The notes under the pieces: model-generated
Seen by the model: only the letters and a program-made list of their open reading frames with translations
The model's database searches: none
What the model was told of the DNA's origin: nothing
Sequence record: PQ309151.1
Strand: one strand, 5' to 3'
DNA: 64,000 bases
Shown: piece after piece, positions 1 through 64,000 of the stretch
Numbering within the stretch: position 1 is the stretch's first letter
Layout: every line of letters begins with the position of its first letter
Position numbers and translations under genes: made by a program

Positions 1-1
1 G

Positions 2-1678
2 TTCGCTGATCGCTTCCGTCCGATCTACCTGCAACATAGGGCATTGATCTTGACGTCGAAGTCGCCTAAACCTCTGGAAGACGTTGACTCGAACAAGCCT
101 GATTTCAAGCAGCAGTATCTTGATCAGTGTTTGTTCCCGGGTGGTTATTACAACGTCACGACCAATCCGTTCAAGGGTAAGGACTATCTGCCTACCGCGC
201 AGTATTCAGTGGAACAGCAGATCAAGGCCGCCAAGGACGAAGTCTCCAAGGAAGGTTCCAAGAAACCTGACGACAACAAAGCTGACGCTGCAAAGCCAGC
301 TGGCGGTGTCGCAGCCGCCGCTCTCGCTAAAAACGAAGCGGACAAGAAAGCTCACGAAGCAGATCAAAAGAAGAACGATACGACTCTGACTCCTGCCCAG
401 AAAGATCCGCGGCACGATTCGGATAAGGTCATGGCGCAAAATCGCCTGGCTGCTGCAACCGTTGGTGCTAACGAGGGCCCCGGAGGCCCCGGCCGTCAAC
501 CTGGTGATCCTGTCACCGGACCTTCTGGTCCTGATGGTTCTGCTAAACCGGCGAAGTCCAAACCTGGCGTTAAGCCGATGAGCGGTGCTGCAGCACTGGT
601 GAAAGAAACGCTTCTGAAAGACATGCCGAAGTACGGGATTACTTCCCCGAACCAGCAAGCTGCCCTCCTGGGCAATATCGAACATGAATCCGGGTTCCAA
701 CCGATCTCGGAGAACTTGAATTACAAACCCTCGCAACTGGCAAAGCTGTGGCCGAACCGGTTCCCCACGGAACAAGACGCTCAACAAACAGCTTCGCAAG
801 GACCTCAAGGCATTGCCAATAAGGTCTACGGTGGGCGAATGGGTAACACGGATGCCAACGATGGTTGGGATTATCGTGGCCGTGGTCCTATCCAGATTAC
901 CGGAAAGAGTAACTACGCTGCGATTTCGAAGGCGATTGGAACTGATATCGTCAACGATCCGGACAAACTGATCACTGATCCGAAGGTCTCCGCTGATTCT
1001 GCGCTGGCATTCTGGAAGATGAATCCTGCATTGGGCAAGAACGCTGATGCTGGTAACTTCCAGAAAGTTCGACAGATCATCAACGGCGGCAACATCGGAG
1101 CAGAAGACGCGAACGCTCGCGTCATGAGTTATCTTGACAAGATCAAGAACGGCGAACTGAATACTGGTTCGTCCAGTGGAGCAGGTGGCACGGTCACGCC
1201 GACAGGCATGGTCGATTCGCCGAAACCTTCCACAGCCAATGTTGTTGATAATCCGAATTCGGGTCCTACCCCTTCGGCTTATCAGCAGGCGTCCAAGGCA
1301 CAGCCGACTGCGACGACTCCGTCTCAGCTGGTGAGTTCCCCGCGTCCGTCGTATGACCCGAGCTCTGGTGGTGGTGCAGCCATGGCTTCGAGCTCAGCGC
1401 CTTCGCAAAACGCCTACGTACAACGCAATACCCAACTGAACGCTGGCGACTCCCTTGACATCATGAAGCAAGGTCTCAAGGAATCGCAAACTCAGACTGG
1501 ACTTCTCTCGCGTATCGCAGATGGTATCGACAAACTCAATGCCCGGTTCGATAAGAATATGGGTGGTGGGGATGCTGCTCCCGCTTCTGGTGGTGATGAG
1601 AAGAGCAACTACGGCAAGCCTGCCGCTCCGATGACGGCGCCGTCTATCGGATTCCGACGACAGCTCGCTAACGTGTAA
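2..1678 (+). CDS. C-terminal part of a large tail-associated peptidoglycan hydrolase protein with a GH19 (chitinase/lysozyme-like) domain; positional analogue of phiKZ gp181; 5'-truncated
   Basis: The frame is open back to base 2. GH19 motifs HESGF..ENLNY, YGGRMGN, YRGRGPIQITGKSNY and INGG lie within low-complexity Ala/Pro/Ser-rich flanks. Confidence 0.8.
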   Translation, partial: FADRFRPIYLQHRALILTSKSPKPLEDVDSNKPDFKQQYLDQCLFPGGYYNVTTNPFKGKDYLPTAQYSVEQQIKAAKDEVSKEGSKKPDDNKADAAKPAGGVAAAALAKNEADKKAHEADQKKNDTTLTPAQKDPRHDSDKVMAQNRLAAATVGANEGPGGPGRQPGDPVTGPSGPDGSAKPAKSKPGVKPMSGAAALVKETLLKDMPKYGITSPNQQAALLGNIEHESGFQPISENLNYKPSQLAKLWPNRFPTEQDAQQTASQGPQGIANKVYGGRMGNTDANDGWDYRGRGPIQITGKSNYAAISKAIGTDIVNDPDKLITDPKVSADSALAFWKMNPALGKNADAGNFQKVRQIINGGNIGAEDANARVMSYLDKIKNGELNTGSSSGAGGTVTPTGMVDSPKPSTANVVDNPNSGPTPSAYQQASKAQPTATTPSQLVSSPRPSYDPSSGGGAAMASSSAPSQNAYVQRNTQLNAGDSLDIMKQGLKESQTQTGLLSRIADGIDKLNARFDKNMGGGDAAPASGGDEKSNYGKPAAPMTAPSIGFRRQLANV

Positions 1679-1684
1679 CGAAAG

Positions 1685-1718
1685 AATACCTAGGAGGCCG
1701 ACGGGCCTCCTAGGTATT
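1685..1718 (+). terminator. Intergenic hairpin / intrinsic terminator
   Basis: 15-bp perfect stem AATACCTAGGAGGCC / GGCCTCCTAGGTATT with a GACG loop, just after the stop at 1678. Confidence 0.75.
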
Positions 1719-1754
1719 TATTATGATTCGATATAATTTCCAACAGGAGTTGCG

Positions 1755-3650
1755 ATGGGTGTAACCTCACGCGACGTACAATGGTTGCGTAAATCCTTCC
1801 TGCTCGCCACTGACAATCTGGATGATCAGTCGCTTGAAGAGTTCGGGTATACCGACACCATTGCCCGTCCTTTCGACACAAGTCCAGGCGGCAACGAGGT
1901 AATCAACCCTCTGCCACAATTCACGCGGCATTGCGATATCAAAATCAAAACGCCGCTCATGAACACATTCGGTATTGGCCGCTGGTACGATGAAACGTAC
2001 GGCCAACACTCGCAGAAAATCTACTTGCGGTTTGGCGTGCCTGAGTTCACACCGATGTCGCAGTTCTTCACGGGATTCTACAGCTATGAGGCTTCCCTTC
2101 TGGCCCGCACTGGCCGTGCTTCCGCTGGCGTTGCTTACTACCTTGGTCGTGCTGTTGGTCTGGCTGTAACGATCTTCAACATCCCGTTGCTGCTGACTTC
2201 GGTGGCATTGGAAGCGTATCGCTTCTTCGCTCAAAAGCAAAGCTCGAAGTTTTACTACTTCAAGCCTGCGATGCATCTGTACTGGAACGCGGTCACCACG
2301 CTCGTGAACCACTACTGCGTGAACCGAGGCATCATTCCGCGGATGTTCACATCCGACAACAACCAGACGATGGCTGCAGAGAACACGTACACGGCTGATG
2401 ACCTGAAGCGCTTTGCTCAGGTGCTGGAAGTGTTCGATGAGAACGGTCAGGTTGACATGTATCGCTATGCTTCGTTTGCCCAACGTCGCAAGAAAGCGTT
2501 CATGGACAAACTGCAATCCATGCTCGATGTATCGAACCTGGATTTCTCAGCATTGCACAACAACTTCCGTGCTGCTTTGAATCAGCAAACACAGCCCGTA
2601 CAAGGCCGTGCATTCAAAGAGTACATGGATCTGTGGCTCAACAGTCCTGAAGGCAATGCGAACAGTTCTAGTGGCTCTGCTGACGGTTCTCAGGGCGAGT
2701 CTGTATCTGACACGCAGGTTAACACGATCGATAAGCCTGATCGCGATGGTCTGTGGAAACTTTTGCAGTCTGAGTGGAACGACGGTACGGCATTTGTCTG
2801 CTTCCGTGTGAACTCGACTGGCGAAGTATCCGAGTCCTTCTCAAGCTCTTCTGCCAAATCTGAAATCGAAGACAAGATCAACGGCTTGGCTTCCCAGGCA
2901 CGTAAAACCAGCTTCAATTTCTCTGGCGGTAACCTCACGGGCGCTCTGAGTGGTGCTCTGGGTGTGGTGGGTGACTTCGTAGGCGGTGTGGCTGATCAGT
3001 TCAACATCTCCGGCCTGGCAGTACTGGGCGGTGCAGCATTCGTGGATATTCCGGAACACTGGGAATCTTCGACCGCATCGCTTCCACAACAATCGTACAC
3101 GATTCAGTTGATTGCGCCTTATGGCAATGCACTCAGTCAGCTGTTCAACATGTACATCCCGCTCTTCATGATTCTGGCTGGCGCGCTCCCCCGCTCGACT
3201 GGTAAACAGTCATACACCGCGCCTCCCTTGGTACAGTTGTTCGACAAGGGCAAGCAACAGACGCGTCTGGGCATGATCGACTCGGTTTCGGTTCGTCGTG
3301 GCACGACCAACCTGGCATTCAACAAACACATGCAAGCGATGGGTATCGAGGTCACGTTCTCGATCAAGGATCTGTCCACCATCATGCACATGCCTATCTC
3401 GCAAGGCTTCTCGCTCTTGCCTGGTAAAGGTATCTTCGACGAAGACACCGTGTTCTCAGACTACATGGGCGTGTTGGCAGGTCTCGATGTTGATGACCAG
3501 GTCTACTCGTTCCGTAAGTTCGCTTTGAACTTGACGCGCTATGCCACGAACTGGCGCAGCTGGACGTCCTCGTCGCACATGGCGTCGTTCCTGGCTAACG
3601 GTACGCCGTTGCGTTTCGTCTCCATGTTCTACAAGGGTATTAACCCGTAA
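1755..3650 (+). CDS. Putative virion structural protein (tail/baseplate region)
   Basis: 631-aa ORF with an AGGAG RBS, directly after the tail hydrolase gene. No catalytic motif. Function inferred from context. Confidence 0.55.
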   Translation: MGVTSRDVQWLRKSFLLATDNLDDQSLEEFGYTDTIARPFDTSPGGNEVINPLPQFTRHCDIKIKTPLMNTFGIGRWYDETYGQHSQKIYLRFGVPEFTPMSQFFTGFYSYEASLLARTGRASAGVAYYLGRAVGLAVTIFNIPLLLTSVALEAYRFFAQKQSSKFYYFKPAMHLYWNAVTTLVNHYCVNRGIIPRMFTSDNNQTMAAENTYTADDLKRFAQVLEVFDENGQVDMYRYASFAQRRKKAFMDKLQSMLDVSNLDFSALHNNFRAALNQQTQPVQGRAFKEYMDLWLNSPEGNANSSSGSADGSQGESVSDTQVNTIDKPDRDGLWKLLQSEWNDGTAFVCFRVNSTGEVSESFSSSSAKSEIEDKINGLASQARKTSFNFSGGNLTGALSGALGVVGDFVGGVADQFNISGLAVLGGAAFVDIPEHWESSTASLPQQSYTIQLIAPYGNALSQLFNMYIPLFMILAGALPRSTGKQSYTAPPLVQLFDKGKQQTRLGMIDSVSVRRGTTNLAFNKHMQAMGIEVTFSIKDLSTIMHMPISQGFSLLPGKGIFDEDTVFSDYMGVLAGLDVDDQVYSFRKFALNLTRYATNWRSWTSSSHMASFLANGTPLRFVSMFYKGINP

Positions 3651-3658
3651 ACAAAAAG

Positions 3659-3692
3659 CATATACCACCTGGCTTGCGCCAGGTGGTATATG
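3659..3692. terminator. Bidirectional hairpin terminator between convergent genes
   Basis: 15-bp stem CATATACCACCTGGC / GCCAGGTGGTATATG with a TTGC loop and an A-tract on the left. Confidence 0.8.
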
Positions 3693-3698
3693 TTCGCT

Positions 3699-4907
3699 TT
3701 ATTGAGAAGGATGACCTTCTTCTGCTGCTGCAACCATGCTATCAAACCAATCCGGACCACTGCCGCTGGGCTTGTAGTTCGCCGAATCAGCGGTTTGTAT
3801 ACGCGGATCGACATCACGCACCACCTGGTTCGAACCAGTCGAAACCGTTTGGGGGAAACGCTTCGTGAGCTCGGCATTCACGCTCAGAGGTTTGTCGAAC
3901 ACCTGCAGAGCAGCGTACGTCTTATCGACTGCAGCAGTAGCAGTCATAGCACCAGTCGTGAAAATGTTCTTCACTTGAACCGATGCACCCAACAAGGAAG
4001 TCAGGTCACGGAAGGTCGAGCTCGAACCCTGAGGCTGGAACGACGACGTATTCCAGTTCGGATCGACTTTCTGATACGCTCCCTGATATTGAACGAACTG
4101 ACCGTTCGAACCAGAAATGTCGGTGGGGGTGTAAGCCGTCTTGTCGTTCTTGGCCAGCTGCGATACAGCAGAAGGCTGAAGCATTCCGACTGCACCGTTG
4201 CCGATATACTCGGTCATCGCGGCGACAGAAGCCAGATCTCCACGAGCCAAAGCACCAGGCAAAGAGCCAGTTGCGACCGTGTAAAGCATCGAACTCTTGT
4301 TGACGATCGATGTTGAGGACTGGATGGTGTCAGCAATGACTCCAAAAGCCCCTGAGATGCCCGCTGCGCCTGCCTCACCGACCAGAGAGGTGAAGACACC
4401 ACCCAAAGCGCCATGGGCGTCTAGAGCGATTCCAACCTTCCCAGCCACTGCGTTGATTGTGTTCGCAATGCCGCGGATGTCGGAAAGGTTACCAGTCTGG
4501 ACTGCCCGAACGATACCGTTTACGGTTGTATAGACACGGCTGGCTTCTTTGATCAACCCCGTGACAGAGTTGACTTCGCTCTTAACGGCAGCAATAGCTG
4601 ACTGACTGCCAGAGACGACATCGCTGATGAGCGACTTGGCTTTCGAATATTCATCCGAAAAAGCCGAAGAGATTTTGTCTGTGAGGGATTCCGGGTTCAG
4701 ACCCAGAACACCATCGGTCGCTGTCTTAAGCAGATTACCAGAAGTGAATTTGCTCAAGAACCCGAACTTGTCGGACAGATCGAAACCTGTGAGATTCAGA
4801 TCCTGAAAACTGTTAACGACATCGTTGGTTGTCTTTTTGTAGACATCCTCGACAACGGTTTTCTCGTCCGGTGTCCGGCTTAGAATACTGGAAGCTAAGG
4901 TCGGCAT
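3699..4907 (-). CDS. Putative virion structural protein
   Basis: 402-aa Ala/Ser/Gly/Thr-rich ORF convergent on the hairpin. No enzymatic motif. Confidence 0.5.
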   Translation of the reverse strand: MPTLASSILSRTPDEKTVVEDVYKKTTNDVVNSFQDLNLTGFDLSDKFGFLSKFTSGNLLKTATDGVLGLNPESLTDKISSAFSDEYSKAKSLISDVVSGSQSAIAAVKSEVNSVTGLIKEASRVYTTVNGIVRAVQTGNLSDIRGIANTINAVAGKVGIALDAHGALGGVFTSLVGEAGAAGISGAFGVIADTIQSSTSIVNKSSMLYTVATGSLPGALARGDLASVAAMTEYIGNGAVGMLQPSAVSQLAKNDKTAYTPTDISGSNGQFVQYQGAYQKVDPNWNTSSFQPQGSSSTFRDLTSLLGASVQVKNIFTTGAMTATAAVDKTYAALQVFDKPLSVNAELTKRFPQTVSTGSNQVVRDVDPRIQTADSANYKPSGSGPDWFDSMVAAAEEGHPSQ

Positions 4908-4951
4908 TTTTTCACCAGAAAAAAATATAGGTCACAACATAAGCAGATTCC

Positions 4952-4979
4952 GACAGTGTAGCCCGAAGGCTACACTGTC
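4952..4979 (-). terminator. Hairpin terminator
   Basis: 12-bp stem GACAGTGTAGCC / GGCTACACTGTC with a C(UUCG)G loop on the minus strand, after the stop at 4993. Confidence 0.7.
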
Positions 4980-4992
4980 AGTATCCATACAA

Positions 4993-5520
4993 TTACTTGT
5001 CTTGAATCAACGTAAAGTTCATGTCCTTGAAGTTCACGAACTCATGAGATTTCTCTCCACGCAGAATCTTGCGCGCGTCATTCAGGATGCCAATGTACAG
5101 ACTGCTATGGCTCGGACGAATCGGAAGACGGTCCGCGCCTTGCAGGTAATAATGATCGAAAGGCAGATCGCTTTCGGCCATCATCTGTGCATAGTGGCTG
5201 TTAGTCTGGAGCTTGAGAATCGTTGCATCCAGGATCAGTTCACGAAACTTATCGCACGAGTACTTCGGCGACAGTCGCATGAAATTGATTGCTTGATGCG
5301 GCTCCATGTTACGAATTGCATCCTTAGTGCCACCGGTGTTCAGGTAGCAGAAAAGATTCTGCACAGTCCGGAAGTGACCGAGCAGAGGATGATGGATAGG
5401 CTCACCAACGTTGTAAGACAAAGCGAGAAGACGACCAAGCTTGGTCTTCGCTTTCATCTGCGTGTTGATGTGAGTGAAGCCATCCTCTTCGGGAATGGGG
5501 CGGACGTTGAGATCACTCAT
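4993..5520 (-). CDS. NADAR-like (ADP-ribosyl hydrolase fold) phage protein, probably degenerate
   Basis: The N-terminus DGFTHINTQMKAKTKLGRLL..HPLLGHFRTVQNLFCYL resembles phage NADAR-like proteins (DGxxHINxYSKxxTxLGRxLSNF..F.SVEG.W). Start set to the ATG at 5520 with a GGAG RBS. Confidence 0.45.
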   Translation of the reverse strand: MSDLNVRPIPEEDGFTHINTQMKAKTKLGRLLALSYNVGEPIHHPLLGHFRTVQNLFCYLNTGGTKDAIRNMEPHQAINFMRLSPKYSCDKFRELILDATILKLQTNSHYAQMMAESDLPFDHYYLQGADRLPIRPSHSSLYIGILNDARKILRGEKSHEFVNFKDMNFTLIQDK

Positions 5521-6082
5521 TGCTTTCTCCGGAGTTCTTCTTGTTTTTGTGACCAATCAGCTTACGCATCAAAGCCTTAAGAGGGCTTGTTTCCTTCTTA
5601 GCCTGAAGGAAATCGTTTACCTGCGCGATGAGTTCAGATTCCTCATCTTCCTCGCTCAATGAGAGCAGTACGTCAGGAGTGAGAGGATACCGAACCTTGC
5701 CGACAAGACGACGACCATCTTTCATCTTCCAGATAGCCAGCAATTCGATCTCTTCGACATTGGCAACGACAGCAGCCTTGACGAAGGTTGAGACCGACAT
5801 ACTTTCATCTTCAGAGAACACCTGGTTCGTGATATTGCCACGCGCACTGGTACGATGTGCAGGCGTTTGCGGGATCCCGTTTGCAGGATCGTTCACATAA
5901 CGCTTGAGTAATGCGTCCCAGGTCTCAAGCCGCGTAATGCCGAGACCTTTGAACAGAAACCGGTGAGTCAGATACCAAAGAACATTCTTCGGTCGTGATG
6001 GGAAATTGAATATCCCCTTAGCAGTCAGTTCCATCTGACTATTGACTCGTCGTGTGACGAGACTATCTTCTTTTCGTGCCAT
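5513..6082 (-). CDS. Hypothetical protein
   Basis: 189-aa ORF in the minus-strand operon, overlapping the next gene by 8 nt. Confidence 0.7.
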   Translation of the reverse strand: MARKEDSLVTRRVNSQMELTAKGIFNFPSRPKNVLWYLTHRFLFKGLGITRLETWDALLKRYVNDPANGIPQTPAHRTSARGNITNQVFSEDESMSVSTFVKAAVVANVEEIELLAIWKMKDGRRLVGKVRYPLTPDVLLSLSEEDEESELIAQVNDFLQAKKETSPLKALMRKLIGHKNKKNSGESNE

Positions 6083-6136
6083 TTGATAGGCTCCAAACAG
6101 TGATATGGTTTTCCATACCGGTTAAGATGACTTTGG

Positions 6137-6652
6137 TCATTCGCCAAAGTGTTCAAGTAAAGCATTCAGAAACTCCGTCAACGTCTGCGTGTATTTGTAC
6201 AGCTGACGATGATTATGTTCCATAGCGCCATGTAGTTCCAAGTCTGCGAACTTCATGTACTCGTAGTAGGCGTCGATCAACTCTACGGCTCGTTGAATCT
6301 TCACCGCTGTGTCGTTCACGTAGAAACCTTCGTGAACGAAGAGGAAGTCGTCAAATCTCGGATTCTTCAATTCCCTCACAGAGAAGAGTCCGCGCTCAAT
6401 GTGTGTCTTTTCTTTCAGATGGTCATTTACCTCCATAAGTGATGTGATGAAGTCCGGCAAGTTCTCAGAGAAACTTTCAATTCTTCCGAGAGAGGCCGGC
6501 GACTTGGCAAGGTGGAGTTCAGTAACCCCGATGCGACCCAATGCAATCTGGAGTTGCATGTAGATGCTCTCAGGATCAGCTTTCTTCTCCTCTACCACGA
6601 CGGGTTCAGGAGATTTCCTTTGCCGCCAATAGTCGAACAGTCGCTGTATCAT
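6137..6652 (-). CDS. Hypothetical protein
   Basis: Likely start is the ATG at 6652 (MIQRLFD) with a GAAGG RBS, downstream of a TATATTAC motif. Confidence 0.7.
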   Translation of the reverse strand: MIQRLFDYWRQRKSPEPVVVEEKKADPESIYMQLQIALGRIGVTELHLAKSPASLGRIESFSENLPDFITSLMEVNDHLKEKTHIERGLFSVRELKNPRFDDFLFVHEGFYVNDTAVKIQRAVELIDAYYEYMKFADLELHGAMEHNHRQLYKYTQTLTEFLNALLEHFGE

Positions 6653-6694
6653 GTGACCTTCATTCAATGGATTTTCCAGACATAGATCCAAATA

Positions 6695-6702
6695 GTAATA
6701 TA
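6695..6702 (-). promoter_or_regulatory. Putative phiKZ-type early promoter motif TATATTAC
   Basis: Exact TATATTAC on the minus strand in an AT-rich divergent intergenic region, about 43 nt upstream of the ATG at 6652. Confidence 0.5.
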
Positions 6703-6731
6703 TGTCTGAGCTGTTTTAAAGGAGAAACATC

Positions 6732-7169
6732 GTGTCGGCAATTACGCCCGAAAAAATCGAGGAGAGTTTCCAGGACCTCGACTACACTACTGGTGTCCGA
6801 AAGCAGATCGTGACTGCGTTGCTGCCGGATGCCCTCAGTAGCAAAGATCCTGAACTCGCCCGTACCGTTATGCAGGGCCTTGACGGTATCGATAAGGTTG
6901 CCCTTGGACGCCTCAAGCTGAACGAGAAGTCGAAGGAAAACGAAACCCGCGCCGACGAAGCCGCCGCAATGGCACAGTATCTGGTTACTTTGTCAGACCG
7001 TCGCCAACGGGAAGGAAAGCCTGATGTCAGCCACAATGAAACAGCAGGTCGTAAGCTTCCGGATGAACGCCGTCCGTCTTACGACCCGTCTGTTCGTGAC
7101 TCTGCAGCAGGTAGCGAGAACACGTCGGAATTCACTGAACGCGTTGAAGGACAGGGCGGAAAGCGTTAA
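6732..7169 (+). CDS. Hypothetical protein
   Basis: 145-aa ORF with a GTG start and a strong AAGGAG RBS. Confidence 0.7.
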   Translation: MSAITPEKIEESFQDLDYTTGVRKQIVTALLPDALSSKDPELARTVMQGLDGIDKVALGRLKLNEKSKENETRADEAAAMAQYLVTLSDRRQREGKPDVSHNETAGRKLPDERRPSYDPSVRDSAAGSENTSEFTERVEGQGGKR

Positions 7170-7963
7170 TTCGCTTGCTGCTTTTGTTCTTCCAGCTTCT
7201 TGTCGAGTTCCTCGATAGAGATGTGTTTCGACACATCGATGTCCTCGATTGACTTCAGCCGTTCGTCAGGATAGACGATCGAGAAGTGCTCTACGTTAAT
7301 GAACTTCAAGTGAATCCTGGGAGCCACTGCGGCTTCCAGGACCGCTAGGCTATTTATGCCGCGTTTCATTTGCTCGATGATTTCCTCATCCTGATCGGGA
7401 TCAGAGTTGAAGTAAACCATCGGAGCCACCAGCATCAGGAACGGTTTAGGATTCTTGATGAGGGCGTTCGAATGCGCGTTGAGGTAGTGATGGTAGTCAT
7501 ACATGACCATCATCACGTAATTCTCCTGGCAAGCCGAAGGCGTCATTTCCTTGATGTCCTTGCTAAAGACATTGACACCAATACGGCCACTGAACTGCAA
7601 ATAGATAATGCTGCGCAGCGCTGCCATCTCATCGGCCTGGAACGGATACGGCCAGACGTTCACGTCAAGCGTTGGCTTCTGATTATCAGGCAGTTCGTGA
7701 GCGATCGTTTCCTTCATCAGTTCGGCAATCTGGGGAGCCAGAAAGGCGACAATGTTGGTCATGACCGTTTCCTGCAACGTCTCGACTTCGTACTTGCCGT
7801 AGAGCTCGTCGTAGGCTTTCTTGTCGACGCCTTCGAAGAAGTCGCCTTTACGATTGTGGTAGCCGTTACGAACCAGTTGCAATGCTGCTTCCGGGTTCAA
7901 CCGCTTGACGACCCCATAGCGCGCATCCATGAGCGCGCCAATATCCAGATAGATGCCTTTCAT
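7166..7963 (-). CDS. Conserved hypothetical jumbo-phage protein
   Basis: 265-aa ORF with phage-core codon usage and an ATGA overlap with the upstream gene. The N-terminal IYLDIGALMDAR is weakly HAD-like. Confidence 0.65.
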   Translation of the reverse strand: MKGIYLDIGALMDARYGVVKRLNPEAALQLVRNGYHNRKGDFFEGVDKKAYDELYGKYEVETLQETVMTNIVAFLAPQIAELMKETIAHELPDNQKPTLDVNVWPYPFQADEMAALRSIIYLQFSGRIGVNVFSKDIKEMTPSACQENYVMMVMYDYHHYLNAHSNALIKNPKPFLMLVAPMVYFNSDPDQDEEIIEQMKRGINSLAVLEAAVAPRIHLKFINVEHFSIVYPDERLKSIEDIDVSKHISIEELDKKLEEQKQQAN

Positions 7964-8454
7964 TTCTTGTTCTCGATAGCGTCAGCCAAAATTGCAGGAT
8001 CAGCCCAGGTGAAGAGAACCGCAAACATCACGAGATAACGGTTGTTCTTCAGAATGCTGATGACGGCAGTAGGATCAGGAATACGATCGCGATATTCCTG
8101 TCCCGTGAACGACAACTTCGGATCCGGCGTTTCTTTCGTATTGAACGAATTGGCCAGATGAGCAATCAACGCCTGATAGTCTTCTTCAGGCAGGGTGAAA
8201 CGAGTACGGAACAACGCCGTCAAAGTGTAGACGAGGTTGATGTGAAGTGTGTCCTTGTAGATCTCGTCGTAGAGATTCTGCATCGAATCTTCCGTGAATA
8301 CGAGCCAGCCTTGCGTTTGCAAGAGAAGCGACGCGATGAACTGTGCTTCGTTGTATCGGTTTTCGCTCGATACGGCCAGGTTCATGAAGTAATGATGCAG
8401 TGCCTGGTTGATTGCGTTCTGCGCGTTTTCGGTAATTTCTGCAAGAGTTGCCAT
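7960..8454 (-). CDS. Hypothetical protein
   Basis: Likely start is the ATG at 8454 (MATLAEIT) with a GGAG RBS. Confidence 0.65.
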   Translation of the reverse strand: MATLAEITENAQNAINQALHHYFMNLAVSSENRYNEAQFIASLLLQTQGWLVFTEDSMQNLYDEIYKDTLHINLVYTLTALFRTRFTLPEEDYQALIAHLANSFNTKETPDPKLSFTGQEYRDRIPDPTAVISILKNNRYLVMFAVLFTWADPAILADAIENKK

Positions 8455-8480
8455 AAAGACTCCGAACAAAAGATACGACA

Positions 8481-8506
8481 GACAGACTGGGTTTCCCCAG
8501 TCTGTC
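8481..8506 (-). terminator. Hairpin after the RNAP beta fragment gene
   Basis: 11-bp stem GACAGACTGGG / CCCAGTCTGTC with a GAAA tetraloop on the minus strand. Confidence 0.6.
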
Positions 8507-8518
8507 ATACAAGATGGC

Positions 8519-9202
8519 TCACAGCGTGTTGTCGTAGTGCATGCCAAGAAGGATGTTACGAAGCGAACGGGTCGAACCGACCTCACCCGCATAGGGTTCG
8601 AGTGCTTTCATCGAGGCCCCGCCAGTCTTCATGATCGCCTGATTCATGAGACGATTGCCTTTCACGTCGCCCCCGCGCCAGTGCATGAATTCTTCAATGG
8701 TCTTTTGCAGACCGAAAGCTTTCAGCAGTGACAGTTCGGGGTAACTGATCTTGGATCCCTTGCTATCGCCAGTGACCTGACCAGTAAAGTCGTCGATCGA
8801 GTGGTTGTTTTCCGGAATGGAGATCTTCTCCACCAGCAGCTGCGCCTGACGTCGTACCGGGAAAGGCAGAATCAGATATGCATTCGGAGTCAGGAACCAG
8901 TCGCCTGATTCATCCTGATACCAAAGGTGCTGGAAGAATTGAACACCAAACTTCGGACCCAGAACGTTGATGTTGCGCATCACGTCCAGGGGATACTTGC
9001 CGCCCGGTGGATCGATATACACCAGAGCGCCTTCTTTGTTTCGCATACGCTCAATCCAGTTATGGAATTGAGCGTCATTCAGATACTTCGGGCTTTTCGG
9101 ATCGAAGAGTGCCTGGTACAGAGCAACGTTCGGATTGCCGGGGGCAATCGAATCGATGATGTCCAGACACACCTTCTCAGCCGCCTTGCGATTACGTGGC
9201 AT
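8519..9202 (-). CDS. Virion RNA polymerase beta subunit, C-terminal fragment (phiKZ gp149-like)
   Basis: RRQAQ..SIDDFTGQVTGDSKGSKISYPELSLLKAFGL aligns with the RpoB C-terminal segment ([32 protein letters not shown]). Split RNAP subunits are a hallmark of phiKZ-like phages. Confidence 0.8.
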   Translation of the reverse strand: MPRNRKAAEKVCLDIIDSIAPGNPNVALYQALFDPKSPKYLNDAQFHNWIERMRNKEGALVYIDPPGGKYPLDVMRNINVLGPKFGVQFFQHLWYQDESGDWFLTPNAYLILPFPVRRQAQLLVEKISIPENNHSIDDFTGQVTGDSKGSKISYPELSLLKAFGLQKTIEEFMHWRGGDVKGNRLMNQAIMKTGGASMKALEPYAGEVGSTRSLRNILLGMHYDNTL

Positions 9203-9740
9203 CGGGCTCGTCCTTGACGCGAATCATTCGCAACTTGAGTTTCTTGTCGTTGCACCGATCCACCATATCTTTGGTGCCGGGAGAATGACCGTCCCAGAAA
9301 CCCAATCCGTGGCTCGACACATTCGCCATATCCTGGTTACGCATGAAGCCAGCCAGGGCATTGTATTGCTTACCCTTGGCGTTAGTCTTGATACGTGCGC
9401 CAGGCACATCGATGTTGTCCCAATCAGCCGGGAACTCGCTCCAACGCCAGCCTTTCGCCTTAGCGAAGACGACGATGAGTTTGTCTGGTCCGTCATAGGC
9501 CATGCCTGAAACGAACACAGTGTTTTCGGGGGTAAGAGACCAGTCACGGATGAAGCCGTCCAAGCAGGCTTCGAACGTTTCCTGATCGTTAAATTTCCGA
9601 CTGCCAAAAACGACCACTACGTTTTTGAACTTTCGCAATTCGTCGCGTCGGATCGGACGAATCGGCTTGCCATCGCTCATGATTCTGCAATCCTGGTTAG
9701 ACCCCGAAAATTGATAGTTCTTCTCAATATATCGAGGCAT
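9192..9740 (-). CDS. SLOG-superfamily protein (YspA / DUF2493-like)
   Basis: Motifs VVFGSRKFND, VSGMAYDGPD, FPADW, AGFMRNQDM and FWDGHSPGTKDM. Confidence 0.8.
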   Translation of the reverse strand: MPRYIEKNYQFSGSNQDCRIMSDGKPIRPIRRDELRKFKNVVVVFGSRKFNDQETFEACLDGFIRDWSLTPENTVFVSGMAYDGPDKLIVVFAKAKGWRWSEFPADWDNIDVPGARIKTNAKGKQYNALAGFMRNQDMANVSSHGLGFWDGHSPGTKDMVDRCNDKKLKLRMIRVKDEPDAT

Positions 9741-9774
9741 AAAAAGGAGAGCGGAATCAATCCGCTCTCACGTT

Positions 9775-11196
9775 TTACTTCCAATAAGGCTTGTACTTGT
9801 CAACCCGCATACGCAGCAAGTCCAGCGTCGAGAGGTAGGGAATCGGGTGATCGTCGTTGTTCAACGTCCACCAGCCACGGGTATTGCCCAGGATTTCGTC
9901 CCAGTCGTAACCCTTTTCCTTGATGCCATCGAAGAGTTCCTTGGGCGTGCAAAGCAAGCCCATGTTGCGCAGTTCCGGCATCAGACGGGTCATTTGCATG
10001 AGTTCCATCGTGATGGTCAGAGCACGACGCAGCATTGCGTCTTCTTCGATCTTCCGGCGCACCTTGGTACGCGAAAGCTTGGCATCCGGGCGCAACGACA
10101 TGAAGTAATTCTGATCGTTGCCTTCCAGTCCGAAAGAGTCCGGATGGTCCCACAGATTATAGAACTCGGTCATCGACGGCAGAACGCCTTGTTTCTGCGA
10201 AACGACCAGACGAATCGGAATACCCGAGGGACCCGACTTGCCGCGCAGTTCCGTTGCGTGGATAACGTTCAGGTCGGTATCGCCCTGCGCATCATCATGT
10301 TCGTCGCGCGGGAACTTCGGCAGCTTCGATTTCTGATCGAGCAGCTTTTCACGCGTGTAGAACTGCAGGATCGAGTTCATGTTGGTCGTGAACTTGTCAG
10401 TCACGCCCTTCATCTTCACGTTGCCTTGGATGTCCGTCAGCTTCTTCTTTTCCGGATTGTACTGATCCAGATTGAAGATGCTACCCATCTGAGCCGACAT
10501 GCCGAAGTAGTGCGATGCCTTGTGCAGAAGCGGAGGGAATTCCGAGAGCAGACGAAGCTTTTGGATACCCTGCTTCATGAACATGACTTCAGCGCCCTTG
10601 CCGCCGAGCTCGACGTCATCGTTCATCTTCGAGACGTCTTTGGTAACGAAGTCAGTCCACGAGTCGAGAATACCGAACGTCGGGATGATCATTTCCATCA
10701 GTTCGTGCGTACCGAGCTTCATGAACGGCAGGAATGCACGACCTTCCTTCTTCTTGCCGATTTCCATTTTCTGCTCGAACCATTCCTTGGTTTCCTCGTA
10801 CCACTGATCGCCGCTGTAATGCTTGCGATTGGTCACGACGAAACGCTCGGTCAGAAGCGGATCGATACCATCGTATTCGGGCAGGTGACTAGCCAGATCG
10901 GTCACTCGCGAACCCTGCGTGTTCATTTCCGTTTCGTACATCGAACCGGTCGAGTCACCATGAATGCGATACATTGCCGTCAGGTTCTTGTACAGCATCG
11001 TAGCTGTCTTGAACAGGTTGCCCATGCCCACATAGCCGCTCAGCTGAGCCAGACCACCATTGAGAAGTGCTTCTTCATGCTGGCCGTAATACCAACGGCC
11101 AGTAATGATGTCGAGACCAGCGCCGACGTTGATCATCGGGGCCAGATGCTCTGCTTTTGTGTAAGGTTGTTTAAACAGCATGTGAATGCTCTCCAA
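9775..11196 (-). CDS. uvsX: UvsX/RecA-like recombinase
   Basis: INVGAGLDIITG, Walker A GMGNLFKT and Walker-B-like ILDSW. Located next to the vRNAP beta fragment as in phiKZ (gp152). Confidence 0.8.
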   Translation of the reverse strand: MESIHMLFKQPYTKAEHLAPMINVGAGLDIITGRWYYGQHEEALLNGGLAQLSGYVGMGNLFKTATMLYKNLTAMYRIHGDSTGSMYETEMNTQGSRVTDLASHLPEYDGIDPLLTERFVVTNRKHYSGDQWYEETKEWFEQKMEIGKKKEGRAFLPFMKLGTHELMEMIIPTFGILDSWTDFVTKDVSKMNDDVELGGKGAEVMFMKQGIQKLRLLSEFPPLLHKASHYFGMSAQMGSIFNLDQYNPEKKKLTDIQGNVKMKGVTDKFTTNMNSILQFYTREKLLDQKSKLPKFPRDEHDDAQGDTDLNVIHATELRGKSGPSGIPIRLVVSQKQGVLPSMTEFYNLWDHPDSFGLEGNDQNYFMSLRPDAKLSRTKVRRKIEEDAMLRRALTITMELMQMTRLMPELRNMGLLCTPKELFDGIKEKGYDWDEILGNTRGWWTLNNDDHPIPYLSTLDLLRMRVDKYKPYWK

Positions 11197-11290
11197 TCAT
11201 TTGAAATGAAGAATGCGTAAGTCAAATTATGGGTCGAACCATTAAAAATTATGATTTGACTCTTTAGTTTTTATCCTTAGCGAGATAAGC

Positions 11291-12172
11291 ATGGACCAAA
11301 TTTTCCAGTCGAACATCTACTCGGATCGGGATCCGGATCAGAACATGATCCAGATGAACTCGCTGTTCCTCAACCTGATTTCGACCTCCGCTCAAGCAGA
11401 CTGCCAGTCGATGCCGCTCAAGCAGTATTTCGGCGACTTCTACACGAAGGCACGTTTCTCGGTGGAGAACACGTTCGACAAGTTCCTCTCCTCGGCTCCG
11501 ATCGAGTTGCGTCCCGCGAAGACCTTCGAACGCTTCGTGGACACCCGTCCGTACGCGGACATCATGCAATACCGCGCTGAGATCCCTGAAGGTCTCATCG
11601 TGCCGTATCTCGACTATCTGAAGGTTCTCATTCCTGCTCAGGAGTCGGCCAACAGTGTCGTGAAGGACGTGATCGATCCGTTCACGACTTTCGTCTCGAA
11701 GATGATCTCGGACGAAATCTTCCGCAATCAGGCTGGGCATCAGATCAAGGAGTTCGCTAAACTTGAACCGGAATACGTGAAGGTCAACAAGGAATTCGCC
11801 AAGTGCTTCGGCAAGAACGATTTCCGTGCCTCCGCAGCATTCGGTGAAGTCGTCAAGCGCAATGGCGATTGGCGTGCGGTCTTCTCGGAAACGGCAGAAC
11901 TGAAGAAGCTGTATCAGGCGTTTCCGGCTCAGGAACTCACCAAGAAGCTCAACCGTCTCTACGAGATGCTCGATGAGCTCGTCGAACAGATCAAGCTCGA
12001 TCACTACGAGCAAGTGGAAAAGGAAGTCACGCACCTGCTGGGTAACGGCATGTACTTCGTGGCCAAGATGGTGGAACTGGCAGCATTGACCACCTTCCGC
12101 TCGCGTACGTTCATCGAGACGATCAACACGACGATCAAGAACATCGAAGAGTTGCCCAACGTTCGCGGTTAA
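11291..12172 (+). CDS. Putative virion (head) protein
   Basis: 293-aa ORF with highly biased codon usage, in its own unit bounded by AT-rich DNA and a palindrome. Function inferred. Confidence 0.45.
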   Translation: MDQIFQSNIYSDRDPDQNMIQMNSLFLNLISTSAQADCQSMPLKQYFGDFYTKARFSVENTFDKFLSSAPIELRPAKTFERFVDTRPYADIMQYRAEIPEGLIVPYLDYLKVLIPAQESANSVVKDVIDPFTTFVSKMISDEIFRNQAGHQIKEFAKLEPEYVKVNKEFAKCFGKNDFRASAAFGEVVKRNGDWRAVFSETAELKKLYQAFPAQELTKKLNRLYEMLDELVEQIKLDHYEQVEKEVTHLLGNGMYFVAKMVELAALTTFRSRTFIETINTTIKNIEELPNVRG

Positions 12173-12197
12173 GAAGCAAAAAAAAATAACACTTTAT

Positions 12198-12229
12198 CTA
12201 CTCCTGGGAGCCTAGGCTCCCAGGAGTAG
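12198..12229. terminator. Perfect 32-bp palindrome between convergent genes
   Basis: CTACTCCTGGGAGCCT|AGGCTCCCAGGAGTAG, with an A-tract on the left and TTTG on the right. Confidence 0.75.
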
Positions 12230-12240
12230 TTTGTCTCTAT

Positions 12241-12699
12241 TTATTCTGCGGCGAGTTCCAGCGGCCGGTTGTTCGAGAAATCGGCTAATAGCCGTTCCCG
12301 ACGAATCTGCGCCTTTGCTGTCCTTACCTTAGAGAGATACCTGCGGTCGCCAGGATTGTACATGGCGATTGCGCGGTCCATGGTCTTGTAACGGTCAAGG
12401 TTACGAGAGAGAAGAGTTGCACCGAAACCCACGTTCGTGCATGACTTAAACAGATCTTTCGCGAATACTTTCTTTTTCCTTAGTTCTTTGAGATGGATGG
12501 AATTGATTTGCATGAGACCGTAACTGGATGAACCATTACGATCGTGGTGGATGGCTTTCGGATTGCCACCGGATTCGACCTTGATGATGGCACGTACGTC
12601 CATCTCATTGAGGCCGTTCTGTTTTGCGATGTCAGAGACACAGTCTGCAAACGCAAAATTGCAGATCGAGAAGAGTAGCGCGATTAGAAATAAACGCAT
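12241..12699 (-). CDS. Secreted SLT-family lytic transglycosylase (IagB/PilT/VirB1-like)
   Basis: Signal peptide MRLFLIALLFSICNFAFA, catalytic AIIKVES, YGLMQINS, and AIAMYN. Confidence 0.85.
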   Translation of the reverse strand: MRLFLIALLFSICNFAFADCVSDIAKQNGLNEMDVRAIIKVESGGNPKAIHHDRNGSSSYGLMQINSIHLKELRKKKVFAKDLFKSCTNVGFGATLLSRNLDRYKTMDRAIAMYNPGDRRYLSKVRTAKAQIRRERLLADFSNNRPLELAAE

Positions 12700-12751
12700 T
12701 ATTGTCCTTTTGTTAACTACTTCGGTTGTAAAAAACTGCGTGCCACAAACA

Positions 12752-12780
12752 CACTCTACGCCCTTGCGAGGCGTAGAGTG
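12752..12780. terminator. Intergenic hairpin
   Basis: Stem CACTCTACGCC / GGCGTAGAGTG with a CTTGCGA loop. Confidence 0.65.
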
Positions 12781-12798
12781 GTTTATGTAGTTCTTCGA

Positions 12799-13236
12799 TC
12801 ACTGAACAAACAATTGATCACGAGCTTCGAGGAGCTGACGAACTTCGATGACCACACGGAAGATCTCATCGTAGACCAACCAGCACGGCATCATGACAAC
12901 GATTTGTCGCGCAACACGCGTCAGGTCATGATCCGATTTTTGATGAAGGAAGACTGGACAGACGAGATCCTCAACGGGTCGTTTTCCCCAGATCTTGTCT
13001 GTGCAGGCGATCGGAAGCTCCATTGCGTGAGGATCGACTTTGGTCAAACCAAAGGCTTCCTGAATTCGCAATAGTGTTTCTCGATCGAGTTCACTCTTCC
13101 CTGCCAATTTTCCGGACAGGGATGAAATGAACATGAGTCGTTTCATGCGCGAGGGTAAGAGGTGGAACAAAACCCGCAAAGTGCGGGTCTGGAATCTCTT
13201 ATTCGACAGTTTCATTGCTGAGTATCCTGCGAACAA
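12799..13236 (-). CDS. Hypothetical protein
   Basis: ORF downstream of RNase H in the same unit. The true start may be a few codons in (MKLSNK). Confidence 0.6.
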   Translation of the reverse strand: MFAGYSAMKLSNKRFQTRTLRVLFHLLPSRMKRLMFISSLSGKLAGKSELDRETLLRIQEAFGLTKVDPHAMELPIACTDKIWGKRPVEDLVCPVFLHQKSDHDLTRVARQIVVMMPCWLVYDEIFRVVIEVRQLLEARDQLFVQ

Positions 13237-13252
13237 TAAAGTTGATCATCCC

Positions 13253-14839
13253 CTATGCGGCCTTCTTCAACTTCGACTGCTTCGCCTTGTTCAGGCGTAC
13301 ATTCGAGTAGTAGCCACAATAGGCACCGGCGTCATCACCTGCTTCGATGACGGTGAAATAACGGAACACACCAGGAGACTCTTCCCAAGTAAGAAGCGTA
13401 ACCTTTGGATTAGTCTCTTCGATCCTCTTGAGACCATTGCGATCGGCCATATCGATGCCGAAGGAGAGGATCGTGGGAAGCGTGATTTCCACGCCATTGG
13501 AGTCCCGGTAAAGGGCGTCTACCTCGATCGAAGCCACCCCCGGCTTGATCGACGCCTTTAGTTTCGTTACAGGAATATCCTTGTTCTTCTTCTTCGTAAT
13601 CGACGTCTCATATAAATGAGGCGTCAGATCCGTAACCGCATAACGTTTGGACGTTTCGTCTTGGTTCAACCATTCATCCAGACGGCTGGCCAGAGTGTTC
13701 ACGGCCATCACGGCTTCCAAGGATTTCTTCGGTGGATCGACCACTTCCGTGACGACCTGTTTGTCTACAGAAGAAAGATTGTTGTTGTAGGAGTTCGGCT
13801 GGTACAGGGACCAGGCTCCATATTCCGTAAACATCTTGAACACGTTCGCCTTGTAGAACGCGCTCAGGTGACCGACGACCATCTCGTTCTTATTCCCACC
13901 CAACTTGCAGTGGTGGGCAATCAGGGCCTCCAACGGTTCGATCGGTTCTTTGGTTTGAATGACAGAATAGGAAGTATCGCTCAGTCTCTTGCCAAACAGG
14001 CCAAGATCCTTATCGATAGCACCCATGAAATAGCGTCCTGCCGTTGTCCCCGTCGACTCTCCATTGAAGAAGAGTTTCTGATGGCAGATGAGCGGATGTT
14101 TGTCCACTTCCGCTTTCCAGTAGCCCTGTGCTTCGGACTTGTGGTAAGCGTCTTCCGTCAAACCAGCCAGGGTCATGTTCTTGCCCAGGTTAGCATTGAC
14201 GTCTGCCAGTTGGTTGCCCAAGAAGATCGAGTGGCCGGGGATCCAGTCACACTTGATATCGAAGTCCTTCATTTCGTTCTTGAGCTTCCAGAGATGCTGC
14301 CAGAGACCTTTGTTCTTGATCTCATTGCCATCCCGACGACGCCAGTTGTTCTTCGCCCAGAGGGGAAGGACTTTGGTGTAGCCGTCGAGAGTGTATTCGC
14401 TATCCAGCCACAGGCGGATTGTGCGAATGTTTTCACGCTGACAGAATTCGAGCGCACGGATGAGTGCGGTGATTTCTGCGATGTTATTGGAAGACTTGCC
14501 CTTTTCGGGATCGACAGGCGAAGGACCGAATCCGTCGATGTAGAAAACCGGCGTGACTTCAATCGACTCCATGTGACGATCGAGGATGGACATCGTGCCT
14601 TCTTTCAGCTTCGACTCATCCAGATGTTCGTAGGGGTCTTCGTTCTTGCGGAAAGCGTCGAGCATGGCTTTGTCGACGTAACCTTCGTTGGTCAGATAGA
14701 AGTCGGCGTTGCCGCTTCCCTTCTTGGGTGCTTCGTTCGAATAGGCGTAGCCATGGATACCCCAGCCACCTTCACCGGGGTTGGGCACGCACGATCCGTC
14801 CGTATGCAGAATGATTGCATCGATTTTGAGGTCGCTCAT
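13253..14839 (-). CDS. rnhA: Ribonuclease H (RNase HI) with a long C-terminal extension (phiKZ gp155-like)
   Basis: Motifs HTDGSCVPNPG.GGWG, NNIAEITA, LDSEY, IKNKGLW and GHS...GNQLAD. Confidence 0.9.
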   Translation of the reverse strand: MSDLKIDAIILHTDGSCVPNPGEGGWGIHGYAYSNEAPKKGSGNADFYLTNEGYVDKAMLDAFRKNEDPYEHLDESKLKEGTMSILDRHMESIEVTPVFYIDGFGPSPVDPEKGKSSNNIAEITALIRALEFCQRENIRTIRLWLDSEYTLDGYTKVLPLWAKNNWRRRDGNEIKNKGLWQHLWKLKNEMKDFDIKCDWIPGHSIFLGNQLADVNANLGKNMTLAGLTEDAYHKSEAQGYWKAEVDKHPLICHQKLFFNGESTGTTAGRYFMGAIDKDLGLFGKRLSDTSYSVIQTKEPIEPLEALIAHHCKLGGNKNEMVVGHLSAFYKANVFKMFTEYGAWSLYQPNSYNNNLSSVDKQVVTEVVDPPKKSLEAVMAVNTLASRLDEWLNQDETSKRYAVTDLTPHLYETSITKKKNKDIPVTKLKASIKPGVASIEVDALYRDSNGVEITLPTILSFGIDMADRNGLKRIEETNPKVTLLTWEESPGVFRYFTVIEAGDDAGAYCGYYSNVRLNKAKQSKLKKAA

Positions 14840-14890
14840 GTTTCTCTCTTAGTTGGCATTAGACACTGTATCAATGTCCAGCCTAAGTTT

Positions 14891-15226
14891 TTATCGACAC
14901 TGCTCAACACGCTGTCGTGTCTTGGTGATCACGTTCAGCAGAATGTCGATATAGTCGTTTTGCTTTTTCATGTAATCCTGGAGAAAAGAATCCAGGACTC
15001 CGTTTTTGATGTCGTCGTCCGTGAGGCTTTGAAACTTCTTCCGATCGAAGACTGGTCGACGTGGAAAGCGAGGCATGTTCTCCTGCTCACACAAGTCGAT
15101 TAACATTCTATTCTGTTTGGTAATATATTCCTGATTTTTGTCTATCTGTGGAGGATCAGGTTGTTTCGGTTCACTCGTGCATGCAGCCAGGAACACGAAG
15201 AGAACCCCCGTCAAAATTTTCCTCAT
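14891..15226 (-). CDS. Lipoprotein (o-spanin-like)
   Basis: Signal peptide II with lipobox LAAC followed by a Pro-rich TSEPKQPDPP and a C-terminal Cys. Confidence 0.55.
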   Translation of the reverse strand: MRKILTGVLFVFLAACTSEPKQPDPPQIDKNQEYITKQNRMLIDLCEQENMPRFPRRPVFDRKKFQSLTDDDIKNGVLDSFLQDYMKKQNDYIDILLNVITKTRQRVEQCR

Positions 15227-15286
15227 CTCTTCAATCCGGCAAAAGGACCCCGGGAACGGAGCTCTGGTTAAAGAGCCCCGTATTCC

Positions 15287-15784
15287 CTAGTCGTCGTACT
15301 TATCAAAGAAATCCGAATAGGACTTCTTCCTTCTAGCGGCTACAGCTTCGGAAGCAGCCTGGTCTTGGCTTTGTGCTTCCTCAACGCGCGCTTTACGGTG
15401 TTGCTCAGCCTTCGTTTTAAAAGCCGTCACTACAGTGTGCTCGGGTGGTTCTGGAAGTCGTCCAGGGATTTCCGCGGGATTTACACATGTGACGGGATTC
15501 AAAGTTGGTCGCGCTGCCAACTTGTCTTCTAACTCTTTGATGCGCAATTCCATCCGGTGAACGTTTGCTGCTTCAACGGACTTCTCTAGCTTGATGTGTT
15601 CCTGCGACAACTGATAAAATTTGGGAATGATCAGGAAGAGCGCGAAGATCAATCCCGAAACAAAGAAAAGCAGGAACACTTTCTTTCTTTGAGTCCTCAT
15701 CCCCTCTTTCAGGGTGACCCCACCTAGAACCAATTCTTTTAAGAATGGCCAGATGAGCCTGAAGATGTAAAATGCTGATGACAT
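15287..15784 (-). CDS. Inner-membrane protein with a periplasmic coiled coil (i-spanin- or holin-like)
   Basis: TM segment VFLLFFVSGLIFALFLIIP followed by a heptad-like helix. Lies immediately upstream of the lipoprotein gene. Confidence 0.45.
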   Translation of the reverse strand: MSSAFYIFRLIWPFLKELVLGGVTLKEGMRTQRKKVFLLFFVSGLIFALFLIIPKFYQLSQEHIKLEKSVEAANVHRMELRIKELEDKLAARPTLNPVTCVNPAEIPGRLPEPPEHTVVTAFKTKAEQHRKARVEEAQSQDQAASEAVAARRKKSYSDFFDKYDD

Positions 15785-15893
15785 GCCGAGGACCTCTTAT
15801 CCATTTTATGACGGTTCCGTGTTCCTCATGTATTTTACCACTTTTGGTGGGAAAATTCTAACAATTTTTTTGAACTGCTGTATAAGGTGAGCC

Positions 15894-17195
15894 ATGAATA
15901 CCATCAAAGGCTTTGCTCTCAATCGCAACTTCGTCAACAACGCTCCAGGCGTCGTTGCTGATATCGGCGAGCTTGCACCGCTGGGTTATACCTTCGCCAA
16001 GGAAACCAGGGTCTATTCCTCGCAGACATATCCCACATTATCACTGGTCCACATGCCGACTAACGGCAGTGGTGTGGGTACGACTGCCGCAATTCCCGAT
16101 GACCAGGTGGCGCATATCCTGGCCGTCATCAACAACATTTACACGAAGTCGCTCAGCAATACGAATCCGATTGCTCCGGGTGAATTCGTAGCCTACCTCC
16201 AGAACCAGATGGGCGCAGCAGTTGCGAACATCACGGTCGGAGCTCAGGTGATTTCGGGTAACCGCTCCATCGTTGAATGGATCCAGTGGAACAACCCGGC
16301 AGTCGACAATACCAACGTCAACAAGGTCTGGTTCGTCTCCTCGTCTTTCCTGGGCCAGTTTGACGAATACGACTTTACGGTCATTCCGCCGTTCACACCG
16401 GTCAGCCAGTTCTTCGGTCAGCCCGCAGATGTGAAGGCACTGCTCGCTTCGCGCAACTACAACCAGCAAACGCAGGCTGTGGAAGATGCGCGTGCGAATA
16501 CGTCGGAAACGTTCGTCTGGGGTAATGAGTATAACTACATCAACCCGGTCAACGCCAACGACAAGACGCCTGCGAAGTTTGCCGTGCTCGGCTATGGCGA
16601 AGCTGCGAACAACATCGACCTGATCAAACAGGCGATCGTCGACTACCTGCTCGCCAACTCCACGCAAACGCGAGATCAGTGGAAGGCAATTCTGCCTGAC
16701 CTTTTTTTGCGAACGGAGGTGATGGTGTTCCCCCAGTGGGGATCGATGGCAATTGAAAACGTGGTAGGTGGTAACAACGGCATCTACTCACCGGTTCAGC
16801 TGCTGTCGAACGTTCTCACGCAGGTTCAGACGGACGCCACGGGTTACGATCCGACGTACGTGTCGCAGAACGCGCAGATCTTCACGTTCCCCTACATGTC
16901 GATTGCTTTGGCATCGGTCGGTAACGCAGAAAACCGTGACGGCAAGACGAAGCTCTCGGACTGGTTCCCGGATTACTTCTTCACGCCCAACACATCGGCC
17001 GACTTCAACCGCATGTCTCTCGACACGCAGGGTTGGTTCCAGATGATGATGGCGATGCTGCCGATTGCCCGCGACATGACTTCGGGCTCCACGGTTCCCA
17101 ATGGTTATACACGAGTGATTCGTGGCACGAAGATGTATCTCGCCAAGAGCTACGATGACGTGCAGTTCCTCGTGCAAGCACAGGCGGCTCCGTAA
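15894..17195 (+). CDS. Putative virion structural protein
   Basis: 433-aa ORF with structural-gene codon usage and a TAATG coupling to the next gene. Confidence 0.55.
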   Translation: MNTIKGFALNRNFVNNAPGVVADIGELAPLGYTFAKETRVYSSQTYPTLSLVHMPTNGSGVGTTAAIPDDQVAHILAVINNIYTKSLSNTNPIAPGEFVAYLQNQMGAAVANITVGAQVISGNRSIVEWIQWNNPAVDNTNVNKVWFVSSSFLGQFDEYDFTVIPPFTPVSQFFGQPADVKALLASRNYNQQTQAVEDARANTSETFVWGNEYNYINPVNANDKTPAKFAVLGYGEAANNIDLIKQAIVDYLLANSTQTRDQWKAILPDLFLRTEVMVFPQWGSMAIENVVGGNNGIYSPVQLLSNVLTQVQTDATGYDPTYVSQNAQIFTFPYMSIALASVGNAENRDGKTKLSDWFPDYFFTPNTSADFNRMSLDTQGWFQMMMAMLPIARDMTSGSTVPNGYTRVIRGTKMYLAKSYDDVQFLVQAQAAP

Positions 17196-17830
17196 TGGCA
17201 GCAGAACTCCTTCCTGGCATTGGAGTCTCGGGGGATTGGACCCTCAAGGCTCCATTCGATTCCAAGATCACCGCTGGTCTCGCTTATAGTTGTCGAGCGA
17301 TCAACAAGATCAGCGTAATGGTGGCCACTGGTATCGATGTCCTCAATACCCTCTATATTCCAAACGGACTGACTCAGGCGAACTATGACGCAGATGTTGC
17401 AGCTGACCTCTCGATGGTTACGCTGCAGTCTACGTCTGGTCAGGTCATCATCCTGCCGTCGACGTATCTGTCAGGCTGGCCTAGCGCTGATTCCGTGCCT
17501 TACGTCGTGATGGGTATGGTGATTAACCTCGGTCCGATTCCGAACACGATCGATCCGACTTTCCTCACGGATAAAGTCGAGCCGGTTATCAAAAACGCTT
17601 TGGGGCTGGAACCCGAGATCCACTACGTCACATTGTCGGAAACGACCAACAAGACGTGGGACGATCACGTGGCTCAGGAGAACACGCGCACTGCCGCAAT
17701 CACGGATGAAAATTCTGATTACGTCAAGCGCCTGAACGCTGAAGCTGCACTGACTGCCGCACAGGCTCAGATTGCAGCGCTCCAGCAAGTCATCATCGAT
17801 GCAGGACTCACCATCCCGTCTAGCCCATAA
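17195..17830 (+). CDS. Putative virion structural protein
   Basis: 211-aa ORF translationally coupled to the previous gene, with a C-terminal coiled coil. Confidence 0.55.
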   Translation: MAAELLPGIGVSGDWTLKAPFDSKITAGLAYSCRAINKISVMVATGIDVLNTLYIPNGLTQANYDADVAADLSMVTLQSTSGQVIILPSTYLSGWPSADSVPYVVMGMVINLGPIPNTIDPTFLTDKVEPVIKNALGLEPEIHYVTLSETTNKTWDDHVAQENTRTAAITDENSDYVKRLNAEAALTAAQAQIAALQQVIIDAGLTIPSSP

Positions 17831-17839
17831 CTAAAGAGA

Positions 17840-17869
17840 CACTATCAGAGGCGAAAGCCTCTGATAGTG
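17840..17869 (+). terminator. Intergenic hairpin
   Basis: 13-bp stem CACTATCAGAGGC / GCCTCTGATAGTG with a GAAA loop. Confidence 0.7.
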
Positions 17870-17897
17870 ATCTTGTGACTTTAATTCGAGGCACGAT

Positions 17898-18557
17898 ATG
17901 CTAGAGGCTAATCTTTTAAAAAAGAAAGCTGCCGTAGCCAGTAAGACTGTACTACTCATGTCCCTTAACGGAAGCCTGGTAGAGCAAACGGGAATTACTG
18001 GAATCAGTTCTGCTGGTGTTAGCTGGAAAACCAATCAGAAATTTGGAAATCAGGCAGCTTCTTTCTCATCGACAGGTAACATCCTCATTCCAACTCCAAC
18101 GAAGCTTCAGTTCGCTGGAGATTTCACGATTGAGATGTGGATGAGCATGTCCCAGCTGACCGGAGAACAGATGTTGTTCACGGCAGGGGCCGGTTGTTAT
18201 ATAGACTGCTATACTGGCGCCAGCTATAACGGCGGTAAACCATCGTTTCTCTGTTCGGTACGACCAACGAACGATCATACCGGATTGCTTATTTGCAATA
18301 ATGCCTTTACCGTAAATACGCTTCACCATCTGGCATTATGTCGGTATAACGGGACGTTGAGTCTTTATGCCGACGGCGCTTCGCTTGGATCCATCGCTAA
18401 CAGTCAGGTCTGGGGGAATGCGAACACATTGATCGGGAACTACGTCAGTTCGGTAATCTATGGTTTTGGTGGTGGAGTTCAGGAAGTTCGCATGTCCAAC
18501 ATCGCACGATATACCACTTCCTTTACACCACCTACTGGACCATTTGTTCTGGATTAA
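17898..18557 (+). CDS. LamG/concanavalin A-like lectin-domain protein (tail-associated)
   Basis: Motifs FAGDFTIEMW, LHHLALCRYNGTLSLYADG and VQEVRMSNIARYTTSFTPPTGPF. N-terminal MLEANLLKKK motif. Confidence 0.8.
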   Translation: MLEANLLKKKAAVASKTVLLMSLNGSLVEQTGITGISSAGVSWKTNQKFGNQAASFSSTGNILIPTPTKLQFAGDFTIEMWMSMSQLTGEQMLFTAGAGCYIDCYTGASYNGGKPSFLCSVRPTNDHTGLLICNNAFTVNTLHHLALCRYNGTLSLYADGASLGSIANSQVWGNANTLIGNYVSSVIYGFGGGVQEVRMSNIARYTTSFTPPTGPFVLD

Positions 18558-18560
18558 ATT

Positions 18561-19088
18561 ATGTCTCCTTATGCAAAAGTAGCTGGGGTCTGGAAACACG
18601 TCTCCCAGATATTCATCAAGCAAAGCGGTGTCTGGAAAACAGTCACGCAAGGCTATATCAAAAGTGGAGGAGTCTGGAAACTCTTCTACGTCCTTGGCCT
18701 TAGGCTCACGGCGACCAATTGGTTACTGAGTAGCCACAACTCCAGTTACGACTACGTCGAATGTTATCTGAGTGGGCTGAATATCGCGGATCATGGCGGT
18801 GTTCTCTACGACCTGTATATGTCACAGGACTATGACAGCAGCGACGAGAATCTGGTGGTGTCGTGGTCTTACCGGCTGATGTACGATAGCGGTCAACCCG
18901 CACCGAGTCTTACAGGTAATGTTAAGGTAACCAACCTAAGTACTGGGGTAGCTGTTACGTTACCGAATAGCGGCGATCCGAGAACGTTCTTTCTCCAGAT
19001 CACCAACGGAGCGGGTGGTTATCCCAACAATCCGAACGATGGTTGGATTCGTAGTGGCTCGGATTTATTCAAAATCGAACAAGCATAA
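18561..19088 (+). CDS. Tail-fibre-associated protein with N-terminal YxKxxGVWK repeats
   Basis: Three repeats: YAKVAGVWK, FIKQSGVWK and YIKSGGVWK. Confidence 0.6.
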   Translation: MSPYAKVAGVWKHVSQIFIKQSGVWKTVTQGYIKSGGVWKLFYVLGLRLTATNWLLSSHNSSYDYVECYLSGLNIADHGGVLYDLYMSQDYDSSDENLVVSWSYRLMYDSGQPAPSLTGNVKVTNLSTGVAVTLPNSGDPRTFFLQITNGAGGYPNNPNDGWIRSGSDLFKIEQA

Positions 19089-19095
19089 AGACATA

Positions 19096-19123
19096 GACTA
19101 CAGAGCCTTGCGGCTCTGTAGTC
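19096..19123. terminator. Bidirectional hairpin between convergent genes
   Basis: 12-bp stem GACTACAGAGCC / GGCTCTGTAGTC with a TTGC loop, flanked by CATA and TATG. Confidence 0.75.
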
Positions 19124-19129
19124 GTATGT

Positions 19130-21640
19130 TCATTCGATCAAGACATGTTCGTTGTAAACGATGTTGGTTGGCAACAACACGTTTTCCTTACTCAGCACAC
19201 AGGTCTGAGCGAGGTTGGACAAGGCGCCATGGTTCGATTCATAGTGAGACACCATGAAGATCTGACCATAGGCTTGCTCATCCATTAGCTTCTTAACGAA
19301 ATAGATAGCCGACTGACGATGGGTGTCGTCGAACGCGGCTTCGAATTCGTCCAAGAAGAGTGGTAGATGACCAAGCCCAAGCTGTCGAAGCGCACACATC
19401 CGGAACGAAAAATTGAAGATAGCCAACATCGACTCCGAACCTTCCACCACATCCTTGTTCGGTTTGCCAGACCGATTCTTCCAGAAGGGGAACTTGTAAT
19501 CCATCTCCGCCGTACCATCTTCCATCGTGAAAGGTAGGAGTTCGAGCGGATAGGACCATACGGAACCGATTACTTTGTTCATCCGCGTCACGAAGACGTT
19601 GATAAACCGATGCAGTCCTTCGGCTATTGCGCCATTCGTTGGGGACAGAGCGATGTGGGCCGCTTTCGCGATCCGCTCGTTCATATGTGCTTCCTCCAGC
19701 TGACGGGTGAGTTCGTCGACCACTAACTGCTGCTGAGTAGCAGCGTTCAATGCGTCTTCTTTTCTCGCCAGCTGGGTCTGCAAGGACATGATGAGATACC
19801 ACAGCAACTCCTGATATCGCGAGTAGATGTAATCCTTGGCGTACCTGGACTGCATCTGTGTGTTGTTGAGCAACTGCTCATTCAGTTTAGCGTTCCGATC
19901 GTAGGACGAGATCAGATTCTCAAGCTGAGTCACTTCGTCCTGAAGCGTACGGAGCTTCTGGGTCTGAATACCCATCGTCTCTTCAATGCGACGCATATCC
20001 TTCTCGATAGATTCGAGCGAATCTGCGTCCATGTTACGTTTCAGTTCGATCTGCTCTATTGCCTGCTTGATAATCTTGGCTGCACGCTGCATGTCGATCT
20101 GATGTTCAAGATCGCTAGCAATCGAATGCAGGTCATGAACGATCGAAGTCGGATACAACTTGAGCCGATTGTTTTGACAGATCTCATTAAAGTAAGGCGC
20201 CAGAATCGGAGCCGAACGCATGAGCAGAACCACAGCACGGAAGTTCGTGAAGTATTCGCTAGCTTCGCCCAGATGCTTGGCTTTGCGTTCACGAATACCC
20301 ATGATTAGATCCAGGCGTTCTTGCATGCTCTTAACGAGCGCATCTGCCTTAACCAGATCTTTTTCCGAAGCGTGATTCATCCATTTGTGGTGACAAGCCG
20401 GACATTCGACCGATTCCTGCTGAACATGAGAGCGACGATGCGCTATATCCTCGCTCAGACGGGCTATACGGGCCCTCAGAGGACCTGCTTCAGCATCGAT
20501 CTCACGGATGTTGCCCTCGTACTTCTCAACCCGCTCAGGCGTGAATATGCCGTCGTTAGCAACGAGGCGTGTCAGCGCTTCCTGAAGTTCCACCTGCAAA
20601 CCGAGGAAGACTTCCTTAGCCTGCTGGGCATCTGAAGGTGGAGTGACTTTGTTAAAGACCAGGTAGTTCGCCTTAAACTGGATTTCGTCAGTCGCGTCCT
20701 TGACCTTCTTTTCCAGTTCAGCAATCGATTCCGTACCCGCCTTAATCATCAGGTCGTATTTCTTCTTGATGCGAGTATGATCCGCGAACAAGTGCTGAGA
20801 CAACTGTTGGGTCGAATGGATCTGAAGTTTGGCTGCATCGCGTGCTTCTGCGAGTTCTTCGCGCGTTTCGTAACCACAGTTCTCCAGCATCGAGTTGTTC
20901 AGTCGGTCGACTTCGTTACATGCCATCTGCAACATCTGGTCGAGACCTGCCATCCGTGTCAGGACTTCCTGAGGCTTATCGGCCTGGGCATTACGCATGC
21001 CGTAGATTTCCTGAATCAGATTCTTGATCTCAGAATGCTCTTCCTTCATCTGGAGAACAACGTCTTTGTCGACGAGCTTATTGGTCTCATCAACTTGACG
21101 TTTCTGCAAACGTTTGATCATGCCCTGAGCATCGCGATGTTGATCGCAAAGCTTCTTATAAGCATTCATGGCGAACGTAAAGTCCGTATCGGCCAGACGG
21201 ATCATCCAGTAACGACGACGACTAGGACTCATCTCCGTCAGCTTCTCATAGCCGAGCGCGAGGTTACGAATACCTTCGTCGACGCCAAAGTGTTCGAGAC
21301 ACAGAGCGCGACACATTTCGATTTTGTAACCATCGTTCAGTTCAATACCGTCGACGATGAATTCGTGCTTAGGTTTATTGTTCTCGAACGTTGAGATGAT
21401 CTGGTACTGCTTTCCGTTGTAGGTACACTGGAAGTCGAATCGACCACCTACACCGAAATCATCTTTGTTGGCAGGCAACGGCCAGCACATGTGCATGAAA
21501 GAACTCTTGCCAGCACCATTGGTGCCCAAGATCGTTTGAAGAGCATAAGCGGAGTCAGGAGTGAAAACAATCCGACTTCCGGTCAAGCTCATGCGTATAT
21601 AGTTCACGAGTTCAATGCTCGTGATAATCATCTTGCTCAT
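19130..21640 (-). CDS. sbcC: SbcC/Rad50-like SMC ATPase (phiKZ gp165-like)
   Basis: Walker A GTNGAGKSS, long coiled coils with zinc hook CPAC, and Walker B LFLDEFEAAFD. Confidence 0.88.
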   Translation of the reverse strand: MSKMIITSIELVNYIRMSLTGSRIVFTPDSAYALQTILGTNGAGKSSFMHMCWPLPANKDDFGVGGRFDFQCTYNGKQYQIISTFENNKPKHEFIVDGIELNDGYKIEMCRALCLEHFGVDEGIRNLALGYEKLTEMSPSRRRYWMIRLADTDFTFAMNAYKKLCDQHRDAQGMIKRLQKRQVDETNKLVDKDVVLQMKEEHSEIKNLIQEIYGMRNAQADKPQEVLTRMAGLDQMLQMACNEVDRLNNSMLENCGYETREELAEARDAAKLQIHSTQQLSQHLFADHTRIKKKYDLMIKAGTESIAELEKKVKDATDEIQFKANYLVFNKVTPPSDAQQAKEVFLGLQVELQEALTRLVANDGIFTPERVEKYEGNIREIDAEAGPLRARIARLSEDIAHRRSHVQQESVECPACHHKWMNHASEKDLVKADALVKSMQERLDLIMGIRERKAKHLGEASEYFTNFRAVVLLMRSAPILAPYFNEICQNNRLKLYPTSIVHDLHSIASDLEHQIDMQRAAKIIKQAIEQIELKRNMDADSLESIEKDMRRIEETMGIQTQKLRTLQDEVTQLENLISSYDRNAKLNEQLLNNTQMQSRYAKDYIYSRYQELLWYLIMSLQTQLARKEDALNAATQQQLVVDELTRQLEEAHMNERIAKAAHIALSPTNGAIAEGLHRFINVFVTRMNKVIGSVWSYPLELLPFTMEDGTAEMDYKFPFWKNRSGKPNKDVVEGSESMLAIFNFSFRMCALRQLGLGHLPLFLDEFEAAFDDTHRQSAIYFVKKLMDEQAYGQIFMVSHYESNHGALSNLAQTCVLSKENVLLPTNIVYNEHVLIE

Positions 21641-21706
21641 TCACGTCCTCTTGTTGGACAGCGGGTACAGATAATACGATCTCATGATAAATTTTTAGGA
21701 CCAGCT

Positions 21707-22708
21707 ATGGCAGCCGATACTCCGAAAGACGCAACCCCCGGAACTCCCGATCCTTCTGGCTCCAAGTTCCACTTCTATTCGTTCGGCCTTGTAGGTGCGA
21801 ACAAACCCCGTCATGAAGGCGATGGTCCTTGCATGATGATCGAAGTCTTCCCGCAAGAGAAGTTCACTATGTCGGCTGGTGAAATCACCGACAACGTGGA
21901 GAAGATCGATGTTAAAGGTCAGGACGCTAACGGTAATGCTTACCAGGGCAAGGTGGAATCGAAACCCACCATCACTGCCATGTGGCTGCCTATCGGAGAG
22001 CCAAATCGAATTACTCCTCCGGACGTACGGCGTAACGAGATGGTCATTATCTACCGATATGCCGACACTCAGTACTACTTCTGGTCAACCGCTTTCAACA
22101 ATACCCTACGGAAACTGGAAACGGTAACCAAGTGGTATTCAGGCACACCTGACGATGGTCCGAACGCAGATACGGAACGCACTGCCGACAACGGTTACAT
22201 CGTGGAAGTATCTACGCATGACGGCCATATCCTGATCTCGACTTCCAAGAAGAATGGCGAGAAGTGTCGCTATACCTGCGCCTTCGACACCAAGAACGGC
22301 AAGTTCAATCTGCAGGACGATCTAGGCACTGACATCGAACTCGATTCGGTTGCTGGTGTTCTGTCAGCTACGACCGAAAACCAGATCATTCATAACACGA
22401 AGAAGTTCACCTCGAACTGCCAGACGTTTGAAGTCAATGCGTCCGAGAGCGTGACCTTCAATACACCCAAGACCAAAATGTCGGAAGACATGGAAGTCGA
22501 CGGCAACTCGCTTCAGAAAGGTTTCGCCAACTTCACGACTGGCATTGGTGGAGGCGGATCAGGCGATACTGGTGCTGATCTGGAGTTCAAGGGCAACGTT
22601 ACTCAGACGGGCAACTGGACAACCAATGGACAACAGACCATTAACGGGGAACTCACCGTTCATGGCACGGGTACGTTCGACGGCAACGTCAATGCGCCAA
22701 ACGTCTAA
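21707..22708 (+). CDS. Baseplate central spike (gp5/gpV-like; phiKZ gp164-like)
   Basis: OB-fold-like N-terminus (WLPIGEPNRITPPDVRRNEMV) followed by Gly/Asn/Thr beta-helix repeats. Divergent from sbcC. Start moved to the ATG at 21707 (AGGA RBS). Confidence 0.7.
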   Translation: MAADTPKDATPGTPDPSGSKFHFYSFGLVGANKPRHEGDGPCMMIEVFPQEKFTMSAGEITDNVEKIDVKGQDANGNAYQGKVESKPTITAMWLPIGEPNRITPPDVRRNEMVIIYRYADTQYYFWSTAFNNTLRKLETVTKWYSGTPDDGPNADTERTADNGYIVEVSTHDGHILISTSKKNGEKCRYTCAFDTKNGKFNLQDDLGTDIELDSVAGVLSATTENQIIHNTKKFTSNCQTFEVNASESVTFNTPKTKMSEDMEVDGNSLQKGFANFTTGIGGGGSGDTGADLEFKGNVTQTGNWTTNGQQTINGELTVHGTGTFDGNVNAPNV

Positions 22709-22719
22709 AGAAGCCCATC

Positions 22720-23322
22720 ATGCTGGAGTTTTTCCTGGCTAAGAAGAAGAAAACTGGAGCCGCGCCTTTCATAGGCGCCAGTTCCTTTGATGGAGTTTCT
22801 AGTGCGTCTGTCGTAATGCCTGCGGGTGTTGCGGCAGGCGACTTTCTTCTCATGATCGCTGATGCGGTTGGAACGGTAACTGTTCCATCGGGCTGGACGA
22901 ATTTTAGCAATACGGGCTGGTCGTATAGCTACAATCGAAAACTGATGTACAAGATCGCTGGTGCGGGTGAGACTAATTTCACTCTAGGGCAATCTGGTGC
23001 TTATGAAATCATCGGCAGTATTCTTGCCTATCGAGGCCCGACTCAGATCGTTGCCTATTCAAATCAGGAATCAAGAACAACCTATACCTATCCGTCTCTA
23101 ACAGCTACATCGAGTGGATCGATATTGGTTACACATGCTACCGATAGAAGTCCGTCTATTCCGACGATCCCCGCTGGAGAAACATCCAGAGCGACCTATT
23201 TCGGAAGCTATTTTGGTTTCAGGGCATCTGATGAGGCCGTAAATAGCGGAGCGACTGGTACGCGAACTTCATCGGGTGGTAGTACTTACAACGGGTACTA
23301 TAGCGGGATCCTGATTGCCTAA
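22720..23322 (+). CDS. Putative tail-associated beta-sandwich protein
   Basis: N-terminal MLEFFLAKKKK motif and VMPAGVAAGDFLLM..VPSGWT, a pattern common in phage tail accessory proteins. Confidence 0.5.
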   Translation: MLEFFLAKKKKTGAAPFIGASSFDGVSSASVVMPAGVAAGDFLLMIADAVGTVTVPSGWTNFSNTGWSYSYNRKLMYKIAGAGETNFTLGQSGAYEIIGSILAYRGPTQIVAYSNQESRTTYTYPSLTATSSGSILVTHATDRSPSIPTIPAGETSRATYFGSYFGFRASDEAVNSGATGTRTSSGGSTYNGYYSGILIA

Positions 23323-23336
23323 AGCAAAAGCGAGAT

Positions 23337-23364
23337 CACAGAGTGGGCGCAAGCCCACTCTGTG
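23337..23364. terminator. Bidirectional hairpin between convergent genes
   Basis: 12-bp stem CACAGAGTGGGC / GCCCACTCTGTG with a GCAA loop. Arms are shared with the hairpin at 56402. Confidence 0.75.
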
Positions 23365-23366
23365 TC

Positions 23367-24644
23367 TTATGCAACGACGATCTGAATCTCTTCTTCGATG
23401 AGCTTAACGAACATGGCGTCGCCCAACCGCCCTGCTTTACCCATCCACATCTGGTTATCCACTGCGACACGATCTTCCGAACCCACAGTGTTGAACATGT
23501 AGTTTCGTTTGAATGTGTCATGGCATCGCAACAACCAGCCACCAGCCTCGTACTGCGACCAGTAGACCTCGTGCTTGCCTTCACCAGTGACCAGAGGCCA
23601 CTTGGGTTCTTCCCACGACATGAACGTGTGGGGAACGGTTTGCTTTTCCGGATAGGTGCGCTCGACTACCAGTGTCGACGTATCCAGCAGCACCATGAAA
23701 GACTGACTCATGGTGAAGTAGTTCGTCAGATAGTCCTGCGACTTGAAGTTCTGAGCGATTACCCAATTCGGATTATCCGTCTGATGCTGGATGTTGAAGG
23801 CCGAGAAGTCCAGATACGGTTCGCTCTCGAAGTAGCGCTCCAGGAACGGATACTTGAACGTCTTGAACGTCAGTACGTTCGTATTCGTCAGGATCACCTG
23901 ATCGTTATCTGGCAGGAGCATGTAGCCGCCGAGAATCAGAATCGGCGTTTTCACACACAGATCACAATCGCTGAACTTGATGTGGACTTTATCCACGAGT
24001 CCCGTATCCGAATTCAGATCGAACGACAGCATGTCGGGCGTGATTGCATGGATGTCGAACGTACCGAAAGTAGCGAACGACAACAGACCCAACTGATTCG
24101 CGCCGGACTTCATCCGCGACTTGTTGCCGTCGATGATGTAATAGCCTTTCGAATCTGCTGCCGAGTTGTGGTAGAAACCATTCACGTTGGGCAGGATCTT
24201 CGAGCGCATCGTGACGTAGTCGTAACCCTGCTGATCGGCAGGATTGTCCGGCTTCACCACGACGTGGGGCTTCTGCTCCTGTTCCAACTTGACACCAGCA
24301 CCAACCATGTAGTCAATGGAGTCTGCCCAGAAGTCAGCTTCCCACAAATCGCTGAAGATCGCGTTGTTTCGAACGATGACCGGACTACCTACGGTCGTAG
24401 GTAAAGTTTTATTGCCATTCGCGGTCAGATAGTCTGAAATCGTCCCCACATTGGCTTGGATGGCGGCAGCAACGTTTTCCAGGTCCAACGACAGTTCTGT
24501 GTCGGTGATTCCGTCCGTCAGAACTACGTAGATCTGGCGATATTTGGTCAGGAGAGTGCTCGTCTGGGTCGTCGAAATGTCGACTTCAGACCAGCGTTGG
24601 TTTGTGCCGGGTTGAACGGCCAAGGCTCGAACGAAGGTGTACAT
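23367..24644 (-). CDS. Putative virion structural protein
   Basis: 425-aa ORF with a GAGG RBS in the baseplate/tail-fibre neighbourhood. Confidence 0.55.
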   Translation of the reverse strand: MYTFVRALAVQPGTNQRWSEVDISTTQTSTLLTKYRQIYVVLTDGITDTELSLDLENVAAAIQANVGTISDYLTANGNKTLPTTVGSPVIVRNNAIFSDLWEADFWADSIDYMVGAGVKLEQEQKPHVVVKPDNPADQQGYDYVTMRSKILPNVNGFYHNSAADSKGYYIIDGNKSRMKSGANQLGLLSFATFGTFDIHAITPDMLSFDLNSDTGLVDKVHIKFSDCDLCVKTPILILGGYMLLPDNDQVILTNTNVLTFKTFKYPFLERYFESEPYLDFSAFNIQHQTDNPNWVIAQNFKSQDYLTNYFTMSQSFMVLLDTSTLVVERTYPEKQTVPHTFMSWEEPKWPLVTGEGKHEVYWSQYEAGGWLLRCHDTFKRNYMFNTVGSEDRVAVDNQMWMGKAGRLGDAMFVKLIEEEIQIVVA

Positions 24645-24655
24645 AAATTCCTCTC

Positions 24656-24677
24656 TCTTGACCCCCGGGGGTCAAGA
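24656..24677. promoter_or_regulatory. Perfect 22-bp palindrome in a divergent intergenic region
   Basis: TCTTGACCCCC|GGGGGTCAAGA between the divergent starts at 24644 and 24731. Function unknown. Confidence 0.4.
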
Positions 24678-24730
24678 ATAATATGACCTCAAAATTAAAG
24701 TTTTATCTTATTTAACCGGAGAAAGCAGTT

Positions 24731-26803
24731 ATGTCCGATCCCGTGACTAGCTATCCGTTTGACCCCACAGGGCAGGCGGCTAGCAACCGAATCGTGGATG
24801 AACAGATCGTCGTCCTCCCTCCGGGTGACCGACTGTTCCAGTTCGCCATGCCAGTCTTCTGTCCCTTCTTCGAAGAAGGACACTCGCTGAAGCTGCGTGA
24901 TATCAATAACAACGTCACACCATTAGTCTTGGGTGTGGACTATTACCTCAGTCACAAGTTCATGGATGCCTCCTTGGCTACCATGCACCCGATCTGGGGT
25001 TCGGTCAGTTTCCTAAAGCCGGTTAGCGGTGTGTTGCTGATGACGTACCAGACCCTTGGTGGTCCGTGGACGATCGATCAGGCGACGATTACCGAAATTC
25101 TGATGAACACCAGCCAGAACCCGCGTATCACGACGTGGGAACAGGTGGTGGAACGTCCTACGGATTTCCCGGTGATCGATCACCCGTGGAATCTGGACGA
25201 CATGGTCGGCATGTCGGAAATCTATGGCGTGCTGGAGAACTTCTACGAAGCCTATCTCGCATCCCTGGATCCGAATGGCGGTGGTGGCGGTTCCTCGATC
25301 ATCATCGACCACATCAACAACAAGAACAACCCTCACCAGGTGACGGCAGCCCAAACGGGTGCTTACAGCCAGCTCCAGATGAATACGATTCTGGGCGGCT
25401 ATCTCACCACGTCGGCTCAAGCGGCTGACTCTGCCAAGTTCAATGGCAAGACGTACGCTCAGATGCTGGCGGATGTTGTCAATACGAAGGTCAACGCAGC
25501 AGCTGCCGCGGATAACGCGACGCATGCAACGACGGCCGATACGGCTACGAATGCCAACGCACTTGGCACCAAGAGCCTGGCACAGTTGATGACCGACGTG
25601 GTGAACACGAAGGTTGCGAACGCTACTCACGCAGACAATGCCGATCACGCAACGGCTGCTGATTCGGCTACCAACTCGTCTCAGCTGGGTGGTCAGTCGC
25701 TGGCTCAGGTCCTTGCTGCTGCTCAGGCACAGAAAGCGGCGGACACGACGCTCTTCAACGGCAAGACCTATGCTCAGGCTACGGCAGACATTCTGACTGG
25801 TCAGGCAGCGGACTCCCAAAAGCTCGGTGGTCAAACGCTGACGCAGATCATCGCGACTCTCCAGCAATCGACCGGCGATGCTTCGACGCTGAATGGCAAG
25901 TCGTACGCTGACATCATGGCGGCAGTGAAGACCACCAAGGTCGACAATGCTACCAATGCGGATACGGCAGCCAATGCAAACTCGCTGGGCGGTCAGTCTC
26001 TCTCGCAGATTCTGGCTTCGGTGGCTTCGGTGGTTCCGGATCTGTCGCACAACTCGGAAGCTGTCTACGGCTATACGTTCGATCAGCTGGTGACGGCTAT
26101 CCAGCAAAGCAATACGTGGTCCAGCGGTCTCGACTATCTGTGCGTGGACCTGGACATCGAACATGCTACGCCGATCCATTCGAACAATGGTGGTACGGCA
26201 GACAACACGTACGAGTATCTGTTCATCGGTTCGTTCCCGATTCCGACGACTGGTTCGAGCAACCAGTACTACGATCCGACGGTGCGTCAGTATTCGTCTG
26301 TCATGGATCTGGAATTGTACATGGCGGGTCAGATCATCCGCATCGGTACGAACGTTCAGGTCAACGACGATCAATCGATTGCGCTGTCGCTCTACAGCAA
26401 TGCAGGTCCTTTGACCAACCTCGTGTCGGTCGGTACTCGCAATGACAACTCGACCCTGAAGTCCTCGGACAATTCCCAAACGGGTAAGTTCAAGGAAGTC
26501 TGGTTGCGTTTCAAGACGTCGTCGAACTTGCGTCGCCTGGGTATCTTCCAGTTCACCAAGAACGACTTCGTGCTCGATCCGTCGGAAACCGTTAGCCTTT
26601 ACGATTCGACCGACGTGCGTCTGAACACGGTGGTTTGGTCGCAGCCTGCGTACAATACCAACGAAAACACGCTGAATACGGCTATCGGAACCGAAGTTAC
26701 GAACCGTACGAACGCTGACTCCGCCATCCGCACGGACACCCAAGCAGCACTGGATGCCCTGGCAGATCAGATCAACTCTCTCACGGCTACTCCGGCAGCC
26801 TAA
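24731..26803 (+). CDS. Tail fibre protein with repetitive shaft
   Basis: N-terminal YPFDPTG..NRI..E anchor domain of the phiKZ-like fibre family, the NNPHQVTAAQ motif, and ADxA-rich shaft repeats. Confidence 0.75.
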   Translation: MSDPVTSYPFDPTGQAASNRIVDEQIVVLPPGDRLFQFAMPVFCPFFEEGHSLKLRDINNNVTPLVLGVDYYLSHKFMDASLATMHPIWGSVSFLKPVSGVLLMTYQTLGGPWTIDQATITEILMNTSQNPRITTWEQVVERPTDFPVIDHPWNLDDMVGMSEIYGVLENFYEAYLASLDPNGGGGGSSIIIDHINNKNNPHQVTAAQTGAYSQLQMNTILGGYLTTSAQAADSAKFNGKTYAQMLADVVNTKVNAAAAADNATHATTADTATNANALGTKSLAQLMTDVVNTKVANATHADNADHATAADSATNSSQLGGQSLAQVLAAAQAQKAADTTLFNGKTYAQATADILTGQAADSQKLGGQTLTQIIATLQQSTGDASTLNGKSYADIMAAVKTTKVDNATNADTAANANSLGGQSLSQILASVASVVPDLSHNSEAVYGYTFDQLVTAIQQSNTWSSGLDYLCVDLDIEHATPIHSNNGGTADNTYEYLFIGSFPIPTTGSSNQYYDPTVRQYSSVMDLELYMAGQIIRIGTNVQVNDDQSIALSLYSNAGPLTNLVSVGTRNDNSTLKSSDNSQTGKFKEVWLRFKTSSNLRRLGIFQFTKNDFVLDPSETVSLYDSTDVRLNTVVWSQPAYNTNENTLNTAIGTEVTNRTNADSAIRTDTQAALDALADQINSLTATPAA
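25424..26102 (+). repeat. About eight protein-level shaft repeats, alternating NGK[TS]Y and G[GT][QK][ST]L types
   Basis: In order: FNGKTYAQM, LGTKSLAQL, LGGQSLAQV, FNGKTYAQA, LGGQTLTQI, LNGKSYADI, LGGQSLSQI, VYGYTFDQL. Boundaries approximate. Confidence 0.8.
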
Positions 26804-26814
26804 TCTGAGGAATC

Positions 26815-27936
26815 ATGAGCGACGTTACGATTACTCCCGTCTCACATGTTTTCGACGAGACCGGCACTCTTGCCGAGAACTACGTCGAGAACGAACAACG
26901 AGATCTGGCACAGCGCAACATCCGCGCTGCATGCACGCGATACGGTGCTTTCTTCATCGAATCGTTCAAGATCCGGGATGCCAATGGCAACGCCCTGTTG
27001 GCAAACCAATACCAGTTCGGACTCTTCGCTGAAGACCTGTCCGAAAAGACTGGTAAGGAAATCGCTGGTGCGGTGATCATCACCGACCCGGCTGTGATTT
27101 CGCCTGTCTTCATTGACTATCAGTGTGTTGGTGGTCCGTGGGGTGCAACCAACGAGCAGATCATTGATCTGTTCACTGCGCTGATGACTGACGATCGTCC
27201 TGTGACGTGGCCGAACATTCTGGGTAAACCGGATGGCTTCAAGCCCGCTCACCACTTCCAGGACATCGGCGACCTGTTCGGTGCTGAATACATCGTCCAG
27301 GCTCTGGAGCGTTTGGGTAACGCGTACCTCATGGGCGACAATGCGTCGCACGATGAGATTCTGCGTAACATCGATCAGTTGCGTTCGGACATGAATCAGG
27401 GCTTGACTGACCTGAGCAATGCTCTGAAGGCTTACGCTGATGCAGGCGATGCAAAGGTTGAAGCAGACCTGAGCAACGAAGCCCAGCTTCGTGCAGCAGC
27501 AGACACCCAGCTGCAGAACAACATCAATTCGGAAGCGACGACACGCGGCAACGCGGATACGACGTTGCAGACGAACATCAACAACGAAGCGACTGCTCGT
27601 GCGAATGCCGTCACTGGCGTTCAGAACAACCTGAACTCGGAAATCACCGCTCGTCAGAATGGTGACTCCGCGCTCAATACGAGCATCACGAACGTGAACA
27701 ACGCACTGACGGCGCACACCTCGGCAACGGGTAACGTGCACAATCTGACTCCGGCTCAGCTGGGCGTTTACACGATCGCTCAGGTCGATGCGCTGATCAA
27801 CAGCGTCAACGCGAGCCTCGGCAACTACGTCAAGAAGAATGCCGGTGAAGATACGTCCGTTACCGTTAGCGGTGGCGTGATCTACATCTTCATGTCGGGC
27901 GCATGGCGTGCTGTGTGGCCGCCGCAGTGGCAGTAA
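26815..27936 (+). CDS. Tail fibre protein, paralog of 24731-26803, with a coiled-coil stalk
   Basis: Related N-terminus (FDETGTLAENYVENE..WPNILGKP..HH..D..G.EY), EAxxRxxADxxLQxNI repeats, GNVHNLTPAQ, and a C-terminal IYIFMSGAWR. Confidence 0.72.
   Translation: MSDVTITPVSHVFDETGTLAENYVENEQRDLAQRNIRAACTRYGAFFIESFKIRDANGNALLANQYQFGLFAEDLSEKTGKEIAGAVIITDPAVISPVFIDYQCVGGPWGATNEQIIDLFTALMTDDRPVTWPNILGKPDGFKPAHHFQDIGDLFGAEYIVQALERLGNAYLMGDNASHDEILRNIDQLRSDMNQGLTDLSNALKAYADAGDAKVEADLSNEAQLRAAADTQLQNNINSEATTRGNADTTLQTNINNEATARANAVTGVQNNLNSEITARQNGDSALNTSITNVNNALTAHTSATGNVHNLTPAQLGVYTIAQVDALINSVNASLGNYVKKNAGEDTSVTVSGGVIYIFMSGAWRAVWPPQWQ
27478..27687 (+). repeat. About four ~18-aa coiled-coil repeats (ExxxRxxADxxLQxNIxx)
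   Basis: EAQLRAAADTQLQNNINS, EATTRGNADTTLQTNINN, EATARANAVTGVQNNLNS, EITARQNGDSALNTSI. Confidence 0.8.
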
Positions 27937-27987
27937 AATAAAAAGCAACTAGCCGTCGGGATATAGTGACTCTATAGGGGATTGATC

Positions 27988-28476
27988 ATGACTGTCGTCT
28001 TGAAAGATATCTCGTTGGATGATCTACATCTCGACGAGCTGTTGTTCCATCCGTATCCGTACGAACAGCAGATGGTGAAGTTCATCACTGCAGACGGTCG
28101 GCAACTTACTCCGTTCGATGCATCTGAAGTAGGCAAGATGCGTATGTTCGGTACGATCAAAATCGAAGGCATGGAAAAGATCTCGAAGAAGGTCTTTGAT
28201 GCCCTGAAGAAATTTTCTCATGATGGTCCGATGACCTGTCATGTTTTCATCGCAGCTGAGAATGCCCCCAGCTTTCCGGATCACACCGATCCGGACGGCG
28301 TATTGCTCTATGTCGTCGATGGTGTAAAAAACCTGATGATCGACGATCAGTTCCATACGCTTAACGCCGGTCAGTCGGTTTTCATTCCGGCTGGCACCAA
28401 ACACCGTGCCATCAATTATTCTTCTTCAATCATGATGAGCATTGGATTTGAAAAGTTCATTGTGGAGAAGCTCTAA
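27988..28476 (+). CDS. Cupin/JmjC-type (Cupin_4/RoxA-like) Fe(II)/2OG oxygenase
   Basis: SFPDHTD..VLLYVVDGVK and SVFIPAGTKHRA give an HxD...H facial triad. Confidence 0.78.
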   Translation: MTVVLKDISLDDLHLDELLFHPYPYEQQMVKFITADGRQLTPFDASEVGKMRMFGTIKIEGMEKISKKVFDALKKFSHDGPMTCHVFIAAENAPSFPDHTDPDGVLLYVVDGVKNLMIDDQFHTLNAGQSVFIPAGTKHRAINYSSSIMMSIGFEKFIVEKL

Positions 28477-29537
28477 TGCATCGCACCGTTTATATCAAGA
28501 CCACTGAAGCTTGCAATCTGAATTGCAAGCACTGCTTCACAGGTGGCAATAGTCCCAAGCGCACGTTTCTGGATATCGAAAAGACCATCGATTGGACTCG
28601 TCGCTTGTTCGAACACCTCGATTTCAATGACCACACGCATTTCGAATTGCATGGTGGCGAACCGTTCCTCCTGCCCGTCAAGCAGTTGAAGGAACTCACC
28701 AAGGGCATTCGTACGTGGGGTCCGGTCAAGCATTCGATTGGTGCGACCACGAATCTGGTTTACAAGTTGGACGATGAACTGCTCTGGTTCATCCGTAACG
28801 ATCTCGAAAGTATCGGCACGTCCTGGGATCCGGACATTCGCTTTGCTAACGAAAAGCAGAAGAATCTCTGGACCGACAACCTGAAGAAGGTCATCGATGT
28901 CGCCGACGTCACGCTGAATGTCAGCGTGTCACGCAAGCTGATCGAGATGAATGTGAGCGACCTGCTCATGTTCCTGAGGGATACGGGCTGTTATCGGGTT
29001 CAGTTCGAACGTATCACGACGAACGGCAATGCTCGCAAGAATCTGGCATTGTTCCCGACGAATGCAGAAATCAACGACTGGTATCTTCGCCTGCACAATG
29101 CAACTGAAAAGTTGAGCGCTCGCGGATGGTTCCATAACGCATCCCTGGAGGATGTGTATGCAAAATTCGAAAATGGCAATGCTTGCTCTGGCACGTTCTG
29201 TCGGAATTGCGAAGAGTCCATCTTTACGCTCAACGCGGACGGCAGCATTGGGGGTTGCGCCAATTCGGCGCCGGAGGAATCCTTTGGACACATCGATGAT
29301 GATATCGGAGAACTGTTCGATGCCTCCGGACGAATCGATAACATTGTTAAAGAGCGCATGCGCCACGAGCAGTGTTACGTTTGCCCTGTGGCCGCTTATT
29401 GCGGTGGTGATTGCCACCGACTGGCTTGGGAAGGTGATGTCTGTCCCGCCCCACGCCAACTGATGAAGAAGCTGGCAGGCTTGCCGCTGGAGGAGTCTGC
29501 CATCCGGAAACGATTTATTCCCATTGCGGCGGTTTAA
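28476..29537 (+). CDS. Radical SAM/SPASM peptide-maturase-like enzyme (#1)
   Basis: CNLNCKHC, HGGEP, and SPASM cysteines CSGTFCRNC..GC..CYVCPVAAYCGGDC..C. Confidence 0.92.
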   Translation: MHRTVYIKTTEACNLNCKHCFTGGNSPKRTFLDIEKTIDWTRRLFEHLDFNDHTHFELHGGEPFLLPVKQLKELTKGIRTWGPVKHSIGATTNLVYKLDDELLWFIRNDLESIGTSWDPDIRFANEKQKNLWTDNLKKVIDVADVTLNVSVSRKLIEMNVSDLLMFLRDTGCYRVQFERITTNGNARKNLALFPTNAEINDWYLRLHNATEKLSARGWFHNASLEDVYAKFENGNACSGTFCRNCEESIFTLNADGSIGGCANSAPEESFGHIDDDIGELFDASGRIDNIVKERMRHEQCYVCPVAAYCGGDCHRLAWEGDVCPAPRQLMKKLAGLPLEESAIRKRFIPIAAV

Positions 29538-29543
29538 GGAAAT

Positions 29544-30104
29544 ATGAGTACATATCGCACAGACGTCGACGCCGTAGCCCAGGCGTACGTACGTAACAAC
29601 GTGAACGGGGCGATCAACCCGTATCGCTCGGATTGGGCCCCGGGCTATGTCAACATGGGCATGATTGGCTGGATCTCCCAGGATCCGAACCAGTCGCATC
29701 CGTCGTGGAATGGCGAACTCAGTACCGCTGGCAACACGATGGTGACAAACCAGGTTCGCAATGCGATGATCGACCTGGGCAACTACTACGCGTGGATTGC
29801 CAAGGGTCATTACGGCCTGCAATCAACCAACCAGAGCGGTGCCAACTACCTGCAATACGAAGGCTACGGCTACTTCGTGTTCAATGGTGCGGCTCCGGGC
29901 GCTCAGGATCATGCGAACCGTGTGTCGGCAGATCTGAACACCGCTGGTACCATGAACGGGACGATCCGTTATCAGCAGCTGATCGATTTCTACAACTTCG
30001 CGTGGGGCATCATCTGGAATCGTAAGGACGACCTGCAAGTCGAACTCACGGTTTGCCATTCGTCGTGCCACACTTCGTGCCACGGCTCGCGCGGTCGTCG
30101 TTAA
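29544..30104 (+). CDS. Putative substrate/precursor protein with C-terminal (CHxS)3-RGRR core
   Basis: Ends in VCHSSCHTSCHGSRGRR*. The only Cys residues are in this tail. Lies directly downstream of rSAM/SPASM #1. Confidence 0.65.
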   Translation: MSTYRTDVDAVAQAYVRNNVNGAINPYRSDWAPGYVNMGMIGWISQDPNQSHPSWNGELSTAGNTMVTNQVRNAMIDLGNYYAWIAKGHYGLQSTNQSGANYLQYEGYGYFVFNGAAPGAQDHANRVSADLNTAGTMNGTIRYQQLIDFYNFAWGIIWNRKDDLQVELTVCHSSCHTSCHGSRGRR

Positions 30105-30114
30105 GGAGAAGAAC

Positions 30115-31185
30115 ATGATCAATCTGTTCGATCGTGTTTACATCAAACACGACAACGTACTCGCCCGTGCTGAAGGTCAGAAGAAGTTGATCATCAGCCC
30201 GAAGGTCAAAGAGATCGCCTATGTGACCGACAAGCTGCAACAGCAGCAAGCCGGCATCATGGGAACGTACGAGACGCTCTCGGATGCTCTCCATTACGTT
30301 GGTGGTCAGGACGCTTTCTGGGTCGGTCTGGCACAAGCCAAGGCAAAAGTCATCATCATCGCAGAGCGCGATGTCGTGGCTGAGTTGCTGATTCAATACT
30401 GGAAGGCGATCTTCAAGGACATCTCGTCCGAAGCAGCTTACCTTCTGTACCAGATCCAGATCAACAACGAAAACCTGCATGCTCACCGTCCGACGGAAAA
30501 GCGCGTGCGTCTGTTCTCGCCCAACACCACCGAAGCCGACATCGAACTGATGTCGAAGGAAGCGTTCGTCGCACTCTTCGACAAGTCGACACCGGCACTC
30601 ATCGACCTGTCTTCGGATATGGCGATGCGTTCGCTTCCTTTCGAATATCTACTGATGTCGTATCTGGCAGATCCGAGCGACGATAGCGTGAAGCGCGTGT
30701 TCTTCCAGAAGCTCGACGCAATCATGCGTTCCAACATCGTTGCCAAGCTGATCGGTGGACGTGAAGAACTCATGTTCGAATCGCACAACTACTATCTGCT
30801 GGAACCGGGCGAAGTCGAGCATCTGATCACCGATCCGATCGCCCACATGAAGGCCAGCGGCCATCTGGCATGGGTCATGGACGAAGCGTTCGTCTATGGC
30901 AATGAAGACGAGATTCTGAAGAAGTATTCGCTGGATCAGATCCGCTTCTTCTTCGAACAGATCAAGCGTCTGGTGCTGGAAGACGAATCGATCTTCGTCG
31001 CCATCGAATGCATCAAGAACAAGCAGTATGCCAAGCTGATCGAATACGACATCGGTGACCATCAAGGCAACTTCTTCGGCACTGGTGCGTTCGTGAACAA
31101 GATCAATGGTCTGTTGGTCTCGTTCTCGTATCAACTCAAGCGGATGGGCAACCTCAATCTGCTCAAGCAGTACGAACTGAAGTAA
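30115..31185 (+). CDS. Hypothetical protein of the rSAM cluster
   Basis: 356-aa ORF with an AAGGAG RBS and strongly biased codon usage. No recognised motif. Confidence 0.75.
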   Translation: MINLFDRVYIKHDNVLARAEGQKKLIISPKVKEIAYVTDKLQQQQAGIMGTYETLSDALHYVGGQDAFWVGLAQAKAKVIIIAERDVVAELLIQYWKAIFKDISSEAAYLLYQIQINNENLHAHRPTEKRVRLFSPNTTEADIELMSKEAFVALFDKSTPALIDLSSDMAMRSLPFEYLLMSYLADPSDDSVKRVFFQKLDAIMRSNIVAKLIGGREELMFESHNYYLLEPGEVEHLITDPIAHMKASGHLAWVMDEAFVYGNEDEILKKYSLDQIRFFFEQIKRLVLEDESIFVAIECIKNKQYAKLIEYDIGDHQGNFFGTGAFVNKINGLLVSFSYQLKRMGNLNLLKQYELK

Positions 31186-31191
31186 TGCGAC

Positions 31192-31232
31192 TACTACCTG
31201 ACTCCTTCGGGAGTTGGGTAGTATCTTTTTTT
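31192..31232 (+). terminator. Intrinsic terminator inside the rSAM cluster
   Basis: Stem TACTACCTGACTCC / GGAGTTGGGTAGTA with a C(UUCG)G loop followed by TCTTTTTTT. Confidence 0.85.
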
Positions 31233-31279
31233 CTATTGGTTACACTACTTTTTTGACCTATCCCACTGAGGAAAACGAA

Positions 31280-32629
31280 ATGAGTGAAGAGAAGAAAGGA
31301 ATTGAATTCGGCAAGGAATGGATTGGCGAACTGCCGATTCAGAAACTGATGCGCGAAGATGCTGAACGTCGGCACGCCGACGGTGAAGTGCATGAGCTCG
31401 GCGAAATGAAGAAGACGTACTTTCCGGCGTTGGGTAAACTCGTCGAAATGCCGGCCAAGAAGATGCCGGAAGCAATTCCGCCCTGGGAAGAACTCCCCAA
31501 CGAAGCAGCAAGCGATGACATGTCGGACGAAGGCCCTATCCAGTTCGCGCCTATCGAAAATGGGCCGGCGCAAGTCGGATTGGGAGTGAAAGCATTCTGC
31601 GACGAACTGCTCAACGGCACTAAACTGGACGCCACCCCTGCTGTGAAGGTGACGTCGGAAGTTCAATCGCCTGAAGAAGCCGCGCAGGGTTATTCCTGGA
31701 AACTGAACATCGAAGTCAAGGACGGCAAAGTGGCCAATACTGAAACGGTTCCGGCAGAAAATGTCGGCGATGGTTGGGGTGCAGAACTCCCGCCCGAACA
31801 GCAAACGCCGGAAGTCCAGACCGGCATCCCGGAAGACAAACTCGTCGAAGTCACGGTGCCGTTCCCCGCTGACAAGATTCGCATGTACTTCCAGGATAAG
31901 TCCCTCTTCTTCATCGCGAACTATAGCGAGTCGAAGCTGAAGGGTCAGGCGTTCCTCACGTATCTGTCGAACATCAACATCCCGTCGGATGTGAAGTTCA
32001 ATACGCCGATCAGCTACGAAGAGTACGCTGAAGTCATGAAGGCGTACATGGAACAGCCGGGCGTGATCAACTGCGCCGGTCTGCACGTCATGGCAGCTGA
32101 AATGCTGCTGGTGGCCAAGGGCTTGCCGTATGAGCGTTCGCCTTACGCTCTGCCGATCGACGAGAAAGTGATTCTCATGTTCATCGAGGAACACTACGAG
32201 TTGGTACAGAAGTGGCTGCACTTCATCGACTCGACGCAAGTGTTCGCGTTGCGTTCGATCAAGGCGCTGAACGATCACTACAAGCCGGAAGAAGTCTTCC
32301 CGGTTATCGAAGATCGCAGCTACGTGGGCTGGAATATCGCGCAGCTGTATCGCATTCCGGAATTCATCGCGGTGTACTTCTCGATCGAGAACGCGGAGTA
32401 CAAGCTGTCGTACTTCAAGGACCAGTATGAAGAGTACATGTTCAAGAACGAGACGCTCGCCAAGTACTTCTCGTCGCAGAACAACTTCGCTGCGTTGTAC
32501 TTCATGCACTACGCAACGGGTCTGTTCAAGCCCGAAGACATCAATCACGGCCTGTTCAAGATCGGCGTGTTCGACAAGGCAGGTCCGTACTACGTGGATC
32601 GACCGTATGAAGCTACCATTCAAGTCTGA
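31280..32629 (+). CDS. Hypothetical protein of the rSAM cluster (acidic, Pro-rich N-terminal half plus helical C-terminal domain)
   Basis: Start moved to the ATG at 31280 (GAGG RBS, after the terminator). Confidence 0.72.
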   Translation: MSEEKKGIEFGKEWIGELPIQKLMREDAERRHADGEVHELGEMKKTYFPALGKLVEMPAKKMPEAIPPWEELPNEAASDDMSDEGPIQFAPIENGPAQVGLGVKAFCDELLNGTKLDATPAVKVTSEVQSPEEAAQGYSWKLNIEVKDGKVANTETVPAENVGDGWGAELPPEQQTPEVQTGIPEDKLVEVTVPFPADKIRMYFQDKSLFFIANYSESKLKGQAFLTYLSNINIPSDVKFNTPISYEEYAEVMKAYMEQPGVINCAGLHVMAAEMLLVAKGLPYERSPYALPIDEKVILMFIEEHYELVQKWLHFIDSTQVFALRSIKALNDHYKPEEVFPVIEDRSYVGWNIAQLYRIPEFIAVYFSIENAEYKLSYFKDQYEEYMFKNETLAKYFSSQNNFAALYFMHYATGLFKPEDINHGLFKIGVFDKAGPYYVDRPYEATIQV

Positions 32630-33707
32630 TTCGAACTCTTCGATGACGCTTGATAAGGCATCCCAATACCACCTAAGCCTGAGCTTGGAGTGGTTAAAGG
32701 GATGCCAGTTCAACTGTAAGGGTTGCCACGTCAATAAACAGATGGGGCTTCCCTTTTCAGGTGACGACCTGGCCAATCTGAATAAGTGGGTATCGAGCAT
32801 GCGCGATAAAGGCAATTACTTGCCGACCATCGTGTTTCTTCAGCCCACTGACTTTCTGACTGCCGAGAACACCGTCGACATTCTGAAGAGTCCGTACGCC
32901 TATTCTGTCCTGTCTGTCTTTAAACGTTTGTCGTTGCAAACGACATTCCTGAATATGGATCGTGCGGTAGAGATCGCTTCGATTCTGAAAGCGCGTTTCT
33001 TCCACATGGAGCTTGAGCTCAACTTCATCATTGAGCCCGAGAAAGTCAACAACGAAAAGTATCTCGAAACGATTCGTGCCAATCGTGCGAAGTTTATCGA
33101 GATGCTGGATTGGAAGAAGCACATCGCGTCCTTCGCCATCATGAACGTATATGAGTACGATCAGGTGAAGAGGAACGATGTGAAGAAGATCCTGTCGGAT
33201 TACCAGGCTCTTCACGAGAAGATCAAGGACAAGTTTAATTCCACGATCGACTTTAACTTCTCCATGACCCGTAATCCGTGGTGGAGTAACGAAGACGTAG
33301 CAGATGCTGTACGCAGCGTCAGTCGAATCTTCGATGGTGGAGTAGATAACGTTTTCAACCAGACCATCCGATTCTCATTCGGTAAGCTGGAAGACTCGTC
33401 GATCGAAAAGCATTACAACTGGCATCAAGGACACTTGTATGTGTCGCCGATGATCTATGAGCGCATTGCGTCGTTCCATCGGAAGCTGAAGATCCCTCAT
33501 GTCCTCTACTCTGTGTATGAGACTGAAGACTTCGAACGCCGGTTGCTGATCGATCAGTATCACAACTCCGAAACAAAAACCGAGTGCAATTCGTGTCGAT
33601 ATCAAGCCTCTTGTATTGAACGCAATGTCCTGACGTTTATGGACATGCATGAAATCAAGGACTGCATCATCGCCCGCAAAGCTCTCGATGCCATCAACGT
33701 CATCTGA
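32607..33707 (+). CDS. Atypical radical SAM-fold protein (#2)
   Basis: CQFNCKGC and C-terminal CNSCRYQASC..C. The GGE motif position reads LQPTDF. Start is the ATG at 32607 or 32643. Confidence 0.75.
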   Translation: MKLPFKSDSNSSMTLDKASQYHLSLSLEWLKGCQFNCKGCHVNKQMGLPFSGDDLANLNKWVSSMRDKGNYLPTIVFLQPTDFLTAENTVDILKSPYAYSVLSVFKRLSLQTTFLNMDRAVEIASILKARFFHMELELNFIIEPEKVNNEKYLETIRANRAKFIEMLDWKKHIASFAIMNVYEYDQVKRNDVKKILSDYQALHEKIKDKFNSTIDFNFSMTRNPWWSNEDVADAVRSVSRIFDGGVDNVFNQTIRFSFGKLEDSSIEKHYNWHQGHLYVSPMIYERIASFHRKLKIPHVLYSVYETEDFERRLLIDQYHNSETKTECNSCRYQASCIERNVLTFMDMHEIKDCIIARKALDAINVI

Positions 33708-33711
33708 GACG

Positions 33712-33742
33712 CACATGGATAGGCTTCGTGCCTATCCATGTG
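33712..33742 (+). terminator. Intergenic hairpin inside the cluster
   Basis: 13-bp stem CACATGGATAGGC / GCCTATCCATGTG with a weak U-tract, followed by TTATG. Confidence 0.6.
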
Positions 33743-33757
33743 TTATGTGAGGAAATC

Positions 33758-34777
33758 ATGGACAACGAAATTCTGAACGAATTGCTCGCAAGCAAAGTAC
33801 AAGACTCCACCGAGATCGAACACCATCTCTTTGAGTTCTGCAACCTGAACTGCTCTTTCTGCGGTCAGGATCATGACTCGAAGGTCGGTATGGAATCGAT
33901 CATCGAGAAAGCCCACAAGACCGTGGACTTCATCTTTCATTCGAAGAAAACGAAACACACCATCAACGTGATGGGTGGTGAGATCTTCAATGACAAGGTC
34001 GAGACCACTACCATCCTGGATTACTTTCAGTTCTACGAGATCATCCGTAAGACCTGTCAGGATCTGGGTGTGGAATTCCAGATCAACTGGGTCACGAACC
34101 TGATCTTCACGGAAAACCGTGAGATGGTCGATTGGCTCATGGATAAGACGGGCGAGCATTGCAAGATCTCGACCTCTTACGACTTCGCAGGGCGTGGATT
34201 GGACATCAACAAGCATCTGGTCTTCACCCGCAACCTGGAGCGTTACAAGAAGTACATTGGCGTCGTGGGATTCGTTCTCACTCGACCAGCTATCCGAAAG
34301 CTGATGAACGCCAAGGATATGTTCTTCATCAAAACGCTCTATCCGAACTTCCCGCTTTACTTCGACTGGTATGTGCCGGAGAAGTCCGCTGAGAAGATGA
34401 TGCCATCTGAGCAGGAGATGCTCGACGCATTACTCTACGTAGCGGAACACTATCCGAACGTGGAGCCAGTCAAATCCATGCTGGAGAACACGCACAACAA
34501 GATGACGTGCTTCAGCCTGAACAAAACGACGATATTGCCCGATGGCAAGGAAGTCACTTGTCGCTACCTCGAATACGACAAAGAAAAATTTATTAACGAC
34601 GTTGATTATTCGAGCAACGCAAATATCATCCAGGCACATCTTGATCGTAACGAATGCTATTCGTGTCCTCACTTTGACCGCTGCACATTTCGGTGTTTTG
34701 TACAAGCTGACTGGGCAGGACTCGAACGACTCCCAACCTGTTTCATCCGAACCTTCTTCGACAAAACTGCATCATGA
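33758..34777 (+). CDS. Radical SAM protein with C-terminal Cys cluster (#3)
   Basis: CNLNCSFC, MGGEIF, and CFSL..TC..CYSCPHFDRCTFRC..C. Confidence 0.88.
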   Translation: MDNEILNELLASKVQDSTEIEHHLFEFCNLNCSFCGQDHDSKVGMESIIEKAHKTVDFIFHSKKTKHTINVMGGEIFNDKVETTTILDYFQFYEIIRKTCQDLGVEFQINWVTNLIFTENREMVDWLMDKTGEHCKISTSYDFAGRGLDINKHLVFTRNLERYKKYIGVVGFVLTRPAIRKLMNAKDMFFIKTLYPNFPLYFDWYVPEKSAEKMMPSEQEMLDALLYVAEHYPNVEPVKSMLENTHNKMTCFSLNKTTILPDGKEVTCRYLEYDKEKFINDVDYSSNANIIQAHLDRNECYSCPHFDRCTFRCFVQADWAGLERLPTCFIRTFFDKTAS

Positions 34778-35301
34778 AAATCATTCTTATCGCAGCTGAA
34801 GCAGCAAACAAAGTCATCGGCAACAACGGCCAAATGCCGTGGCACATTCCCGAAGACCTGCAACACTTCAAGAACGAAACGAAAGGCAGTGCAGTAATCA
34901 TGGGCCGCAAGACCTGGGAATCGCTTGGCAGCAAAGCTCTGCCCAATCGCACCAACGTTGTCGTCTCGAAGACCCTGGGTCCTCTGGAACATGCTCATTC
35001 GGTACGCAGCTTCCGTACTGCCGTCAAGGGTCTGATCGATAGTGGTTACGATAAGGCTTATGTGATCGGTGGCGAATCGCTCTACCGTGCAGCAATGCCG
35101 TGGGCAAGCCAGATCGTCCTCACGAAGCTGTACAAGTCGTACGAAGGCGACGCGCATTTCCCGGATATGGATCCGCGTGACTGGGTTCAGTGGCAAGGAA
35201 GAGAAAACTTCCACAACCCGGCACAGCCGTTCAGTGTTCACTACTACACGGCAATCAATCAACCTGACGTCGCCAAATGGGTCGACCTCATCAAGGACTG
35301 A
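34774..35301 (+). CDS. folA: Dihydrofolate reductase
   Basis: Motifs VIGNNGQMPWHIPEDLQHFK, IMGRKTWES, LPNR, VIGG..LY and EGDAHFP. Confidence 0.93.
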   Translation: MKIILIAAEAANKVIGNNGQMPWHIPEDLQHFKNETKGSAVIMGRKTWESLGSKALPNRTNVVVSKTLGPLEHAHSVRSFRTAVKGLIDSGYDKAYVIGGESLYRAAMPWASQIVLTKLYKSYEGDAHFPDMDPRDWVQWQGRENFHNPAQPFSVHYYTAINQPDVAKWVDLIKD

Positions 35302-35302
35302 C

Positions 35303-35902
35303 ATGAACATCACTCTGATTGCCTTGATGGCAAACAACGGCGTCATCGGCTCGGAAGGCAACAAGCCGATGTTCAACGCAGAACACGCGAAGTTCCTGAA
35401 GGAATACGTGAAGGGCAAACCGGTCGTCATGGGCCGTAAGACCTTTGAAGCACTGGGTGGTCCGATCGATGGCGTAGCGCAAACCTTCGTCTTCAGTCGT
35501 CAGCCGGGTTCGTTCGCTGAAGGTATCCCGACCGTACTGAGTGTTGACGGTTTCTTCATCTCGGCTTTCGATCGCATGAAGGCACATGAAGCTGTGGTGA
35601 TCGGTGGTGCATCGACTTTCCATGCATTCTACCCATGGGCAGACACGATGCATATCACTCACATTCGCGACAACGTCCAGGGGGATCGTTACTTCCCGCA
35701 GTTCCCCGGATGGCGTCCTGGCCTCATCAACGCTCGTTATGAGCAAGGTGAAACCCAGTTCGAACGGATCGACTATCGTCGCGACAGCTATGATCCGTAT
35801 CCGGCTACCACGGTCGAAGATCTGAACACGGCCAGTATCTTGAACCATATCCGTAAACTACGCGGGTATCGAGCAAAGCCGATGCAACTGAACGAGGAAT
35901 AA
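35303..35902 (+). CDS. Divergent DHFR-fold protein lacking folate-binding residues
   Basis: Retains VIG, VMGRKTFE, VIGG and GDRYFP. PWxxPEDL is replaced by PMFNAEHA, and LPNR is lost. Start at the ATG at 35303. Confidence 0.8.
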   Translation: MNITLIALMANNGVIGSEGNKPMFNAEHAKFLKEYVKGKPVVMGRKTFEALGGPIDGVAQTFVFSRQPGSFAEGIPTVLSVDGFFISAFDRMKAHEAVVIGGASTFHAFYPWADTMHITHIRDNVQGDRYFPQFPGWRPGLINARYEQGETQFERIDYRRDSYDPYPATTVEDLNTASILNHIRKLRGYRAKPMQLNEE

Positions 35903-35908
35903 GATTCC

Positions 35909-36559
35909 ATGGCTGGCAAACCACGTAAACGCGAGCCGATGAAGGGAAAACGCTTTGGTCGTTTGCTAGTCCTGGATGAAGGCAAGAGAGGCTATAACGG
36001 TACGAATCATTGGAGATACCACTGTCGATGCGATTGCGGTAAAGACACGTATCCTCGAAGCGTGGACCTTTTGATCGGTCGTGCGAAAAGCTGTGGGTGT
36101 CTTGTACTTTCAAGGCGCCATGGTAAGAGTGGTATCCCGGAGTACTGGGCATGGATGCATATGAAGAACCGCTGCCTCAATCCGAATGACGCCGACTACC
36201 ATCGTCATGGTGGTCGTGGGATCGGAGTATTCCAGGAGTGGGTCGAATCGTTCGCTGCTTTCTTTCGCGACATGGGCTTCAAGCCCAGCAAGGAACATGT
36301 CTTAACTCGGATAGATCCTGATGGTCATTACGAGCCAGGTAACTGTCAGTGGAAGGTGCCTGAGAAGAAAGCGGCTCCTGTTCCAAAAGGACCCATGCAC
36401 TTTTACATGGGGGAATCGAAAACCCTGGAAGAATGGGCTGAGATTTTCAAGATGGACCCAGCCGTCATTCAGGATCGATTAGACCGCGGCTTACCTTTCA
36501 CACTCGCTATATTGAGGTTCTCCAATGTCGCACCCAAGCTTAATCGTCAAACCGACTGA
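35909..36559 (+). mobile_element. Free-standing HNH-type homing-endonuclease-like gene
   Basis: GKRFGRL, CRCDCG..KSCGC, EY.AW..MK.RC, GGRGI and RIDPDGHYEPGNCQW. Overlaps the next gene by 35 nt. Confidence 0.75.
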
Positions 36560-37601
36560 AGCGTGTAACTTTAAGTGCACGTTCTGCTCGTCAACGGACA
36601 TCCAGGGCGAATCTCCTAACCTCGATGTCGAGTACGTCAAGCTTTACCTGGAGCGTTTCCCCCAGACTCCGACCATTATCGTGAACGGCGGCGACCCGCT
36701 CATGATGAAACCTGAGTACTACTGGTCGATTCTGAAGATTATCGAGGACATGGGTCTTAAGACCACGCTCTCGTTTACAAGCAATCTGTGGGCTTTCTAT
36801 AAAAAGCCTAGTCTGTGGGTGGATTTGTTCCGCCATCCGCTTGTAGGGGTCTCTACGAGCTTCCAATACGGCAATGCGCGCCTCAAGGGCGATCTCACTC
36901 CGTTTACGGAAGAAGAATTCTGGAAAATCTCCGACATGATGCTCGAACTGGTCGGATACCGTCCTTCCTTTATCGCAGTCATCACGAAAGAAAATGAACA
37001 TACCGCGATCCAGACTGTCGAGCTTGCTAAACGCATGGGTGTTGTCTGCAAGCTTAACTATGCAATGGCGTCGGGACCTAAGACGCAATTCAAAGGCATC
37101 ACCATCGGCAACGCAGACTCCACTTACGTCCTTGCAGATATCTACGAAAAGTATATCGAGATCGCCCAGGCGGGTCTCGCGCCGTGGGAACATAACACCC
37201 AGGTCATGGTGAATCGCCTCAAAGGCCAAGCCAACCAGATCTGTCCTCAGGCCAGAGAGTGTGATGTAGGTATCCGAGCACTCCAGCCTGGTGGTAAGTA
37301 TTACAGCTGTGGAGCATTTGGGGATGATGGATTATTTCCGATTGACTTCGCTAATGAAATGGCTGGTGGATTCGAAAGACCACTCTTTCATCAGCCCGAG
37401 CTCCAATCGCTCAAGAACTCGTGCTACGAGTGTCCCATGTTCGAGATCTGCAATGGATGCCGTAAAACCATTCACGACCTCAAACGTCTTGACCTGGTGG
37501 AAGTCCACTGCTCCAAGATGAAGACGCTAGCGCCTACGATCATCGACATTAACGGGCTCAAAGGACGCATCCATCCTACGCCCTACGTGAAGGAGACATA
37601 A
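36525..37601 (+). CDS. Radical SAM/SPASM protein (#4)
   Basis: CNFKCTFC, NGGDP, and CPQAREC..YSC..CYECPMFEICNGC..C. Confidence 0.9.
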   Translation: MSHPSLIVKPTEACNFKCTFCSSTDIQGESPNLDVEYVKLYLERFPQTPTIIVNGGDPLMMKPEYYWSILKIIEDMGLKTTLSFTSNLWAFYKKPSLWVDLFRHPLVGVSTSFQYGNARLKGDLTPFTEEEFWKISDMMLELVGYRPSFIAVITKENEHTAIQTVELAKRMGVVCKLNYAMASGPKTQFKGITIGNADSTYVLADIYEKYIEIAQAGLAPWEHNTQVMVNRLKGQANQICPQARECDVGIRALQPGGKYYSCGAFGDDGLFPIDFANEMAGGFERPLFHQPELQSLKNSCYECPMFEICNGCRKTIHDLKRLDLVEVHCSKMKTLAPTIIDINGLKGRIHPTPYVKET

Positions 37602-38146
37602 TGGAACTGCTGCAACCTTGGAAAACCACCATCGGTAAACTCTCAGTACTCGACTTCGTTGACATCGACGCAATGCTCAATGAAGTCATGCAACACCCTG
37701 CAGTCATGGAGAAGCCCGTTAACGGATCTCTACGAGTGAAGTATGAAGAGTTTCCGATCTGTTCAGATGTACTCGAACACAAGCTCAAGCCTCAGGTAGA
37801 GCGGTACATCAGCACAGTCACTACCCACACTCCAAAGCGTCTATCGTGGAGTAGCTGGTTTCACATCTGTATGCACGGTAATGGACTCATCCCCCATTAC
37901 CATGACGAAGCACTCAACTCCGTTCTGTACCTTACGACCTCCAAAGCTAACCTGGTACTCAGAGACCCGTTAGCCTCCCAAGCCCGTCAATGGCCTCAGG
38001 AGATGCGTAAGGTAATACACGCCGATCAACAGTTCCATCCAGTTAAAGGTGACTTCGTAATCTTCCCAGGTTACGTAGATCACTACGTCATGTCCGATGA
38101 GCCAGACTTCAGGATCTCCATGGCAACAGACTGGATCTTCAGGTAG
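37601..38146 (+). CDS. 2OG-Fe(II) oxygenase (PF13759/TIGR02466-like), paralog A1
   Basis: Motifs PHYH, SVLYL, LVLRDP, GDFVIFPGYVDH and FRIS. Confidence 0.82.
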   Translation: MELLQPWKTTIGKLSVLDFVDIDAMLNEVMQHPAVMEKPVNGSLRVKYEEFPICSDVLEHKLKPQVERYISTVTTHTPKRLSWSSWFHICMHGNGLIPHYHDEALNSVLYLTTSKANLVLRDPLASQARQWPQEMRKVIHADQQFHPVKGDFVIFPGYVDHYVMSDEPDFRISMATDWIFR

Positions 38147-38152
38147 ACCGTT

Positions 38153-39094
38153 ATGCTCGCTAATGAAACAGGCGTACTCAATGTAAGCCTGAACCCAACG
38201 TACTACTGCAACTTCAGATGTGACTTCTGTTACCTGACGAAGAAGCAACTCAACACACAGAACTATCTGCCCATAGAGGGTATCAGAAAGAAGTTCACAG
38301 AGATCGTGAGCTCAGGTCACGAGATCGGTCATGTGGATCTGTACGGTGGGGAGATCATGTTGCTCCCGACAGATTACATACTCGCCATTGGGGATCTGAT
38401 GGATGAGTTTCAGGTAGAGGATTGTGAGATCATCACGAACCTTTCTGCCTTCAAACAGCAGGTCGTAGAAGACCCTCGTTTTGGCCTCTCAGTGAGCTTC
38501 GATTGGGAGTCGAGAGCGCAGTCTGAGCATGTGTGGCAAAACATGCTAAAAGTCCGCAAACCCTTTACTGTATTGACTTTGGGTGTCAGGGGTGTGCTTG
38601 ACACAGATCCAGCTACCCTAGTCGAATCCATAAACCTGCTTGAGAACTGTAAAGCGTGGGAGATCAAGCCCTACAGCAAGAACCAGGCTAACCAGCTGGA
38701 TGTCACGGATAAAGAGTTTGAAGAGTTCGTCAAGAAGATCATCGAGTACCCGAACAAGAACTTCGAGTTCCTCAATGAGACGAAGCTGAGGACTATCAAG
38801 TTCCGTGACTACAATGCATTCTCTGACAACCACGTCTACATCACGCCTAAGGGAAACTTTGGTGTGCTGGAGTTCGATGAGAATGATCGCGAGTACTTCC
38901 TGGAGCTTAAGACCATGGACGATTACGTTCAATGGACTCAGGGAGAGAAGGCTCGTGTCATGAGTAACGAGACGTGTGGTAGCTGTCAGTACATGGGCAA
39001 GTGTGCGTCTGAACATCTGCGTGATGTGAAGTCCATGGAAGATGGCTGCAACGGATTCTACAATCTGATTCAGTGGTATGAGGCAAGGCCATGA
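38153..39094 (+). CDS. Radical SAM protein with C-terminal Cys cluster (#5)
   Basis: CNFRCDFC, YGGEIM and CGSCQYMGKCASEH..C. Confidence 0.88.
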   Translation: MLANETGVLNVSLNPTYYCNFRCDFCYLTKKQLNTQNYLPIEGIRKKFTEIVSSGHEIGHVDLYGGEIMLLPTDYILAIGDLMDEFQVEDCEIITNLSAFKQQVVEDPRFGLSVSFDWESRAQSEHVWQNMLKVRKPFTVLTLGVRGVLDTDPATLVESINLLENCKAWEIKPYSKNQANQLDVTDKEFEEFVKKIIEYPNKNFEFLNETKLRTIKFRDYNAFSDNHVYITPKGNFGVLEFDENDREYFLELKTMDDYVQWTQGEKARVMSNETCGSCQYMGKCASEHLRDVKSMEDGCNGFYNLIQWYEARP

Positions 39095-39648
39095 ACATTG
39101 AAGAAATGTGGACGACTCCGATCGGTACTGACAACTACCTGAACTTTGTTCGTGCTGGAAAGTTTCTGGATGAAGTCATGAGTCATCCGGAGATCATGGC
39201 GCAAACGAAGGTTGGTAGTCTTCGTATCTCGGATCGTCAGGAAGAGTTTCCTCATCTGACGCAGTTCATCCACAACCGACTACTCAGTCGAATGATCGAG
39301 TACGTGTACCAGTCGTTCGGCCATAAGGCGAAGAACATTACCTGGTCGGCTTGGGTACATACCTGCTTTCATGGGCAGGGGTTGGTTCCGCATTACCACA
39401 TGGGTGATGAGCATGTGGCGTCGATCCTCTATCTGACTGAGTCCAAGGCAGGACTCGTTGTGAGAGATCCGCGCGCTAACATGGTACGCAACTTTCCGCA
39501 GGAGATCCTGAAGGTGAGCTTTCAGGATTATCAGCACAATCCGCGTGAAGGTGACTTCATTATCTTCCCTACTTATCTCGATCACTACGTGATGGCAGCA
39601 GAGCCTGACTTCCGTGTGTCGATCGCAATCGACTGGTGCTTTCAATGA
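39091..39648 (+). CDS. 2OG-Fe(II) oxygenase (PF13759/TIGR02466-like), paralog A2
   Basis: Motifs PHYH, SILYL, LVVRDP, GDFIIFPTYLDH and FRVS. Colinear with 37601-38146. Confidence 0.82.
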   Translation: MNIEEMWTTPIGTDNYLNFVRAGKFLDEVMSHPEIMAQTKVGSLRISDRQEEFPHLTQFIHNRLLSRMIEYVYQSFGHKAKNITWSAWVHTCFHGQGLVPHYHMGDEHVASILYLTESKAGLVVRDPRANMVRNFPQEILKVSFQDYQHNPREGDFIIFPTYLDHYVMAAEPDFRVSIAIDWCFQ

Positions 39649-40319
39649 TCAACCCTCTCACGCAAGATGACTTCGATCGTTTCAAAGAGACGATAAAGAA
39701 CTCGTCATATGCTCGCATACCCGAGACGAAGCCGTTCAATGCGGATGACTTCCTGGGTGACTATCTGACGAAGGGCTTCTACTCGTTCAGTGCTGCCGGG
39801 TTACTGGCGCCGATCGAGATCCAGCGCTTCAAGGTGGTGACTGTCAAACACGAAGACAACTGCTTTCATGCAGAAGGTCACGAGTTCCATGACAACTACA
39901 TGCAGCTGTCGATCGAACAACTCGCTCGCGATTTGCGGCGTCTGTTGTATCTGGTGCCTGCTGAACTCCAGTTCGACTTCTACACGGATTCGGTCAATGA
40001 CCACGTGCAGATGTGGCATAGCGATGCGCAGTATGCGATGCCTGGTCAGAACGCCACGATCAACTGCTTCTTTAACAACACGTCGGAGACGATCGGTGGT
40101 CGTTTCGACATGGCACCTTACTCGGCTGATATCATTGGCACGAAGAAGCTGCCCGGCTATTTCACGTCGATCTATCCGCAGTGCTACGACGTCATTATCT
40201 TCAACCAGAACCGGAACTTCCTGCATAAGGCCATTCCGTCGGTGATGCAGCGGCGCATGTTGTCGTTTGCAGCGACGTTCGAAGACATCAACCCTCTTCT
40301 TCCTAACTGGCAGTCATGA
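39645..40319 (+). CDS. 2OG-Fe(II) oxygenase (prolyl-hydroxylase-like), paralog B1
   Basis: WHSD, IGGRF, FLHKA and RRML. ATGA coupling at 39645. Confidence 0.78.
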   Translation: MINPLTQDDFDRFKETIKNSSYARIPETKPFNADDFLGDYLTKGFYSFSAAGLLAPIEIQRFKVVTVKHEDNCFHAEGHEFHDNYMQLSIEQLARDLRRLLYLVPAELQFDFYTDSVNDHVQMWHSDAQYAMPGQNATINCFFNNTSETIGGRFDMAPYSADIIGTKKLPGYFTSIYPQCYDVIIFNQNRNFLHKAIPSVMQRRMLSFAATFEDINPLLPNWQS

Positions 40320-40897
40320 TCGACACTGGTGAATTCATTAGCGAGTATCTCACCAAAGGCTTTTATCGTTTCGATGCATCGGAGGTCCTCTCCAGATTCG
40401 ATTTAAAAGCTTTTGGGACGATCAAGAAAACGGACGCAACATTCGACACGGAAGATCCGGCAGAGCGTTACAAGGCTTATACGCCAGCGCAAACGGTACT
40501 CCTGCGTCAGTTGTTGAAGGATCTGTCTGAAGTCTACTTCAGCGACCTCAATCACGAGCTCCGATTCAACGATATGTGGGCGTCAGCTAATCCCTACACC
40601 TACAGCTGGCACAACGATACGCTTCGTTGCTGGCCTGGCTTCAATAGCAATGTGAACTGCTACTTCGATTCGATGGATGAGTCAGTTGGCGGCGCATTGC
40701 AGATGCATCCGATGGTGGAAGACTACGATTCGATCGCAGACGACAGTCCTCTCATCGCTGAGGTCTTTCCTCAGAAGTTCGACATCATCGTCATCAACCA
40801 GAACAGCACGTTCCTGCACCGTGTCCGTCATACGGAACACAAGCGTACGATGCTCTCGTTCGCAGCAGGCTTCTTCGATTTCAATCCGGTCTTCTGA
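40316..40897 (+). CDS. 2OG-Fe(II) oxygenase (prolyl-hydroxylase-like), paralog B2
   Basis: WHND, VGGAL, FLHRV and KRTML. Colinear with 39645-40319. Confidence 0.78.
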   Translation: MIDTGEFISEYLTKGFYRFDASEVLSRFDLKAFGTIKKTDATFDTEDPAERYKAYTPAQTVLLRQLLKDLSEVYFSDLNHELRFNDMWASANPYTYSWHNDTLRCWPGFNSNVNCYFDSMDESVGGALQMHPMVEDYDSIADDSPLIAEVFPQKFDIIVINQNSTFLHRVRHTEHKRTMLSFAAGFFDFNPVF

Positions 40898-40899
40898 TC

Positions 40900-41319
40900 A
40901 TGCAAGAATGGAAGATGTGGCAGGAGTTGTACAACAACCTGGTGACCGACCACTCGGATGCTGGCCACAAACACAAACGGGAGATGCAAAGACCGACTGT
41001 GGAGAATGCGCTCTTTTACATTCGGGAACAGGCTGACTACGGCATCTACCCGGCAAAGTCCTACATGGTGGCGATCATCTACGCTACCAAACTCCAGGAA
41101 GTCTATGGAGAGGATTTCTACGAAGTTCTGGATGATCCTGATCTGCTGTACGGTCAGGATGAGTTCTTCGTTCCTTATTCGCATGACAAAAAGTTCTACG
41201 ATGAAATCATCGAAGCACTGAAGTCGATTCCGAACTGGATTGAAGGAGGTTGGGCACCGAAGACGGTTGAGTACTTCCACCTGGAGTGTACTGAAGCGGG
41301 CGTAGCATCAATCAGCTGA
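40900..41319 (+). CDS. Hypothetical protein closing the rSAM cluster
   Basis: 139-aa acidic ORF starting 2 nt after the previous stop. Confidence 0.7.
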   Translation: MQEWKMWQELYNNLVTDHSDAGHKHKREMQRPTVENALFYIREQADYGIYPAKSYMVAIIYATKLQEVYGEDFYEVLDDPDLLYGQDEFFVPYSHDKKFYDEIIEALKSIPNWIEGGWAPKTVEYFHLECTEAGVASIS

Positions 41320-41351
41320 TCCTATAGTGTCCGACTAACTAGGGGATTATT

Positions 41352-41699
41352 GTGGGTTTCGACCTGACAAAGCTGAATACTGCTTTTCAGACACTGACCA
41401 CGTGGGTAACTGCTGGTCTGGCAAAGAAAGCAGATGCAACCGCGACTTCCAACGCGCTGGCCACTAAAGCCAATGCTTCGGATCTTGCAACCACCAACAC
41501 CAATCTGACCAACTTGACCACTACGGTGGGAACGAAGGCAGATGCGACGGCCACGTCGAATGCTCTGGCTACCAAAGCAGACGCAACGGCTACAACCAAC
41601 GCACTAAACGGCAAACAGAGTACCGTCCTCACGGGTACGGCTGCTCCTGGTGCTGGCGTAGGCAATAATGGCGACGTGTTTCTCGTCACTGATAGCTGA
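41352..41699 (+). CDS. Short tail-fibre stalk-like protein with tandem KADATATxNAL repeats
   Basis: GTG start and AGGGG RBS. Three KADATAT[ST]NAL repeats. C-terminal GTAAPGAGVGNNGDVFL. Confidence 0.65.
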   Translation: MGFDLTKLNTAFQTLTTWVTAGLAKKADATATSNALATKANASDLATTNTNLTNLTTTVGTKADATATSNALATKADATATTNALNGKQSTVLTGTAAPGAGVGNNGDVFLVTDS

Positions 41700-41707
41700 T
41701 GCACAGA

Positions 41708-41741
41708 CATACACTCCTGGGCTTGCGCCCAGGAGTGTATG
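41708..41741. terminator. Bidirectional hairpin between convergent genes
   Basis: 15-bp stem CATACACTCCTGGGC / GCCCAGGAGTGTATG with a TTGC loop. Confidence 0.8.
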
Positions 41742-41752
41742 CTCTATGTCTG

Positions 41753-42442
41753 TCAACCACCACCGCTATACCAGTTATTCTCGAAAATGAAGCAAGGTAC
41801 TGCAATTGCTGCATTCGGGTCACCTGTACCTGTCCCAGCTGCTCCGGACGGATAGGTAACACCGTTATTGGCTTCAACGAAAGGCGCTGAACCCACTTTA
41901 CCAAGCAGCAGATATGCGCTTCGATACGCAAAGTTGGCGTTCCCGTAAATACCGGAAGTTCCACCAACACGATAGACCGCAGAAGGCAGGCTGTTACGAA
42001 GACGACCGCCATACGGTTCATCGAAGCTTACCAGGGCGAACAACTGTCCTGTAGGCATTGCATTCAGATCGTTCGTTAATGCATCGATCTGACCACTGAC
42101 TGGTGGCTGAGTGTTGTCTTTCAGGTACGCATCTTCACCGAAGACGTCATACTGTCTGGAGAATGTCATGTTGCCGTACTTGTCGAACTGGATCAGGTTA
42201 TAACTGCGACCTGCCGATTCTAATTGTACGCCATTTCTCCAAACGCCTTTATTGGCCGAAGGATAGAGTGTTTGGGAAAGACCCAATGCATAGATCGCGA
42301 AGTTCTGACGACCAAATGTCTGTTTCCAGACACCGCCTTGTTTGACGTAGACTGAGTTGACACGTTTCCATGCCCCCGCTACTTTGTAATAGATCTGCGC
42401 GGCGTGATGCCATGCCGCAGATGCTTTTGCGTAGATTGTCAT
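41753..42442 (-). CDS. Tail-associated protein: YxKxxGxWK repeats plus an ILEI/PANDER (GG-type lectin) domain
   Basis: N-terminal YAKASAAWH, YYKVAGAWK and YVKQGGVWK. Then GRSYNLIQF..YDVF..L...LNAMPTGQLFALVSFDE..YRSAYLLLGKVG. Confidence 0.7.
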   Translation of the reverse strand: MTIYAKASAAWHHAAQIYYKVAGAWKRVNSVYVKQGGVWKQTFGRQNFAIYALGLSQTLYPSANKGVWRNGVQLESAGRSYNLIQFDKYGNMTFSRQYDVFGEDAYLKDNTQPPVSGQIDALTNDLNAMPTGQLFALVSFDEPYGGRLRNSLPSAVYRVGGTSGIYGNANFAYRSAYLLLGKVGSAPFVEANNGVTYPSGAAGTGTGDPNAAIAVPCFIFENNWYSGGG

Positions 42443-42443
42443 G

Positions 42444-43172
42444 TTAGTTTGGATAGCTACCGGTCGATGGTGTAAATGCAGACGTATACAAGCACGTGCT
42501 GTACATTCTCAGACGATCAATGTAACCGTTAAAGCCCGCATAAGTCGAACCAGAAAGCCGACTATCATTATAGCCAGCAATATTCAGATTACCGCCATAA
42601 CCCACCGTGCCCAGTGCTGCGGTTGACGAAGCACCCAATGCTCCGTTCACAAACAGGTATGCCGTAGAGCCACTGCGTCCAAGTGCAAAGTGATTCCAGG
42701 CGTTATTCGTGACCGCAATGCTACTTGTGAAGAATGCCGTATCAGTGGTGCCGCTCGGAACCCGTAGTGCCAGCTTCAAGTTATCGAGATGCCAGCGCCA
42801 GAGCCCTCCGGTAGCTTGGAATGACCCATACGACAGGATCGTGTTATAGCCACCTGTAAAGGTCACATTGCCTTGACCCAAACAGTAGCCCCAAGCTTCG
42901 AACCAGAAGTCTCCGGCAAAAGTCAGATCAGCAGTTCTTGCTGTAGCGAGATACACGCTGGCTCCAGCCGCTACCTGCGACTGCAAAAGACTTTGTGTTC
43001 CGTTTTTAAATTGTGCCGTTGATTGCGTAAGACTACCACCACCGCCAACCTGATTAATGGAGCGGGTTGGGACTACCAGATCTTTATATCCAGTAGTATC
43101 GAAATCCATTGCCAATGCCAGACCAGGAACACCGACAACTTTTTTATTCATTAACAATGCAGAGTCAAGCAT
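42444..43172 (-). CDS. LamG/concanavalin A-like lectin-domain protein
   Basis: FAGDFWFEAW, WNHFALGRSGSTAYLFVNG and GYIDRLRM..CLYTSAFTP. N-terminal MLDSALLMNKK. Confidence 0.8.
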   Translation of the reverse strand: MLDSALLMNKKVVGVPGLALAMDFDTTGYKDLVVPTRSINQVGGGGSLTQSTAQFKNGTQSLLQSQVAAGASVYLATARTADLTFAGDFWFEAWGYCLGQGNVTFTGGYNTILSYGSFQATGGLWRWHLDNLKLALRVPSGTTDTAFFTSSIAVTNNAWNHFALGRSGSTAYLFVNGALGASSTAALGTVGYGGNLNIAGYNDSRLSGSTYAGFNGYIDRLRMYSTCLYTSAFTPSTGSYPN

Positions 43173-43239
43173 GATGTTCTCGGGTAAAAGATCATAAAAT
43201 CTTGTGACATCAGATACAATTCTTCCCTAAGGTTTCGGT

Positions 43240-43965
43240 ATGCTAGCACCAATGCTTCTCAAGAAGAAAGCCCTTGGTATCAATACGGTTCTTCTTCTCA
43301 AATTCACTGGCGGTAAAGTAACCGATATAAGCGGGCGACATCAACCCGTCGTCGTCGGTTCTCCGTCTTACAGTACAAACACAACGAAATTCGGTACTTC
43401 TTTCCTTCCTACGGCAGCAGGGCAGCGGATTTCCATTACCGACAACCTCTCAGATTTTCTGTTTACGCCAAATCAGGCGTTTACTTTCGAGTTGTGGGCA
43501 CGTTTCAATAGCTGGCCGCCTTTTGGAGGCGGAAGCGTCAACCCGATCTTCTCCATGTTTAACTCAACCAGTCCGGGTTCGACCGGTGGTTGGCGATATG
43601 GAATACAGTACAGTAGCTCGGGTAACGCAACGATTTATAACCAGTCGCTTGCAGCGCAATCCATTTACGCTAGTTCGGCCGATGCTACTGCTTACTGGCA
43701 GCATCTGGCTTTGTGTCGCGATACGAACAATAACTTCGCATACTACATCAATGGTTGTGTGCGTGGTACCACTCCACCATACAGCAATAACGCTACCTGG
43801 ATTGCAGATATCCTGGAGATTGGTGGTAGCGTGGCTCTGCCTGGTGTTTGTAACGCATTCATTGAAGAGGTTCGCGTGAGTCGTGTAAGACGCTATACCG
43901 GATCGAATACCAGTGCAGAATGGACGAACTTCTCAGCACCTGGTCCATTTAACACGGTGGATTAG
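43240..43965 (+). CDS. LamG/concanavalin A-like lectin-domain protein
   Basis: FTFELWARF, WQHLALCRD..YYING and IEEVRVSRVRRY. N-terminal MLAPMLLKKK. Confidence 0.8.
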   Translation: MLAPMLLKKKALGINTVLLLKFTGGKVTDISGRHQPVVVGSPSYSTNTTKFGTSFLPTAAGQRISITDNLSDFLFTPNQAFTFELWARFNSWPPFGGGSVNPIFSMFNSTSPGSTGGWRYGIQYSSSGNATIYNQSLAAQSIYASSADATAYWQHLALCRDTNNNFAYYINGCVRGTTPPYSNNATWIADILEIGGSVALPGVCNAFIEEVRVSRVRRYTGSNTSAEWTNFSAPGPFNTVD

Positions 43966-43967
43966 CT

Positions 43968-44438
43968 ATGCTGGAATCACTTTTACTCAAGAAGAAAGTC
44001 TCTGGTAGCGCTGGACCTTACCGTTATGTCAGGCTGAACAATCTTCTGCCACCATCTGGCACCAGCTACGTCATGATTGTTGAAATTCAGATCATCGACA
44101 CGGCATCAGCAACAAACTGGTGTCGACAATCTGGGGCAGTAGCGTCTGCCAGTAGCTCTTATACCGGACAGACACCCAATCAGGCTATCGACGGCGTCAT
44201 TAGCACTGCTCCAGGCAACCGATGGACAGCCAATGGTAGTCCTGCATGGTTCATGGTGGACATGGGACAGCCTAGGACTTTTGATTCGATTCAGATAGCG
44301 GCAATGACTGGCTATAATCAGGATCCCGTGAAGTTCACTATCCAGGGCAGTACGGACGGTACGAATTTCACTGATCTTAAGACGGTTAACCGTGGCCTTT
44401 ATCCAGATAACGTTCTTACAGAGGTATACAAGACATGA
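43968..44438 (+). CDS. F5/8 type C (discoidin, CBM32-like) domain protein
   Basis: ASASSSY..NQAIDG..W..WFMVDMG and FTIQGSTDGTNFTD. N-terminal MLESLLLKKK. Confidence 0.8.
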   Translation: MLESLLLKKKVSGSAGPYRYVRLNNLLPPSGTSYVMIVEIQIIDTASATNWCRQSGAVASASSSYTGQTPNQAIDGVISTAPGNRWTANGSPAWFMVDMGQPRTFDSIQIAAMTGYNQDPVKFTIQGSTDGTNFTDLKTVNRGLYPDNVLTEVYKT

Positions 44439-45229
44439 GTTTCGATCCCGTTTACACTGCAGGTATCCAGAAAGCCATCAATGAGAAGGCTGGACAGAAT
44501 CTCAAGCCCGATGGCGCGTTCGGTCCGATGTCGGTTGCAGCACTGCGTACTTGCCAGGCAAAGCTTGGCTGTCCGGTCACTGGTGTCTATGACTCGGCTA
44601 CTCAAGCCATTCTCGATCCGTTCATCAAACAGAAGTATCTGACGATGGCGTCTTTCGATACAGCCGCTCAGACACTCGGTGTTACCCCCGCTCACATCCG
44701 TACCGTGTGTGCTGTGGAATCGAATGGTGCAGGTTTCCTGCCTGATGGTCGTGTGAAGATTCTCTTCGAGCGTCACTGGTTCCGTTCGGCCCTGATTGCG
44801 AACAAGATTCCGAACTACCAGCAACTCGCAGCAGCGAACAGCGACATCATCGGTGATCAAGGTGGTTACGTGGGTGGTACGGGGGAATATCCTCGTCTGG
44901 CACGTGCTATCAAGATCGATCCGAAGTCGGCTTATTATGCGACGTCTTATGGTCTTTTCCAGATCATGGGTTTCAACGCATCGTACGCAGGCTACAGTTC
45001 GGCTGAAGCCCTGTATAACGCCTGTCAGCAATCGGAAACGAATCAGCTGCTCGCGTTCGTGTCCTTCATCAAGACTTACCAGAGTGGCATTCTCTGGAAG
45101 GCTCTGAAGGCACAGGACTGGGTGACGTTTGCTCTGCACTACAACGGTGCTGCCTACAAGCAGAACCAGTACGACACGAAGCTGGCTTCCAACTTCTCGA
45201 CGTACAGCAAGAACATCAACGCGGCATAA
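44435..45229 (+). CDS. Modular endolysin: peptidoglycan-binding domain plus N-acetylmuramidase (DUF3380)
   Basis: PG-binding motifs DGAFGPMS..Q and TGVYD. Muramidase motifs AVESNGAGF..KILFERH, SYGLFQIMGFN and FALHYNG..Y.QNQYD.KL. Confidence 0.9.
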   Translation: MSFDPVYTAGIQKAINEKAGQNLKPDGAFGPMSVAALRTCQAKLGCPVTGVYDSATQAILDPFIKQKYLTMASFDTAAQTLGVTPAHIRTVCAVESNGAGFLPDGRVKILFERHWFRSALIANKIPNYQQLAAANSDIIGDQGGYVGGTGEYPRLARAIKIDPKSAYYATSYGLFQIMGFNASYAGYSSAEALYNACQQSETNQLLAFVSFIKTYQSGILWKALKAQDWVTFALHYNGAAYKQNQYDTKLASNFSTYSKNINAA

Positions 45230-45237
45230 AGCGACTA

Positions 45238-45267
45238 TCTACTCCTACCCTTGCGGGTAGGAGTAGA
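45238..45267. terminator. Bidirectional hairpin between convergent genes
   Basis: 13-bp stem TCTACTCCTACCC / GGGTAGGAGTAGA with a TTGC loop. Confidence 0.78.
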
Positions 45268-45278
45268 GGGTCTTTCGT

Positions 45279-45557
45279 TTAATACGGCATTGTGCTAGAC
45301 AGACGAACCATCACGCCACTGGTTTCGTCAAAGCGAAGATCACCTTTGCGCATTATGCCAGCATTAGGCTGGCAGAACTCGATAATCTTACCGTCGGCTG
45401 TTTTCACGTCGTAATACGACTTGATATAGCCATTGCCATCCCAGGGACGCCAATCGAAGTAGTCGTAGCGGTGTTTAAACCGCCCTCCTGTTTCGAACGA
45501 TTTGATTCTTTCGTCGTCAAAGGTTTTCTTCGCTTTATCTGCCTTCAGAAACGACAT
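45279..45557 (-). CDS. Hypothetical protein
   Basis: 92-aa ORF whose start overlaps the upstream stop codon. Confidence 0.6.
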   Translation of the reverse strand: MSFLKADKAKKTFDDERIKSFETGGRFKHRYDYFDWRPWDGNGYIKSYYDVKTADGKIIEFCQPNAGIMRKGDLRFDETSGVMVRLSSTMPY

Positions 45558-47164
45558 CAGTCGTCGTAGTTGTACTTCGTGATGTCGAAGCCCTTACCGG
45601 TCGGAGCCGTCTGGTATTCGAGTGCACGCAGCTGACCCACGTCGAATTCGACGATCTGTCCGTTGAACGGGCACTGGATAGTGCGGCCGTTGAACTTGAA
45701 CTTCTTGACGTCGTCGCCGATGAGCAGGATCTTGCGCTTACCTGCGATGCTCAGATCGAACCACTTGAGCTTGCCCGGGTTGTTCTCGACGAACAGACGG
45801 GTTTCACCCTTGCGATCGGTCTTCAGGTTGATCATGCCATAGCGACCATCCTTCTGAGGCCACAGTGTCAGATCCACACGCTCGATGTTCTTGGCGTTGC
45901 GCTCGATTTCACGCACACCCACTTCGATCTGATTGATGTAGTCCTTCGCATCACCCAGATCCGACAGCGAGAAGCTGCCCGTTTCGGTCTTGTGTTCGGT
46001 CTTGTGGCCCGACGAGTCGATATGGGAAACCGTCTTGGTCGTATGTTGACGCGAGGTGAACAGACCACTGTCCTTGGCACGACCAGCATGCTTGATGAGC
46101 GCCAGGGGTCCCAGGATCGGAATGAACGGCAGGAGGGTCTGGCTGATCGACGAGAATTCTTCCTTGGAGATGAGGCCGGCCTTGAAGCTTTCCGTCGTTG
46201 CTTTCACCAGATCGTCAGTGTCATCCTTGACTTCCTTTTGCAGGTCGTCCTTGTTGTCACCTTGATCGTCGTCACCGTTGCCAGTGTCGTCACCACCAGA
46301 CTGATCATCGTCGGCGTTACCAGCACCGCCTTGATCATCATCGCCACCAGCACCACCAGTGTCGTCACCACCACCGTTGTCGCCAGAGCCATCAGCCGGA
46401 GGTTGTCCGCCATCGGGGTTGTCGTTCTGCTGTTGCTGACCTTCCTCGTTGGTAGCACCACCTTCGGGAGGAGCGGAGTTGCCGTAGTCTGCCAGCGGTT
46501 GGTTCGTGTTCGGAGTCAAGAACATCGTCTGGTACATCTGGGCGATCTTCTCTTCCGATTCCGGCGTTTGCAGACCTTCGGAACCATCGAGCATCTCGGT
46601 GAATTCCATCGGCAGTGCCGGGAGTTCCTTGCCACGCGGCCAACGTTCCAGGTCGATCTTAACCCAGTCGTGGTACATCGCACCAGGTTTCGGGAAGCAG
46701 TCGACTTCCCAGTTCAGATCGCTGCCTTCGATCGGGAAGACATAGCGGTCTTTGATCATCCCCGAATCACCGAAGTACTTGAAGATGTTGAACTGATCGA
46801 GCGAGGACTGTTCCGGCGTTTCCGCACAGCTGCCACGTTCGCCGATTTCCAGCTTCGTCGTGAGGACGTAGGAAACCGCAGCACCGGGTTCACGCAGGTT
46901 GATCGACTTGCGAACGCGAATCGAGCCGGCTCCAGCGTTCTTGTCGGTCTTCGGGATCTTGACAGACCATTGCTCCTGGCGCTCTGCACCACTTGCACGT
47001 TCAAGCCACGCGAAGTCTTTGACACGAACATAGATCACGCGTTCGATTTCTGCCGAGGTACGACCGGATGCATCATCTGCCTCGTTCGATGCCAAGCCCT
47101 TGAGGGACTTGATCTCGACTTCCTGAAACGACTCTGCGATCAGGGTTCTGGATCCGAAACTCAT
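45557..47164 (-). CDS. Multidomain protein: CYTH-like N-terminal domain, acidic Gly/Asp linker, unknown C-terminal domain
   Basis: EIER, IRVRK, LTTK, IKDRYVF and WEVDCF follow the CYTH pattern. Then a long DDGG-rich linker. Confidence 0.6.
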   Translation of the reverse strand: MSFGSRTLIAESFQEVEIKSLKGLASNEADDASGRTSAEIERVIYVRVKDFAWLERASGAERQEQWSVKIPKTDKNAGAGSIRVRKSINLREPGAAVSYVLTTKLEIGERGSCAETPEQSSLDQFNIFKYFGDSGMIKDRYVFPIEGSDLNWEVDCFPKPGAMYHDWVKIDLERWPRGKELPALPMEFTEMLDGSEGLQTPESEEKIAQMYQTMFLTPNTNQPLADYGNSAPPEGGATNEEGQQQQNDNPDGGQPPADGSGDNGGGDDTGGAGGDDDQGGAGNADDDQSGGDDTGNGDDDQGDNKDDLQKEVKDDTDDLVKATTESFKAGLISKEEFSSISQTLLPFIPILGPLALIKHAGRAKDSGLFTSRQHTTKTVSHIDSSGHKTEHKTETGSFSLSDLGDAKDYINQIEVGVREIERNAKNIERVDLTLWPQKDGRYGMINLKTDRKGETRLFVENNPGKLKWFDLSIAGKRKILLIGDDVKKFKFNGRTIQCPFNGQIVEFDVGQLRALEYQTAPTGKGFDITKYNYDD

Positions 47165-47179
47165 AAGTTTGCTCCTTGC

Positions 47180-47500
47180 TTAGCCACCCAGGAAGATTTT
47201 CATCATTTCGATAATACCGTCGATGAACTTCTCCACCAGCTTGGCTTCAGGTAAAGGTTTTCCGAGGATGAAAGAAAGAAAATAGGTGAAGAAGATAAGG
47301 AAGAGCAGAACGATCAAAGCCGTTACGATCTTCTTGACGAACGGGTTCTTCAAACGCTCCTTCATTTCCTCATCCTCTCGGTCAATGTCGAGAGCCTGCT
47401 CGACGCGATCCAGAAGATCATCGGTGGACTTGTTAGGTTCCGCCGATTTCTCTTCTGGTTTAGCAGTCAAAACTGCCGGTTCAGTTGCTTGCGCTTCCAT
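47180..47500 (-). CDS. Small membrane protein (holin candidate)
   Basis: One strong TM segment (IVTALIVLLFLIFFTYFLSFIL) plus an amphipathic C-terminal helix. Follows the spanin-like pair. Confidence 0.45.
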   Translation of the reverse strand: MEAQATEPAVLTAKPEEKSAEPNKSTDDLLDRVEQALDIDREDEEMKERLKNPFVKKIVTALIVLLFLIFFTYFLSFILGKPLPEAKLVEKFIDGIIEMMKIFLGG

Positions 47501-47822
47501 CGCTCTGCGCCTTCTTGTTCAACTCGTCGACTTTCTGGCCGATCGAAGCTTTCCATGCGCGCAGACCTGCTTTGTCGGCGTGTTCCTTACCGATTACGTT
47601 CAGGAGGTCAGTAGAGTATTGCGTCCACATGGCTTCCTTTGCGTCACAGGACAGCTTGCTGTACTCCGCGCTCGTGTAGGGCGGAGGAGGAGCCGCATTG
47701 TCCTGAAGCAGGTTATCGTTGGGGGTCATGATCGCATATTTGTCGCGGTACTGAATCTGTGTCCCGCACCCGCTCAGACTGACTGCTGCGATCACTGCAG
47801 CCAGCAAAATCTTCTTCTTCAT
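47481..47822 (-). CDS. o-spanin (Rz1-like lipoprotein)
   Basis: Lipobox LSGC, a PPPP stretch and a second Cys. ATGA overlap with the upstream i-spanin. Confidence 0.7.
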   Translation of the reverse strand: MKKKILLAAVIAAVSLSGCGTQIQYRDKYAIMTPNDNLLQDNAAPPPPYTSAEYSKLSCDAKEAMWTQYSTDLLNVIGKEHADKAGLRAWKASIGQKVDELNKKAQSDGSASN

Positions 47823-48316
47823 TTTTGAGGTCCCTCGCCTTGTACTTCGCTAGCAGTCGATGCCGGGAGAGCCGCGGCTGCTCGTGCTTTGCACTGGTCA
47901 TTGGAAGGCTCCACGTTGCAGTAGGTGTCCCACACGCTATCCATGCGGGCAACGGAAATCTGATCGGCTTGTTGAACCGGATCTTTCACCGTCTGCTGAA
48001 TCTTCGTGACCTTCTTCTGAAGCGTATCGCGGACAACCACAGCCGATGCGGCCAGGGTTTCCTTTTGTTGGGTTGTCACGGTTTGAGCCGTGTCGTTGGC
48101 TTTGGCGCCAGTATCAGCGACCACGAGGTCTTGCTTGACTTCATGGACCTGTTCTTTCTGAACAGCGATGGTCTGCTGGTCTTTGATGTGTTGCTTGTAG
48201 AGGAAGTACGCCCCGATGCACATGGCGACGAGAACTCCGCCAATAGCACAGTACAGCCCCATTTTGATGCCTTTCACCGCCGGAACGGCATCTTCAACAA
48301 CTTCTTCAATTCCCAT
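47819..48316 (-). CDS. i-spanin (Rz-like)
   Basis: N-terminal TM segment, coiled coil and a C-terminal Cys pair (YCNVEPSNDQC). Confidence 0.68.
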   Translation of the reverse strand: MGIEEVVEDAVPAVKGIKMGLYCAIGGVLVAMCIGAYFLYKQHIKDQQTIAVQKEQVHEVKQDLVVADTGAKANDTAQTVTTQQKETLAASAVVVRDTLQKKVTKIQQTVKDPVQQADQISVARMDSVWDTYCNVEPSNDQCKARAAAALPASTASEVQGEGPQK

Positions 48317-48887
48317 GGCTTAACTCTCTTTTTAAGGAACAATAGGTCACAGCAAGCGAGTCGACCGCATTGTTATCCATGGAGTCTATATCGCCTACCA
48401 GAACATCCATGATTTCAGGTATTTTTTTAATTGCTTCAGTCATGGCGTGTTTGTCACCGCTATTACCCTTGACACCAACTGAGTTTTTGATACTCGATGG
48501 GTCAATTTTCTCCAGGCTCAGGTAGGGGTTATAGTTGTGAACTTCTTCTTCCGTCATGTACAGACATTCTGCGAGTGGAATGACTGCTCCCGGCATTCCG
48601 GGGTTAATATACGGATGTTCAGAAGCGATCTTCAGCGGTCTCTCTTTTTGATAAAGAGCACGCTGATACATCCGAAACGCCTGAAGCTTCAGGAAACGTA
48701 AGGTCTGGTATCCGAACTGCGGACTGCGCTTGGCCATCTTCTCAAGATTGAGACATATGGCCGTTGCGCGAACGATCTTCCGTTCGGGGACGTCATAGTG
48801 GATAAGACCAACCCCGGGAAACGATGTCCCGGGGTCGAAGCCTACAAACTTGACAATACCATCCCCATCATGCGGGATGCGAAGCAT
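48306..48887 (-). CDS. ruvC: RuvC-like Holliday junction resolvase
   Basis: FVGFDPG, IASEHP, IKNSVG..G.SGDK and DNNAVDSLAV carry the catalytic D/E/D/D pattern. Confidence 0.82.
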   Translation of the reverse strand: MLRIPHDGDGIVKFVGFDPGTSFPGVGLIHYDVPERKIVRATAICLNLEKMAKRSPQFGYQTLRFLKLQAFRMYQRALYQKERPLKIASEHPYINPGMPGAVIPLAECLYMTEEEVHNYNPYLSLEKIDPSSIKNSVGVKGNSGDKHAMTEAIKKIPEIMDVLVGDIDSMDNNAVDSLAVTYCSLKRELSHGN

Positions 48888-48890
48888 GCG

Positions 48891-49745
48891 TTAAGCGTTG
48901 ACGCCTTCCAGTTGGAAGAGCGGTTCACTGATACCCAGTTCCAGGTTGTCAGTGAGGTTTTCGTTGATGTAGTCGAGCGGGTACATGGCCTGCACGAACG
49001 TGGCGATCTGCACGCCGATGGCTTCCGTGAACGGGAACGTACCCGTTTGCGATTGAGCCTGAACGACTTGATCGACGCCGGTACACAGAGCGAGTTCCGA
49101 GACGATCGCACGACCCGACTGCTGGGTGATGATCTGCGATGCTGCGCGGATTTCGTTGATGTCGAACGAATCCAGCGGCAGACCGATGATGGTCGAAGCG
49201 AGCACAGAGTAACCAGCCAGCAGGTTGGTGCCCGATTCCGTCAGATTCGTCGGAGTCGGATTCAGTGTCGATTCATCCGGCACCACATCTTGCACGGTGG
49301 ACGTACCGTCGTCGAGTGTTTGCTTCAGGAACAGGTCGGTGTCGGCCTGCGAGAAGTCCACACGCTTGATCCAGTAAGCCCAGTACGGCGTGCCGTTGTA
49401 CTCGACTTGCTGACGGATCGCGTAACGTGCGCGATACTGAGCCGGCAGGTCGTTGTCGAGCAGACGCAGCGAGAACGGCATGTGGTTGAAGAGTGCGCCG
49501 TCGTCCGAGCGGTGTTGGAAGATCTTCGGGTAGGTCGAGCCATCTGCGCCCGTTTCCATACCCAATGCACCACGACCAAGCGCGATGTAGTTCAGCTTCG
49601 GATAGACAGCTGCACCGGGGTACTGGAGCGGGTTCGAGTTGAACTTTTCGTTCAGCGTGGTGTATTTCAACCACTTGTAGGCTGCGCCTCGGACCATTGC
49701 GGATTGCAGTGCCGAGAACCACAGCGTGCGGGTTACGTGTTCCAT
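48891..49745 (-). CDS. Putative virion structural (baseplate) protein
   Basis: 284-aa ORF with the RT.....LQ..TTLNEK..Y..G.G pattern typical of phiKZ-like structural genes. Context-based call. Confidence 0.55.
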   Translation of the reverse strand: MEHVTRTLWFSALQSAMVRGAAYKWLKYTTLNEKFNSNPLQYPGAAVYPKLNYIALGRGALGMETGADGSTYPKIFQHRSDDGALFNHMPFSLRLLDNDLPAQYRARYAIRQQVEYNGTPYWAYWIKRVDFSQADTDLFLKQTLDDGTSTVQDVVPDESTLNPTPTNLTESGTNLLAGYSVLASTIIGLPLDSFDINEIRAASQIITQQSGRAIVSELALCTGVDQVVQAQSQTGTFPFTEAIGVQIATFVQAMYPLDYINENLTDNLELGISEPLFQLEGVNA

Positions 49746-49768
49746 GAGTGACCTGTCAAAGGGTGAGG

Positions 49769-51970
49769 TTACGATTCAAACAATGAGGTTTTTTGATCAT
49801 CGGTCAGGGCCATGTATTGGTCCATGCCAAGGATCGGTTGAAGCGGAGTGCCTGAGACATCCGGCGGATTGACCAGGCCAAATTCCAGACGACTCAAGTT
49901 GAACTTGTGCTGATGGATCTGTCCGCGATCGGGTTCATGAGGACCGTTGCGCAGGTCGACATAGATGGTGCTGCGTCCGTACACTTTATGCGACAGGATC
50001 GTCGAGAAGATGTCCAGACTAAAGCTTTCTTGATTGACAACGTCCACATTCTGACTGAGTACATCGACTGCACCCACTCGCATGTATTCATGGCCCTCGC
50101 CATCGATTTTCTGATCGCCTACTCGAACGCTAGGCAAATCGGTCATGATGGTTTCATCGTCCGCCATTTGCGTCACCACCTGAATGGTGTAGCTTGACAG
50201 ATCAATGAGAGTGTTGGCCATCGCCTTCTGGATGTTACGCAGGCTGGGAGCGGTCACAAGGGCCTTACCCAGAGCAGCGGATACCAGAGACGTATAGAGC
50301 AAACCAAACTCGTCCTGGCTGAGTGTGTCGAAGTTCAGATTCAGACCGAGGAGCCATGAACTGTAAGTCGTGCCTTCCGGTTGCAGTCGAACGTAAGCAT
50401 CTCCGTAGAAATGCTCGACATACTTGAAGACTTCGCAGCGATCATTCATGCCTTCCTGATACGCCACCAGGTTACGCTGGAAGTTAGCAGACTTGAAGAT
50501 GTTATCGGTAAATGCGTAGAACGCATCGATCGAGATCATCGGAGTCGCTTCTTCCACATACGTCTTGGCAGTGCTCCATGCGAAAGAATCGACATACGTC
50601 ATGTCGACACCGCGCTTGAGATCTGCGTCCGAAGGAATCGGATAACGCTGAACCCGCTGAGCACCCAGCAGAGGAATGATCGGTTGATCGAACCCGTACT
50701 GTTTGTACATGCAATAGGTCGCCAGGATGTAGGCATCCTTCACAGTCAGAACAATACGTTCACTCGTCTTCGGATTTTGTACGTTGACGATCGCTGAATA
50801 CAAACCGTTGGACGCATAGTACAACCAATGCGCCATCTGAATGTCTTCGAGCTTGTACGTTTGGGCGCCAGAGTAATCGACCATCGCCGATTCCAGCAGC
50901 TTCGTCTGAACCACATTGGACGGACTGTCCTTGAGGAACTGGGTGATGGTGTCCTGACCGTATGTGATCTCGTCGAGGTTATCGGGTGCCAGATTGTCTT
51001 CCTTGGCGAGGAAGGTCGGCACGTCGATATATTCAGGTGCACCAGAGGACGGAATGACCGTCGTATCGGTACGCTTGAACGTAACATCGGCATAGACGTT
51101 CTCCGTCACATTGGTCGTGTCGTGTCGCATCGTGTAATCGGCCAAGGGAATGTTCCGCTTGGTCATCAGAGCGTCGACGAGTTTGTCCAGTGTGTCGTTG
51201 GCACCCGGATGGCGTTGGTAATACAGGATGTTCCTGTAGAAGTGCATCGCCTGTTCCAGATTCATGAACTGGTAGTACTGACCCAGATTCGAATTGGATG
51301 CCAGATAGTTCGAGACGTAGAAGCTGTGGGCTTCAATAGTCTTGTGGCGCTTCAAACGCTCGGTCAGGATCAACGGCACGAGCATCATGTAGTAAATCGA
51401 CATGATGACGCCGTAATACAGACTGTCCGAGATGTTATACTGCTCGTTGTAATAGCGCTTGAAATAAATGGTTGTCCAGTCTTGCAACGAGTTGATGAGT
51501 GTGTACTCATTGGACTCGATTGCGTTGACTGGGTAGCCCAGTATTGTATGGTCAGGGGCGGCTATAGCAGTCGCCTTATCAACCGGATATAGTACCCCCA
51601 GAATGACATCTTCCTGGCTAGGATACTTGGCGAGAAGCTCGCCATATTGCCGCGTACCGAACTGGTAATCGCGCGCAGTGTTCTTGTGAATGGCAAGATT
51701 TGCCGAGGTGAAGTCGATCACATCCAGATTGTCGGATGACACGACTTGCATCATGGTATCCGTCGGATGGTACTCGCCTGCCAGATTCATGTAGTACTTC
51801 CATGTTTCCGGCTTATCCGCGTCTGTTTCGTATTCTTGGAATTGGAGAAGTCTGTCATTCACGCGTTGAGCCACATAGTCGGACTTGATAATCAAAGTCT
51901 GAGCCAGTGTCAGCACGCTATTGAGATAGACCTGAAATGAATTATCGCTCACGGTAGGTATCCATGTCAT
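49769..51970 (-). CDS. Putative virion structural (baseplate wedge-like) protein, divergent from the portal
   Basis: 733-aa ORF with WKYYMNLAGEYH.TD..M.V.S.D. Position mirrors phiKZ gp128. Confidence 0.6.
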   Translation of the reverse strand: MTWIPTVSDNSFQVYLNSVLTLAQTLIIKSDYVAQRVNDRLLQFQEYETDADKPETWKYYMNLAGEYHPTDTMMQVVSSDNLDVIDFTSANLAIHKNTARDYQFGTRQYGELLAKYPSQEDVILGVLYPVDKATAIAAPDHTILGYPVNAIESNEYTLINSLQDWTTIYFKRYYNEQYNISDSLYYGVIMSIYYMMLVPLILTERLKRHKTIEAHSFYVSNYLASNSNLGQYYQFMNLEQAMHFYRNILYYQRHPGANDTLDKLVDALMTKRNIPLADYTMRHDTTNVTENVYADVTFKRTDTTVIPSSGAPEYIDVPTFLAKEDNLAPDNLDEITYGQDTITQFLKDSPSNVVQTKLLESAMVDYSGAQTYKLEDIQMAHWLYYASNGLYSAIVNVQNPKTSERIVLTVKDAYILATYCMYKQYGFDQPIIPLLGAQRVQRYPIPSDADLKRGVDMTYVDSFAWSTAKTYVEEATPMISIDAFYAFTDNIFKSANFQRNLVAYQEGMNDRCEVFKYVEHFYGDAYVRLQPEGTTYSSWLLGLNLNFDTLSQDEFGLLYTSLVSAALGKALVTAPSLRNIQKAMANTLIDLSSYTIQVVTQMADDETIMTDLPSVRVGDQKIDGEGHEYMRVGAVDVLSQNVDVVNQESFSLDIFSTILSHKVYGRSTIYVDLRNGPHEPDRGQIHQHKFNLSRLEFGLVNPPDVSGTPLQPILGMDQYMALTDDQKTSLFES

Positions 51971-54900
51971 CCAGCGTTAAAATCGTCGAAAACGTCACGA
52001 ACGTTTCCAATGGCAAAAAGCTGCCTGTCTTGGAATTCGTTCGAACTCATAAGCCACTCGCGGCTGCGATCAGTAAGGCTACGCCCAGCACTGAACGAGT
52101 AACGCGCGACGGTCAGGGCAACCGTAAGGTTAGCTCGCCTGACTATGCTTCGATGATCAGCGTTCACCGCACGATCAGTCGTCGTAACAAAGATGCAAAA
52201 ATGACTTTCCAGATGTTGCCGGATTTGAAGCTGGCAATGGAAATGGTCATCTCGCTTATCATGTCGCCCAAAGACATGTTTAGTGATGAGGTTCTCATCC
52301 TGTCGGATTCGTCTGAACTCCTGCCCGCATCGTTGATGTCTTCGATGCTGCAAACGACGACGGATTACTTCAAGAAGAACCACAATCTGACAGAATTCAT
52401 CGAGCACATGCTCGTGGAAACACTCGGCCTGCAAGGCGCTTTGCCTGTGGCTGTGATTCCCGAAAACGCACTCGACGATCTCATCAACAACTACAATACG
52501 AACCTGTCGCTGGAGAAGTTCGCAACGGAGTTCGATGTTGAGAGAAATATCCCCCATCCCCTGGGTATGCTTGGTGTACCAGACTATCTGACGCCACGTA
52601 AAAATAATACACAACCTGTTTCGGGCCGTATGAAGTTTGGCTCGAAGGTGTCGTTTGATCTTCAGTCGTTCGAGACGTACCGATCCATGAATTCGAGCAA
52701 GCCCACGTCGGCTAACTCGGGTATCATGCTCTCGAAACTCTTCCATGACAAGGTGGAAGATAAAGACAAAGACAAGCCCTGGACGTTCAAGGTTCCTGAA
52801 GGCATGTCGGCCAAACCTGGTGCCGAAGGCGATGGGAATGAAATCAACGCCGACAACCTGATGTTCGTGACGGATAACATTTCGATTCTGAAATTGCCCG
52901 GCATGAAAGAAAAGGCTCGCAGCCAGCGCGTGCATGAAGTCTTGAAGCAACGGGGTTATAATAAGTTCCAGGCTTCTCTCGAATCGATGACGCTGGCGTT
53001 GTCGAAGAAACAAAAAGAAATCATCAAGAAAGATGCAGCCGACCAAGGTCGCACACTCGCCGATACGGAAGTGGAAAGCCTGATCTTCAAGAACCGCCGG
53101 TTTGCACATACGCCGGTTGCTGCATTGCGTACGAATGGTAACCTCAAACGTAACTCCATTGGCGAAGCAATGATCAAGGAGTTCGACACGGCGTGTTTCA
53201 TCCCCGTGTCCGTTGAAGGTGACCCCACTCGTAAGCTGGGTGGTTTCATTATGCTGGACGAGGATGGCTATCCTCTCACCACGCATAACGCTGATCCGGA
53301 AGAGATCGTCGACCTGTCTACCTATGCTGGTGGTTCGGGTAACTTCGTCTCCAGCATGAATGATCGAAGCAACTCGATCATGAACGGCAAACAGACTGAA
53401 GGCGTCTCGCAGTGGATGCTCAAGAAGTTCTTCAACCGTGCATTCGGTGAAATGGTCGAGAAGGATCTCATCGACCGTGTGAAGAATGGTCAATACGACA
53501 ACGGCGTACAGCTGGCTTCGAATGAAGACTTCTACTGGCTGATGTTCACTCGCTGCATGAAGGGCCAGCGTACCCATCTGCTGTGGCTGCCCAACGAGTT
53601 CCTGGTGTACTTTGCCATGGACTACGACGAAAACGGCTTTGGTAAGAGCCTGCTCGACGACATCCGCAACATCACCAGCATGCGTATCATGCTGATGGTC
53701 TCAGGTATCGCAGCTTCGCTTCGTAACTCGATTGGCCGCACCAAGGTGACCGTCAAACTGGACGAAGACGATCCCGATGCTGAAAAGTCGATCGAAGACA
53801 TCCAGGATGAAATCCTGAAGAGCCGGATGAACCCCATCCCGTTCGGTATCAATAACGTGGCAGATATTTCCAAGTATCTCCAGCGTTCGTGCTATGAATT
53901 CGAAATCTCGGGTTCGAGCGCTATTCCGGACATGCAGGTTCAGTTCGAGCAATACAACTCGCAGTATCCGAAGCCCGATGAAGATCTGGTCAACCAGTTG
54001 AAAGAACTGTCGATCCATCACTTCGGTCTGACCAAAGACATGATCGATGCAGCAGAAGGTGTGGACTTCGCAATTCAAGCGGCGACCAACAACCTGATGA
54101 CCATGAAACGCGTGCAGCGTTGGCAGCGTAAAGTGGAACCGCTTGCATCGGAATACATTCGCAAAGTCGCTCTGGCTAGCGAATCGCAAATCGATCAGTT
54201 GCGTGAACTTGTCAAGAATAACTTCGAGCAACTGCAAGTCGAAAAAGTCAAGCGCTACTTCGACCTGAAAGACGATTCCCTGATGAAGGACGAAGACTTC
54301 AAGAAGCTCGTCACTGAACAGTGTCTGAACGTCTTCCTGAACAACCTGAAAGTCGAACTGCCTTCGCCGGCTGCGACGACACTGGCCGCTCAGAAGGAAC
54401 AGTTCGAAGACGCAGCAGCCTTCTACAAGGATGCGATCGATTACATCATCAACGAGTCCTTCTTCGATACGTCCGTCATGGGCGAAGAGATGAATGGTCA
54501 CGTAGATATGATCAAAAACATTATCCTGTCGCATTACATGCGCGAATACATGGCGAAGAACGCTATTCTGCCCGAACTCTCAGATCTCACTACGATCGGC
54601 GAAGATGGTAAGATCGCAATCAACGTCATGGATAGCCTGGAGCAGCACATCAAGGCTCTCGGCATGTCGACGGGTAACTTCTTCAAACGCTTCAAGCAAT
54701 TCGCTCAGCTGCAAACTGCACTCATGCAAGGCGTGGGTGAAAGCTCGACGACTGGCGAAACCGACACCGGTGGTGGTGGTGGTGGTGGAGATTCCGGTGG
54801 CGACAGCTTTGGTGGTGGCGGATCCGACGATTTCGGTCTTGGCGGGGATGATGATTCCGGCCTGGGTTCACCGGATGACGGAACTGGCACCAGCGATGAA

Positions 54901-54999
54901 GATGAAACAACTGATGATTCATCGGGTTCGAACGATAATTCTGGATCTAGCGATGCAAACGCTAATCCGGATGAAAACAACGACGAAGAAGAGTCGTAA
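51964..54999 (+). CDS. Portal protein (phiKZ gp129-like) with acidic Gly/Asp/Ser C-terminal tail
   Basis: 1011-aa ORF with G.SLLDD.R..TSMR.ML and GRTKVTVKLDEDDPD, resembling T4 gp20/phiKZ portals. Context fits. Confidence 0.7.
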   Translation: MSSSVKIVENVTNVSNGKKLPVLEFVRTHKPLAAAISKATPSTERVTRDGQGNRKVSSPDYASMISVHRTISRRNKDAKMTFQMLPDLKLAMEMVISLIMSPKDMFSDEVLILSDSSELLPASLMSSMLQTTTDYFKKNHNLTEFIEHMLVETLGLQGALPVAVIPENALDDLINNYNTNLSLEKFATEFDVERNIPHPLGMLGVPDYLTPRKNNTQPVSGRMKFGSKVSFDLQSFETYRSMNSSKPTSANSGIMLSKLFHDKVEDKDKDKPWTFKVPEGMSAKPGAEGDGNEINADNLMFVTDNISILKLPGMKEKARSQRVHEVLKQRGYNKFQASLESMTLALSKKQKEIIKKDAADQGRTLADTEVESLIFKNRRFAHTPVAALRTNGNLKRNSIGEAMIKEFDTACFIPVSVEGDPTRKLGGFIMLDEDGYPLTTHNADPEEIVDLSTYAGGSGNFVSSMNDRSNSIMNGKQTEGVSQWMLKKFFNRAFGEMVEKDLIDRVKNGQYDNGVQLASNEDFYWLMFTRCMKGQRTHLLWLPNEFLVYFAMDYDENGFGKSLLDDIRNITSMRIMLMVSGIAASLRNSIGRTKVTVKLDEDDPDAEKSIEDIQDEILKSRMNPIPFGINNVADISKYLQRSCYEFEISGSSAIPDMQVQFEQYNSQYPKPDEDLVNQLKELSIHHFGLTKDMIDAAEGVDFAIQAATNNLMTMKRVQRWQRKVEPLASEYIRKVALASESQIDQLRELVKNNFEQLQVEKVKRYFDLKDDSLMKDEDFKKLVTEQCLNVFLNNLKVELPSPAATTLAAQKEQFEDAAAFYKDAIDYIINESFFDTSVMGEEMNGHVDMIKNIILSHYMREYMAKNAILPELSDLTTIGEDGKIAINVMDSLEQHIKALGMSTGNFFKRFKQFAQLQTALMQGVGESSTTGETDTGGGGGGGDSGGDSFGGGGSDDFGLGGDDDSGLGSPDDGTGTSDEDETTDDSSGSNDNSGSSDANANPDENNDEEES

Positions 55000-55015
55000 T
55001 AAACGAAAGCAAATT

Positions 55016-55045
55016 CCACTGAGGGCTTCGGCCCTCAGTGGTTTT
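55016..55045 (+). terminator. Intrinsic terminator after the portal gene
   Basis: 11-bp stem CCACTGAGGGC / GCCCTCAGTGG with a UUCG loop and TTTT. Confidence 0.82.
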
Positions 55046-55082
55046 ATGCCGAAATCCTGTGATAACAGATACGGGCTTTGCT

Positions 55083-55916
55083 ATGATTGAATCATTTTTG
55101 ATGAGAAAGTCGATAATTTCTCGCGGCAGTGCGATATTCACAACGCCTGGTACGTACGACTTTGTTGTTCCGGCTGGCGTTACCTTGTTGTGTGGTGTTG
55201 GTATTGGCGCAGGCGGCGGTGGGTGGCAAAATACAATTGGTGGAACTAGCACCTGGGGTTCTTCTGGAGGCGGTGGTGGCCTTGGATGGAAGAACGCTAT
55301 TCCTGTTACTCCAGGCGAACATCTGATCGTAGTAGTTGGTGCTCTAGGCATTACTGGAGTAGGGAGTGCCATTGGCACGAATGGCGGCGACACATATCTA
55401 GCGCGCGGCTCGACAAAACTTTTTGCAGGCTATGGTGGTCTTTGTGGCGGTGATACAGGCTCCAATACAGCATATGGTAAAGGCGGGGGTTTCTTAGGAG
55501 ACGGCGGAGGTAACGGAGGTAACGGAGTTAACTTCGATTATGCTGCTGCGGGCGGTGGTGGTGCAGGCGGTTATTCTGGTAATGGTGGTAACGGAACAGA
55601 CATCAGTGCTCCTGCTGCGGCACCTGCTGGAGGCGGTGGTTCCGGAGGTCGGGGCGGTACGAACTATACCGACAATGGTAATGCTGGTCGTGGTGGCGGT
55701 ACAGGTTTGTTTGGTCAGGCATCTTCCGGCTTGGCGCAAGCTACTCGGTGGGGTAATGGTCTACCGGGTTCTCAAATTACGGGAGGTGGTGAATTTGGAG
55801 CAGGTTCATCTTCTTCACGAATCGTGACACCAAACACACCTGGTCTTGCGGGTGGCCTGAGAATGATTTGGGGTAAAAACCGTGCGTACCCTACAATCGA
55901 TTGCGGTGCCGACTGA
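55083..55916 (+). CDS. Glycine-rich tail-associated protein
   Basis: Start at the ATG at 55083 (MIESFLMRK). FTTPGTYDFVVPAGVT..G.GAGGGG, VTPGE and GGLRMIWG.NRAYP are typical of Gly-rich phage tail domains. Confidence 0.7.
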   Translation: MIESFLMRKSIISRGSAIFTTPGTYDFVVPAGVTLLCGVGIGAGGGGWQNTIGGTSTWGSSGGGGGLGWKNAIPVTPGEHLIVVVGALGITGVGSAIGTNGGDTYLARGSTKLFAGYGGLCGGDTGSNTAYGKGGGFLGDGGGNGGNGVNFDYAAAGGGGAGGYSGNGGNGTDISAPAAAPAGGGGSGGRGGTNYTDNGNAGRGGGTGLFGQASSGLAQATRWGNGLPGSQITGGGEFGAGSSSSRIVTPNTPGLAGGLRMIWGKNRAYPTIDCGAD

Positions 55917-55926
55917 CAAACATAGT

Positions 55927-55958
55927 CCATGGAGAGGCTTGCGCCTCTCCATGGTTTT
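55927..55958. terminator. Bidirectional hairpin between convergent genes
   Basis: 12-bp stem CCATGGAGAGGC / GCCTCTCCATGG with a TTGC loop and TTTT. Confidence 0.8.
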
Positions 55959-55967
55959 ATGCCGTTT

Positions 55968-56366
55968 TTATTCCGCCAACAAGGCTTCCTGAAGTATTTT
56001 GATGTCTTTTTCATCCTTCTTGCGATTCAAGGGTAACTTCAGTTCGAGCAGGCTTTTAACCGACTGGACGGGATAACCGTTGATGGTTCGGTCACATTCG
56101 TGTTTGGTATCACGTGCATCGATTACGCCGCCAACTACCCACAAGACATTCGGTTTGTCCTTGAGAGATTGCTTGTAATAAACACCCGTCATGATCATTC
56201 GACGACAAGCTTCAGTCGGAACGTATAGATCGATGTCTGCTGTCTCGAAACGAAGATCGCGTAAAACCATGGCTGAACCACCCAGCACCTGAATCTCACT
56301 ACGATCGAGTTGCAGGTGCCAGCAGAACTCACCGAGCCGATCGAGGACTTGACTTTTGTTTAGCAT
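55968..56366 (-). CDS. Small nucleotidyltransferase-fold protein
   Basis: VLGGSAMVL..RFETADIDLYV (GG..DxD motif) and C-terminal K..LNRKKDEKD. Start at 56366. Confidence 0.7.
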   Translation of the reverse strand: MLNKSQVLDRLGEFCWHLQLDRSEIQVLGGSAMVLRDLRFETADIDLYVPTEACRRMIMTGVYYKQSLKDKPNVLWVVGGVIDARDTKHECDRTINGYPVQSVKSLLELKLPLNRKKDEKDIKILQEALLAE

Positions 56367-56401
56367 TTTAGCTCCAAAAAGCAAAAAAAAAATAAGAGTA
56401 G

Positions 56402-56427
56402 ACAGAGTGGGCGAAAGCCCACTCTGT
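56402..56427 (-). terminator. Hairpin terminator after the ligase gene
   Basis: 11-bp stem ACAGAGTGGGC / GCCCACTCTGT, followed on the minus strand by a long T-tract. Confidence 0.78.
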
Positions 56428-56430
56428 TAC

Positions 56431-59148
<2,718 letters not shown>

Positions 59149-59162
<14 letters not shown>

Positions 59163-59418
59163 TTTGAGTTTCCAGTTGCTTATAGCGTTTAACGAGTTTT
59201 CGAGAGAACCGTCCCATCACAGGAGCCCAATGCTCTTCCGGGACGATCTGAAACATGTACTGCACGGCGTAACGATACTGCGTCAGCGCAGCTTGCCGAG
59301 TCATTGCTTCATGAAACGGAAAGCGGCGCAGGACTGCATCTTCGTGGGTGCCGTTGTGAAGCTGAACCATCGTGACATCATGGTCAGCAATCCCACCAAT
59401 GAGCCCGCGCCCCATCAT
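59149..59418 (-). CDS. Hypothetical protein
   Basis: 89-aa ORF filling the gap in the minus-strand operon, with an AAGGAGG RBS. Confidence 0.6.
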
Positions 59419-59424
59419 GCCTCC

Positions 59425-60174
59425 TTAGTGCAAGACCTTCTTCGGTTCTTCTTCCTTCGCCGAAGCGGCGATTTCTTCGAGCGGCTTGGTGCCGAACTCG
59501 TTCTTCTTCTGGAGGCGATCGTTGGAGAACGGCAGTCCGTTGAGCAGGAAGTCGATCAGTTCGTCACGAATACGGCCGATCAGATAGTCGCGTGACAATC
59601 CCTTCAGATTGTCGGGATTGCTGTACTTCAGCGAGAGCTCGTCGATTTCCTTTTCGAGTTCTGCTGCCGTACGTGCTGCCAGCTTGCGGGCCGGAATAAC
59701 GAACGAGATCTGGTCGTACGCTTCTTGCAAATAGCGATTGACGTACGGATACAGGTTGTAATAGACGATGCCGCGCGTCCAGTCGTCCGTGTTCTCGCTC
59801 ATCATCTCGGCGAACTGCTCCATGTATTGCGAACAGTTGAGAATGATCAGGCCGCGCACACGCCGCAGTTCCGAATTGATCATCCGGTCGGTCGGATACT
59901 TCGGATCGGTCGTTTCACCGTCTTCCGTCAGATACGCTTGCGACAGATAGTTCTTGAACGCCGTTTCGGCGTGATGGGCAAGAGCATCGGCCGAACGCTG
60001 ACCGTAAGCCGACAGAGTTGCAGTATGACGCGCCCCGCCAGCACGGTTCTGGAGATAGTTCTTCTTCTCCCACCAGAAACGGGTTCGCATCTGTTCCAGA
60101 CTGAATACTGCTTTTTCTTCGAGGGTCCCGGCGTGCGGATACACCTCTTCATTGTCTAAGTCTTGAAAGAACAT
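59425..60174 (-). CDS. Hypothetical protein
   Basis: 249-aa ORF with an AGGAAGG RBS. Confidence 0.7.
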   Translation of the reverse strand: MFFQDLDNEEVYPHAGTLEEKAVFSLEQMRTRFWWEKKNYLQNRAGGARHTATLSAYGQRSADALAHHAETAFKNYLSQAYLTEDGETTDPKYPTDRMINSELRRVRGLIILNCSQYMEQFAEMMSENTDDWTRGIVYYNLYPYVNRYLQEAYDQISFVIPARKLAARTAAELEKEIDELSLKYSNPDNLKGLSRDYLIGRIRDELIDFLLNGLPFSNDRLQKKNEFGTKPLEEIAASAKEEEPKKVLH

Positions 60175-60182
60175 CAGCCTTC

Positions 60183-60650
60183 CTACTCAATGTAGTTTTC
60201 AAAAGGAAACTCATGGATTTCATGAGATTCCACCAACGTGGCCTTGTCTTTAGCCATCGCGACTTGGCCATCAGGATACACAATGTGTTCCTCGGAGTCG
60301 TAGATTGCGATGTGAAACCCATGCTCGCGCAAAGCAACGAGACTGTTCACCGCACTCCACAACGTTAACGCATCGACGAATGCGAAGATGTGCTGACCAT
60401 ACGTCGTCTTAGGAGCATTGAAGTCCCCCGGTTCAGCTAGACACACCATCGCATCAGAGGCGAACCGCCCACGCCCAGAATCGTGCGTGAACGGTCCTTT
60501 CTTGCTCTCCGGATGTTCTATCCGGAATACGCGCCGCGTTGCGTACTCGGTTTCAATGCGGGCAGGCTGGGCGGCAGCTCGGGCGGTTGTACGGGAATAC
60601 GTTCCGCGGATTCTTCCAGCTGCCCGACGCGCAGCGCGGTTCTGATCCAT
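60183..60650 (-). CDS. Hypothetical protein
   Basis: 155-aa ORF with a GAGG RBS 10 nt upstream. Arg/Ala-rich N-terminus overlaps the upstream gene. Confidence 0.6.
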   Translation of the reverse strand: MDQNRAARRAAGRIRGTYSRTTARAAAQPARIETEYATRRVFRIEHPESKKGPFTHDSGRGRFASDAMVCLAEPGDFNAPKTTYGQHIFAFVDALTLWSAVNSLVALREHGFHIAIYDSEEHIVYPDGQVAMAKDKATLVESHEIHEFPFENYIE

Positions 60651-61048
60651 GTATGATTATCCTCGCCCACGATGAAAATCTGACCGGGCTGTTTGTAACG
60701 AACAGTCGTGTCGTCGATGTCGACTGCGATGTCCGTTTGCAGAAGTTGAAATCTCACTCCGTGTTCCCCTTCCAGCAAAGGCGTCAGCTGGTTAAGGACA
60801 TGCACATCCTCGGGCTTGCGCATGAGTTCGCGGGTGAGTGCGTACGTATTTTGCGCCATCAGTTCGTAACGCTGCTGAAGTACGAAAAGAACCTCGTCCT
60901 TCTCTTCGCTACGATGATAACGCGCTACGTAATCGTAAAGCTTTTTCAAAAAACCGTTGTCTTCGGAAAACAAACCGAAGGGCAGACCCGTCAACTCGCG
61001 TTGAGTCGGGTGCAGATCACGGATGTTAACGTACCGTGTTTGATTCAT
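60518..61048 (-). CDS. Hypothetical protein
   Basis: 176-aa ORF with an AGGAG RBS. 133-nt 3' overlap with the next gene. Confidence 0.6.
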   Translation of the reverse strand: MNQTRYVNIRDLHPTQRELTGLPFGLFSEDNGFLKKLYDYVARYHRSEEKDEVLFVLQQRYELMAQNTYALTRELMRKPEDVHVLNQLTPLLEGEHGVRFQLLQTDIAVDIDDTTVRYKQPGQIFIVGEDNHTWIRTALRVGQLEESAERIPVQPPELPPSLPALKPSTQRGAYSG

Positions 61049-61075
61049 GACTAGCTCCTGAGTGAGACCACACCA

Positions 61076-61282
61076 TCAGGCATGAATCGTCGTATCCAGC
61101 AAAATCAGGTCGGACAGGTGGTTGAGCTCGACGAGCGTGATCTTCGCGTTACGATCACGTCCCTTAACTGTATCGAGACACAGTTCCTTACCCCCGGCTT
61201 TAATTCTGGCGGCATCTATGGCATGCTGAATCGTGTACTTCTTTTCGAGTTGCTCGTAGATGGTCCAGATTTGCGTTGCCAT
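61076..61282 (-). CDS. Hypothetical protein
   Basis: 68-aa ORF with an AGGAG RBS. Confidence 0.6.
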   Translation of the reverse strand: MATQIWTIYEQLEKKYTIQHAIDAARIKAGGKELCLDTVKGRDRNAKITLVELNHLSDLILLDTTIHA

Positions 61283-61368
61283 TGTCTAACTCCTGTTTTT
61301 GAAAGAAGACAGTGAGGCGACGGCCAGCCTCCTCACTATCTTGACGACTGTTTTAAAATTACAGCTTC

Positions 61369-62580
61369 TTACTTCTTCAACGCGTTTTGAATCAGTGATT
61401 CAACCAGCGGCGGGAGTTTCTGTTTCTCAGGCAGAGATTCCCGAGCACTCGGCGTACCCTTCTTGGCCGAATGCTGGATTTCCATCATCACGCGATACGA
61501 CAGATATCCCAGATGCATCCAGATCGCCAGAGCATCCCAGGCCGCATTGTGCTGCACAGCCTGCTTCAACGGTGTGGGATATGCGTCCACGTAGTCGATC
61601 TTGAAGATCACTTCGCGCATTTGCCCAATGCGTTTGCCTTCTCCCAAGTGAAGAACACGGGAAATGTATTCGACGTCTGTCGGGAAGTCCATGTGGAAAA
61701 TGAACGTGGCATAGATTGCATCATGACTATTCGACACGGTCCTCATGACGAATTCCAGCCACTTACCCCAATCAGAATCATTGGCGTTCAGATCAGCCAC
61801 AAACGTACCAGGCGGAACGTCGAGCAGCATCGGCACCATATTCTCTTTCACCCATTCGTATTCGACTGCGCTGGCTGCTTTGCTGTCGAACGCGTAAAAC
61901 ACTTCACCCGCCTTGGTCGCGATGCCAACGGACAAGAGGGTTTTGGTGGTGTCGTCGAATTCGCAATCGACGAAGAGTTCGATGGGCTGACGGAAACGCC
62001 CTGGGTGGTGGAACATTTGACCGTCAGGTGTGAGATAAGCCCAGGCGACGACTTTGTTCATGTCGACCGGGATGAAGTTGACCTGCGTGATTTCTGCTTC
62101 TGCGCCGAATTTCACGGGCGCATTTGCCGAATACTCGAATGCTCCCGTACGAAGGATTTCCATGAACGCATATTCCCTGCGCTCATTGCCGTCTTCCGTA
62201 TGAGTCACGGCAGTCACGACCATGCCTTCAGCATAGTTCATGCGACCTTCGATCTGAACGACGATCGGGGTTTCCAGCGGCGGCCATTCGTCGAGAATGA
62301 CTTCAGCCATGTTAGCGTTCGACTTGATAACGGCCCATTCGCGCTGCAGCTGTTCCATTTCGAACTTGTTGTTCGGAACCTTGCCCGGAACATACAGACC
62401 ATGGGTCACGCCCATCGGTTCGTTCTTCGGGAAGATCGCCGGATGCTTGAATGTCAGCTTCGGCACCGGCTGATCGGTGTATTCCACTCCGAGTTCCACA
62501 CGGGGAACAAACGTCAGAAGTGCATCTGCACGAGGCGTCTTGTGCATTTCTTTTTCTGCGTACTTGGCGTCTTTAATCAT
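61369..62580 (-). CDS. Two-domain protein with a C-terminal DEDDh 3'-5' exonuclease (Rv2179c/DUF5051-like)
   Basis: LFVDCEFD..LLSVGI..FY, DFPTDVEY and QHNAAWDALAI. Confidence 0.72.
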   Translation of the reverse strand: MIKDAKYAEKEMHKTPRADALLTFVPRVELGVEYTDQPVPKLTFKHPAIFPKNEPMGVTHGLYVPGKVPNNKFEMEQLQREWAVIKSNANMAEVILDEWPPLETPIVVQIEGRMNYAEGMVVTAVTHTEDGNERREYAFMEILRTGAFEYSANAPVKFGAEAEITQVNFIPVDMNKVVAWAYLTPDGQMFHHPGRFRQPIELFVDCEFDDTTKTLLSVGIATKAGEVFYAFDSKAASAVEYEWVKENMVPMLLDVPPGTFVADLNANDSDWGKWLEFVMRTVSNSHDAIYATFIFHMDFPTDVEYISRVLHLGEGKRIGQMREVIFKIDYVDAYPTPLKQAVQHNAAWDALAIWMHLGYLSYRVMMEIQHSAKKGTPSARESLPEKQKLPPLVESLIQNALKK

Positions 62581-62639
62581 TGTAAAAAAATTCCAGTTGT
62601 GAGACGTAGGCGGGTTGCCCCACCTACGCTCGGTTTCAA

Positions 62640-64000
62640 TTACAGCTTTTCAGCCTGCTCGGTCAGAGCATCCTTGATTTCGCCGACGTTCTCGTCCGTG
62701 AGATAACCTTCACGGTTGAGTTGGTCGATCAGATCGCCCCAGAAGAACGTCGGAGCACCCTTGCCGGTGATGTTGATGAACGCGGCATTGAATTGCTTGT
62801 GATCGATGACGTAGTCGATCGGCAGACCTTCCGCCATTTCGGCTTTGTCGATCAGCGGATGCCATTCCTGGAACACGTCGGTGTCTTCCGTCGTGATGAC
62901 ATCGTCCGGCATCAGCATCTTCACGATACCGTGCGGCGTGAAATCTGCCGCCGCCATGAAGTCGAGCATCGCCTTACGTTCGTCGCCCTTGCGGCCGGAG
63001 AAGATAAAGATCGCATGACCGTTCTTCTTCAGAGCCTTGAGGGTAGCGATCGCGAAGGGAGATTCAGCGCCAATGGTCGGACGCTGATTTTCGACAATCG
63101 TGCCGTCGAACGACACCACGAACACTGCCGGCTCGTCGACTTCACCGCTGTCGTCTTCGACTTCCGGATCGATCGCCATCATGTCGATTTCCGCCTGAGC
63201 GTCCTTGCGGCCGACGTGCTGGAATTCTTCACCGAAGTTCTCGACACACCAGTCAAACAGATGCTTGTCGGTCTGACCCTTTTCCTTCGCGACGTTGTAG
63301 TAGCCGGTGACTTCAGCCTGCTTGAACTTCACCATCGCGTCGACGTATTCGTCGTCCGGAAGAGCATCGATGCCTGCCAGTTGCTGCAGAGCAATGACGT
63401 TGACCTTCTGATTCTCGACCATCCATTCGTCGAACGACAGTTGCGATCCGCTCGTGACGTGCGCTGCTTCCAGCGTTTCGCGATGGTCTTCGATGGCCTT
63501 GCGGACCATGCGTCGGCCGGAACGGTTGTTCAGCGGGATGTCCTTCAGGTGGATCTTCGGCTTTTCCTGTTCCGGTTCAGCTTCGATCGGTGCTTCCTGC
63601 GCAATCCAGCGATGGCCGCCGCCCCATTGGAACATCACGTTCGTGTCGAGGAATTCCTCCTTCTCGATTTTGACGATGCGGTCGTTGATCGCGAGCGCTT
63701 CGATTTCGATCTCGTTGGCTAACACGATGAAGCGCAGCCACGGCATGTTGGGTTCGTTCACCCAGATGTCGTCCTTGCCGCCGAAGATTGCCGACAGAAC
63801 CGTTGCGTTCAGAGCGATCGCATCTGCGAAACGATCGTTGCCTTCCATGCCGGTTTCAGCCTTCAGCGCGACATAGGTCAGCACGCCATTGGCCGAGAGG
63901 TAGAACTCACGCGGTACTTCGTCGCCGAACAGACGCTTCAGGTCTGCCTTGCGGATCACGATCGTCGCGATCTTGTTCTTGAAATCGGGTTCTTGCGCGA
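62640..64000 (-). CDS. Multidomain protein with a C-terminal HAD-like (BT0820-like) domain; 5'-truncated by the window edge
   Basis: The frame stays open to the window end. VFVVSFDGTIVEN..P.IG..AIATLKALKKNGHAIFIFSGR..YVIDHK. Confidence 0.65.
   Translation of the reverse strand, partial: AQEPDFKNKIATIVIRKADLKRLFGDEVPREFYLSANGVLTYVALKAETGMEGNDRFADAIALNATVLSAIFGGKDDIWVNEPNMPWLRFIVLANEIEIEALAINDRIVKIEKEEFLDTNVMFQWGGGHRWIAQEAPIEAEPEQEKPKIHLKDIPLNNRSGRRMVRKAIEDHRETLEAAHVTSGSQLSFDEWMVENQKVNVIALQQLAGIDALPDDEYVDAMVKFKQAEVTGYYNVAKEKGQTDKHLFDWCVENFGEEFQHVGRKDAQAEIDMMAIDPEVEDDSGEVDEPAVFVVSFDGTIVENQRPTIGAESPFAIATLKALKKNGHAIFIFSGRKGDERKAMLDFMAAADFTPHGIVKMLMPDDVITTEDTDVFQEWHPLIDKAEMAEGLPIDYVIDHKQFNAAFINITGKGAPTFFWGDLIDQLNREGYLTDENVGEIKDALTEQAEKL

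Follow-up and report, generated by a model that had tools for sequence, protein, structure and literature searches.

Fourteen genes of Ralstonia phage RsoM3USA begin with a common peptide, M-x-E-x-x-L-L-K-K-K, and the reading that we modestly favour is that this tag is a docking peptide, which would attach swappable adhesin heads to the virus particle. The window, the whole 64,000-nucleotide stretch of DNA analysed here, corresponds to bases 1–64000 of the genome of this phiKZ-like jumbo phage (PQ309151.1) and contains six of the tagged genes (Table 1), which are referred to below by their start positions. A preliminary description of the window had proposed a tag shared by these six; all six starts and N-terminal peptides coincide with annotated CDS of PQ309151.1, and the tag is real, but the family is larger, with eight members outside the window. 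Position-specific scoring covered the entire 225.6-kb genome and took in all 5,480 possible starts followed by an open reading frame of 80 aa or more. The 14 tagged starts score 10.9–28.5 and the next best scores 2.4, so that no other gene comes near and the tag is not common on unrelated genes. The family is spread across 165 kb and both strands. Among the 14 proteins, identity across different head families is 60% at residues 1–10 versus 10% at residues 11–40, in agreement with the earlier remark that the sequences are unrelated or only fold-related past the tag.

Table 1. Tagged genes of RsoM3USA with their companion genes, promoter-like elements and hairpins
Feature	Position	Strand	Details
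Tagged gene	17898..18557	+	219 aa; tag MLEANLLKKK (17898-17927); head LamG_3 (ConA-like)
Tagged gene	22720..23322	+	200 aa; tag MLEFFLAKKK(K); head without recognisable family
Tagged gene	42444..43172	-	242 aa; tag MLDSALLMNKK, one residue longer; head LamG_3
Tagged gene	43240..43965	+	241 aa; tag MLAPMLLKKK; head LamG_3
Tagged gene	43968..44438	+	156 aa; tag MLESLLLKKK; head F5/8 type C (discoidin)
Tagged gene	55083..55916	+	277 aa; tag MIESFLMRKS; head probably TNF-like + glycine-rich, PF21722 family
Tagged cluster outside window	starts 137029, 137614, 138196, 138793	-	
Tagged cluster outside window	starts 180302, 180909, 181580, 182175	-	
Companion gene	18561..19088	+	175 aa; directly after tagged LamG gene 17898
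Companion gene	41753..42442	-	229 aa; directly after tagged LamG gene 43172(-)
Promoter-like element	17869..17879	+	GATCTTGTGAC; 18 nt upstream of 17898 start
Two overlapping divergent promoter-like elements	43191..43208	both	inside 67-nt spacer
Promoter-like element for 43240	43198-43208	+	
Promoter-like element for 43172(-)	43201-43191	-	
Promoter-like element	55053..55063	+	AATCCTGTGAT; 19 nt upstream of 55083 start
Hairpin	17840..17869		13-bp stem; upstream of 17898 cassette
Hairpin	19096..19123		12-bp stem; closes two-gene cassette 17898-19088
Hairpin	55016..55041		11-bp stem, then TTTTATGCCG; upstream of 55083
Hairpin	55927..55954		12-bp stem, then TTTTATGCCG again; downstream of 55916

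Leucine in the tag is encoded by CTA, CTG, CTT, TTA or TTG, and lysine by AAA or AAG. Because these codons differ among the tags, the constraint acts on the peptide; judged from this variation, the tag is conserved through selection at the protein level. Leu6 is present in all 14 members and Leu7 in 12 of them, and residue 2 is bulky in every case (L, I, H, F or Q). Methionine aminopeptidase leaves the initiator methionine in place when the second residue is bulky, so the tagged proteins probably retain it. As noted previously, the annotation leaves the shared peptide unexplained: the genes are called ‘hypothetical’ or, in the case of some paralogs beyond the window, wrongly named ‘thymidylate kinase’. 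A comparison of the back-translated tag with IMG/VR returned at least 111 single matches, nearly all of them out-of-frame, internal or in AT-rich short ORFs.

The heads in the window had been described as lectins or glycine-rich proteins, and most of these labels stand. Laminin_G_3 (PF13385; gathering cut-off 27.6 bits) is matched by 17898 (51.4 bits), 43172(-) (47.1 bits) and 43240 (45.2 bits), and F5_F8_type_C (PF00754; cut-off 28.2 bits) by 43968 (54.9 bits); the lectin label of 22720, however, is unproven. A direct Pfam scan of 55083 named no family, but most of its homologues carry PF21722, which together with the AF2 model upholds the glycine-rich label and points to a TNF-like plus glycine-rich fibre-tip fold. 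Over all 14 members, the heads comprise LamG, SPRY, F5/8C and TNF-like plus glycine-rich domains and three with no assignable fold. They are 156–277 aa long and mostly single-domain, and no match to a β-helix or depolymerase family was found among them. Several have PHROG relatives labelled as virion, baseplate or tail proteins. The role of the heads as carbohydrate-binding modules is putative and is suggested by their domain families only.

AF2 models of the LamG and glycine-rich proteins place the first strand of the domain at about residues 15–21. In the 17898 model, residues 1–20 have pLDDT values below 50 and are followed by a β-sandwich; within this segment, residues 3–7 form a short helix with pLDDT of about 31–35. 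The 55083 model has a pLDDT of 88.7, and its tag is a coil. The tag is thus predicted to extend flexibly from the head domain without packing against it. Fold matches to 17898 in the PDB are carbohydrate-binding ConA-like domains. Among PDB folds, the 55083 model best matches the Bxb1 tail tip and the Pam3 fibre, with a probability of 1.00 and TM-scores of only 0.34–0.48. Profiles of the LamG and glycine-rich families, compared with PDB sequences, identified no solved relative from a phage particle; the glycine-rich profile found nothing, and no phiKZ chain was matched by the profile of the tagged LamG family.

Several tagged genes lie beside structural genes. Gene 22720 is directly downstream of a gp164-like baseplate spike gene, and 55083 comes after the portal gene. 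Gene 43968 overlaps the start of the endolysin gene. By PDB sequence search, the neighbours of the tagged genes are homologues of phiKZ gp157, gp164, gp128 and gp129, which in phiKZ are an outer baseplate protein, the spike, a wedge protein and the portal, respectively. The two companion genes share a different N-terminus, M-x-x-Y-A-K...G-x-W-K, and repeats were noted for the one at 18561..19088.

The tagged genes also share an upstream element. Only seven ORFs in the genome have the 10-mer AT[CTA][CT]T[GA]TGA[CT] at a distance of 18–31 nt upstream. Six of the seven are tagged, and these six are the tagged transcription units that possess an upstream spacer of their own. The 10-mer resembles the late promoters of phiKZ, which are of the TATG type (PMC4666361). 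Because the tagged genes were themselves the source of the motif and it was not found upstream of other structural genes, late expression of the tagged units is something that we infer from this resemblance. The overlapping divergent arrangement in the 67-nt spacer is also present in phage SURPRISE13, where the 10-mer is kept, and TATG variants of it occur in FLC1-1B and pEa_SNUABM_37. The proposal that tagged genes are bounded by hairpins holds for the 17898-19088 cassette and for 55083-55916; none was seen at the others. Their suggested AT-richness is evident at third codon positions, where GC3 of the six tagged genes is 0.36–0.48 (0.45) versus 0.62 ± 0.06 in 64 other window genes (p = 6e-8), but total GC differs weakly (0.493 versus 0.513).

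The search of relatives extends the motif to other jumbo phages. FLC1-1B, pEa_SNUABM_37, PhiEaH1 and Cronobacter phage CR3, as well as metagenomic relatives, carry the core M-L-E-x-x-L-L too, again on heads of the LamG-like, F5/8C and glycine-rich types. The KKK part is kept only in the RSL2-like clade; elsewhere GGK, GKPN, STYKKP or HAP takes its place, with a Gly/Pro-rich linker directly behind the core in other clades, and the Leu-Leu and Glu residues persist in distant clades that lack the Lys run. Among small single-domain relatives of 43968 in a library of 1.8 billion proteins, most carry the same type of N-terminus; the contigs encoding distant tagged F5/8C relatives are only 1–3 kb long, too short for gene context. 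SURPRISE13 has the same tag and promoter at the same loci with different heads. Homologues of 22720 were found by tblastn among relatives only in FLC4-5C, FLC6 and FLC8, and none of 55083 or 43968 in RSL2 or RSF1. Sequence comparison between close relatives thus indicates that the head repertoire turns over at fixed loci. A related-locus search with 17898 and 55083 gave only distant LamG matches or none.

A whole-genome scan of phiKZ revealed neither the tag nor an M-L-E-x-x-L-L start, and the tag is absent from the first 50 kb of Goslar; the structures of these two solved chimallivirus virions are therefore not transferable to the tagged proteins. CR3, which has one tagged homologue, is not a chimallivirus, so a chimallivirus-specific socket cannot be the whole story. 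A literature search on the virion proteomics of RSL2, RSF1, FLC6, SURPRISE13, PhiEaH1, CR3, PBES 02 and RsoM3USA found no data on tagged proteins, and the FLC6 and SURPRISE13 papers report no virion mass spectrometry.

Short docking peptides have a precedent in smaller phages. In KP34-, KP32-, K1-5- and SP6-type phages, the attachment of secondary receptor-binding proteins depends on N-terminal peptides of 7–29 residues, among them the heptapeptide MALxxLV of KP34virus, a 29-mer in KP32virus and 7- and 11-mers in K1E, K1-5 and SP6 (PMC6872550), and an N-terminal docking-peptide interaction has been validated experimentally (PMC13352976). As in these systems, otherwise unrelated, exchangeable proteins of RsoM3USA keep a very short common peptide at their N-terminal end, and like the KP34-type peptides the tag is hydrophobic and follows M-x-x-x-x-L-[LV]. 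The heads differ, being large trimeric tailspikes or depolymerases, one to few per phage, in the small phages, and 14 small lectin-like proteins in RsoM3USA. The distal parts of docking-peptide receptor-binding proteins are receptor-binding or depolymerase tailspikes built as trimeric β-helices, unlike the LamG, SPRY, F5/8C and glycine-rich heads described here. Gene order differs as well: the KP34, KP32, SP6 and K1-5 genes adjoin the gene for an anchor with a T4-gp10-like domain, whereas in RsoM3USA, a jumbo phage of the chimallivirus type, the genes are dispersed in units with their own promoter-like element.

Modular attachment is also seen closer to RsoM3USA. In phiKZ, gp131, gp133, gp134 and gp135 are fibre paralogs with a shared N-terminal module and different distal domains (PMC13250141). 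They belong to the same virus lineage and likewise combine a common N-terminal attachment part with varied distal domains, but their shared part is a whole domain plus the helix of a six-helix bundle, compared with only about 10 residues in RsoM3USA. Host recognition by the Pam3 fibre is the task of its TNF-like/glycine-rich domains, and its docking to the baseplate that of a separate element at the N-terminus (PMC9608196). The 55083 head resembles Pam3 gp24 and S16 gp38 in its probable TNF-like plus glycine-rich architecture (PMC9608196; PDB 7ypx, 7yfw). In Pam3 and S16 the distal domain is the host-binding part and is attached through its own N-terminal element; the attachment element is a long helical bundle in Pam3, three short helices in gp38 and the 10-residue tag in 55083. 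The DUF7941 ‘fibre cloud’ proteins of Goslar and other chimalliviruses are a device specific to chimalliviruses, in which a common N-terminal module suspends domains that bind carbohydrates from the baseplate (bioRxiv 10.64898/2026.04.21.720040). The Goslar DUF7941 proteins gp22 and gp23 flank the endolysin gene, the slot occupied by tagged genes 42444-44438 in RsoM3USA. Unlike the tag, DUF7941 combines a globular domain with a linker that polymerises head to tail; gp22 and gp23 have no tag start, and a Pfam scan of window proteins near the tagged genes found no DUF7941.

Other roles for the peptide have to be weighed against docking. Peripheral membrane anchors typically have a hydrophobic segment with a KKK stretch behind it, and the tag, which resembles them if Met-Leu-Glu...Leu-Leu is read as an amphipathic turn ahead of the polybasic part, could be an intracellular sorting or membrane signal that directs the heads to a membrane, the early-infection vesicle, the phage nucleus or the assembly site, where they would act inside the cell, for instance against host defences. 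Accessory counter-defence genes, too, are marked by rapid turnover, unusual codon usage and a patchy distribution, and SPRY and LamG domains can bind proteins besides sugars. We consider such a signal improbable: the polybasic part is not kept outside the RSL2-like clade, the glycine-rich head best matches a fibre-tip fold known in solved virions, and the tagged genes adjoin baseplate and portal genes and bear TATG-like elements. Quite improbable, too, is an oligomerisation handle, in which amphipathic N-termini would bundle homo- or heteromerically into multivalent lectin clusters, virion-borne or not. The helix predicted at residues 3–7 of the LamG protein fits this idea, and so does phiKZ, where N-terminal segments and a six-helix bundle join fibre paralogs that bear different heads (PMC13250141); the tagged homologue in the non-chimallivirus CR3 favours a partner-independent function. 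A conserved stretch of seven residues, or about two turns of helix, is nevertheless very short for a stable bundle, the pLDDT of the predicted helix is low, and in other clades a Gly/Pro-rich linker begins right behind the core.

In T4, unrelated cargo proteins begin with a common capsid-targeting sequence of about 10 residues; the prohead protease removes it, and the cargo is then located inside the head. The RsoM3USA tag has this length, position and distribution over unrelated proteins, and the phage encodes a head maturation protease, so that the tag might be a propeptide of the T4 internal-protein type that loads the prohead and is then cut off. The site of the phiKZ-type protease is Ser/Ala/Gly-x-Glu, however, and [S/A/G]-x-E is absent from residues 1–40 of all 14 proteins; their heads are extracellular-type lectin or fibre-tip domains, and phiKZ, for all its packaged internal proteins, lacks the tag. 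Capsid targeting is accordingly very unlikely. We give almost no credence to conservation at the level of nucleic acid or translation, in which an A-rich unstructured start, a slippery site or a recombination arm is maintained and the peptide has no role. Codons 8–10 are A-rich (AAA/AAG runs), three tags contain an in-frame A-AAA-AAG, and the shared upstream element means that the 5′ ends could be one cassette. Against this, synonymous positions vary freely, the heptamer is confined to those 3 of the 14 tags, Leu-Leu and Glu outlast the Lys run in distant clades, and nucleotide identity between tags is too low for a recombination arm. Codon variation rules out the frameshift-heptamer and translation-ramp ideas, and the nucleic-acid reading as a whole is largely refuted.

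What argues for docking is the combination of peptide-level conservation, a flexible tag, binding-type heads, baseplate and portal neighbours, late-promoter-like elements, head turnover and precedent elsewhere. The earlier proposal of a docking peptide with interchangeable heads is thus partly supported, and all of its points that the analysis covered agree with it, but Pfam, PHROG and PDB sequence searches found no socket or T4-gp10-like branching domain, a type of domain that usually needs profile–profile or fold comparison, in the neighbouring structural proteins. In the mechanism that we propose, the first seven residues, M-[L/Q/H/F/I]-E-x-x-L-L, would form a short hydrophobic docking peptide, joined to the head by a flexible linker that is basic (KKK in the RsoM3USA clade) or rich in Gly/Pro. 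The phage places this same peptide on 14 small, mostly single-domain putative binding heads, and each tagged gene or small operon probably has its own TATG-like promoter for late expression. One type of socket on the particle would receive the peptide, most plausibly at the baseplate periphery or in the fibres, and the shared attachment chemistry would allow heads to be gained, lost or exchanged while the particle stays unchanged.

A broader version of the docking reading, which we regard as doubtful, is that heptapeptide and socket constitute a plug-in standard used across several clades of jumbo phages. One multi-copy site would then accept a dozen or more monomeric heads, virions would carry mixed, combinatorial adhesin coats, and new heads would be captured by acquiring seven codons and a TATG promoter. 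If such a standard exists, it would add to the chimalliviruses a mode of recognising host surfaces that has not been described for them, and it would explain the codon signature and private promoter of the tagged genes.

Host recognition by nucleus-forming jumbo phages is poorly understood, and the attachment modules of the solved phiKZ and Goslar virions are different ones. Should the tag prove to be a docking peptide, it would provide a compact, sequence-only rule for finding the adhesin repertoires of jumbo phages that infect the plant pathogens Ralstonia, Burkholderia and Erwinia, and 14 genes per genome that are now ‘hypothetical’ or mislabelled would form a coherent functional class. It would also point to a private promoter and codon class that mark these genes as an exchangeable module. 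Docking by short peptides, as in small podophages, would then also work with many small lectin heads in giant phages.

Fourteen proteins of Ralstonia phage RsoM3USA begin with the same N-terminal peptide, or tag, of the form M-x-E-x-x-L-L-K-K-K. The six N-termini in the window read exactly as the preliminary description gave them, and each coincides with an annotated start codon. A position-specific score built from the tags was run on the entire record, in five pieces (L001–L005), at each of the 5,480 ATG, GTG or TTG starts that open at least 80 codons in any of the six frames. Fourteen starts score between 10.9 and 28.5, versus 2.4 for the next best. The eight tagged genes outside the window form two minus-strand clusters. 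By this genome-wide score nothing tag-like occurs on any other of the roughly 230 genes; the motif is therefore not equally common on unrelated genes, the case that the preliminary description had named as speaking against it. Between proteins of different families, identity is 60% over residues 1–10 versus 10% over residues 11–40.

M1 and L6 are invariant (14/14 each), followed by L7 (12/14), E3 (10/14) and L2 (7/14), and the lysine columns K8, K9 and K10 are occupied in 9, 13 and 12 of the 14 proteins, respectively. Residue 2 is always bulky and never small. Methionine aminopeptidase leaves the initiator Met in place before a bulky second residue, and the Met of the tagged proteins should therefore be retained, where it may form part of the hydrophobic motif. 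The predicted models of a LamG and the glycine-rich protein both show the tag as a low-confidence extension that is not packed against the domain, forming a short helix at residues 3–7 in the former versus coil in the latter; the first β-strand starts at about residue 15–21 in both.

Positions of tagged genes, upstream 10-mer sites and neighbouring phiKZ homologues in the RsoM3USA record
Position	Strand	Feature	Basis or remark
17898		Tagged gene, Laminin_G_3 head	Pfam
22720		Tagged gene	
43172	-	Tagged gene, Laminin_G_3 head	Pfam
43240		Tagged gene, Laminin_G_3 head	Pfam
43968		Tagged gene, F5/8 type C head	Pfam
55083		Tagged gene, glycine-rich head	
137029	-	Tagged gene, outside cluster 1	Tag score
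137614	-	Tagged gene, outside cluster 1; SPRY head, above cut-off	Tag score
138196	-	Tagged gene, outside cluster 1; SPRY match below cut-off	Tag score; mutual paralog of 137614, 138793 and 180909
138793	-	Tagged gene, outside cluster 1; SPRY head, above cut-off	Tag score
180302	-	Tagged gene, outside cluster 2	Tag score
180909	-	Tagged gene, outside cluster 2; SPRY head, above cut-off	Tag score
181580	-	Tagged gene, outside cluster 2; LamG match just below cut-off	Tag score
182175	-	Tagged gene, outside cluster 2	Tag score
17869-17879		10-mer site	Window
43191-43208		10-mer site	Window
55053-55063		10-mer site	Window
Upstream of 138793	-	10-mer site	L003
Upstream of 182175	-	10-mer site	L004
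Upstream of 100675	-	10-mer site	
1755		gp182 homologue	PDB sequence search
15894		phiKZ gp157 homologue (outer peripheral baseplate)	PDB sequence search, E = 7.5e-58
21707		gp164 spike homologue	PDB sequence search; tagged gene 22720 starts 12 nt after
49769	-	gp128 wedge homologue	PDB sequence search
51964		gp129 portal homologue	PDB sequence search; then tagged gene 55083

The remainder of each tagged protein, here called the head, is of several kinds. The 180302 protein matches phrog_6011 (‘virion structural protein’) over its full length, N-terminus included, and 55083 is placed in glycine-rich family PF21722 via its homologues. An AlphaFold2 model of 55083, built on 35 sequences (mean pLDDT 88.7), finds its best solved-structure matches in two tail tip chains of mycobacteriophage Bxb1 and a cyanophage Pam3 fibre, with the ALK/LTK glycine-rich domain ranking after these. 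The LamG model (pLDDT 68.6) is a generic ConA-like sandwich, nearest to carbohydrate-binding modules. The label ‘lectin’ thus fits most heads but not all, because Pfam and PHROG searches assign no family to 22720, 137029 or 182175.

Among the genes considered here none is broken; only the annotation of some genes outside the window is irregular. The annotated start of ACEO27_00155 (record 137033–137614, minus strand; L003 37033–37614) is at 137542 and misses the tag, which begins at 137614. Together with its neighbour ACEO27_00156 (L003 37618–38196, minus strand), the gene is labelled ‘thymidylate kinase’, although both are SPRY-domain paralogs. The tagged 217-aa ORF with the full-length phrog_6011 match (record 179649–180302, minus strand; L004 29649–30302) is unannotated, and a short opposite-strand ORF (180015–180272) is annotated in its place.

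The tagged genes are a compositionally separate class, marked by a GC3 of 0.36–0.53 (all 14) versus 0.62 ± 0.06 for 64 other window genes (Mann–Whitney p = 6e-8 for the six tagged window genes). Genes neighbouring the outside clusters have values of 0.60–0.74. The tagged genes may be recent imports, or expressed at low levels or fast evolving. All six tagged transcription units with their own upstream spacer carry AT[CTA][CT]T[GA]TGA[CT] 18–31 nt before the start; it is the specificity of this 10-mer rather than its presence that is informative, because the motif was derived from the tagged genes themselves. Genome-wide, the same position is occupied at one other ORF, a HAD-like (hydrolase) gene at 100675 on the minus strand, giving seven ORFs in total. 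The element also precedes tagged genes in Burkholderia phage SURPRISE13, and those of FLC1-1B and pEa_SNUABM_37 have CTATGT or TTATGT variants, often behind a hairpin and TTTATGC. In phiKZ, TATG is the defining sequence of late promoters, and transcription starts at its G (PMC4666361). The 10-mer would appear to define a related, private class of promoter, and this resemblance makes late expression of the tagged genes plausible.

Strong hairpins flank the cassette at 17898–19088 and the gene at 55083–55916. Within 55016–55051 and 55927–55964 lie two similar hairpins, each followed by an identical TTTTATGCCG, and together they bracket the glycine-rich gene in cassette-like fashion; its SURPRISE13 orthologue has the same hairpin and TTTTATGCCG upstream.

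The window is identical to bases 1–64000 of PQ309151.1 (225,638 bp), and the coordinates coincide. Genes for a PhuZ tubulin, a head maturation protease and split multisubunit RNA polymerases mark RsoM3USA as a phiKZ-like jumbo phage; its closest relatives (~80–84% nucleotide identity) are RSL2, RSF1, the FLC4/FLC6/FLC8 phages and SURPRISE13. The endolysin locus of SURPRISE13 holds four tagged genes whose heads differ in part from those of RsoM3USA (323 aa unknown, two F5/8C, 171 aa unknown), and its portal locus has the glycine-rich gene plus an additional 225-aa LamG-like gene. Searches with tblastn find 22720 homologues in three close relatives only, no homologue of 55083 or 43968 in RSL2 or RSF1, and a match to 180302 in SURPRISE13 as the only close relative (26% identity).

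Distant jumbo phages retain the core, the first seven residues of the tag (M-x-E-x-x-L-L), with the lysine run swapped for Gly, Pro or Lys linkers. Core-bearing genes occur in FLC1-1B (at least five, one joining LamG and F5/8C heads), pEa_SNUABM_37 (three), PhiEaH1 (two; this phage encodes a nuclear shell protein) and Cronobacter phage CR3 (Vequintavirinae; one). Among the closest metagenomic relatives of 55083, about a dozen start with the same core, as do eight of 10 relatives of LamG protein 17898 and ~12 of 17 small single-domain relatives of F5/8C protein 43968; large multidomain relatives generally start without it. One metagenomic contig preserves the order ligase, tagged glycine-rich gene, portal, wedge and DUF7208. 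No tagged gene was found in a whole-genome scan of phiKZ or in the first 50 kb of Goslar. The presence of a homologue in CR3 shows that tag and head can move together into an unrelated phage, which implies either that the accepting site is widespread or that the tag works without a lineage-specific partner.

The tagged trio at 42444–44438 adjoins the endolysin gene, a slot that in Goslar is occupied by the DUF7941 fibre proteins gp22 and gp23 (bioRxiv 10.64898/2026.04.21.720040). Directly 3′ of a tagged LamG gene in each case, the genes at 18561–19088 (plus strand) and 41753–42442 (minus strand) share a second N-terminus, in which M-x-x-Y-A-K leads into G-x-W-K-type repeats; with the LamG genes they make up a two-gene cassette present in duplicate. 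The two genes belong to function-unknown PHROG families 25859 and 36019, and SURPRISE13 has additional genes with this repeat start. The adjacent structural genes at 24731–26803 and 26815–27936 have a common N-terminal domain of ~175 residues (phrog_2163, 13857, 28376) and differ downstream, resembling the phiKZ gp131–135 arrangement; a PDB sequence search returned no match for either. The long plus-strand block at 28476–41699, kept across the RSL2-like clade, could specify a pathway that modifies nucleotides or DNA; among its products are three radical-SAM proteins, two 2OG-Fe(II) oxygenases and two DHFR-like proteins. The cupin gene found there in FLC6/SURPRISE13 is without annotation in RsoM3USA. 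For the product of 50–1678 (‘tail fiber protein’ in the annotation), a segment of class I chitinase (GH19) and a weak match to phage tail lysozyme make a virion-associated hydrolase of the cell wall the likelier identity.

On balance, sequence and analogy favour the tag as a docking peptide that carries adhesin heads, as the preliminary description had proposed; from this we infer incorporation into the virion and a socket there that accepts the tag. The seven-residue hydrophobic core would dock, and the flexible linker would join it to the head. This is the simplest account because the core lies at the extreme N-terminus, is selected as a peptide and is kept across clades, and because the loci, beside baseplate genes, stay fixed while the unrelated binding heads of extracellular type that they carry turn over. 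Sequence searches of the neighbouring structural proteins (Pfam, PHROG, PDB) identified no branching domain. The tag might instead direct sorting within the cell or to a membrane, which we consider unlikely. Its use as an oligomerisation handle is similarly doubtful. That it is a propeptide targeting the capsid seems very improbable.

The in-frame heptamer A-AAA-AAG, a classical slippery sequence, occurs in three of the 14 tags (17898, 137614, 180302) and was judged an incidental by-product of Leu-Lys-Lys coding. Codons for Leu (CTA, CTG, CTT, TTA, TTG) and Lys (AAA, AAG) vary among the tags, indicating that selection acts on the peptide, and a signal at the nucleic-acid level is the hardest of these alternatives to credit. 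A remaining share of the probability is given to none of the readings named.

Short N-terminal docking peptides are already established in phages. Secondary receptor-binding proteins of the KP34, KP32, K1E, K1-5 and SP6 types attach by N-terminal peptides that are conserved and 7 to 29 residues long, the heptapeptide of KP34viruses being MALxxLV (PMC6872550), and the interaction of peptide with branching domain has been validated (PMC13352976). The S16 adhesin gp38 is attached to the fibre tip by three short N-terminal helices (PMC9608196). The same attachment problem is solved in phiKZ by a whole shared N-terminal domain (gp131 and gp133–135; PMC13250141) and in Goslar by the DUF7941 module (bioRxiv 10.64898/2026.04.21.720040). 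RsoM3USA differs from these systems in scale and in the type of cargo: it has 14 small, probably monomeric heads dispersed over the genome, with a codon signature and a putative promoter class of their own.

Follow-up and report, generated by a model that had tools for sequence, protein, structure and literature searches.

The SPASM radical-SAM maturase anSME acts on Cys and Ser, and in the quinohemoprotein amine dehydrogenase system (QhpD/QhpC) a single SPASM radical-SAM enzyme puts Cys thioether cross-links into the small subunit of a larger assembly, a periplasmic and non-viral dehydrogenase. In T-even phages, the proteins of the fibre tip and of fibre assembly include gp37, with its metal sites, and gp38, an adhesin or chaperone; to our knowledge, no maturation enzymes are known for these fibres. 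The closest known system to the locus described here is the bacterial anti-phage system HXS, composed of the effector HxsA with its His-x-Ser repeats, the radical-SAM enzymes HxsB and HxsC, and HxsD (PMC13128918). Maturation of HxsA involves two radical-SAM enzymes and shifts the mass of an SHRSS motif by +8 Da; its basic His-x-Ser repeats bind DNA once matured in this way (PMC13128918).

The locus lies in a stretch of 64,000 nucleotides (the window) of record PQ309151.1, from the jumbo Ralstonia phage RsoM3USA. Positions 27988-41319 hold 17 ORFs, all on the + strand and in agreement with the GenBank annotation of PQ309151.1, and eight of the 16 gene junctions are overlaps (1, 4, 23 or 35 nt). 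Fourteen of these genes form a conserved cassette. Its enzymes are one JmjC-like cupin, four 2OG oxygenases and five radical-SAM proteins, of which three have a full SPASM domain and two a partial one; it further encodes a 186-aa tail protein and three proteins for which no relatives are known, two of these modelled as new folds. The cassette, with about a dozen enzymes, is widespread and had not been described before, and we propose, with a probability of roughly 0.6, that it is a dedicated protein-maturation system whose substrate is the 29544-30104 product and that the matured protein resides in the virion tail-fibre apparatus. A preliminary description of this DNA had listed the 17 co-directional genes with overlapping junctions, five CxxxCxxC radical-SAM proteins with C-terminal Cys clusters, five cupin/2OG genes, two DHFR genes, an HNH gene and a Cys/His/Ser-repeat protein, and each of these elements was recovered. 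Two fibre-like virion genes precede the cassette:

24731..26803, + strand: virion structural or tail-fibre-like protein, 690 aa, 5′ of the cassette (PHROG virion structural protein and tail protein families)
26815..27936, + strand: virion structural or tail-fibre-like protein, 373 aa, directly 5′ of the cassette (phrog_2163, E 5.6e-82, and tail-fibre PHROGs)

The first is also kept in RSL2, RSF1 and SURPRISE13; the second is labelled 'virion structural protein' in GenBank and has a same-position homologue in pPa_SNUABM_DT01.

The proposed substrate and its modification site are the following:

29544..30104, + strand: TAIL, candidate substrate of 186 aa, a folded N-terminal domain followed by C-terminal Cys-His-x-Ser (three times) and Arg-Gly-Arg-Arg
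30054..30101, + strand: near-invariant 16-residue end of TAIL, CHSSCHTSCHGSRGRR, proposed modification site (column conservation)

TAIL matched no Pfam or NCBIfam family and showed no homology to gp38 or to any function-assigned PHROG, and its AF2 model (pLDDT 86.7, final 8 residues disordered) had no fold match in the PDB. A profile search retrieved 273 cluster representatives, in most of which the C-terminal tail is nearly invariant whereas the N-terminal parts differ; even within 13 close homologues, identity to the window TAIL goes down to 33%. Among 152 cluster representatives with divergent N-terminal parts, column identity to the window residue was C 98, H 97, S 63, S 93, C 95, H 95, T 12 and S 76% in the first half of the tail and C 95, H 99, G 68, S 90, R 96, G 93, R 99 and R 100% in the second, with 11 of the 16 columns at 90-100%. 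With its three His-x-Ser units, the tail contributes three Cys and three His per chain, along with four basic residues. Some relatives have at least four copies of the Cys-His-x-Ser unit, and one relative (L147) has repeated cores; this variation in number may be likened to the repeated cores of RiPPs. Moreover, some long tail-bearing proteins contain fibre-like or fibre-assembly-like, Gly-rich segments. In the proposed mechanism, the folded N-terminal domain would hold out the flexible tail with its three Cys-His-x-Ser units and Arg-Gly-Arg-Arg.

The enzymes expected to act on this tail include five radical-SAM proteins:

28476..29537, + strand: rS1, radical-SAM/SPASM enzyme immediately 5′ of TAIL (CxxxCxxC and 7-Cys SPASM)
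32607..33707, + strand: rS2, probable radical-SAM enzyme of divergent sequence, auxiliary Cys cluster partial (invariant C33, C37, C40, C327, C330, C336, C353)
33758..34777, + strand: rS3, radical-SAM/SPASM enzyme (CxxxCxxC and seven invariant SPASM Cys)
36525..37601, + strand: rS4, radical-SAM/SPASM enzyme, best conserved of the set (Radical_SAM E 8.6e-11; SPASM Cys pattern)
38153..39094, + strand: rS5, radical-SAM enzyme whose auxiliary Cys cluster is partial (Radical_SAM 30.1 bits, cutoff 29.5; Cys pattern)

CxxxCxxC and a C-terminal Cys cluster are present in every one, with the full 7-Cys SPASM pattern in three and only CX2CX5C...C in rS2 and rS5. The HMM search suggested in the preliminary description placed rS4 and rS5 above the Pfam Radical_SAM threshold, rS1 above the NCBIfam SPASM cutoff (31.7 bits, cutoff 27) and two oxygenases (37601 and 39091) above that of PF13759, but left rS1 and rS3 slightly under the Radical_SAM threshold and rS2 with no Pfam match. 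The latter was read as a radical-SAM enzyme because its Cys are invariant in 18 relatives and its family matches that of rS3 in a profile-profile comparison, albeit weakly (hhalign probability 43%, E 2.5e-4); where two tail genes stand in tandem, it is present in up to six copies. rS1, which adjoins the tail gene in most loci, gave weak matches to DynA, PapB and anSME, the nearest solved structure being anSME 4k37 (E 8e-5). rS3 matched HxsB weakly (24.9 bits against a cutoff of 370), and rS4 shared 55-57% identity with its counterparts in Atu_ph07, Phosso and DT01. Against characterised maturase families the five enzymes scored 17-49 bits, far under the curated equivalog cutoffs of 300-650, and therefore no reaction is assignable to them. 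Profile searches of the cassette revealed no similarity to nucleotide-modifying radical-SAM enzymes other than the common core, and no RiPP-recognition element (RRE) was found in it. Judged from their Cys patterns, SPASM-type auxiliary clusters of this kind, typical of peptide and protein maturases, would fit a maturation role, in which five distinct enzymes with auxiliary Fe-S clusters may act on the tail inside the infected cell, most likely by thioether or carbon-carbon cross-links or by Cys/Ser oxidation.

Five further enzymes would complete the modification:

27988..28476, + strand: CUP, JmjC-like cupin of 162 aa, probably a protein hydroxylase with Fe(II) (Cupin_2 E 1.3e-11)
37601..38146, + strand: OXa1, 2OG-Fe(II) oxygenase (PF13759, 33 bits, cutoff 27; 47% identity to 39091)
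39091..39648, + strand: OXa2, 2OG-Fe(II) oxygenase (PF13759, 37 bits, cutoff 27)
39645..40319, + strand: OXb1, 2OG-oxygenase-like protein, paralogue of 40316 (family-invariant WHxD...H...R)
40316..40897, + strand: OXb2, 2OG-oxygenase-like protein (weak PF13640 match; invariant WHxD...H...R)

The HxD...H of CUP is invariant in 24 relatives, and its profile matched the histidyl hydroxylase MINA53 (E 1.4e-6), with generic cupins scoring equally well or better and JmjC_2 at 19.9 bits, under the cutoff of 22. CUP lies within 2 kb 5′ of the tail gene in 56 of the 104 loci with that much flank. Together with the four oxygenases it may modify the tail further, hydroxylation of His, Arg or Ser being the most likely outcome. 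It is awkward for the maturation reading that O2-sensitive radical-SAM enzymes and O2-dependent dioxygenases would share one substrate in an aerobic host.

The remaining cassette features are three accessory proteins and a hairpin:

30115..31185, + strand: u30, conserved accessory protein of 356 aa with no assigned fold (in 87 of 154 loci by iterative search)
31189..31225, + strand: intrinsic-terminator-like hairpin with T-run in the gap from u30 to u31 (stem of 14 bp, -22.9 kcal/mol, z -4.96)
31280..32629, + strand: u31, the protein most constantly found with the tail gene (acidic, variable extension at the N-terminus; conserved domain at 31769-32626)
40900..41319, + strand: u40, small conserved accessory protein (in 27 loci, mostly 3′ of rS5)

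u30 had no family match and no PDB match by sequence, u31 (AF2 model, pLDDT 85.4) had no PDB match by sequence or by fold, and u40 had no family match. The hairpin is maintained via compensatory changes in RSL2, RSF1 and SURPRISE13. The three proteins may help the enzymes, probably as recognition or scaffold factors.

The linkage of these genes was assessed with a DNA pattern for the tail alone, and 154 loci other than the window were used for the family table. The pattern was found on at least 120 viral contigs and in 34 stretches of bacterial genome assemblies, mostly of Bdellovibrionota. Chance is excluded, since simple arithmetic gives an expectation of roughly 1e-14 per site while the pattern recurs hundreds of times and its neighbours are the same in every case. 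The recurrent order was cupin, rS1, TAIL, u31, (u30), rS3, rS4, rS5, u40, oxygenase. Where at least 4 kb was available downstream (n = 68), u31 was present in 67 loci and a radical-SAM gene likewise in 67, and a radical-SAM gene lay beside the tail gene in all 38 loci with both flanks long enough. The same partners were found in Bdellovibrionota assemblies, Atu_ph07 and pPa_SNUABM_DT01, and the cassette is also carried on contigs of small-phage genome size (about 40 kb), of some of which it takes up about a fifth. The system is therefore not peculiar to one jumbo phage, and the synteny of the enzyme set with CHxS-repeat ORFs, for which the preliminary description had asked, is evident here. 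The central claim of that description, a multi-enzyme modification system dedicated to the 29544 product, gains from this near-obligate co-occurrence in fixed order across diverse phages and Bdellovibrionota, although its chemistry is something we infer.

Three genes of the island stand apart:

34774..35301, + strand: dihydrofolate reductase, outside the cassette (DHFR_1 E 5e-47)
35303..35902, + strand: second, diverged DHFR-like gene, outside the cassette (DHFR_1 E 6e-26; 36% identity to the neighbouring DHFR)
35909..36559, + strand: HNH homing-endonuclease-like gene, a mobile insertion (PHROG HNH endonuclease, E 6e-47)

They are not part of the system, because the HNH gene is missing from the corresponding site in RSL2 and SURPRISE13 and DHFR genes were found in 0 of the 154 other loci picked by the tail pattern; the proposed single pathway is narrowed to 14 genes, without these lineage-specific insertions. 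The DHFR genes bear on the possibility that the tail stays unmodified and simply binds metal, perhaps as part of a trimeric stack, and that the enzymes have another target, be it the fibre proteins, nucleotides, a cofactor or a small molecule. The four-residue Cys/His spacing would align along one helix face, the fibre-gene neighbourhood agrees with such a site, His-coordinated metal ions are known in T4 fibre tips, and in the window lineage the DHFR genes lie within the island. However, DHFR is missing from all other loci, the radical-SAM enzymes resemble nucleotide-modifying ones only in the core, and the tail gene obligately adjoins SPASM-type enzymes. Moreover, the near-absolutely conserved Ser, Gly and Arg would not be needed by a simple metal site and the repeat number varies, which makes this explanation improbable.

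A tail-fibre gene lies directly 5′ of the cassette in 73 loci, a neighbourhood that may in part be due to a shared hot spot of insertion. In virion proteomics of Atu_ph07, the TAIL homologue gp170 (31.89 kDa) was found with 8 peptides and 35% coverage, and its abundance peaked in the uppermost gel fragment, higher than the 117-kDa sheath and far over its own mass (PMC6102473). By comparison, gp165, 168, 169, 171 and 172 were not detected in virions, and the cassette enzymes were not among the listed proteins (PMC6102473). This result concerns a single, distant homologue, and carry-over or contamination is possible because the preparation was PEG-purified and listed 131 proteins (PMC6102473). 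Together with the position directly after tail-fibre genes, it lends indirect support to the virion appendage envisaged in the preliminary description. According to the maturation reading, the matured protein would enter the virion without the enzymes as part of the tail-fibre apparatus, where the modified tail may serve adsorption or DNA entry as an element that is covalently stabilised or binds metal or nucleic acid. The Bdellovibrionota copies lie among housekeeping genes with no adjacent phage-kind fibre gene, and thus the role need not be virion-bound.

The same data weigh on a released peptide, the other option raised at the outset, in which the N-terminal 170 residues would be a long leader and the 16-residue core would be cut off and, at lysis, set free as a peptide that is bioactive or chelates metal. 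The layout of precursor and SPASM maturases is like that of RiPP clusters, long leaders are known from proteusins, and L147 has its repeated cores. Nevertheless, the cassette has no peptidase or exporter gene, the supposed leader is a confidently folded domain in the AF2 model, the core does not vary as RiPP cores usually do, and the whole protein was found in Atu_ph07 virions, so that this option is very improbable.

An HXS-like function at DNA entry, in which the matured, His-x-Ser- and Arg-rich tail would have nucleic acid or the entry channel as its target and would not be a structural cross-link, is unlikely, yet the least so of the alternatives. It could take the form of a phage- or predator-borne defence that excludes superinfecting phages, or could assist DNA entry of the phage itself or guard it against HXS-type barriers, and it partly overlaps the preferred reading if TAIL travels in the virion. 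The basic, His-x-Ser-bearing tail parallels the DNA-binding repeats of HxsA, HxsB and HxsC are weak but best-in-class among many radical-SAM matches, and the Bdellovibrionota copies are placed as a cellular defence would be. Every membership test for HXS fails, however: HxsA and HxsD had no match in the cassette, HxsB and HxsC reached 24-30 bits against cutoffs of 268-370, PADLOC matched only a generic viperin-core, and TAIL showed neither a peptidoglycan-binding domain in the Pfam search nor a visible signal-like N-terminus. The cassette also stands directly behind late tail-fibre genes and in their direction, and a fifth of a 40-kb contig is a heavy load for an accessory exclusion function.

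Dedicated maturation of TAIL, the preferred reading, can be compared with several systems. No sequence relation to QhpD/QhpC was detected. Like the T-even fibre proteins, TAIL is encoded by a small gene directly 3′ of a fibre gene, has long relatives with Gly-rich, fibre-assembly-like segments, and has a Cys/His content that suggests metal binding. CUP shares the cupin fold, the HxD...H iron triad and the MINA53 profile match with the JmjC ribosomal oxygenases (MINA53, NO66, YcfD; JmjC_2), and its proposed substrate is His-/Arg-rich, but at 162 aa it is much smaller, in addition to its sub-cutoff JmjC_2 score and the equal or better generic cupins. With the SPASM maturases (anSME, the ranthipeptide enzyme PapB, DynA/DarE, and the three-residue cyclophane enzymes XyeB/GrrM/FxsB) the cassette shares CxxxCxxC, the 7-Cys SPASM and an enzyme gene adjoining a Cys-, His- and Ser-rich substrate, whose His-x-Ser fits the aromatic-x-x motif of such cyclophanes; it differs in its low scores, the lack of a recognised RRE domain, an invariant core joined to a folded domain and five paralogous enzyme families together. 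As in HXS, an analogue that the preliminary description had missed, a folded protein and not a short peptide, with basic-rich tandem His-x-Ser units, would be matured by more than one radical-SAM enzyme and small accessory proteins, at the interface of phage with cell envelope and DNA entry. Unlike HXS, which has two enzymes and occurs mainly in Gammaproteobacteria, the cassette combines five radical-SAM families with five oxygenases in phages and Bdellovibrionota, its substrate has no peptidoglycan-binding domain, each unit is preceded by Cys, the repeats lie at the very C-terminal end, with Arg-Gly-Arg-Arg as the last residues, and the whole is placed 3′ of tail-fibre genes.

The window matches, with 100% identity, nucleotides 1-64000 of the 225.6-kb genome of Ralstonia phage RsoM3USA (PQ309151.1). 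RsoM3USA is a phiKZ-related jumbo phage belonging, with RSL2 and RSF1, to the Chiangmaivirus group, and the same island was found at ~80% nucleotide identity in 8 further genomes of this group, including the Burkholderia phages FLC6, FLC8 and SURPRISE13. The 17 co-directional genes read from the sequence in the preliminary description are real and tightly packed. The genes referred to in the text are as follows.

27988-41319, + strand: island of 17 co-directional genes
27988, + strand: cupin gene (CUP)
28476, + strand: radical-SAM gene rS1
29544-30104, + strand: TAIL, coding for the candidate substrate (186 aa, 20.7 kDa)
30115-31185, + strand: accessory gene u30
31280-32629, + strand: accessory gene u31
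32607, + strand: radical-SAM gene rS2
33758, + strand: radical-SAM gene rS3
34774-35902, + strand: tandem DHFR paralogues
35909-36559, + strand: HNH gene
36525, + strand: radical-SAM gene rS4
37601, + strand: oxygenase gene OXa1
38153, + strand: radical-SAM gene rS5
39091, + strand: oxygenase gene OXa2
39645, + strand: oxygenase gene OXb1
40316, + strand: oxygenase gene OXb2
40900-41319, + strand: accessory gene u40

The HNH gene was present at this site in RsoM3USA only, RSL2 and SURPRISE13 being devoid of it. The tandem DHFR paralogues, placed between rS3 and rS4, were 36% identical and restricted to the ~220-kb lineage, and the second of them was diverged and had a C-terminal extension; a single DHFR gene was observed in two distant relatives (L005 and L007), and none in the other tail-bearing loci, among the matches listed. 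Since the HNH gene is missing from relatives and the DHFR genes are lineage-specific, the functional unit comprises 14 genes. Homing-endonuclease traffic was also seen elsewhere within the island: in RSF1, the fibre and cupin genes are separated by a GIY-YIG gene, and rS3 and DHFR by a small HNH gene (L003, 2715-3632 and 10717-10881), at sites that differ from that of the RsoM3USA HNH gene. Just 3′ of the island, a small ORF with Ala/Thr-rich repeats (41352-41699) was missing from RSL2 and different in RSF1 and SURPRISE13, and it is therefore regarded as a variable fibre-like gene outside the cassette.

The TAIL product ends in CHSSCHTSCHGSRGRR, in which residues 171-182 form three His-x-Ser units with a Cys in front of each. 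This tail was unchanged save for one position in close homologues with identities down to 33%. When 1.84 billion cluster representatives were searched with a profile (E ≤ 0.001), 273 relatives were recovered, from 59 to over 1000 aa in length, and in many of them the match was confined to the last 40-50 profile positions and the protein ended exactly there. Among 152 of the 273 representatives, 93-100% had the window residue at each of the Cys, His and Arg-Gly-Arg-Arg positions and at the second Ser. The relatives presented three to four or more Cys-His-x-Ser units, with four or more in L147, L148, L153, L154 and L156. On the L147 contig (3907-4266), whose assignment is to Dysosmobacter segnis (Firmicutes), the Cys-His-x-Ser block was repeated many times, with short Asn-Val-containing linkers between the blocks and the Arg-rich end placed last. 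A minority form (P0015, P0019, P0020, P0022 and P0026) preserved the first Cys-His and the last His-Ser-Ser-Arg-Gly-Arg-Arg, lacked the second and third Cys, and had Tyr-Val-Ala-Pro-Pro in the middle, a substitution pattern that hints at a different cross-link partner. In the AF2 model of TAIL, the N-terminal domain was confidently predicted (pLDDT 86.7) and the tail was disordered; a search with this model found no counterpart in the PDB, and the BFVD search returned uncharacterised phage proteins only, among them gp170 of Atu_ph07. No informative family was found for TAIL, u30, u31 or u40 in NCBIfam, Pfam, PHROGs or PADLOC.

The association of this tail with the enzymes was assessed by scanning IMG/VR and the GTDB species genomes with a degenerate DNA pattern covering the tail and the stop codon. 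At least 120 contigs of IMG/VR, 5-276 kb in size, carried the pattern, as did 34 stretches of GTDB species genomes, and locus maps were built by calling ORFs in the matching loci and searching them with the island proteins. A recurrent gene order emerged, namely cupin, rS1, TAIL, u31, (u30), rS3, rS4, (oxygenase), rS5, u40 and oxygenase, together with a second architecture in which two tandem tail genes (125-140 aa) were followed by one to six copies of rS2. Among the matches listed, both u31 and a radical-SAM gene were present in 67 of the 68 loci with at least 4 kb 3′ of the tail gene, and a radical-SAM gene was present in all 38 loci in which both flanks were long enough (u31 not being counted in these). 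Among 50,697 phage records, the cassette occurred in four lineages only, the Chiangmaivirus group, Atu_ph07, Phosso and pPa_SNUABM_DT01, whose gene maps agree. The preliminary description had proposed a modification system dedicated to the TAIL product; this distribution supports the pairing of enzymes and substrate, and the DHFR pair and the HNH gene fall outside the pathway.

The bacterial matches came mostly from Bdellovibrionota MAGs (L131-L162, GTDB genomes), with the same partner families as in phages. The cassette was chromosomal in many of these MAGs, including contigs of 2.4 and 2.8 Mb, and it was neighboured by urocanase or signal peptidase II genes and by extra B12-binding radical-SAM genes. 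Three GTDB loci adjoined one protein family, whose scanned member (L135) was pilin-like with a Peptidase_S74 (endosialidase-chaperone) domain. The other bacterial matches look like phage contigs binned into MAGs.

All five radical-SAM proteins carry the CxxxCxxC motif and a C-terminal Cys cluster, in agreement with their initial identification, rS2 being the weakest case. PF04055 scored above threshold in rS4 and rS5, slightly under it in rS1 and rS3, and was absent from rS2, whose Cys residues were invariant in 18 relatives and whose family gave a weak hhalign match to that of rS3 (E 2.5e-4). The C-terminal 7-Cys SPASM pattern, a motif that binds two auxiliary 4Fe-4S clusters in SPASM maturases, was full in rS1, rS3 and rS4 and partial (CX2CX5C...C) in rS2 and rS5; rS1 reached 31.7 bits for TIGR04085 against a cutoff of 27, and its closest solved structure was anSME. 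All radical-SAM scores for named maturases, including DynA, PapB, anSME, cyclophane enzymes, HxsB and HxsC, were far under the curated cutoffs, so that no reaction can be assigned to these enzymes. Annotation of a MoaA in GenBank was rejected (39 bits against a cutoff of 284), as was viperin, matches to which were limited to the N-terminal cluster region (43-46 bits against 180).

The five oxygenases were likewise confirmed as the cupin CUP, the PF13759 pair OXa1 and OXa2, both above the cutoff, and the paralogous pair OXb1/OXb2, in whose family WHxD...H...R is invariant, in line with the HxD/E...H iron triad and the 2OG-binding Arg or Lys of 2OG-Fe(II) oxygenases. The CUP family preserved HxD...H; its JmjC_2 (PF08007) score was 19.9 bits against a cutoff of 22, and its profile matched the histidyl hydroxylase MINA53 with E 1.4e-6, generic cupins scoring equally well. 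No sequence relatives of u30 or u31 were detected, and the confident AF2 model of u31 had no counterpart by fold in the PDB. Profile searches of u30, u31, the OXb family and rS2 against PDB sequences gave nothing meaningful, the weak matches to lysozyme and haemagglutinin being noise. The u31 homologues ranged from 284 to 483 aa, even among close relatives, and the acidic N-terminal extension of ~160 residues in the window (31280-31768) was missing from most of them. Hypermodification of DNA or nucleotides as the task of these enzymes was rejected, considering that the DHFR genes are lineage-specific and that no QueE- or viperin-like match extended past the common radical-SAM core.

The organization of the island also suggests a transcript boundary. 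A terminator-like hairpin followed by a T-run (31189-31225; -22.9 kcal/mol) lies 3′ of u30 and is kept via compensatory changes in RSL2, RSF1 and SURPRISE13, which suggests that the substrate block is separated from the remaining genes. Between this hairpin and the start of u31, ~50 nt (31226-31279) were nearly invariant, a degree of sequence conservation that would possibly correspond to a phage promoter. A second strong hairpin without T-run was observed between rS2 and rS3 (33711-33743; 14-bp stem, -27.2 kcal/mol, z -6.3). Sigma-70-like promoter matches were depleted in 24000-43500, with 4 observed against 16 ± 3.8 expected, which fits transcription by RNA polymerases of the phage itself.

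The cassette has tail-fibre genes as neighbours. One protein family (300-2800 aa) was placed directly upstream of the cassette in 73 loci, among the matches listed, and its matches were to tail-fibre PHROGs, with a weak one to the intramolecular-chaperone domain Peptidase_G2; in the window, both genes upstream of the cassette code for virion/tail proteins. Moreover, several long tail-bearing proteins contain Gly-rich segments that resemble fibre or fibre-assembly proteins (E ~1e-6 to 1e-8), matches to which composition may contribute. In the virion proteome of Atu_ph07, gp170 (31.89 kDa) was represented by 8 unique peptides with 35% coverage (PMC6102473, Table S5), and its computed mass confirmed it as the tail-bearing homologue. 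It was recovered in gel fragments 1-9, with peak abundance in fragment 1, while the 117-kDa sheath peaked in fragment 2 and the capsid protein in fragment 6 (PMC6102473), indicating that gp170 migrates as a species far heavier than its own mass. The cassette enzymes and u31 of Atu_ph07 were not among the proteins of that virion list (PMC6102473), and the published RP31 virion proteome was uninformative. The related 280-kb Ralstonia phages RP12 and RP31 harbor another radical-SAM set in syntenic position, behind a pair of YomR-like fibre genes (PMC5468394, Table S2), composed of a 125-aa ORF, a 537-aa radical-SAM gene, and Fe-S oxidoreductase, MoaA-like and MgoB-like genes (PMC5468394); it may be a replaced or a second kind of cassette. 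The substrate had been suggested to belong to a virion appendage, which the distribution and the detection of gp170 in Atu_ph07 particles support as to location, its function there being a proposal.

Taken as a whole, the earlier reading of the island is partly supported: the enzyme-substrate pairing and the virion association are both well supported by distribution and one proteome, and the reading is narrowed by the three passengers among the 17 genes; the chemistry and the function of the candidate substrate's maturation are what we infer. The cassette is a widespread new variant of radical-SAM protein maturation, tied to phage tail fibres. No description of the tail motif or the cassette was found in the searched literature, and the FLC6, SURPRISE13 and DT01 papers only list the cassette genes. 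So far, radical-SAM protein maturation has mainly been described for peptide natural products of bacteria and, from 2026 onwards, for one effector of bacterial defence; here, a large, strictly conserved viral cassette follows the same logic and is linked to the host-recognition apparatus. Its 16-residue tail motif matches a cofactor precursor in its invariance, and it includes proteins devoid of known relatives, of which two were modelled as new folds. Should the tail be modified, this would be the first virion protein in the searched literature to be enzymatically hypermodified in such a way; it would open up new radical chemistry acting on Cys, His and Ser, and it would account for the abundance of radical-SAM genes in many environmental phages, which carry up to a dozen of them, unexplained (PMC5332604). 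Material for study is available in the cultured phages of Ralstonia and Burkholderia and in Atu_ph07 and pPa_SNUABM_DT01.

The closest known system is the HXS anti-phage system, in which HxsB, HxsC and HxsD mature HxsA, a protein carrying five basic His-x-Ser repeats, with a gain of 8 Da on an SHRSS motif; HxsA reaches the periplasm, binds DNA and blocks phage DNA entry (PMC13128918). The cassette shares with it the maturation logic and the tandem His-x-Ser unit, present three times and each time after Cys, and is set apart by its genes and their order, by its range of hosts and by its genomic setting. The TAIL product matched neither HxsA (TIGR03979) nor a peptidoglycan-binding domain in NCBIfam/Pfam at E ≤ 0.01, the best HxsB (TIGR03978) and HxsC (TIGR03977) scores were 24.9 bits against a cutoff of 370 and 30.3 against 267.9, and no island protein matched HxsD. 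The HXS order is D-B-C-A, whereas the cassette runs from cupin, radical-SAM and substrate genes to accessory genes and more radical-SAM genes. This likeness offers a testable tie to the DNA-entry defence. It is conceivable, though improbable (roughly 0.15), that phages and predatory Bdellovibrionota bring into cell attack a fibre-tip protein whose tail five radical-SAM enzymes and five oxygenases would have converted into a protein-derived cofactor or a metal centre, as an offensive counterpart of the bacterial HXS gate; radical-SAM-matured His-x-Ser chemistry would then serve attacker and defender alike in the conflict over envelope penetration and DNA entry. The cassette also resembles RiPP clusters, since a precursor gene stands beside maturases across genomes (38/38 of the both-flank and 67/68 of the downstream-flank loci listed). 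RiPP clusters usually encode a leader peptidase and/or an exporter, an RRE domain and a variable core; no cassette protein gave a peptidase, ABC-transporter or PqqD-like match in NCBIfam or Pfam, and the core is invariant here.

Follow-up and report, generated by a model that had tools for sequence, protein, structure and literature searches.

Most known cases of radical-SAM (rSAM) maturation concern small secreted peptides, and to our knowledge the whole proteins that serve as substrates of such enzymes are so far few (sulfatases, QhpC, CrpA and, since 2026, HxsA). The enzyme anSME acts on a short motif of a folded protein without the help of a leader or an RRE, and in sulfatases this motif is C/S-x-P/A-x-R. 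In the HXS anti-phage system the effector HxsA, a bacterial defence protein with a signal peptide, a peptidoglycan-binding domain and internal repeats, is matured by the rSAM enzymes HxsB and HxsC with HxsD, and a +8 Da change is found on its S-H-R-S-S unit (PMC13128918). In Methanococcus voltae, the rSAM/SPASM enzyme CrpC installs ranthionine thioethers on the Cys-rich protein CrpA (PMC13692751), while cyclophane links from His-C2 to C-beta are made by HtkB and HaaB (PMC11499958).

The locus described here lies in a window of 64,000 nucleotides, the whole stretch of DNA that was analysed, from RsoM3USA (PQ309151.1), a 225.6-kb Ralstonia jumbo phage of the genus Chiangmaivirus in the group RSL2/RSF1/FLC6/SURPRISE13; over the 4.4 kb that were compared (26800-31200) window and phage record agree to 100% and share their coordinates. 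The open reading frame at 29544-30104 encodes a protein of 186 residues, among them 19 Asn, 19 Gly and 13 Tyr, that ends in V-C-H-S-S-C-H-T-S-C-H-G-S-R-G-R-R directly before the stop codon. Its only Cys residues are at positions 171, 175 and 179, leaving the body Cys-free. The preliminary description of this DNA had pointed to three C-H-x-S units plus RGRR behind a Cys-free body rich in Asn, Gly and Tyr, and the translation agrees with it on every point. Back-translated into a nucleotide pattern, the tail has a single match in the window and no match in 100 dinucleotide-preserving shuffles. No Pfam, NCBIfam or PADLOC family was matched by the tail-bearing protein or by the products of the 30115 and 31280 genes (Table 1).

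The gene belongs to a plus-strand cassette that follows the genes of a baseplate protein and of two virion structural proteins, paralogues of each other. It starts 6 nt past the stop codon of the rSAM/SPASM gene rSAM1 and ends 10 nt ahead of the 30115 gene, with Shine-Dalgarno-like AAGGA/AAGGAG right before the starts at both junctions, and the unit running from the cupin to 30115 appears to be closed by the hairpin and its T-run, as expected from the transcription unit proposed earlier, which joined the gene to the SPASM enzyme, the cupin and 30115 and ended at 31192. The two virion structural proteins (24731-26803 and 26815-27936) share an N-terminal domain of ~175 residues (31% identity) that is kept in Pseudomonas phage pPa_SNUABM_DT01 (DT01), and they are probably paralogues with a place in the tail or baseplate. 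FLC6 (L003 2193-3101), RSF1 (L005 2203-3120) and FLC4-11C have, ahead of the cupin and after the virion structural gene, a GIY-YIG nuclease gene that looks like a mobile homing endonuclease and is absent from RsoM3USA (window 27937-27987), RSL2 and SURPRISE13. Two adjacent dihydrofolate-reductase paralogues (34774-35301 and 35303-35902) stand in the middle of the rSAM cassette, and a dihydrofolate-reductase gene likewise lies inside the rSAM cassette of a distant relative (L007).

Table 1. Features of the tail-gene cassette in the RsoM3USA window, with the evidence for each
Feature	Position	Strand	Evidence
Small cupin	27988..28476	+	Pfam Cupin_2 E 1e-11, weak JmjC_2
Radical-SAM/SPASM enzyme rSAM1, presumed tail maturase	28476..29537	+	CX3CX2C, SPASM Cys, TIGR04085
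Alpha/beta body of the tail-bearing protein (residues 1-170), predicted folded	29544..30053	+	AF2 pLDDT 86.7, pTM 0.79; PHROG 35144
16-residue tail, (C-H-x-S)x3 + R-G-R-R (letters 30054-30101), and stop codon	30054..30104	+	Conservation, AF2 disorder
356-aa partner protein, in part of the family only	30115..31185	+	PHROG 36207; no Pfam match
Intrinsic-terminator-like hairpin	31192..31223	+	14-bp stem with 6 GC pairs, then T-run; just 3' of the 30115-31185 gene
449-aa protein; C-terminal domain (~31838-32521) is the most constant non-rSAM partner	31280..32629	+	Gene neighbourhood, AF2
Divergent fifth radical-SAM protein	32607..33707	+	C-x3-C-x2-C near residue 34, Cys-rich C-terminus
Radical-SAM protein	33758..34777	+	Pfam Radical_SAM, weak; orthologues in 27/47 tail loci
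Radical-SAM protein with SPASM-like C-terminus	36525..37601	+	Pfam Radical_SAM E 9e-11; weak full-length anSME/DynA matches
2OG-Fe(II) oxygenase (2OG-FeII_Oxy_5)	37601..38146	+	Pfam E 8e-8
Radical-SAM protein	38153..39094	+	Pfam Radical_SAM; orthologues in 15/47 loci and all isolates checked
Second 2OG-Fe(II) oxygenase	39091..39648	+	Pfam 2OG-FeII_Oxy_5 E 5e-9

The tails encoded by six Chiangmaivirus genomes are identical save for one T/S change. A search of 5.8 billion proteins returned 13 full-length homologues, down to 33% identity, and only 29 columns of the resulting alignment (14 sequences) are invariant, 15 of which fall in the tail; the same search yielded two further proteins that have this tail on bodies of seemingly unrelated sequence. 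Scanning IMG/VR for the tail pattern followed by a stop codon gave 47 viral contigs with GC contents of 28-53% and proteins of up to 319 residues. As the 51-nt tail stretch exists in 40 nucleotide versions, in which both Ser and both Arg codon families are used, selection acts on the tail peptide, and a DNA- or RNA-level cause of the conservation is ruled out by codons that vary freely. A profile search of 1.84 billion representatives extended the family to 273 clusters; among the best 150 of these the match always runs to the last residue, and 128 of the 150 have the canonical end C-H-x-x-C-H-x-x-C-H-x-x-R-x-R-R, on proteins of 59-533 residues. At the third place of the His-x-x units Ser is preferred and not invariant (S/N/A). 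Pattern searches for the tail, with inspection of the neighbouring genes, placed it in phage and Bdellovibrionota genomes beside an rSAM cassette.

The bodies that carry the tail are rich in Thr, Ala, Asn, Gly and Ser and poor in Cys (96 of 143 have none at all), and neither BLAST nor hhalign detected similarity between bodies of different tail clusters once the tails were removed. Two Bdellovibrionota proteins (L169, L177) have four C-H-x-x units, not three. Some phages and MAG contigs have two tandem tail-bearing genes (L019, L020, L042, L147, L155, L157, L167 and L184), an arrangement that resembles multi-precursor RiPP clusters.

AF2, run with the 14-sequence alignment, predicts a confidently folded body followed by a disordered tail (pLDDT 40-57), in agreement with the earlier suggestion that the tail is fused to a folded carrier. 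Foldseek gave no significant PDB fold match for this body (best E 0.18). BFVD models showed the fold in a 178-aa protein (TM 0.68) and, less strongly, in a 296-aa protein of Agrobacterium phage Atu_ph07 (E 2.9e-4, TM 0.31). Since these matches link them, we regard the tail bodies as a single family that has diverged very far and may have gained additions; on the same grounds we abandoned the notion that the tail had moved from one domain to another of different origin.

The carrier had also been suspected to be a virion protein, and in Atu_ph07, the phage whose proteome bears on this question in place of that of a Chiangmaivirus, its homologue is one. The tail-bearing Atu_ph07 protein has a computed mass of 31.89 kDa, which is that of gp170, and the masses of gp176 and gp177 match the published table too. 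In purified virions gp170 (31.89 kDa) was represented by 8 unique peptides covering 35% of its sequence and was seen in gel bands 1-9, being most abundant in band 1 (PMC6102473 Table S5, Attai et al. 2018). Absent from the virion list are gp171, gp169, gp168 and gp165; neither the rSAMs nor the cupin nor the 31280-type protein gp169 appears in it (PMC6102473 Table S5). The gel samples had been heated in SDS, and most other proteins peaking in band 1 are of 75-140 kDa, with gp321 (36 kDa) as the exception (PMC6102473). The band-1 peak of a 31.89-kDa protein after such treatment therefore hints at a very stable or covalent form of high mass; it could also reflect an SDS-resistant oligomer.

The enzyme encoded directly upstream, rSAM1, has its CX3CX2C at C13/C17/C20 and eight invariant SPASM Cys (242, 245, 261, 300, 303, 309, 313 and 323), of which C300/C303/C309/C313 form C-x2-C-x5-C-x3-C. 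It had been singled out as the most complete SPASM enzyme, and it is indeed the sole SPASM protein in the window above the NCBIfam cutoff (TIGR04085, 31.7 bits against 27). Judged by its cluster motif and SPASM domain, it belongs to the superfamily of radical-SAM/SPASM maturases. The nearest characterised families are DynA, PapB, YhhB and anSME, with scores that are all far below the family cutoffs, and the closest solved structures by sequence are anSME (4K36-4K39, E 3e-9), 8VPO and CteB; these characterised relatives (DynA, PapB, YhhB, anSME, CteB) are all peptide or protein maturases. No RRE/PqqD domain was recognised in rSAM1 with Pfam or NCBIfam. The GenBank entry PQ309151.1 names the gene moaA (GTP 3',8-cyclase), which is very likely wrong, as the MoaA model gives 39 bits against a cutoff of 284.

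When an alignment of six rSAM1 orthologues was used as query against viral contigs, relatives were found on 377 of them. Among the best 80 of these 377 contigs, 74 have a plus-strand gene ending in the tail downstream of the rSAM1 relative, and its start is usually 10-60 nt past the rSAM1 stop. Of the six loci without such a gene, four are cut off within 300 nt on the downstream side, L124 has its tail gene on another part of the contig (L053), and L064 is left as the one tail-less locus unaccounted for. As 74 of the 76 contigs that can be evaluated, the best 80 minus the four that are cut short, hold both genes, the pair of rSAM1 and tail is close to obligate; homologues that usually lack rSAM neighbours, which would have spoken against the earlier proposal of an rSAM substrate, are not what was found. 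Judged by gene neighbourhood, the tail is the conserved partner of the adjacent rSAM/SPASM enzyme and most likely its substrate. On contigs encoding tail proteins of 124-144 aa the tail gene is not adjacent to rSAM1, and several 32607-type paralogues flank such genes.

Variant tails narrow down what the enzymes may act on. Some members of the body family of the window protein have a tail of equal length with a single Cys, C-H-x-S-Y-V-A-P-P-H-S-S-R-G-R-R, and in other members Gly replaces the first Arg of the tail. In the one-Cys lineage rSAM1 is intact and a 29-kb contig retains every cassette gene; loss of particular enzymes was looked for in one-Cys-tail lineages, and none had been lost. As this lineage keeps the cassette, what stays constant is the core C-H-x-S ... 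H-x-S-R-x-R-R. A set of three Cys is therefore not required; a simple model of three thioethers fails, and the variant speaks against a strict three-Cys cluster. The likeliest reaction sites, as far as sequence comparison can point to them, would be the Cys-His unit and the His-x-Ser-Arg unit. In L192 the automatic calls of two rSAM genes (7059-8027 and 11172-12146) start late and omit CX3CX2C; as the motif is present in the open frame upstream both genes are intact, and an N-terminal truncation of rSAM1 in L192 was rejected as a late gene call.

The set that recurs in tblastn searches of the tail loci comprises the cupin, rSAM1, the tail protein, the 31280-type protein, the rSAMs 33758, 36525, 38153 and 32607 and the 2OG-Fe(II) oxygenases, sometimes with a 30115-type protein, and in the window it amounts to five rSAMs and three oxygenases. 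Found directly 5' of rSAM1 in 23 of 47 tail loci, a set in which many contigs end short, the cupin has H85, H99, D101, K114 and H139 invariant in five distant orthologues. These residues include the H-x-D...H iron triad of the JmjC kind, so that it is probably a JmjC-like Fe(II) oxygenase with a predicted site compatible with side-chain hydroxylation. In 36 of 47 viral loci the tail gene is immediately followed by that of a homologue of the 31280-type protein. Its C-terminal domain (segment 31805-32626) is predicted by AF2 with a pLDDT of 91 and a pTM of 0.89, has no obvious catalytic residues and gave no significant PDB fold match with Foldseek (best E 0.05). Several Bdellovibrionota loci, as well as L010, L012, L026 and L028, encode a homologue of 30115 (20-25% identity) immediately 3' of the tail gene. 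The 32607-33707 product, annotated as hypothetical, is missed by Pfam and NCBIfam; because of its C-x3-C-x2-C and Cys-rich C-terminus we take it to be the fifth, very divergent radical-SAM protein. Orthologues of 33758 are also present in Atu_ph07, DT01 and Bdellovibrionota, those of 36525 (50-62% identity) occur in 23 of 47 tail loci, and the two 2OG-Fe(II) oxygenases are paralogues of 47% identity. Searches of the cassette with Pfam and NCBIfam recognised no protease or transporter, and no other conserved candidate substrate was seen in it.

Among isolates, the cassette is carried by the Chiangmaivirus group, Atu_ph07 (gp172-gp164) and DT01, and in these three isolate lineages it sits among baseplate/virion genes; Sinorhizobium phage Phosso was detected through its rSAM1 relative only. 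Altogether the cassette spans phage contigs of 28-53% GC, including marine ones, the three isolate lineages and Bdellovibrionota chromosomes. Scanning one genome per bacterial species gave 47 tail matches, of which ~39 are real, most of them in Bdellovibrionota MAGs, and about 8 were set aside as chance matches in high-GC DNA. Some of the Bdellovibrionota cassettes are on contigs of 1.3-2.8 Mb, and in one Bacteriovoracaceae chromosome the cassette stands between lspA and other ordinary genes, with no phage structural genes within 20 kb. Embedded in this Bacteriovoracaceae cassette, between the pair of tail protein and 31280-type protein and the rSAM1 orthologue, is a protein of 2355 aa (L187 11707-18774) whose repeats are Ig-like, Big_2 and RCC1/WD40-like; it may be an adhesin of the cell surface that is connected with the system. 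A cassette fragment with the tail gene is also present on a 4.3-kb contig (L168) of the assembly of a Firmicutes isolate, Dysosmobacter segnis BX15, and is possibly phage DNA in the culture.

Of the systems described above, HXS is the nearest conceptual relative. As in HXS, a whole protein with His-x-Ser units beside basic residues would be matured by more than one rSAM, here presumed from the genes, and the modified unit of HxsA, S-H-R-S-S, has its counterpart in H-x-S-R, the most constant part of the tail. Unlike in HxsA, the motif is strictly C-terminal, Cys-His always comes first and the carrier is a phage virion protein. The link to HXS drawn in the preliminary description does not extend to membership of that system: the HxsB model gives 23.8 bits for rSAM1 and 24.9 for rSAM 33758 (cutoff 370), the HxsC model 30.3 bits for rSAM 36525 (cutoff 267.9), and the tail protein has no HxsA model match, signal peptide or peptidoglycan-binding domain. 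The His-Xaa-Ser units (H-S-S, H-T-S and H-G-S in the window protein) are thus the only defining feature of HXS that is present. PADLOC returned no family beyond weak generic rSAM-type matches to pVip and PDC-M51A.

The pair CrpA/CrpC resembles the locus in that a SPASM gene adjoins the gene of a protein-sized substrate, which is presumed here, and in that the modified residues of CrpA are Cys. In that pair the enzyme contains an RRE and the substrate is rich in Cys along its whole length, whereas here the body is Cys-free, one to three Cys are confined to the 16-residue end and no RRE is detectable. The last tail unit, C-H-G-S-R, recalls the sulfatase motif with Cys at position 1 and Arg at +4, but most members have Gly, Ser or Asn at +2 instead of Pro or Ala, and the third Cys is dispensable in one lineage. 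The anSME model TIGR03942 gives 39.6 bits for rSAM1 against a cutoff of 349.45 and there is no sulfatase fold, which places the pair outside the anSME family. Regularly spaced Cys beside a SPASM enzyme are shared with the sacti-, ranthi- and SCIFF-type systems (AlbA, PapB, CteB) and with QhpC/QhpD; in contrast to the sacti-, ranthi- and SCIFF-type systems, the protein lacks a leader-core architecture and obvious conserved acceptors save His, Ser and Arg, and the scores exclude membership (PapB 46.3 bits against 340; AlbA, matched by another rSAM only, 17 against 850). With triceptides the tail has aromatic-x-x units in common, His-x-Ser/Asn/Ala occurring three times, whereas the invariant Cys ahead of each His has no counterpart there. 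YhhB is the third-best NCBIfam match to rSAM1, with 44.9 bits against 445 over the N-terminal 120 residues only, FxsB gives 34.6 bits against 370, and XyeB and GrrM stay below 25 bits, so that rSAM1 falls outside the triceptide maturases as well. None of the papers searched has the tail motif strings, and none of them gave mass-spectrometric data on a modification of the tail protein.

We propose that the product of 29544-30104 is a structural protein whose flexible 16-residue C-terminus serves as a built-in core peptide and is matured post-translationally. The free C-terminal tail would be bound by rSAM1, with the invariant R-x-R-R at its carboxy terminus and the beta-strand that precedes its first Cys as probable handles, and 5'-deoxyadenosyl radical chemistry on the C-H-x-S and H-x-S-R units would install at least one covalent change, most likely a Cys- or His-based cross-link. 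The cupin/JmjC-like and 2OG-Fe(II) oxygenases and the other rSAMs would probably add further changes, and the novel-fold 31280-type protein is a probable non-virion helper. The matured protein would then become part of the particle, near the baseplate and tail gene products; there its modified end may provide a very stable, possibly covalent or metal-bridged, linkage. Precedents for rSAM maturation of whole proteins are HxsA (PMC13128918) and CrpA/CrpC (PMC13692751). On balance we lean towards this reading, in which rSAM enzymes mature the C-terminal core of a virion structural protein, and hold it to be rather probable.

Three Cys and three His at a period of four are also a plausible ligand set, and the tail might bind Zn, Fe or Cu unmodified, perhaps between the subunits of a fibre or baseplate oligomer, while the rSAMs and oxygenases act elsewhere. 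Flexibility of the tail and presence of the protein in virions suit such a role, phage fibre proteins with His-coordinated metal are known, and a metal-bridged oligomer could explain the abundance of gp170 in band 1. Yet metal sites rarely demand an exact R-x-R-R end at a fixed distance from the stop, as is seen in more than 120 clusters, one lineage without Cys5, His6 and Cys9 retains every enzyme, and the near-obligate coupling to rSAM1 in a cassette that offers no other conserved candidate substrate would go unexplained, so that we consider an unmodified metal-binding tail unlikely. Covalent attachment of heme to the overlapping C-x3-C-H motifs, as in variant c-type cytochromes, had been raised as an alternative on account of the CX3CH spacing, and the window protein has two such motifs. 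It is disfavoured by the one-Cys lineage, in which no CX3CH is left beside an intact cassette, and Pfam and NCBIfam searches of the cassette found no signal peptide or export signal and no Ccm-type or heme-lyase gene; we regard it as extremely improbable.

The many tailoring enzymes and the C-terminal position of the core, which is as in PQQ and mycofactocin precursors, could instead mean that the body is a long leader or carrier of a true RiPP or cofactor precursor, from which the modified tail is cut off as a small molecule; the tandem duplicated genes in some phages and the cellular versions in Bdellovibrionota chromosomes would be in line with this. A discarded leader is hard to reconcile with a body that has its own conserved fold and is a virion component detected at 35% coverage, with a cassette placed among baseplate/virion genes in three isolate lineages and with the lack of a recognised protease or transporter, and release of a small molecule therefore seems quite improbable to us. 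That no neighbour apart from the rSAMs is as constant as the 31280-type domain (36/47), which has a confidently predicted novel fold devoid of obvious catalytic residues, and that its Atu_ph07 homologue gp169 stays out of the virion, would fit a tail that undergoes no covalent change and acts as a docking or sorting tag, recognised by the 31280- or 30115-type protein for delivery to the particle. Such a tag leaves unexplained both the equally tight link to the SPASM enzyme and the bacterial-chromosome cassette with no phage structural genes within 20 kb, and we judge it decidedly improbable.

Covalent maturation of a virion protein, the reading that we prefer, would make a structural protein of virus particles the substrate of radical-SAM chemistry, with a tail as conserved as an active site. 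More tentatively, and as a possibility that we ourselves find doubtful, the up to five rSAMs and three Fe(II) oxygenases may build a new protein-derived structure on the virion protein, a cross-linked and possibly metal-binding or redox-active end, that locks it (quasi-)covalently into a larger assembly; it would be common to giant phages and Bdellovibrionota because both must bind to or penetrate the envelope of their Gram-negative prey, and would represent the phage-side counterpart of the HxS effector used against phage DNA entry.

The tail-rSAM family, large and sharply defined, is apparently undescribed so far, and it reaches from hundreds of giant phages of soil, plant pathogens and the sea to Bdellovibrionota genomes. 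Papers on these phages list the cassette genes just as accessory (PMC5332604, PMC8066314, PMC11898562), and a survey of marine viral genomes reported as many as 12 rSAM genes in T4-like genomes and assigned them no function. If our proposal is true, it would explain the clusters of 4-12 rSAM genes that many giant phages carry, and the family may bring to light novel radical reactions of Cys-His and His-x-Ser units.
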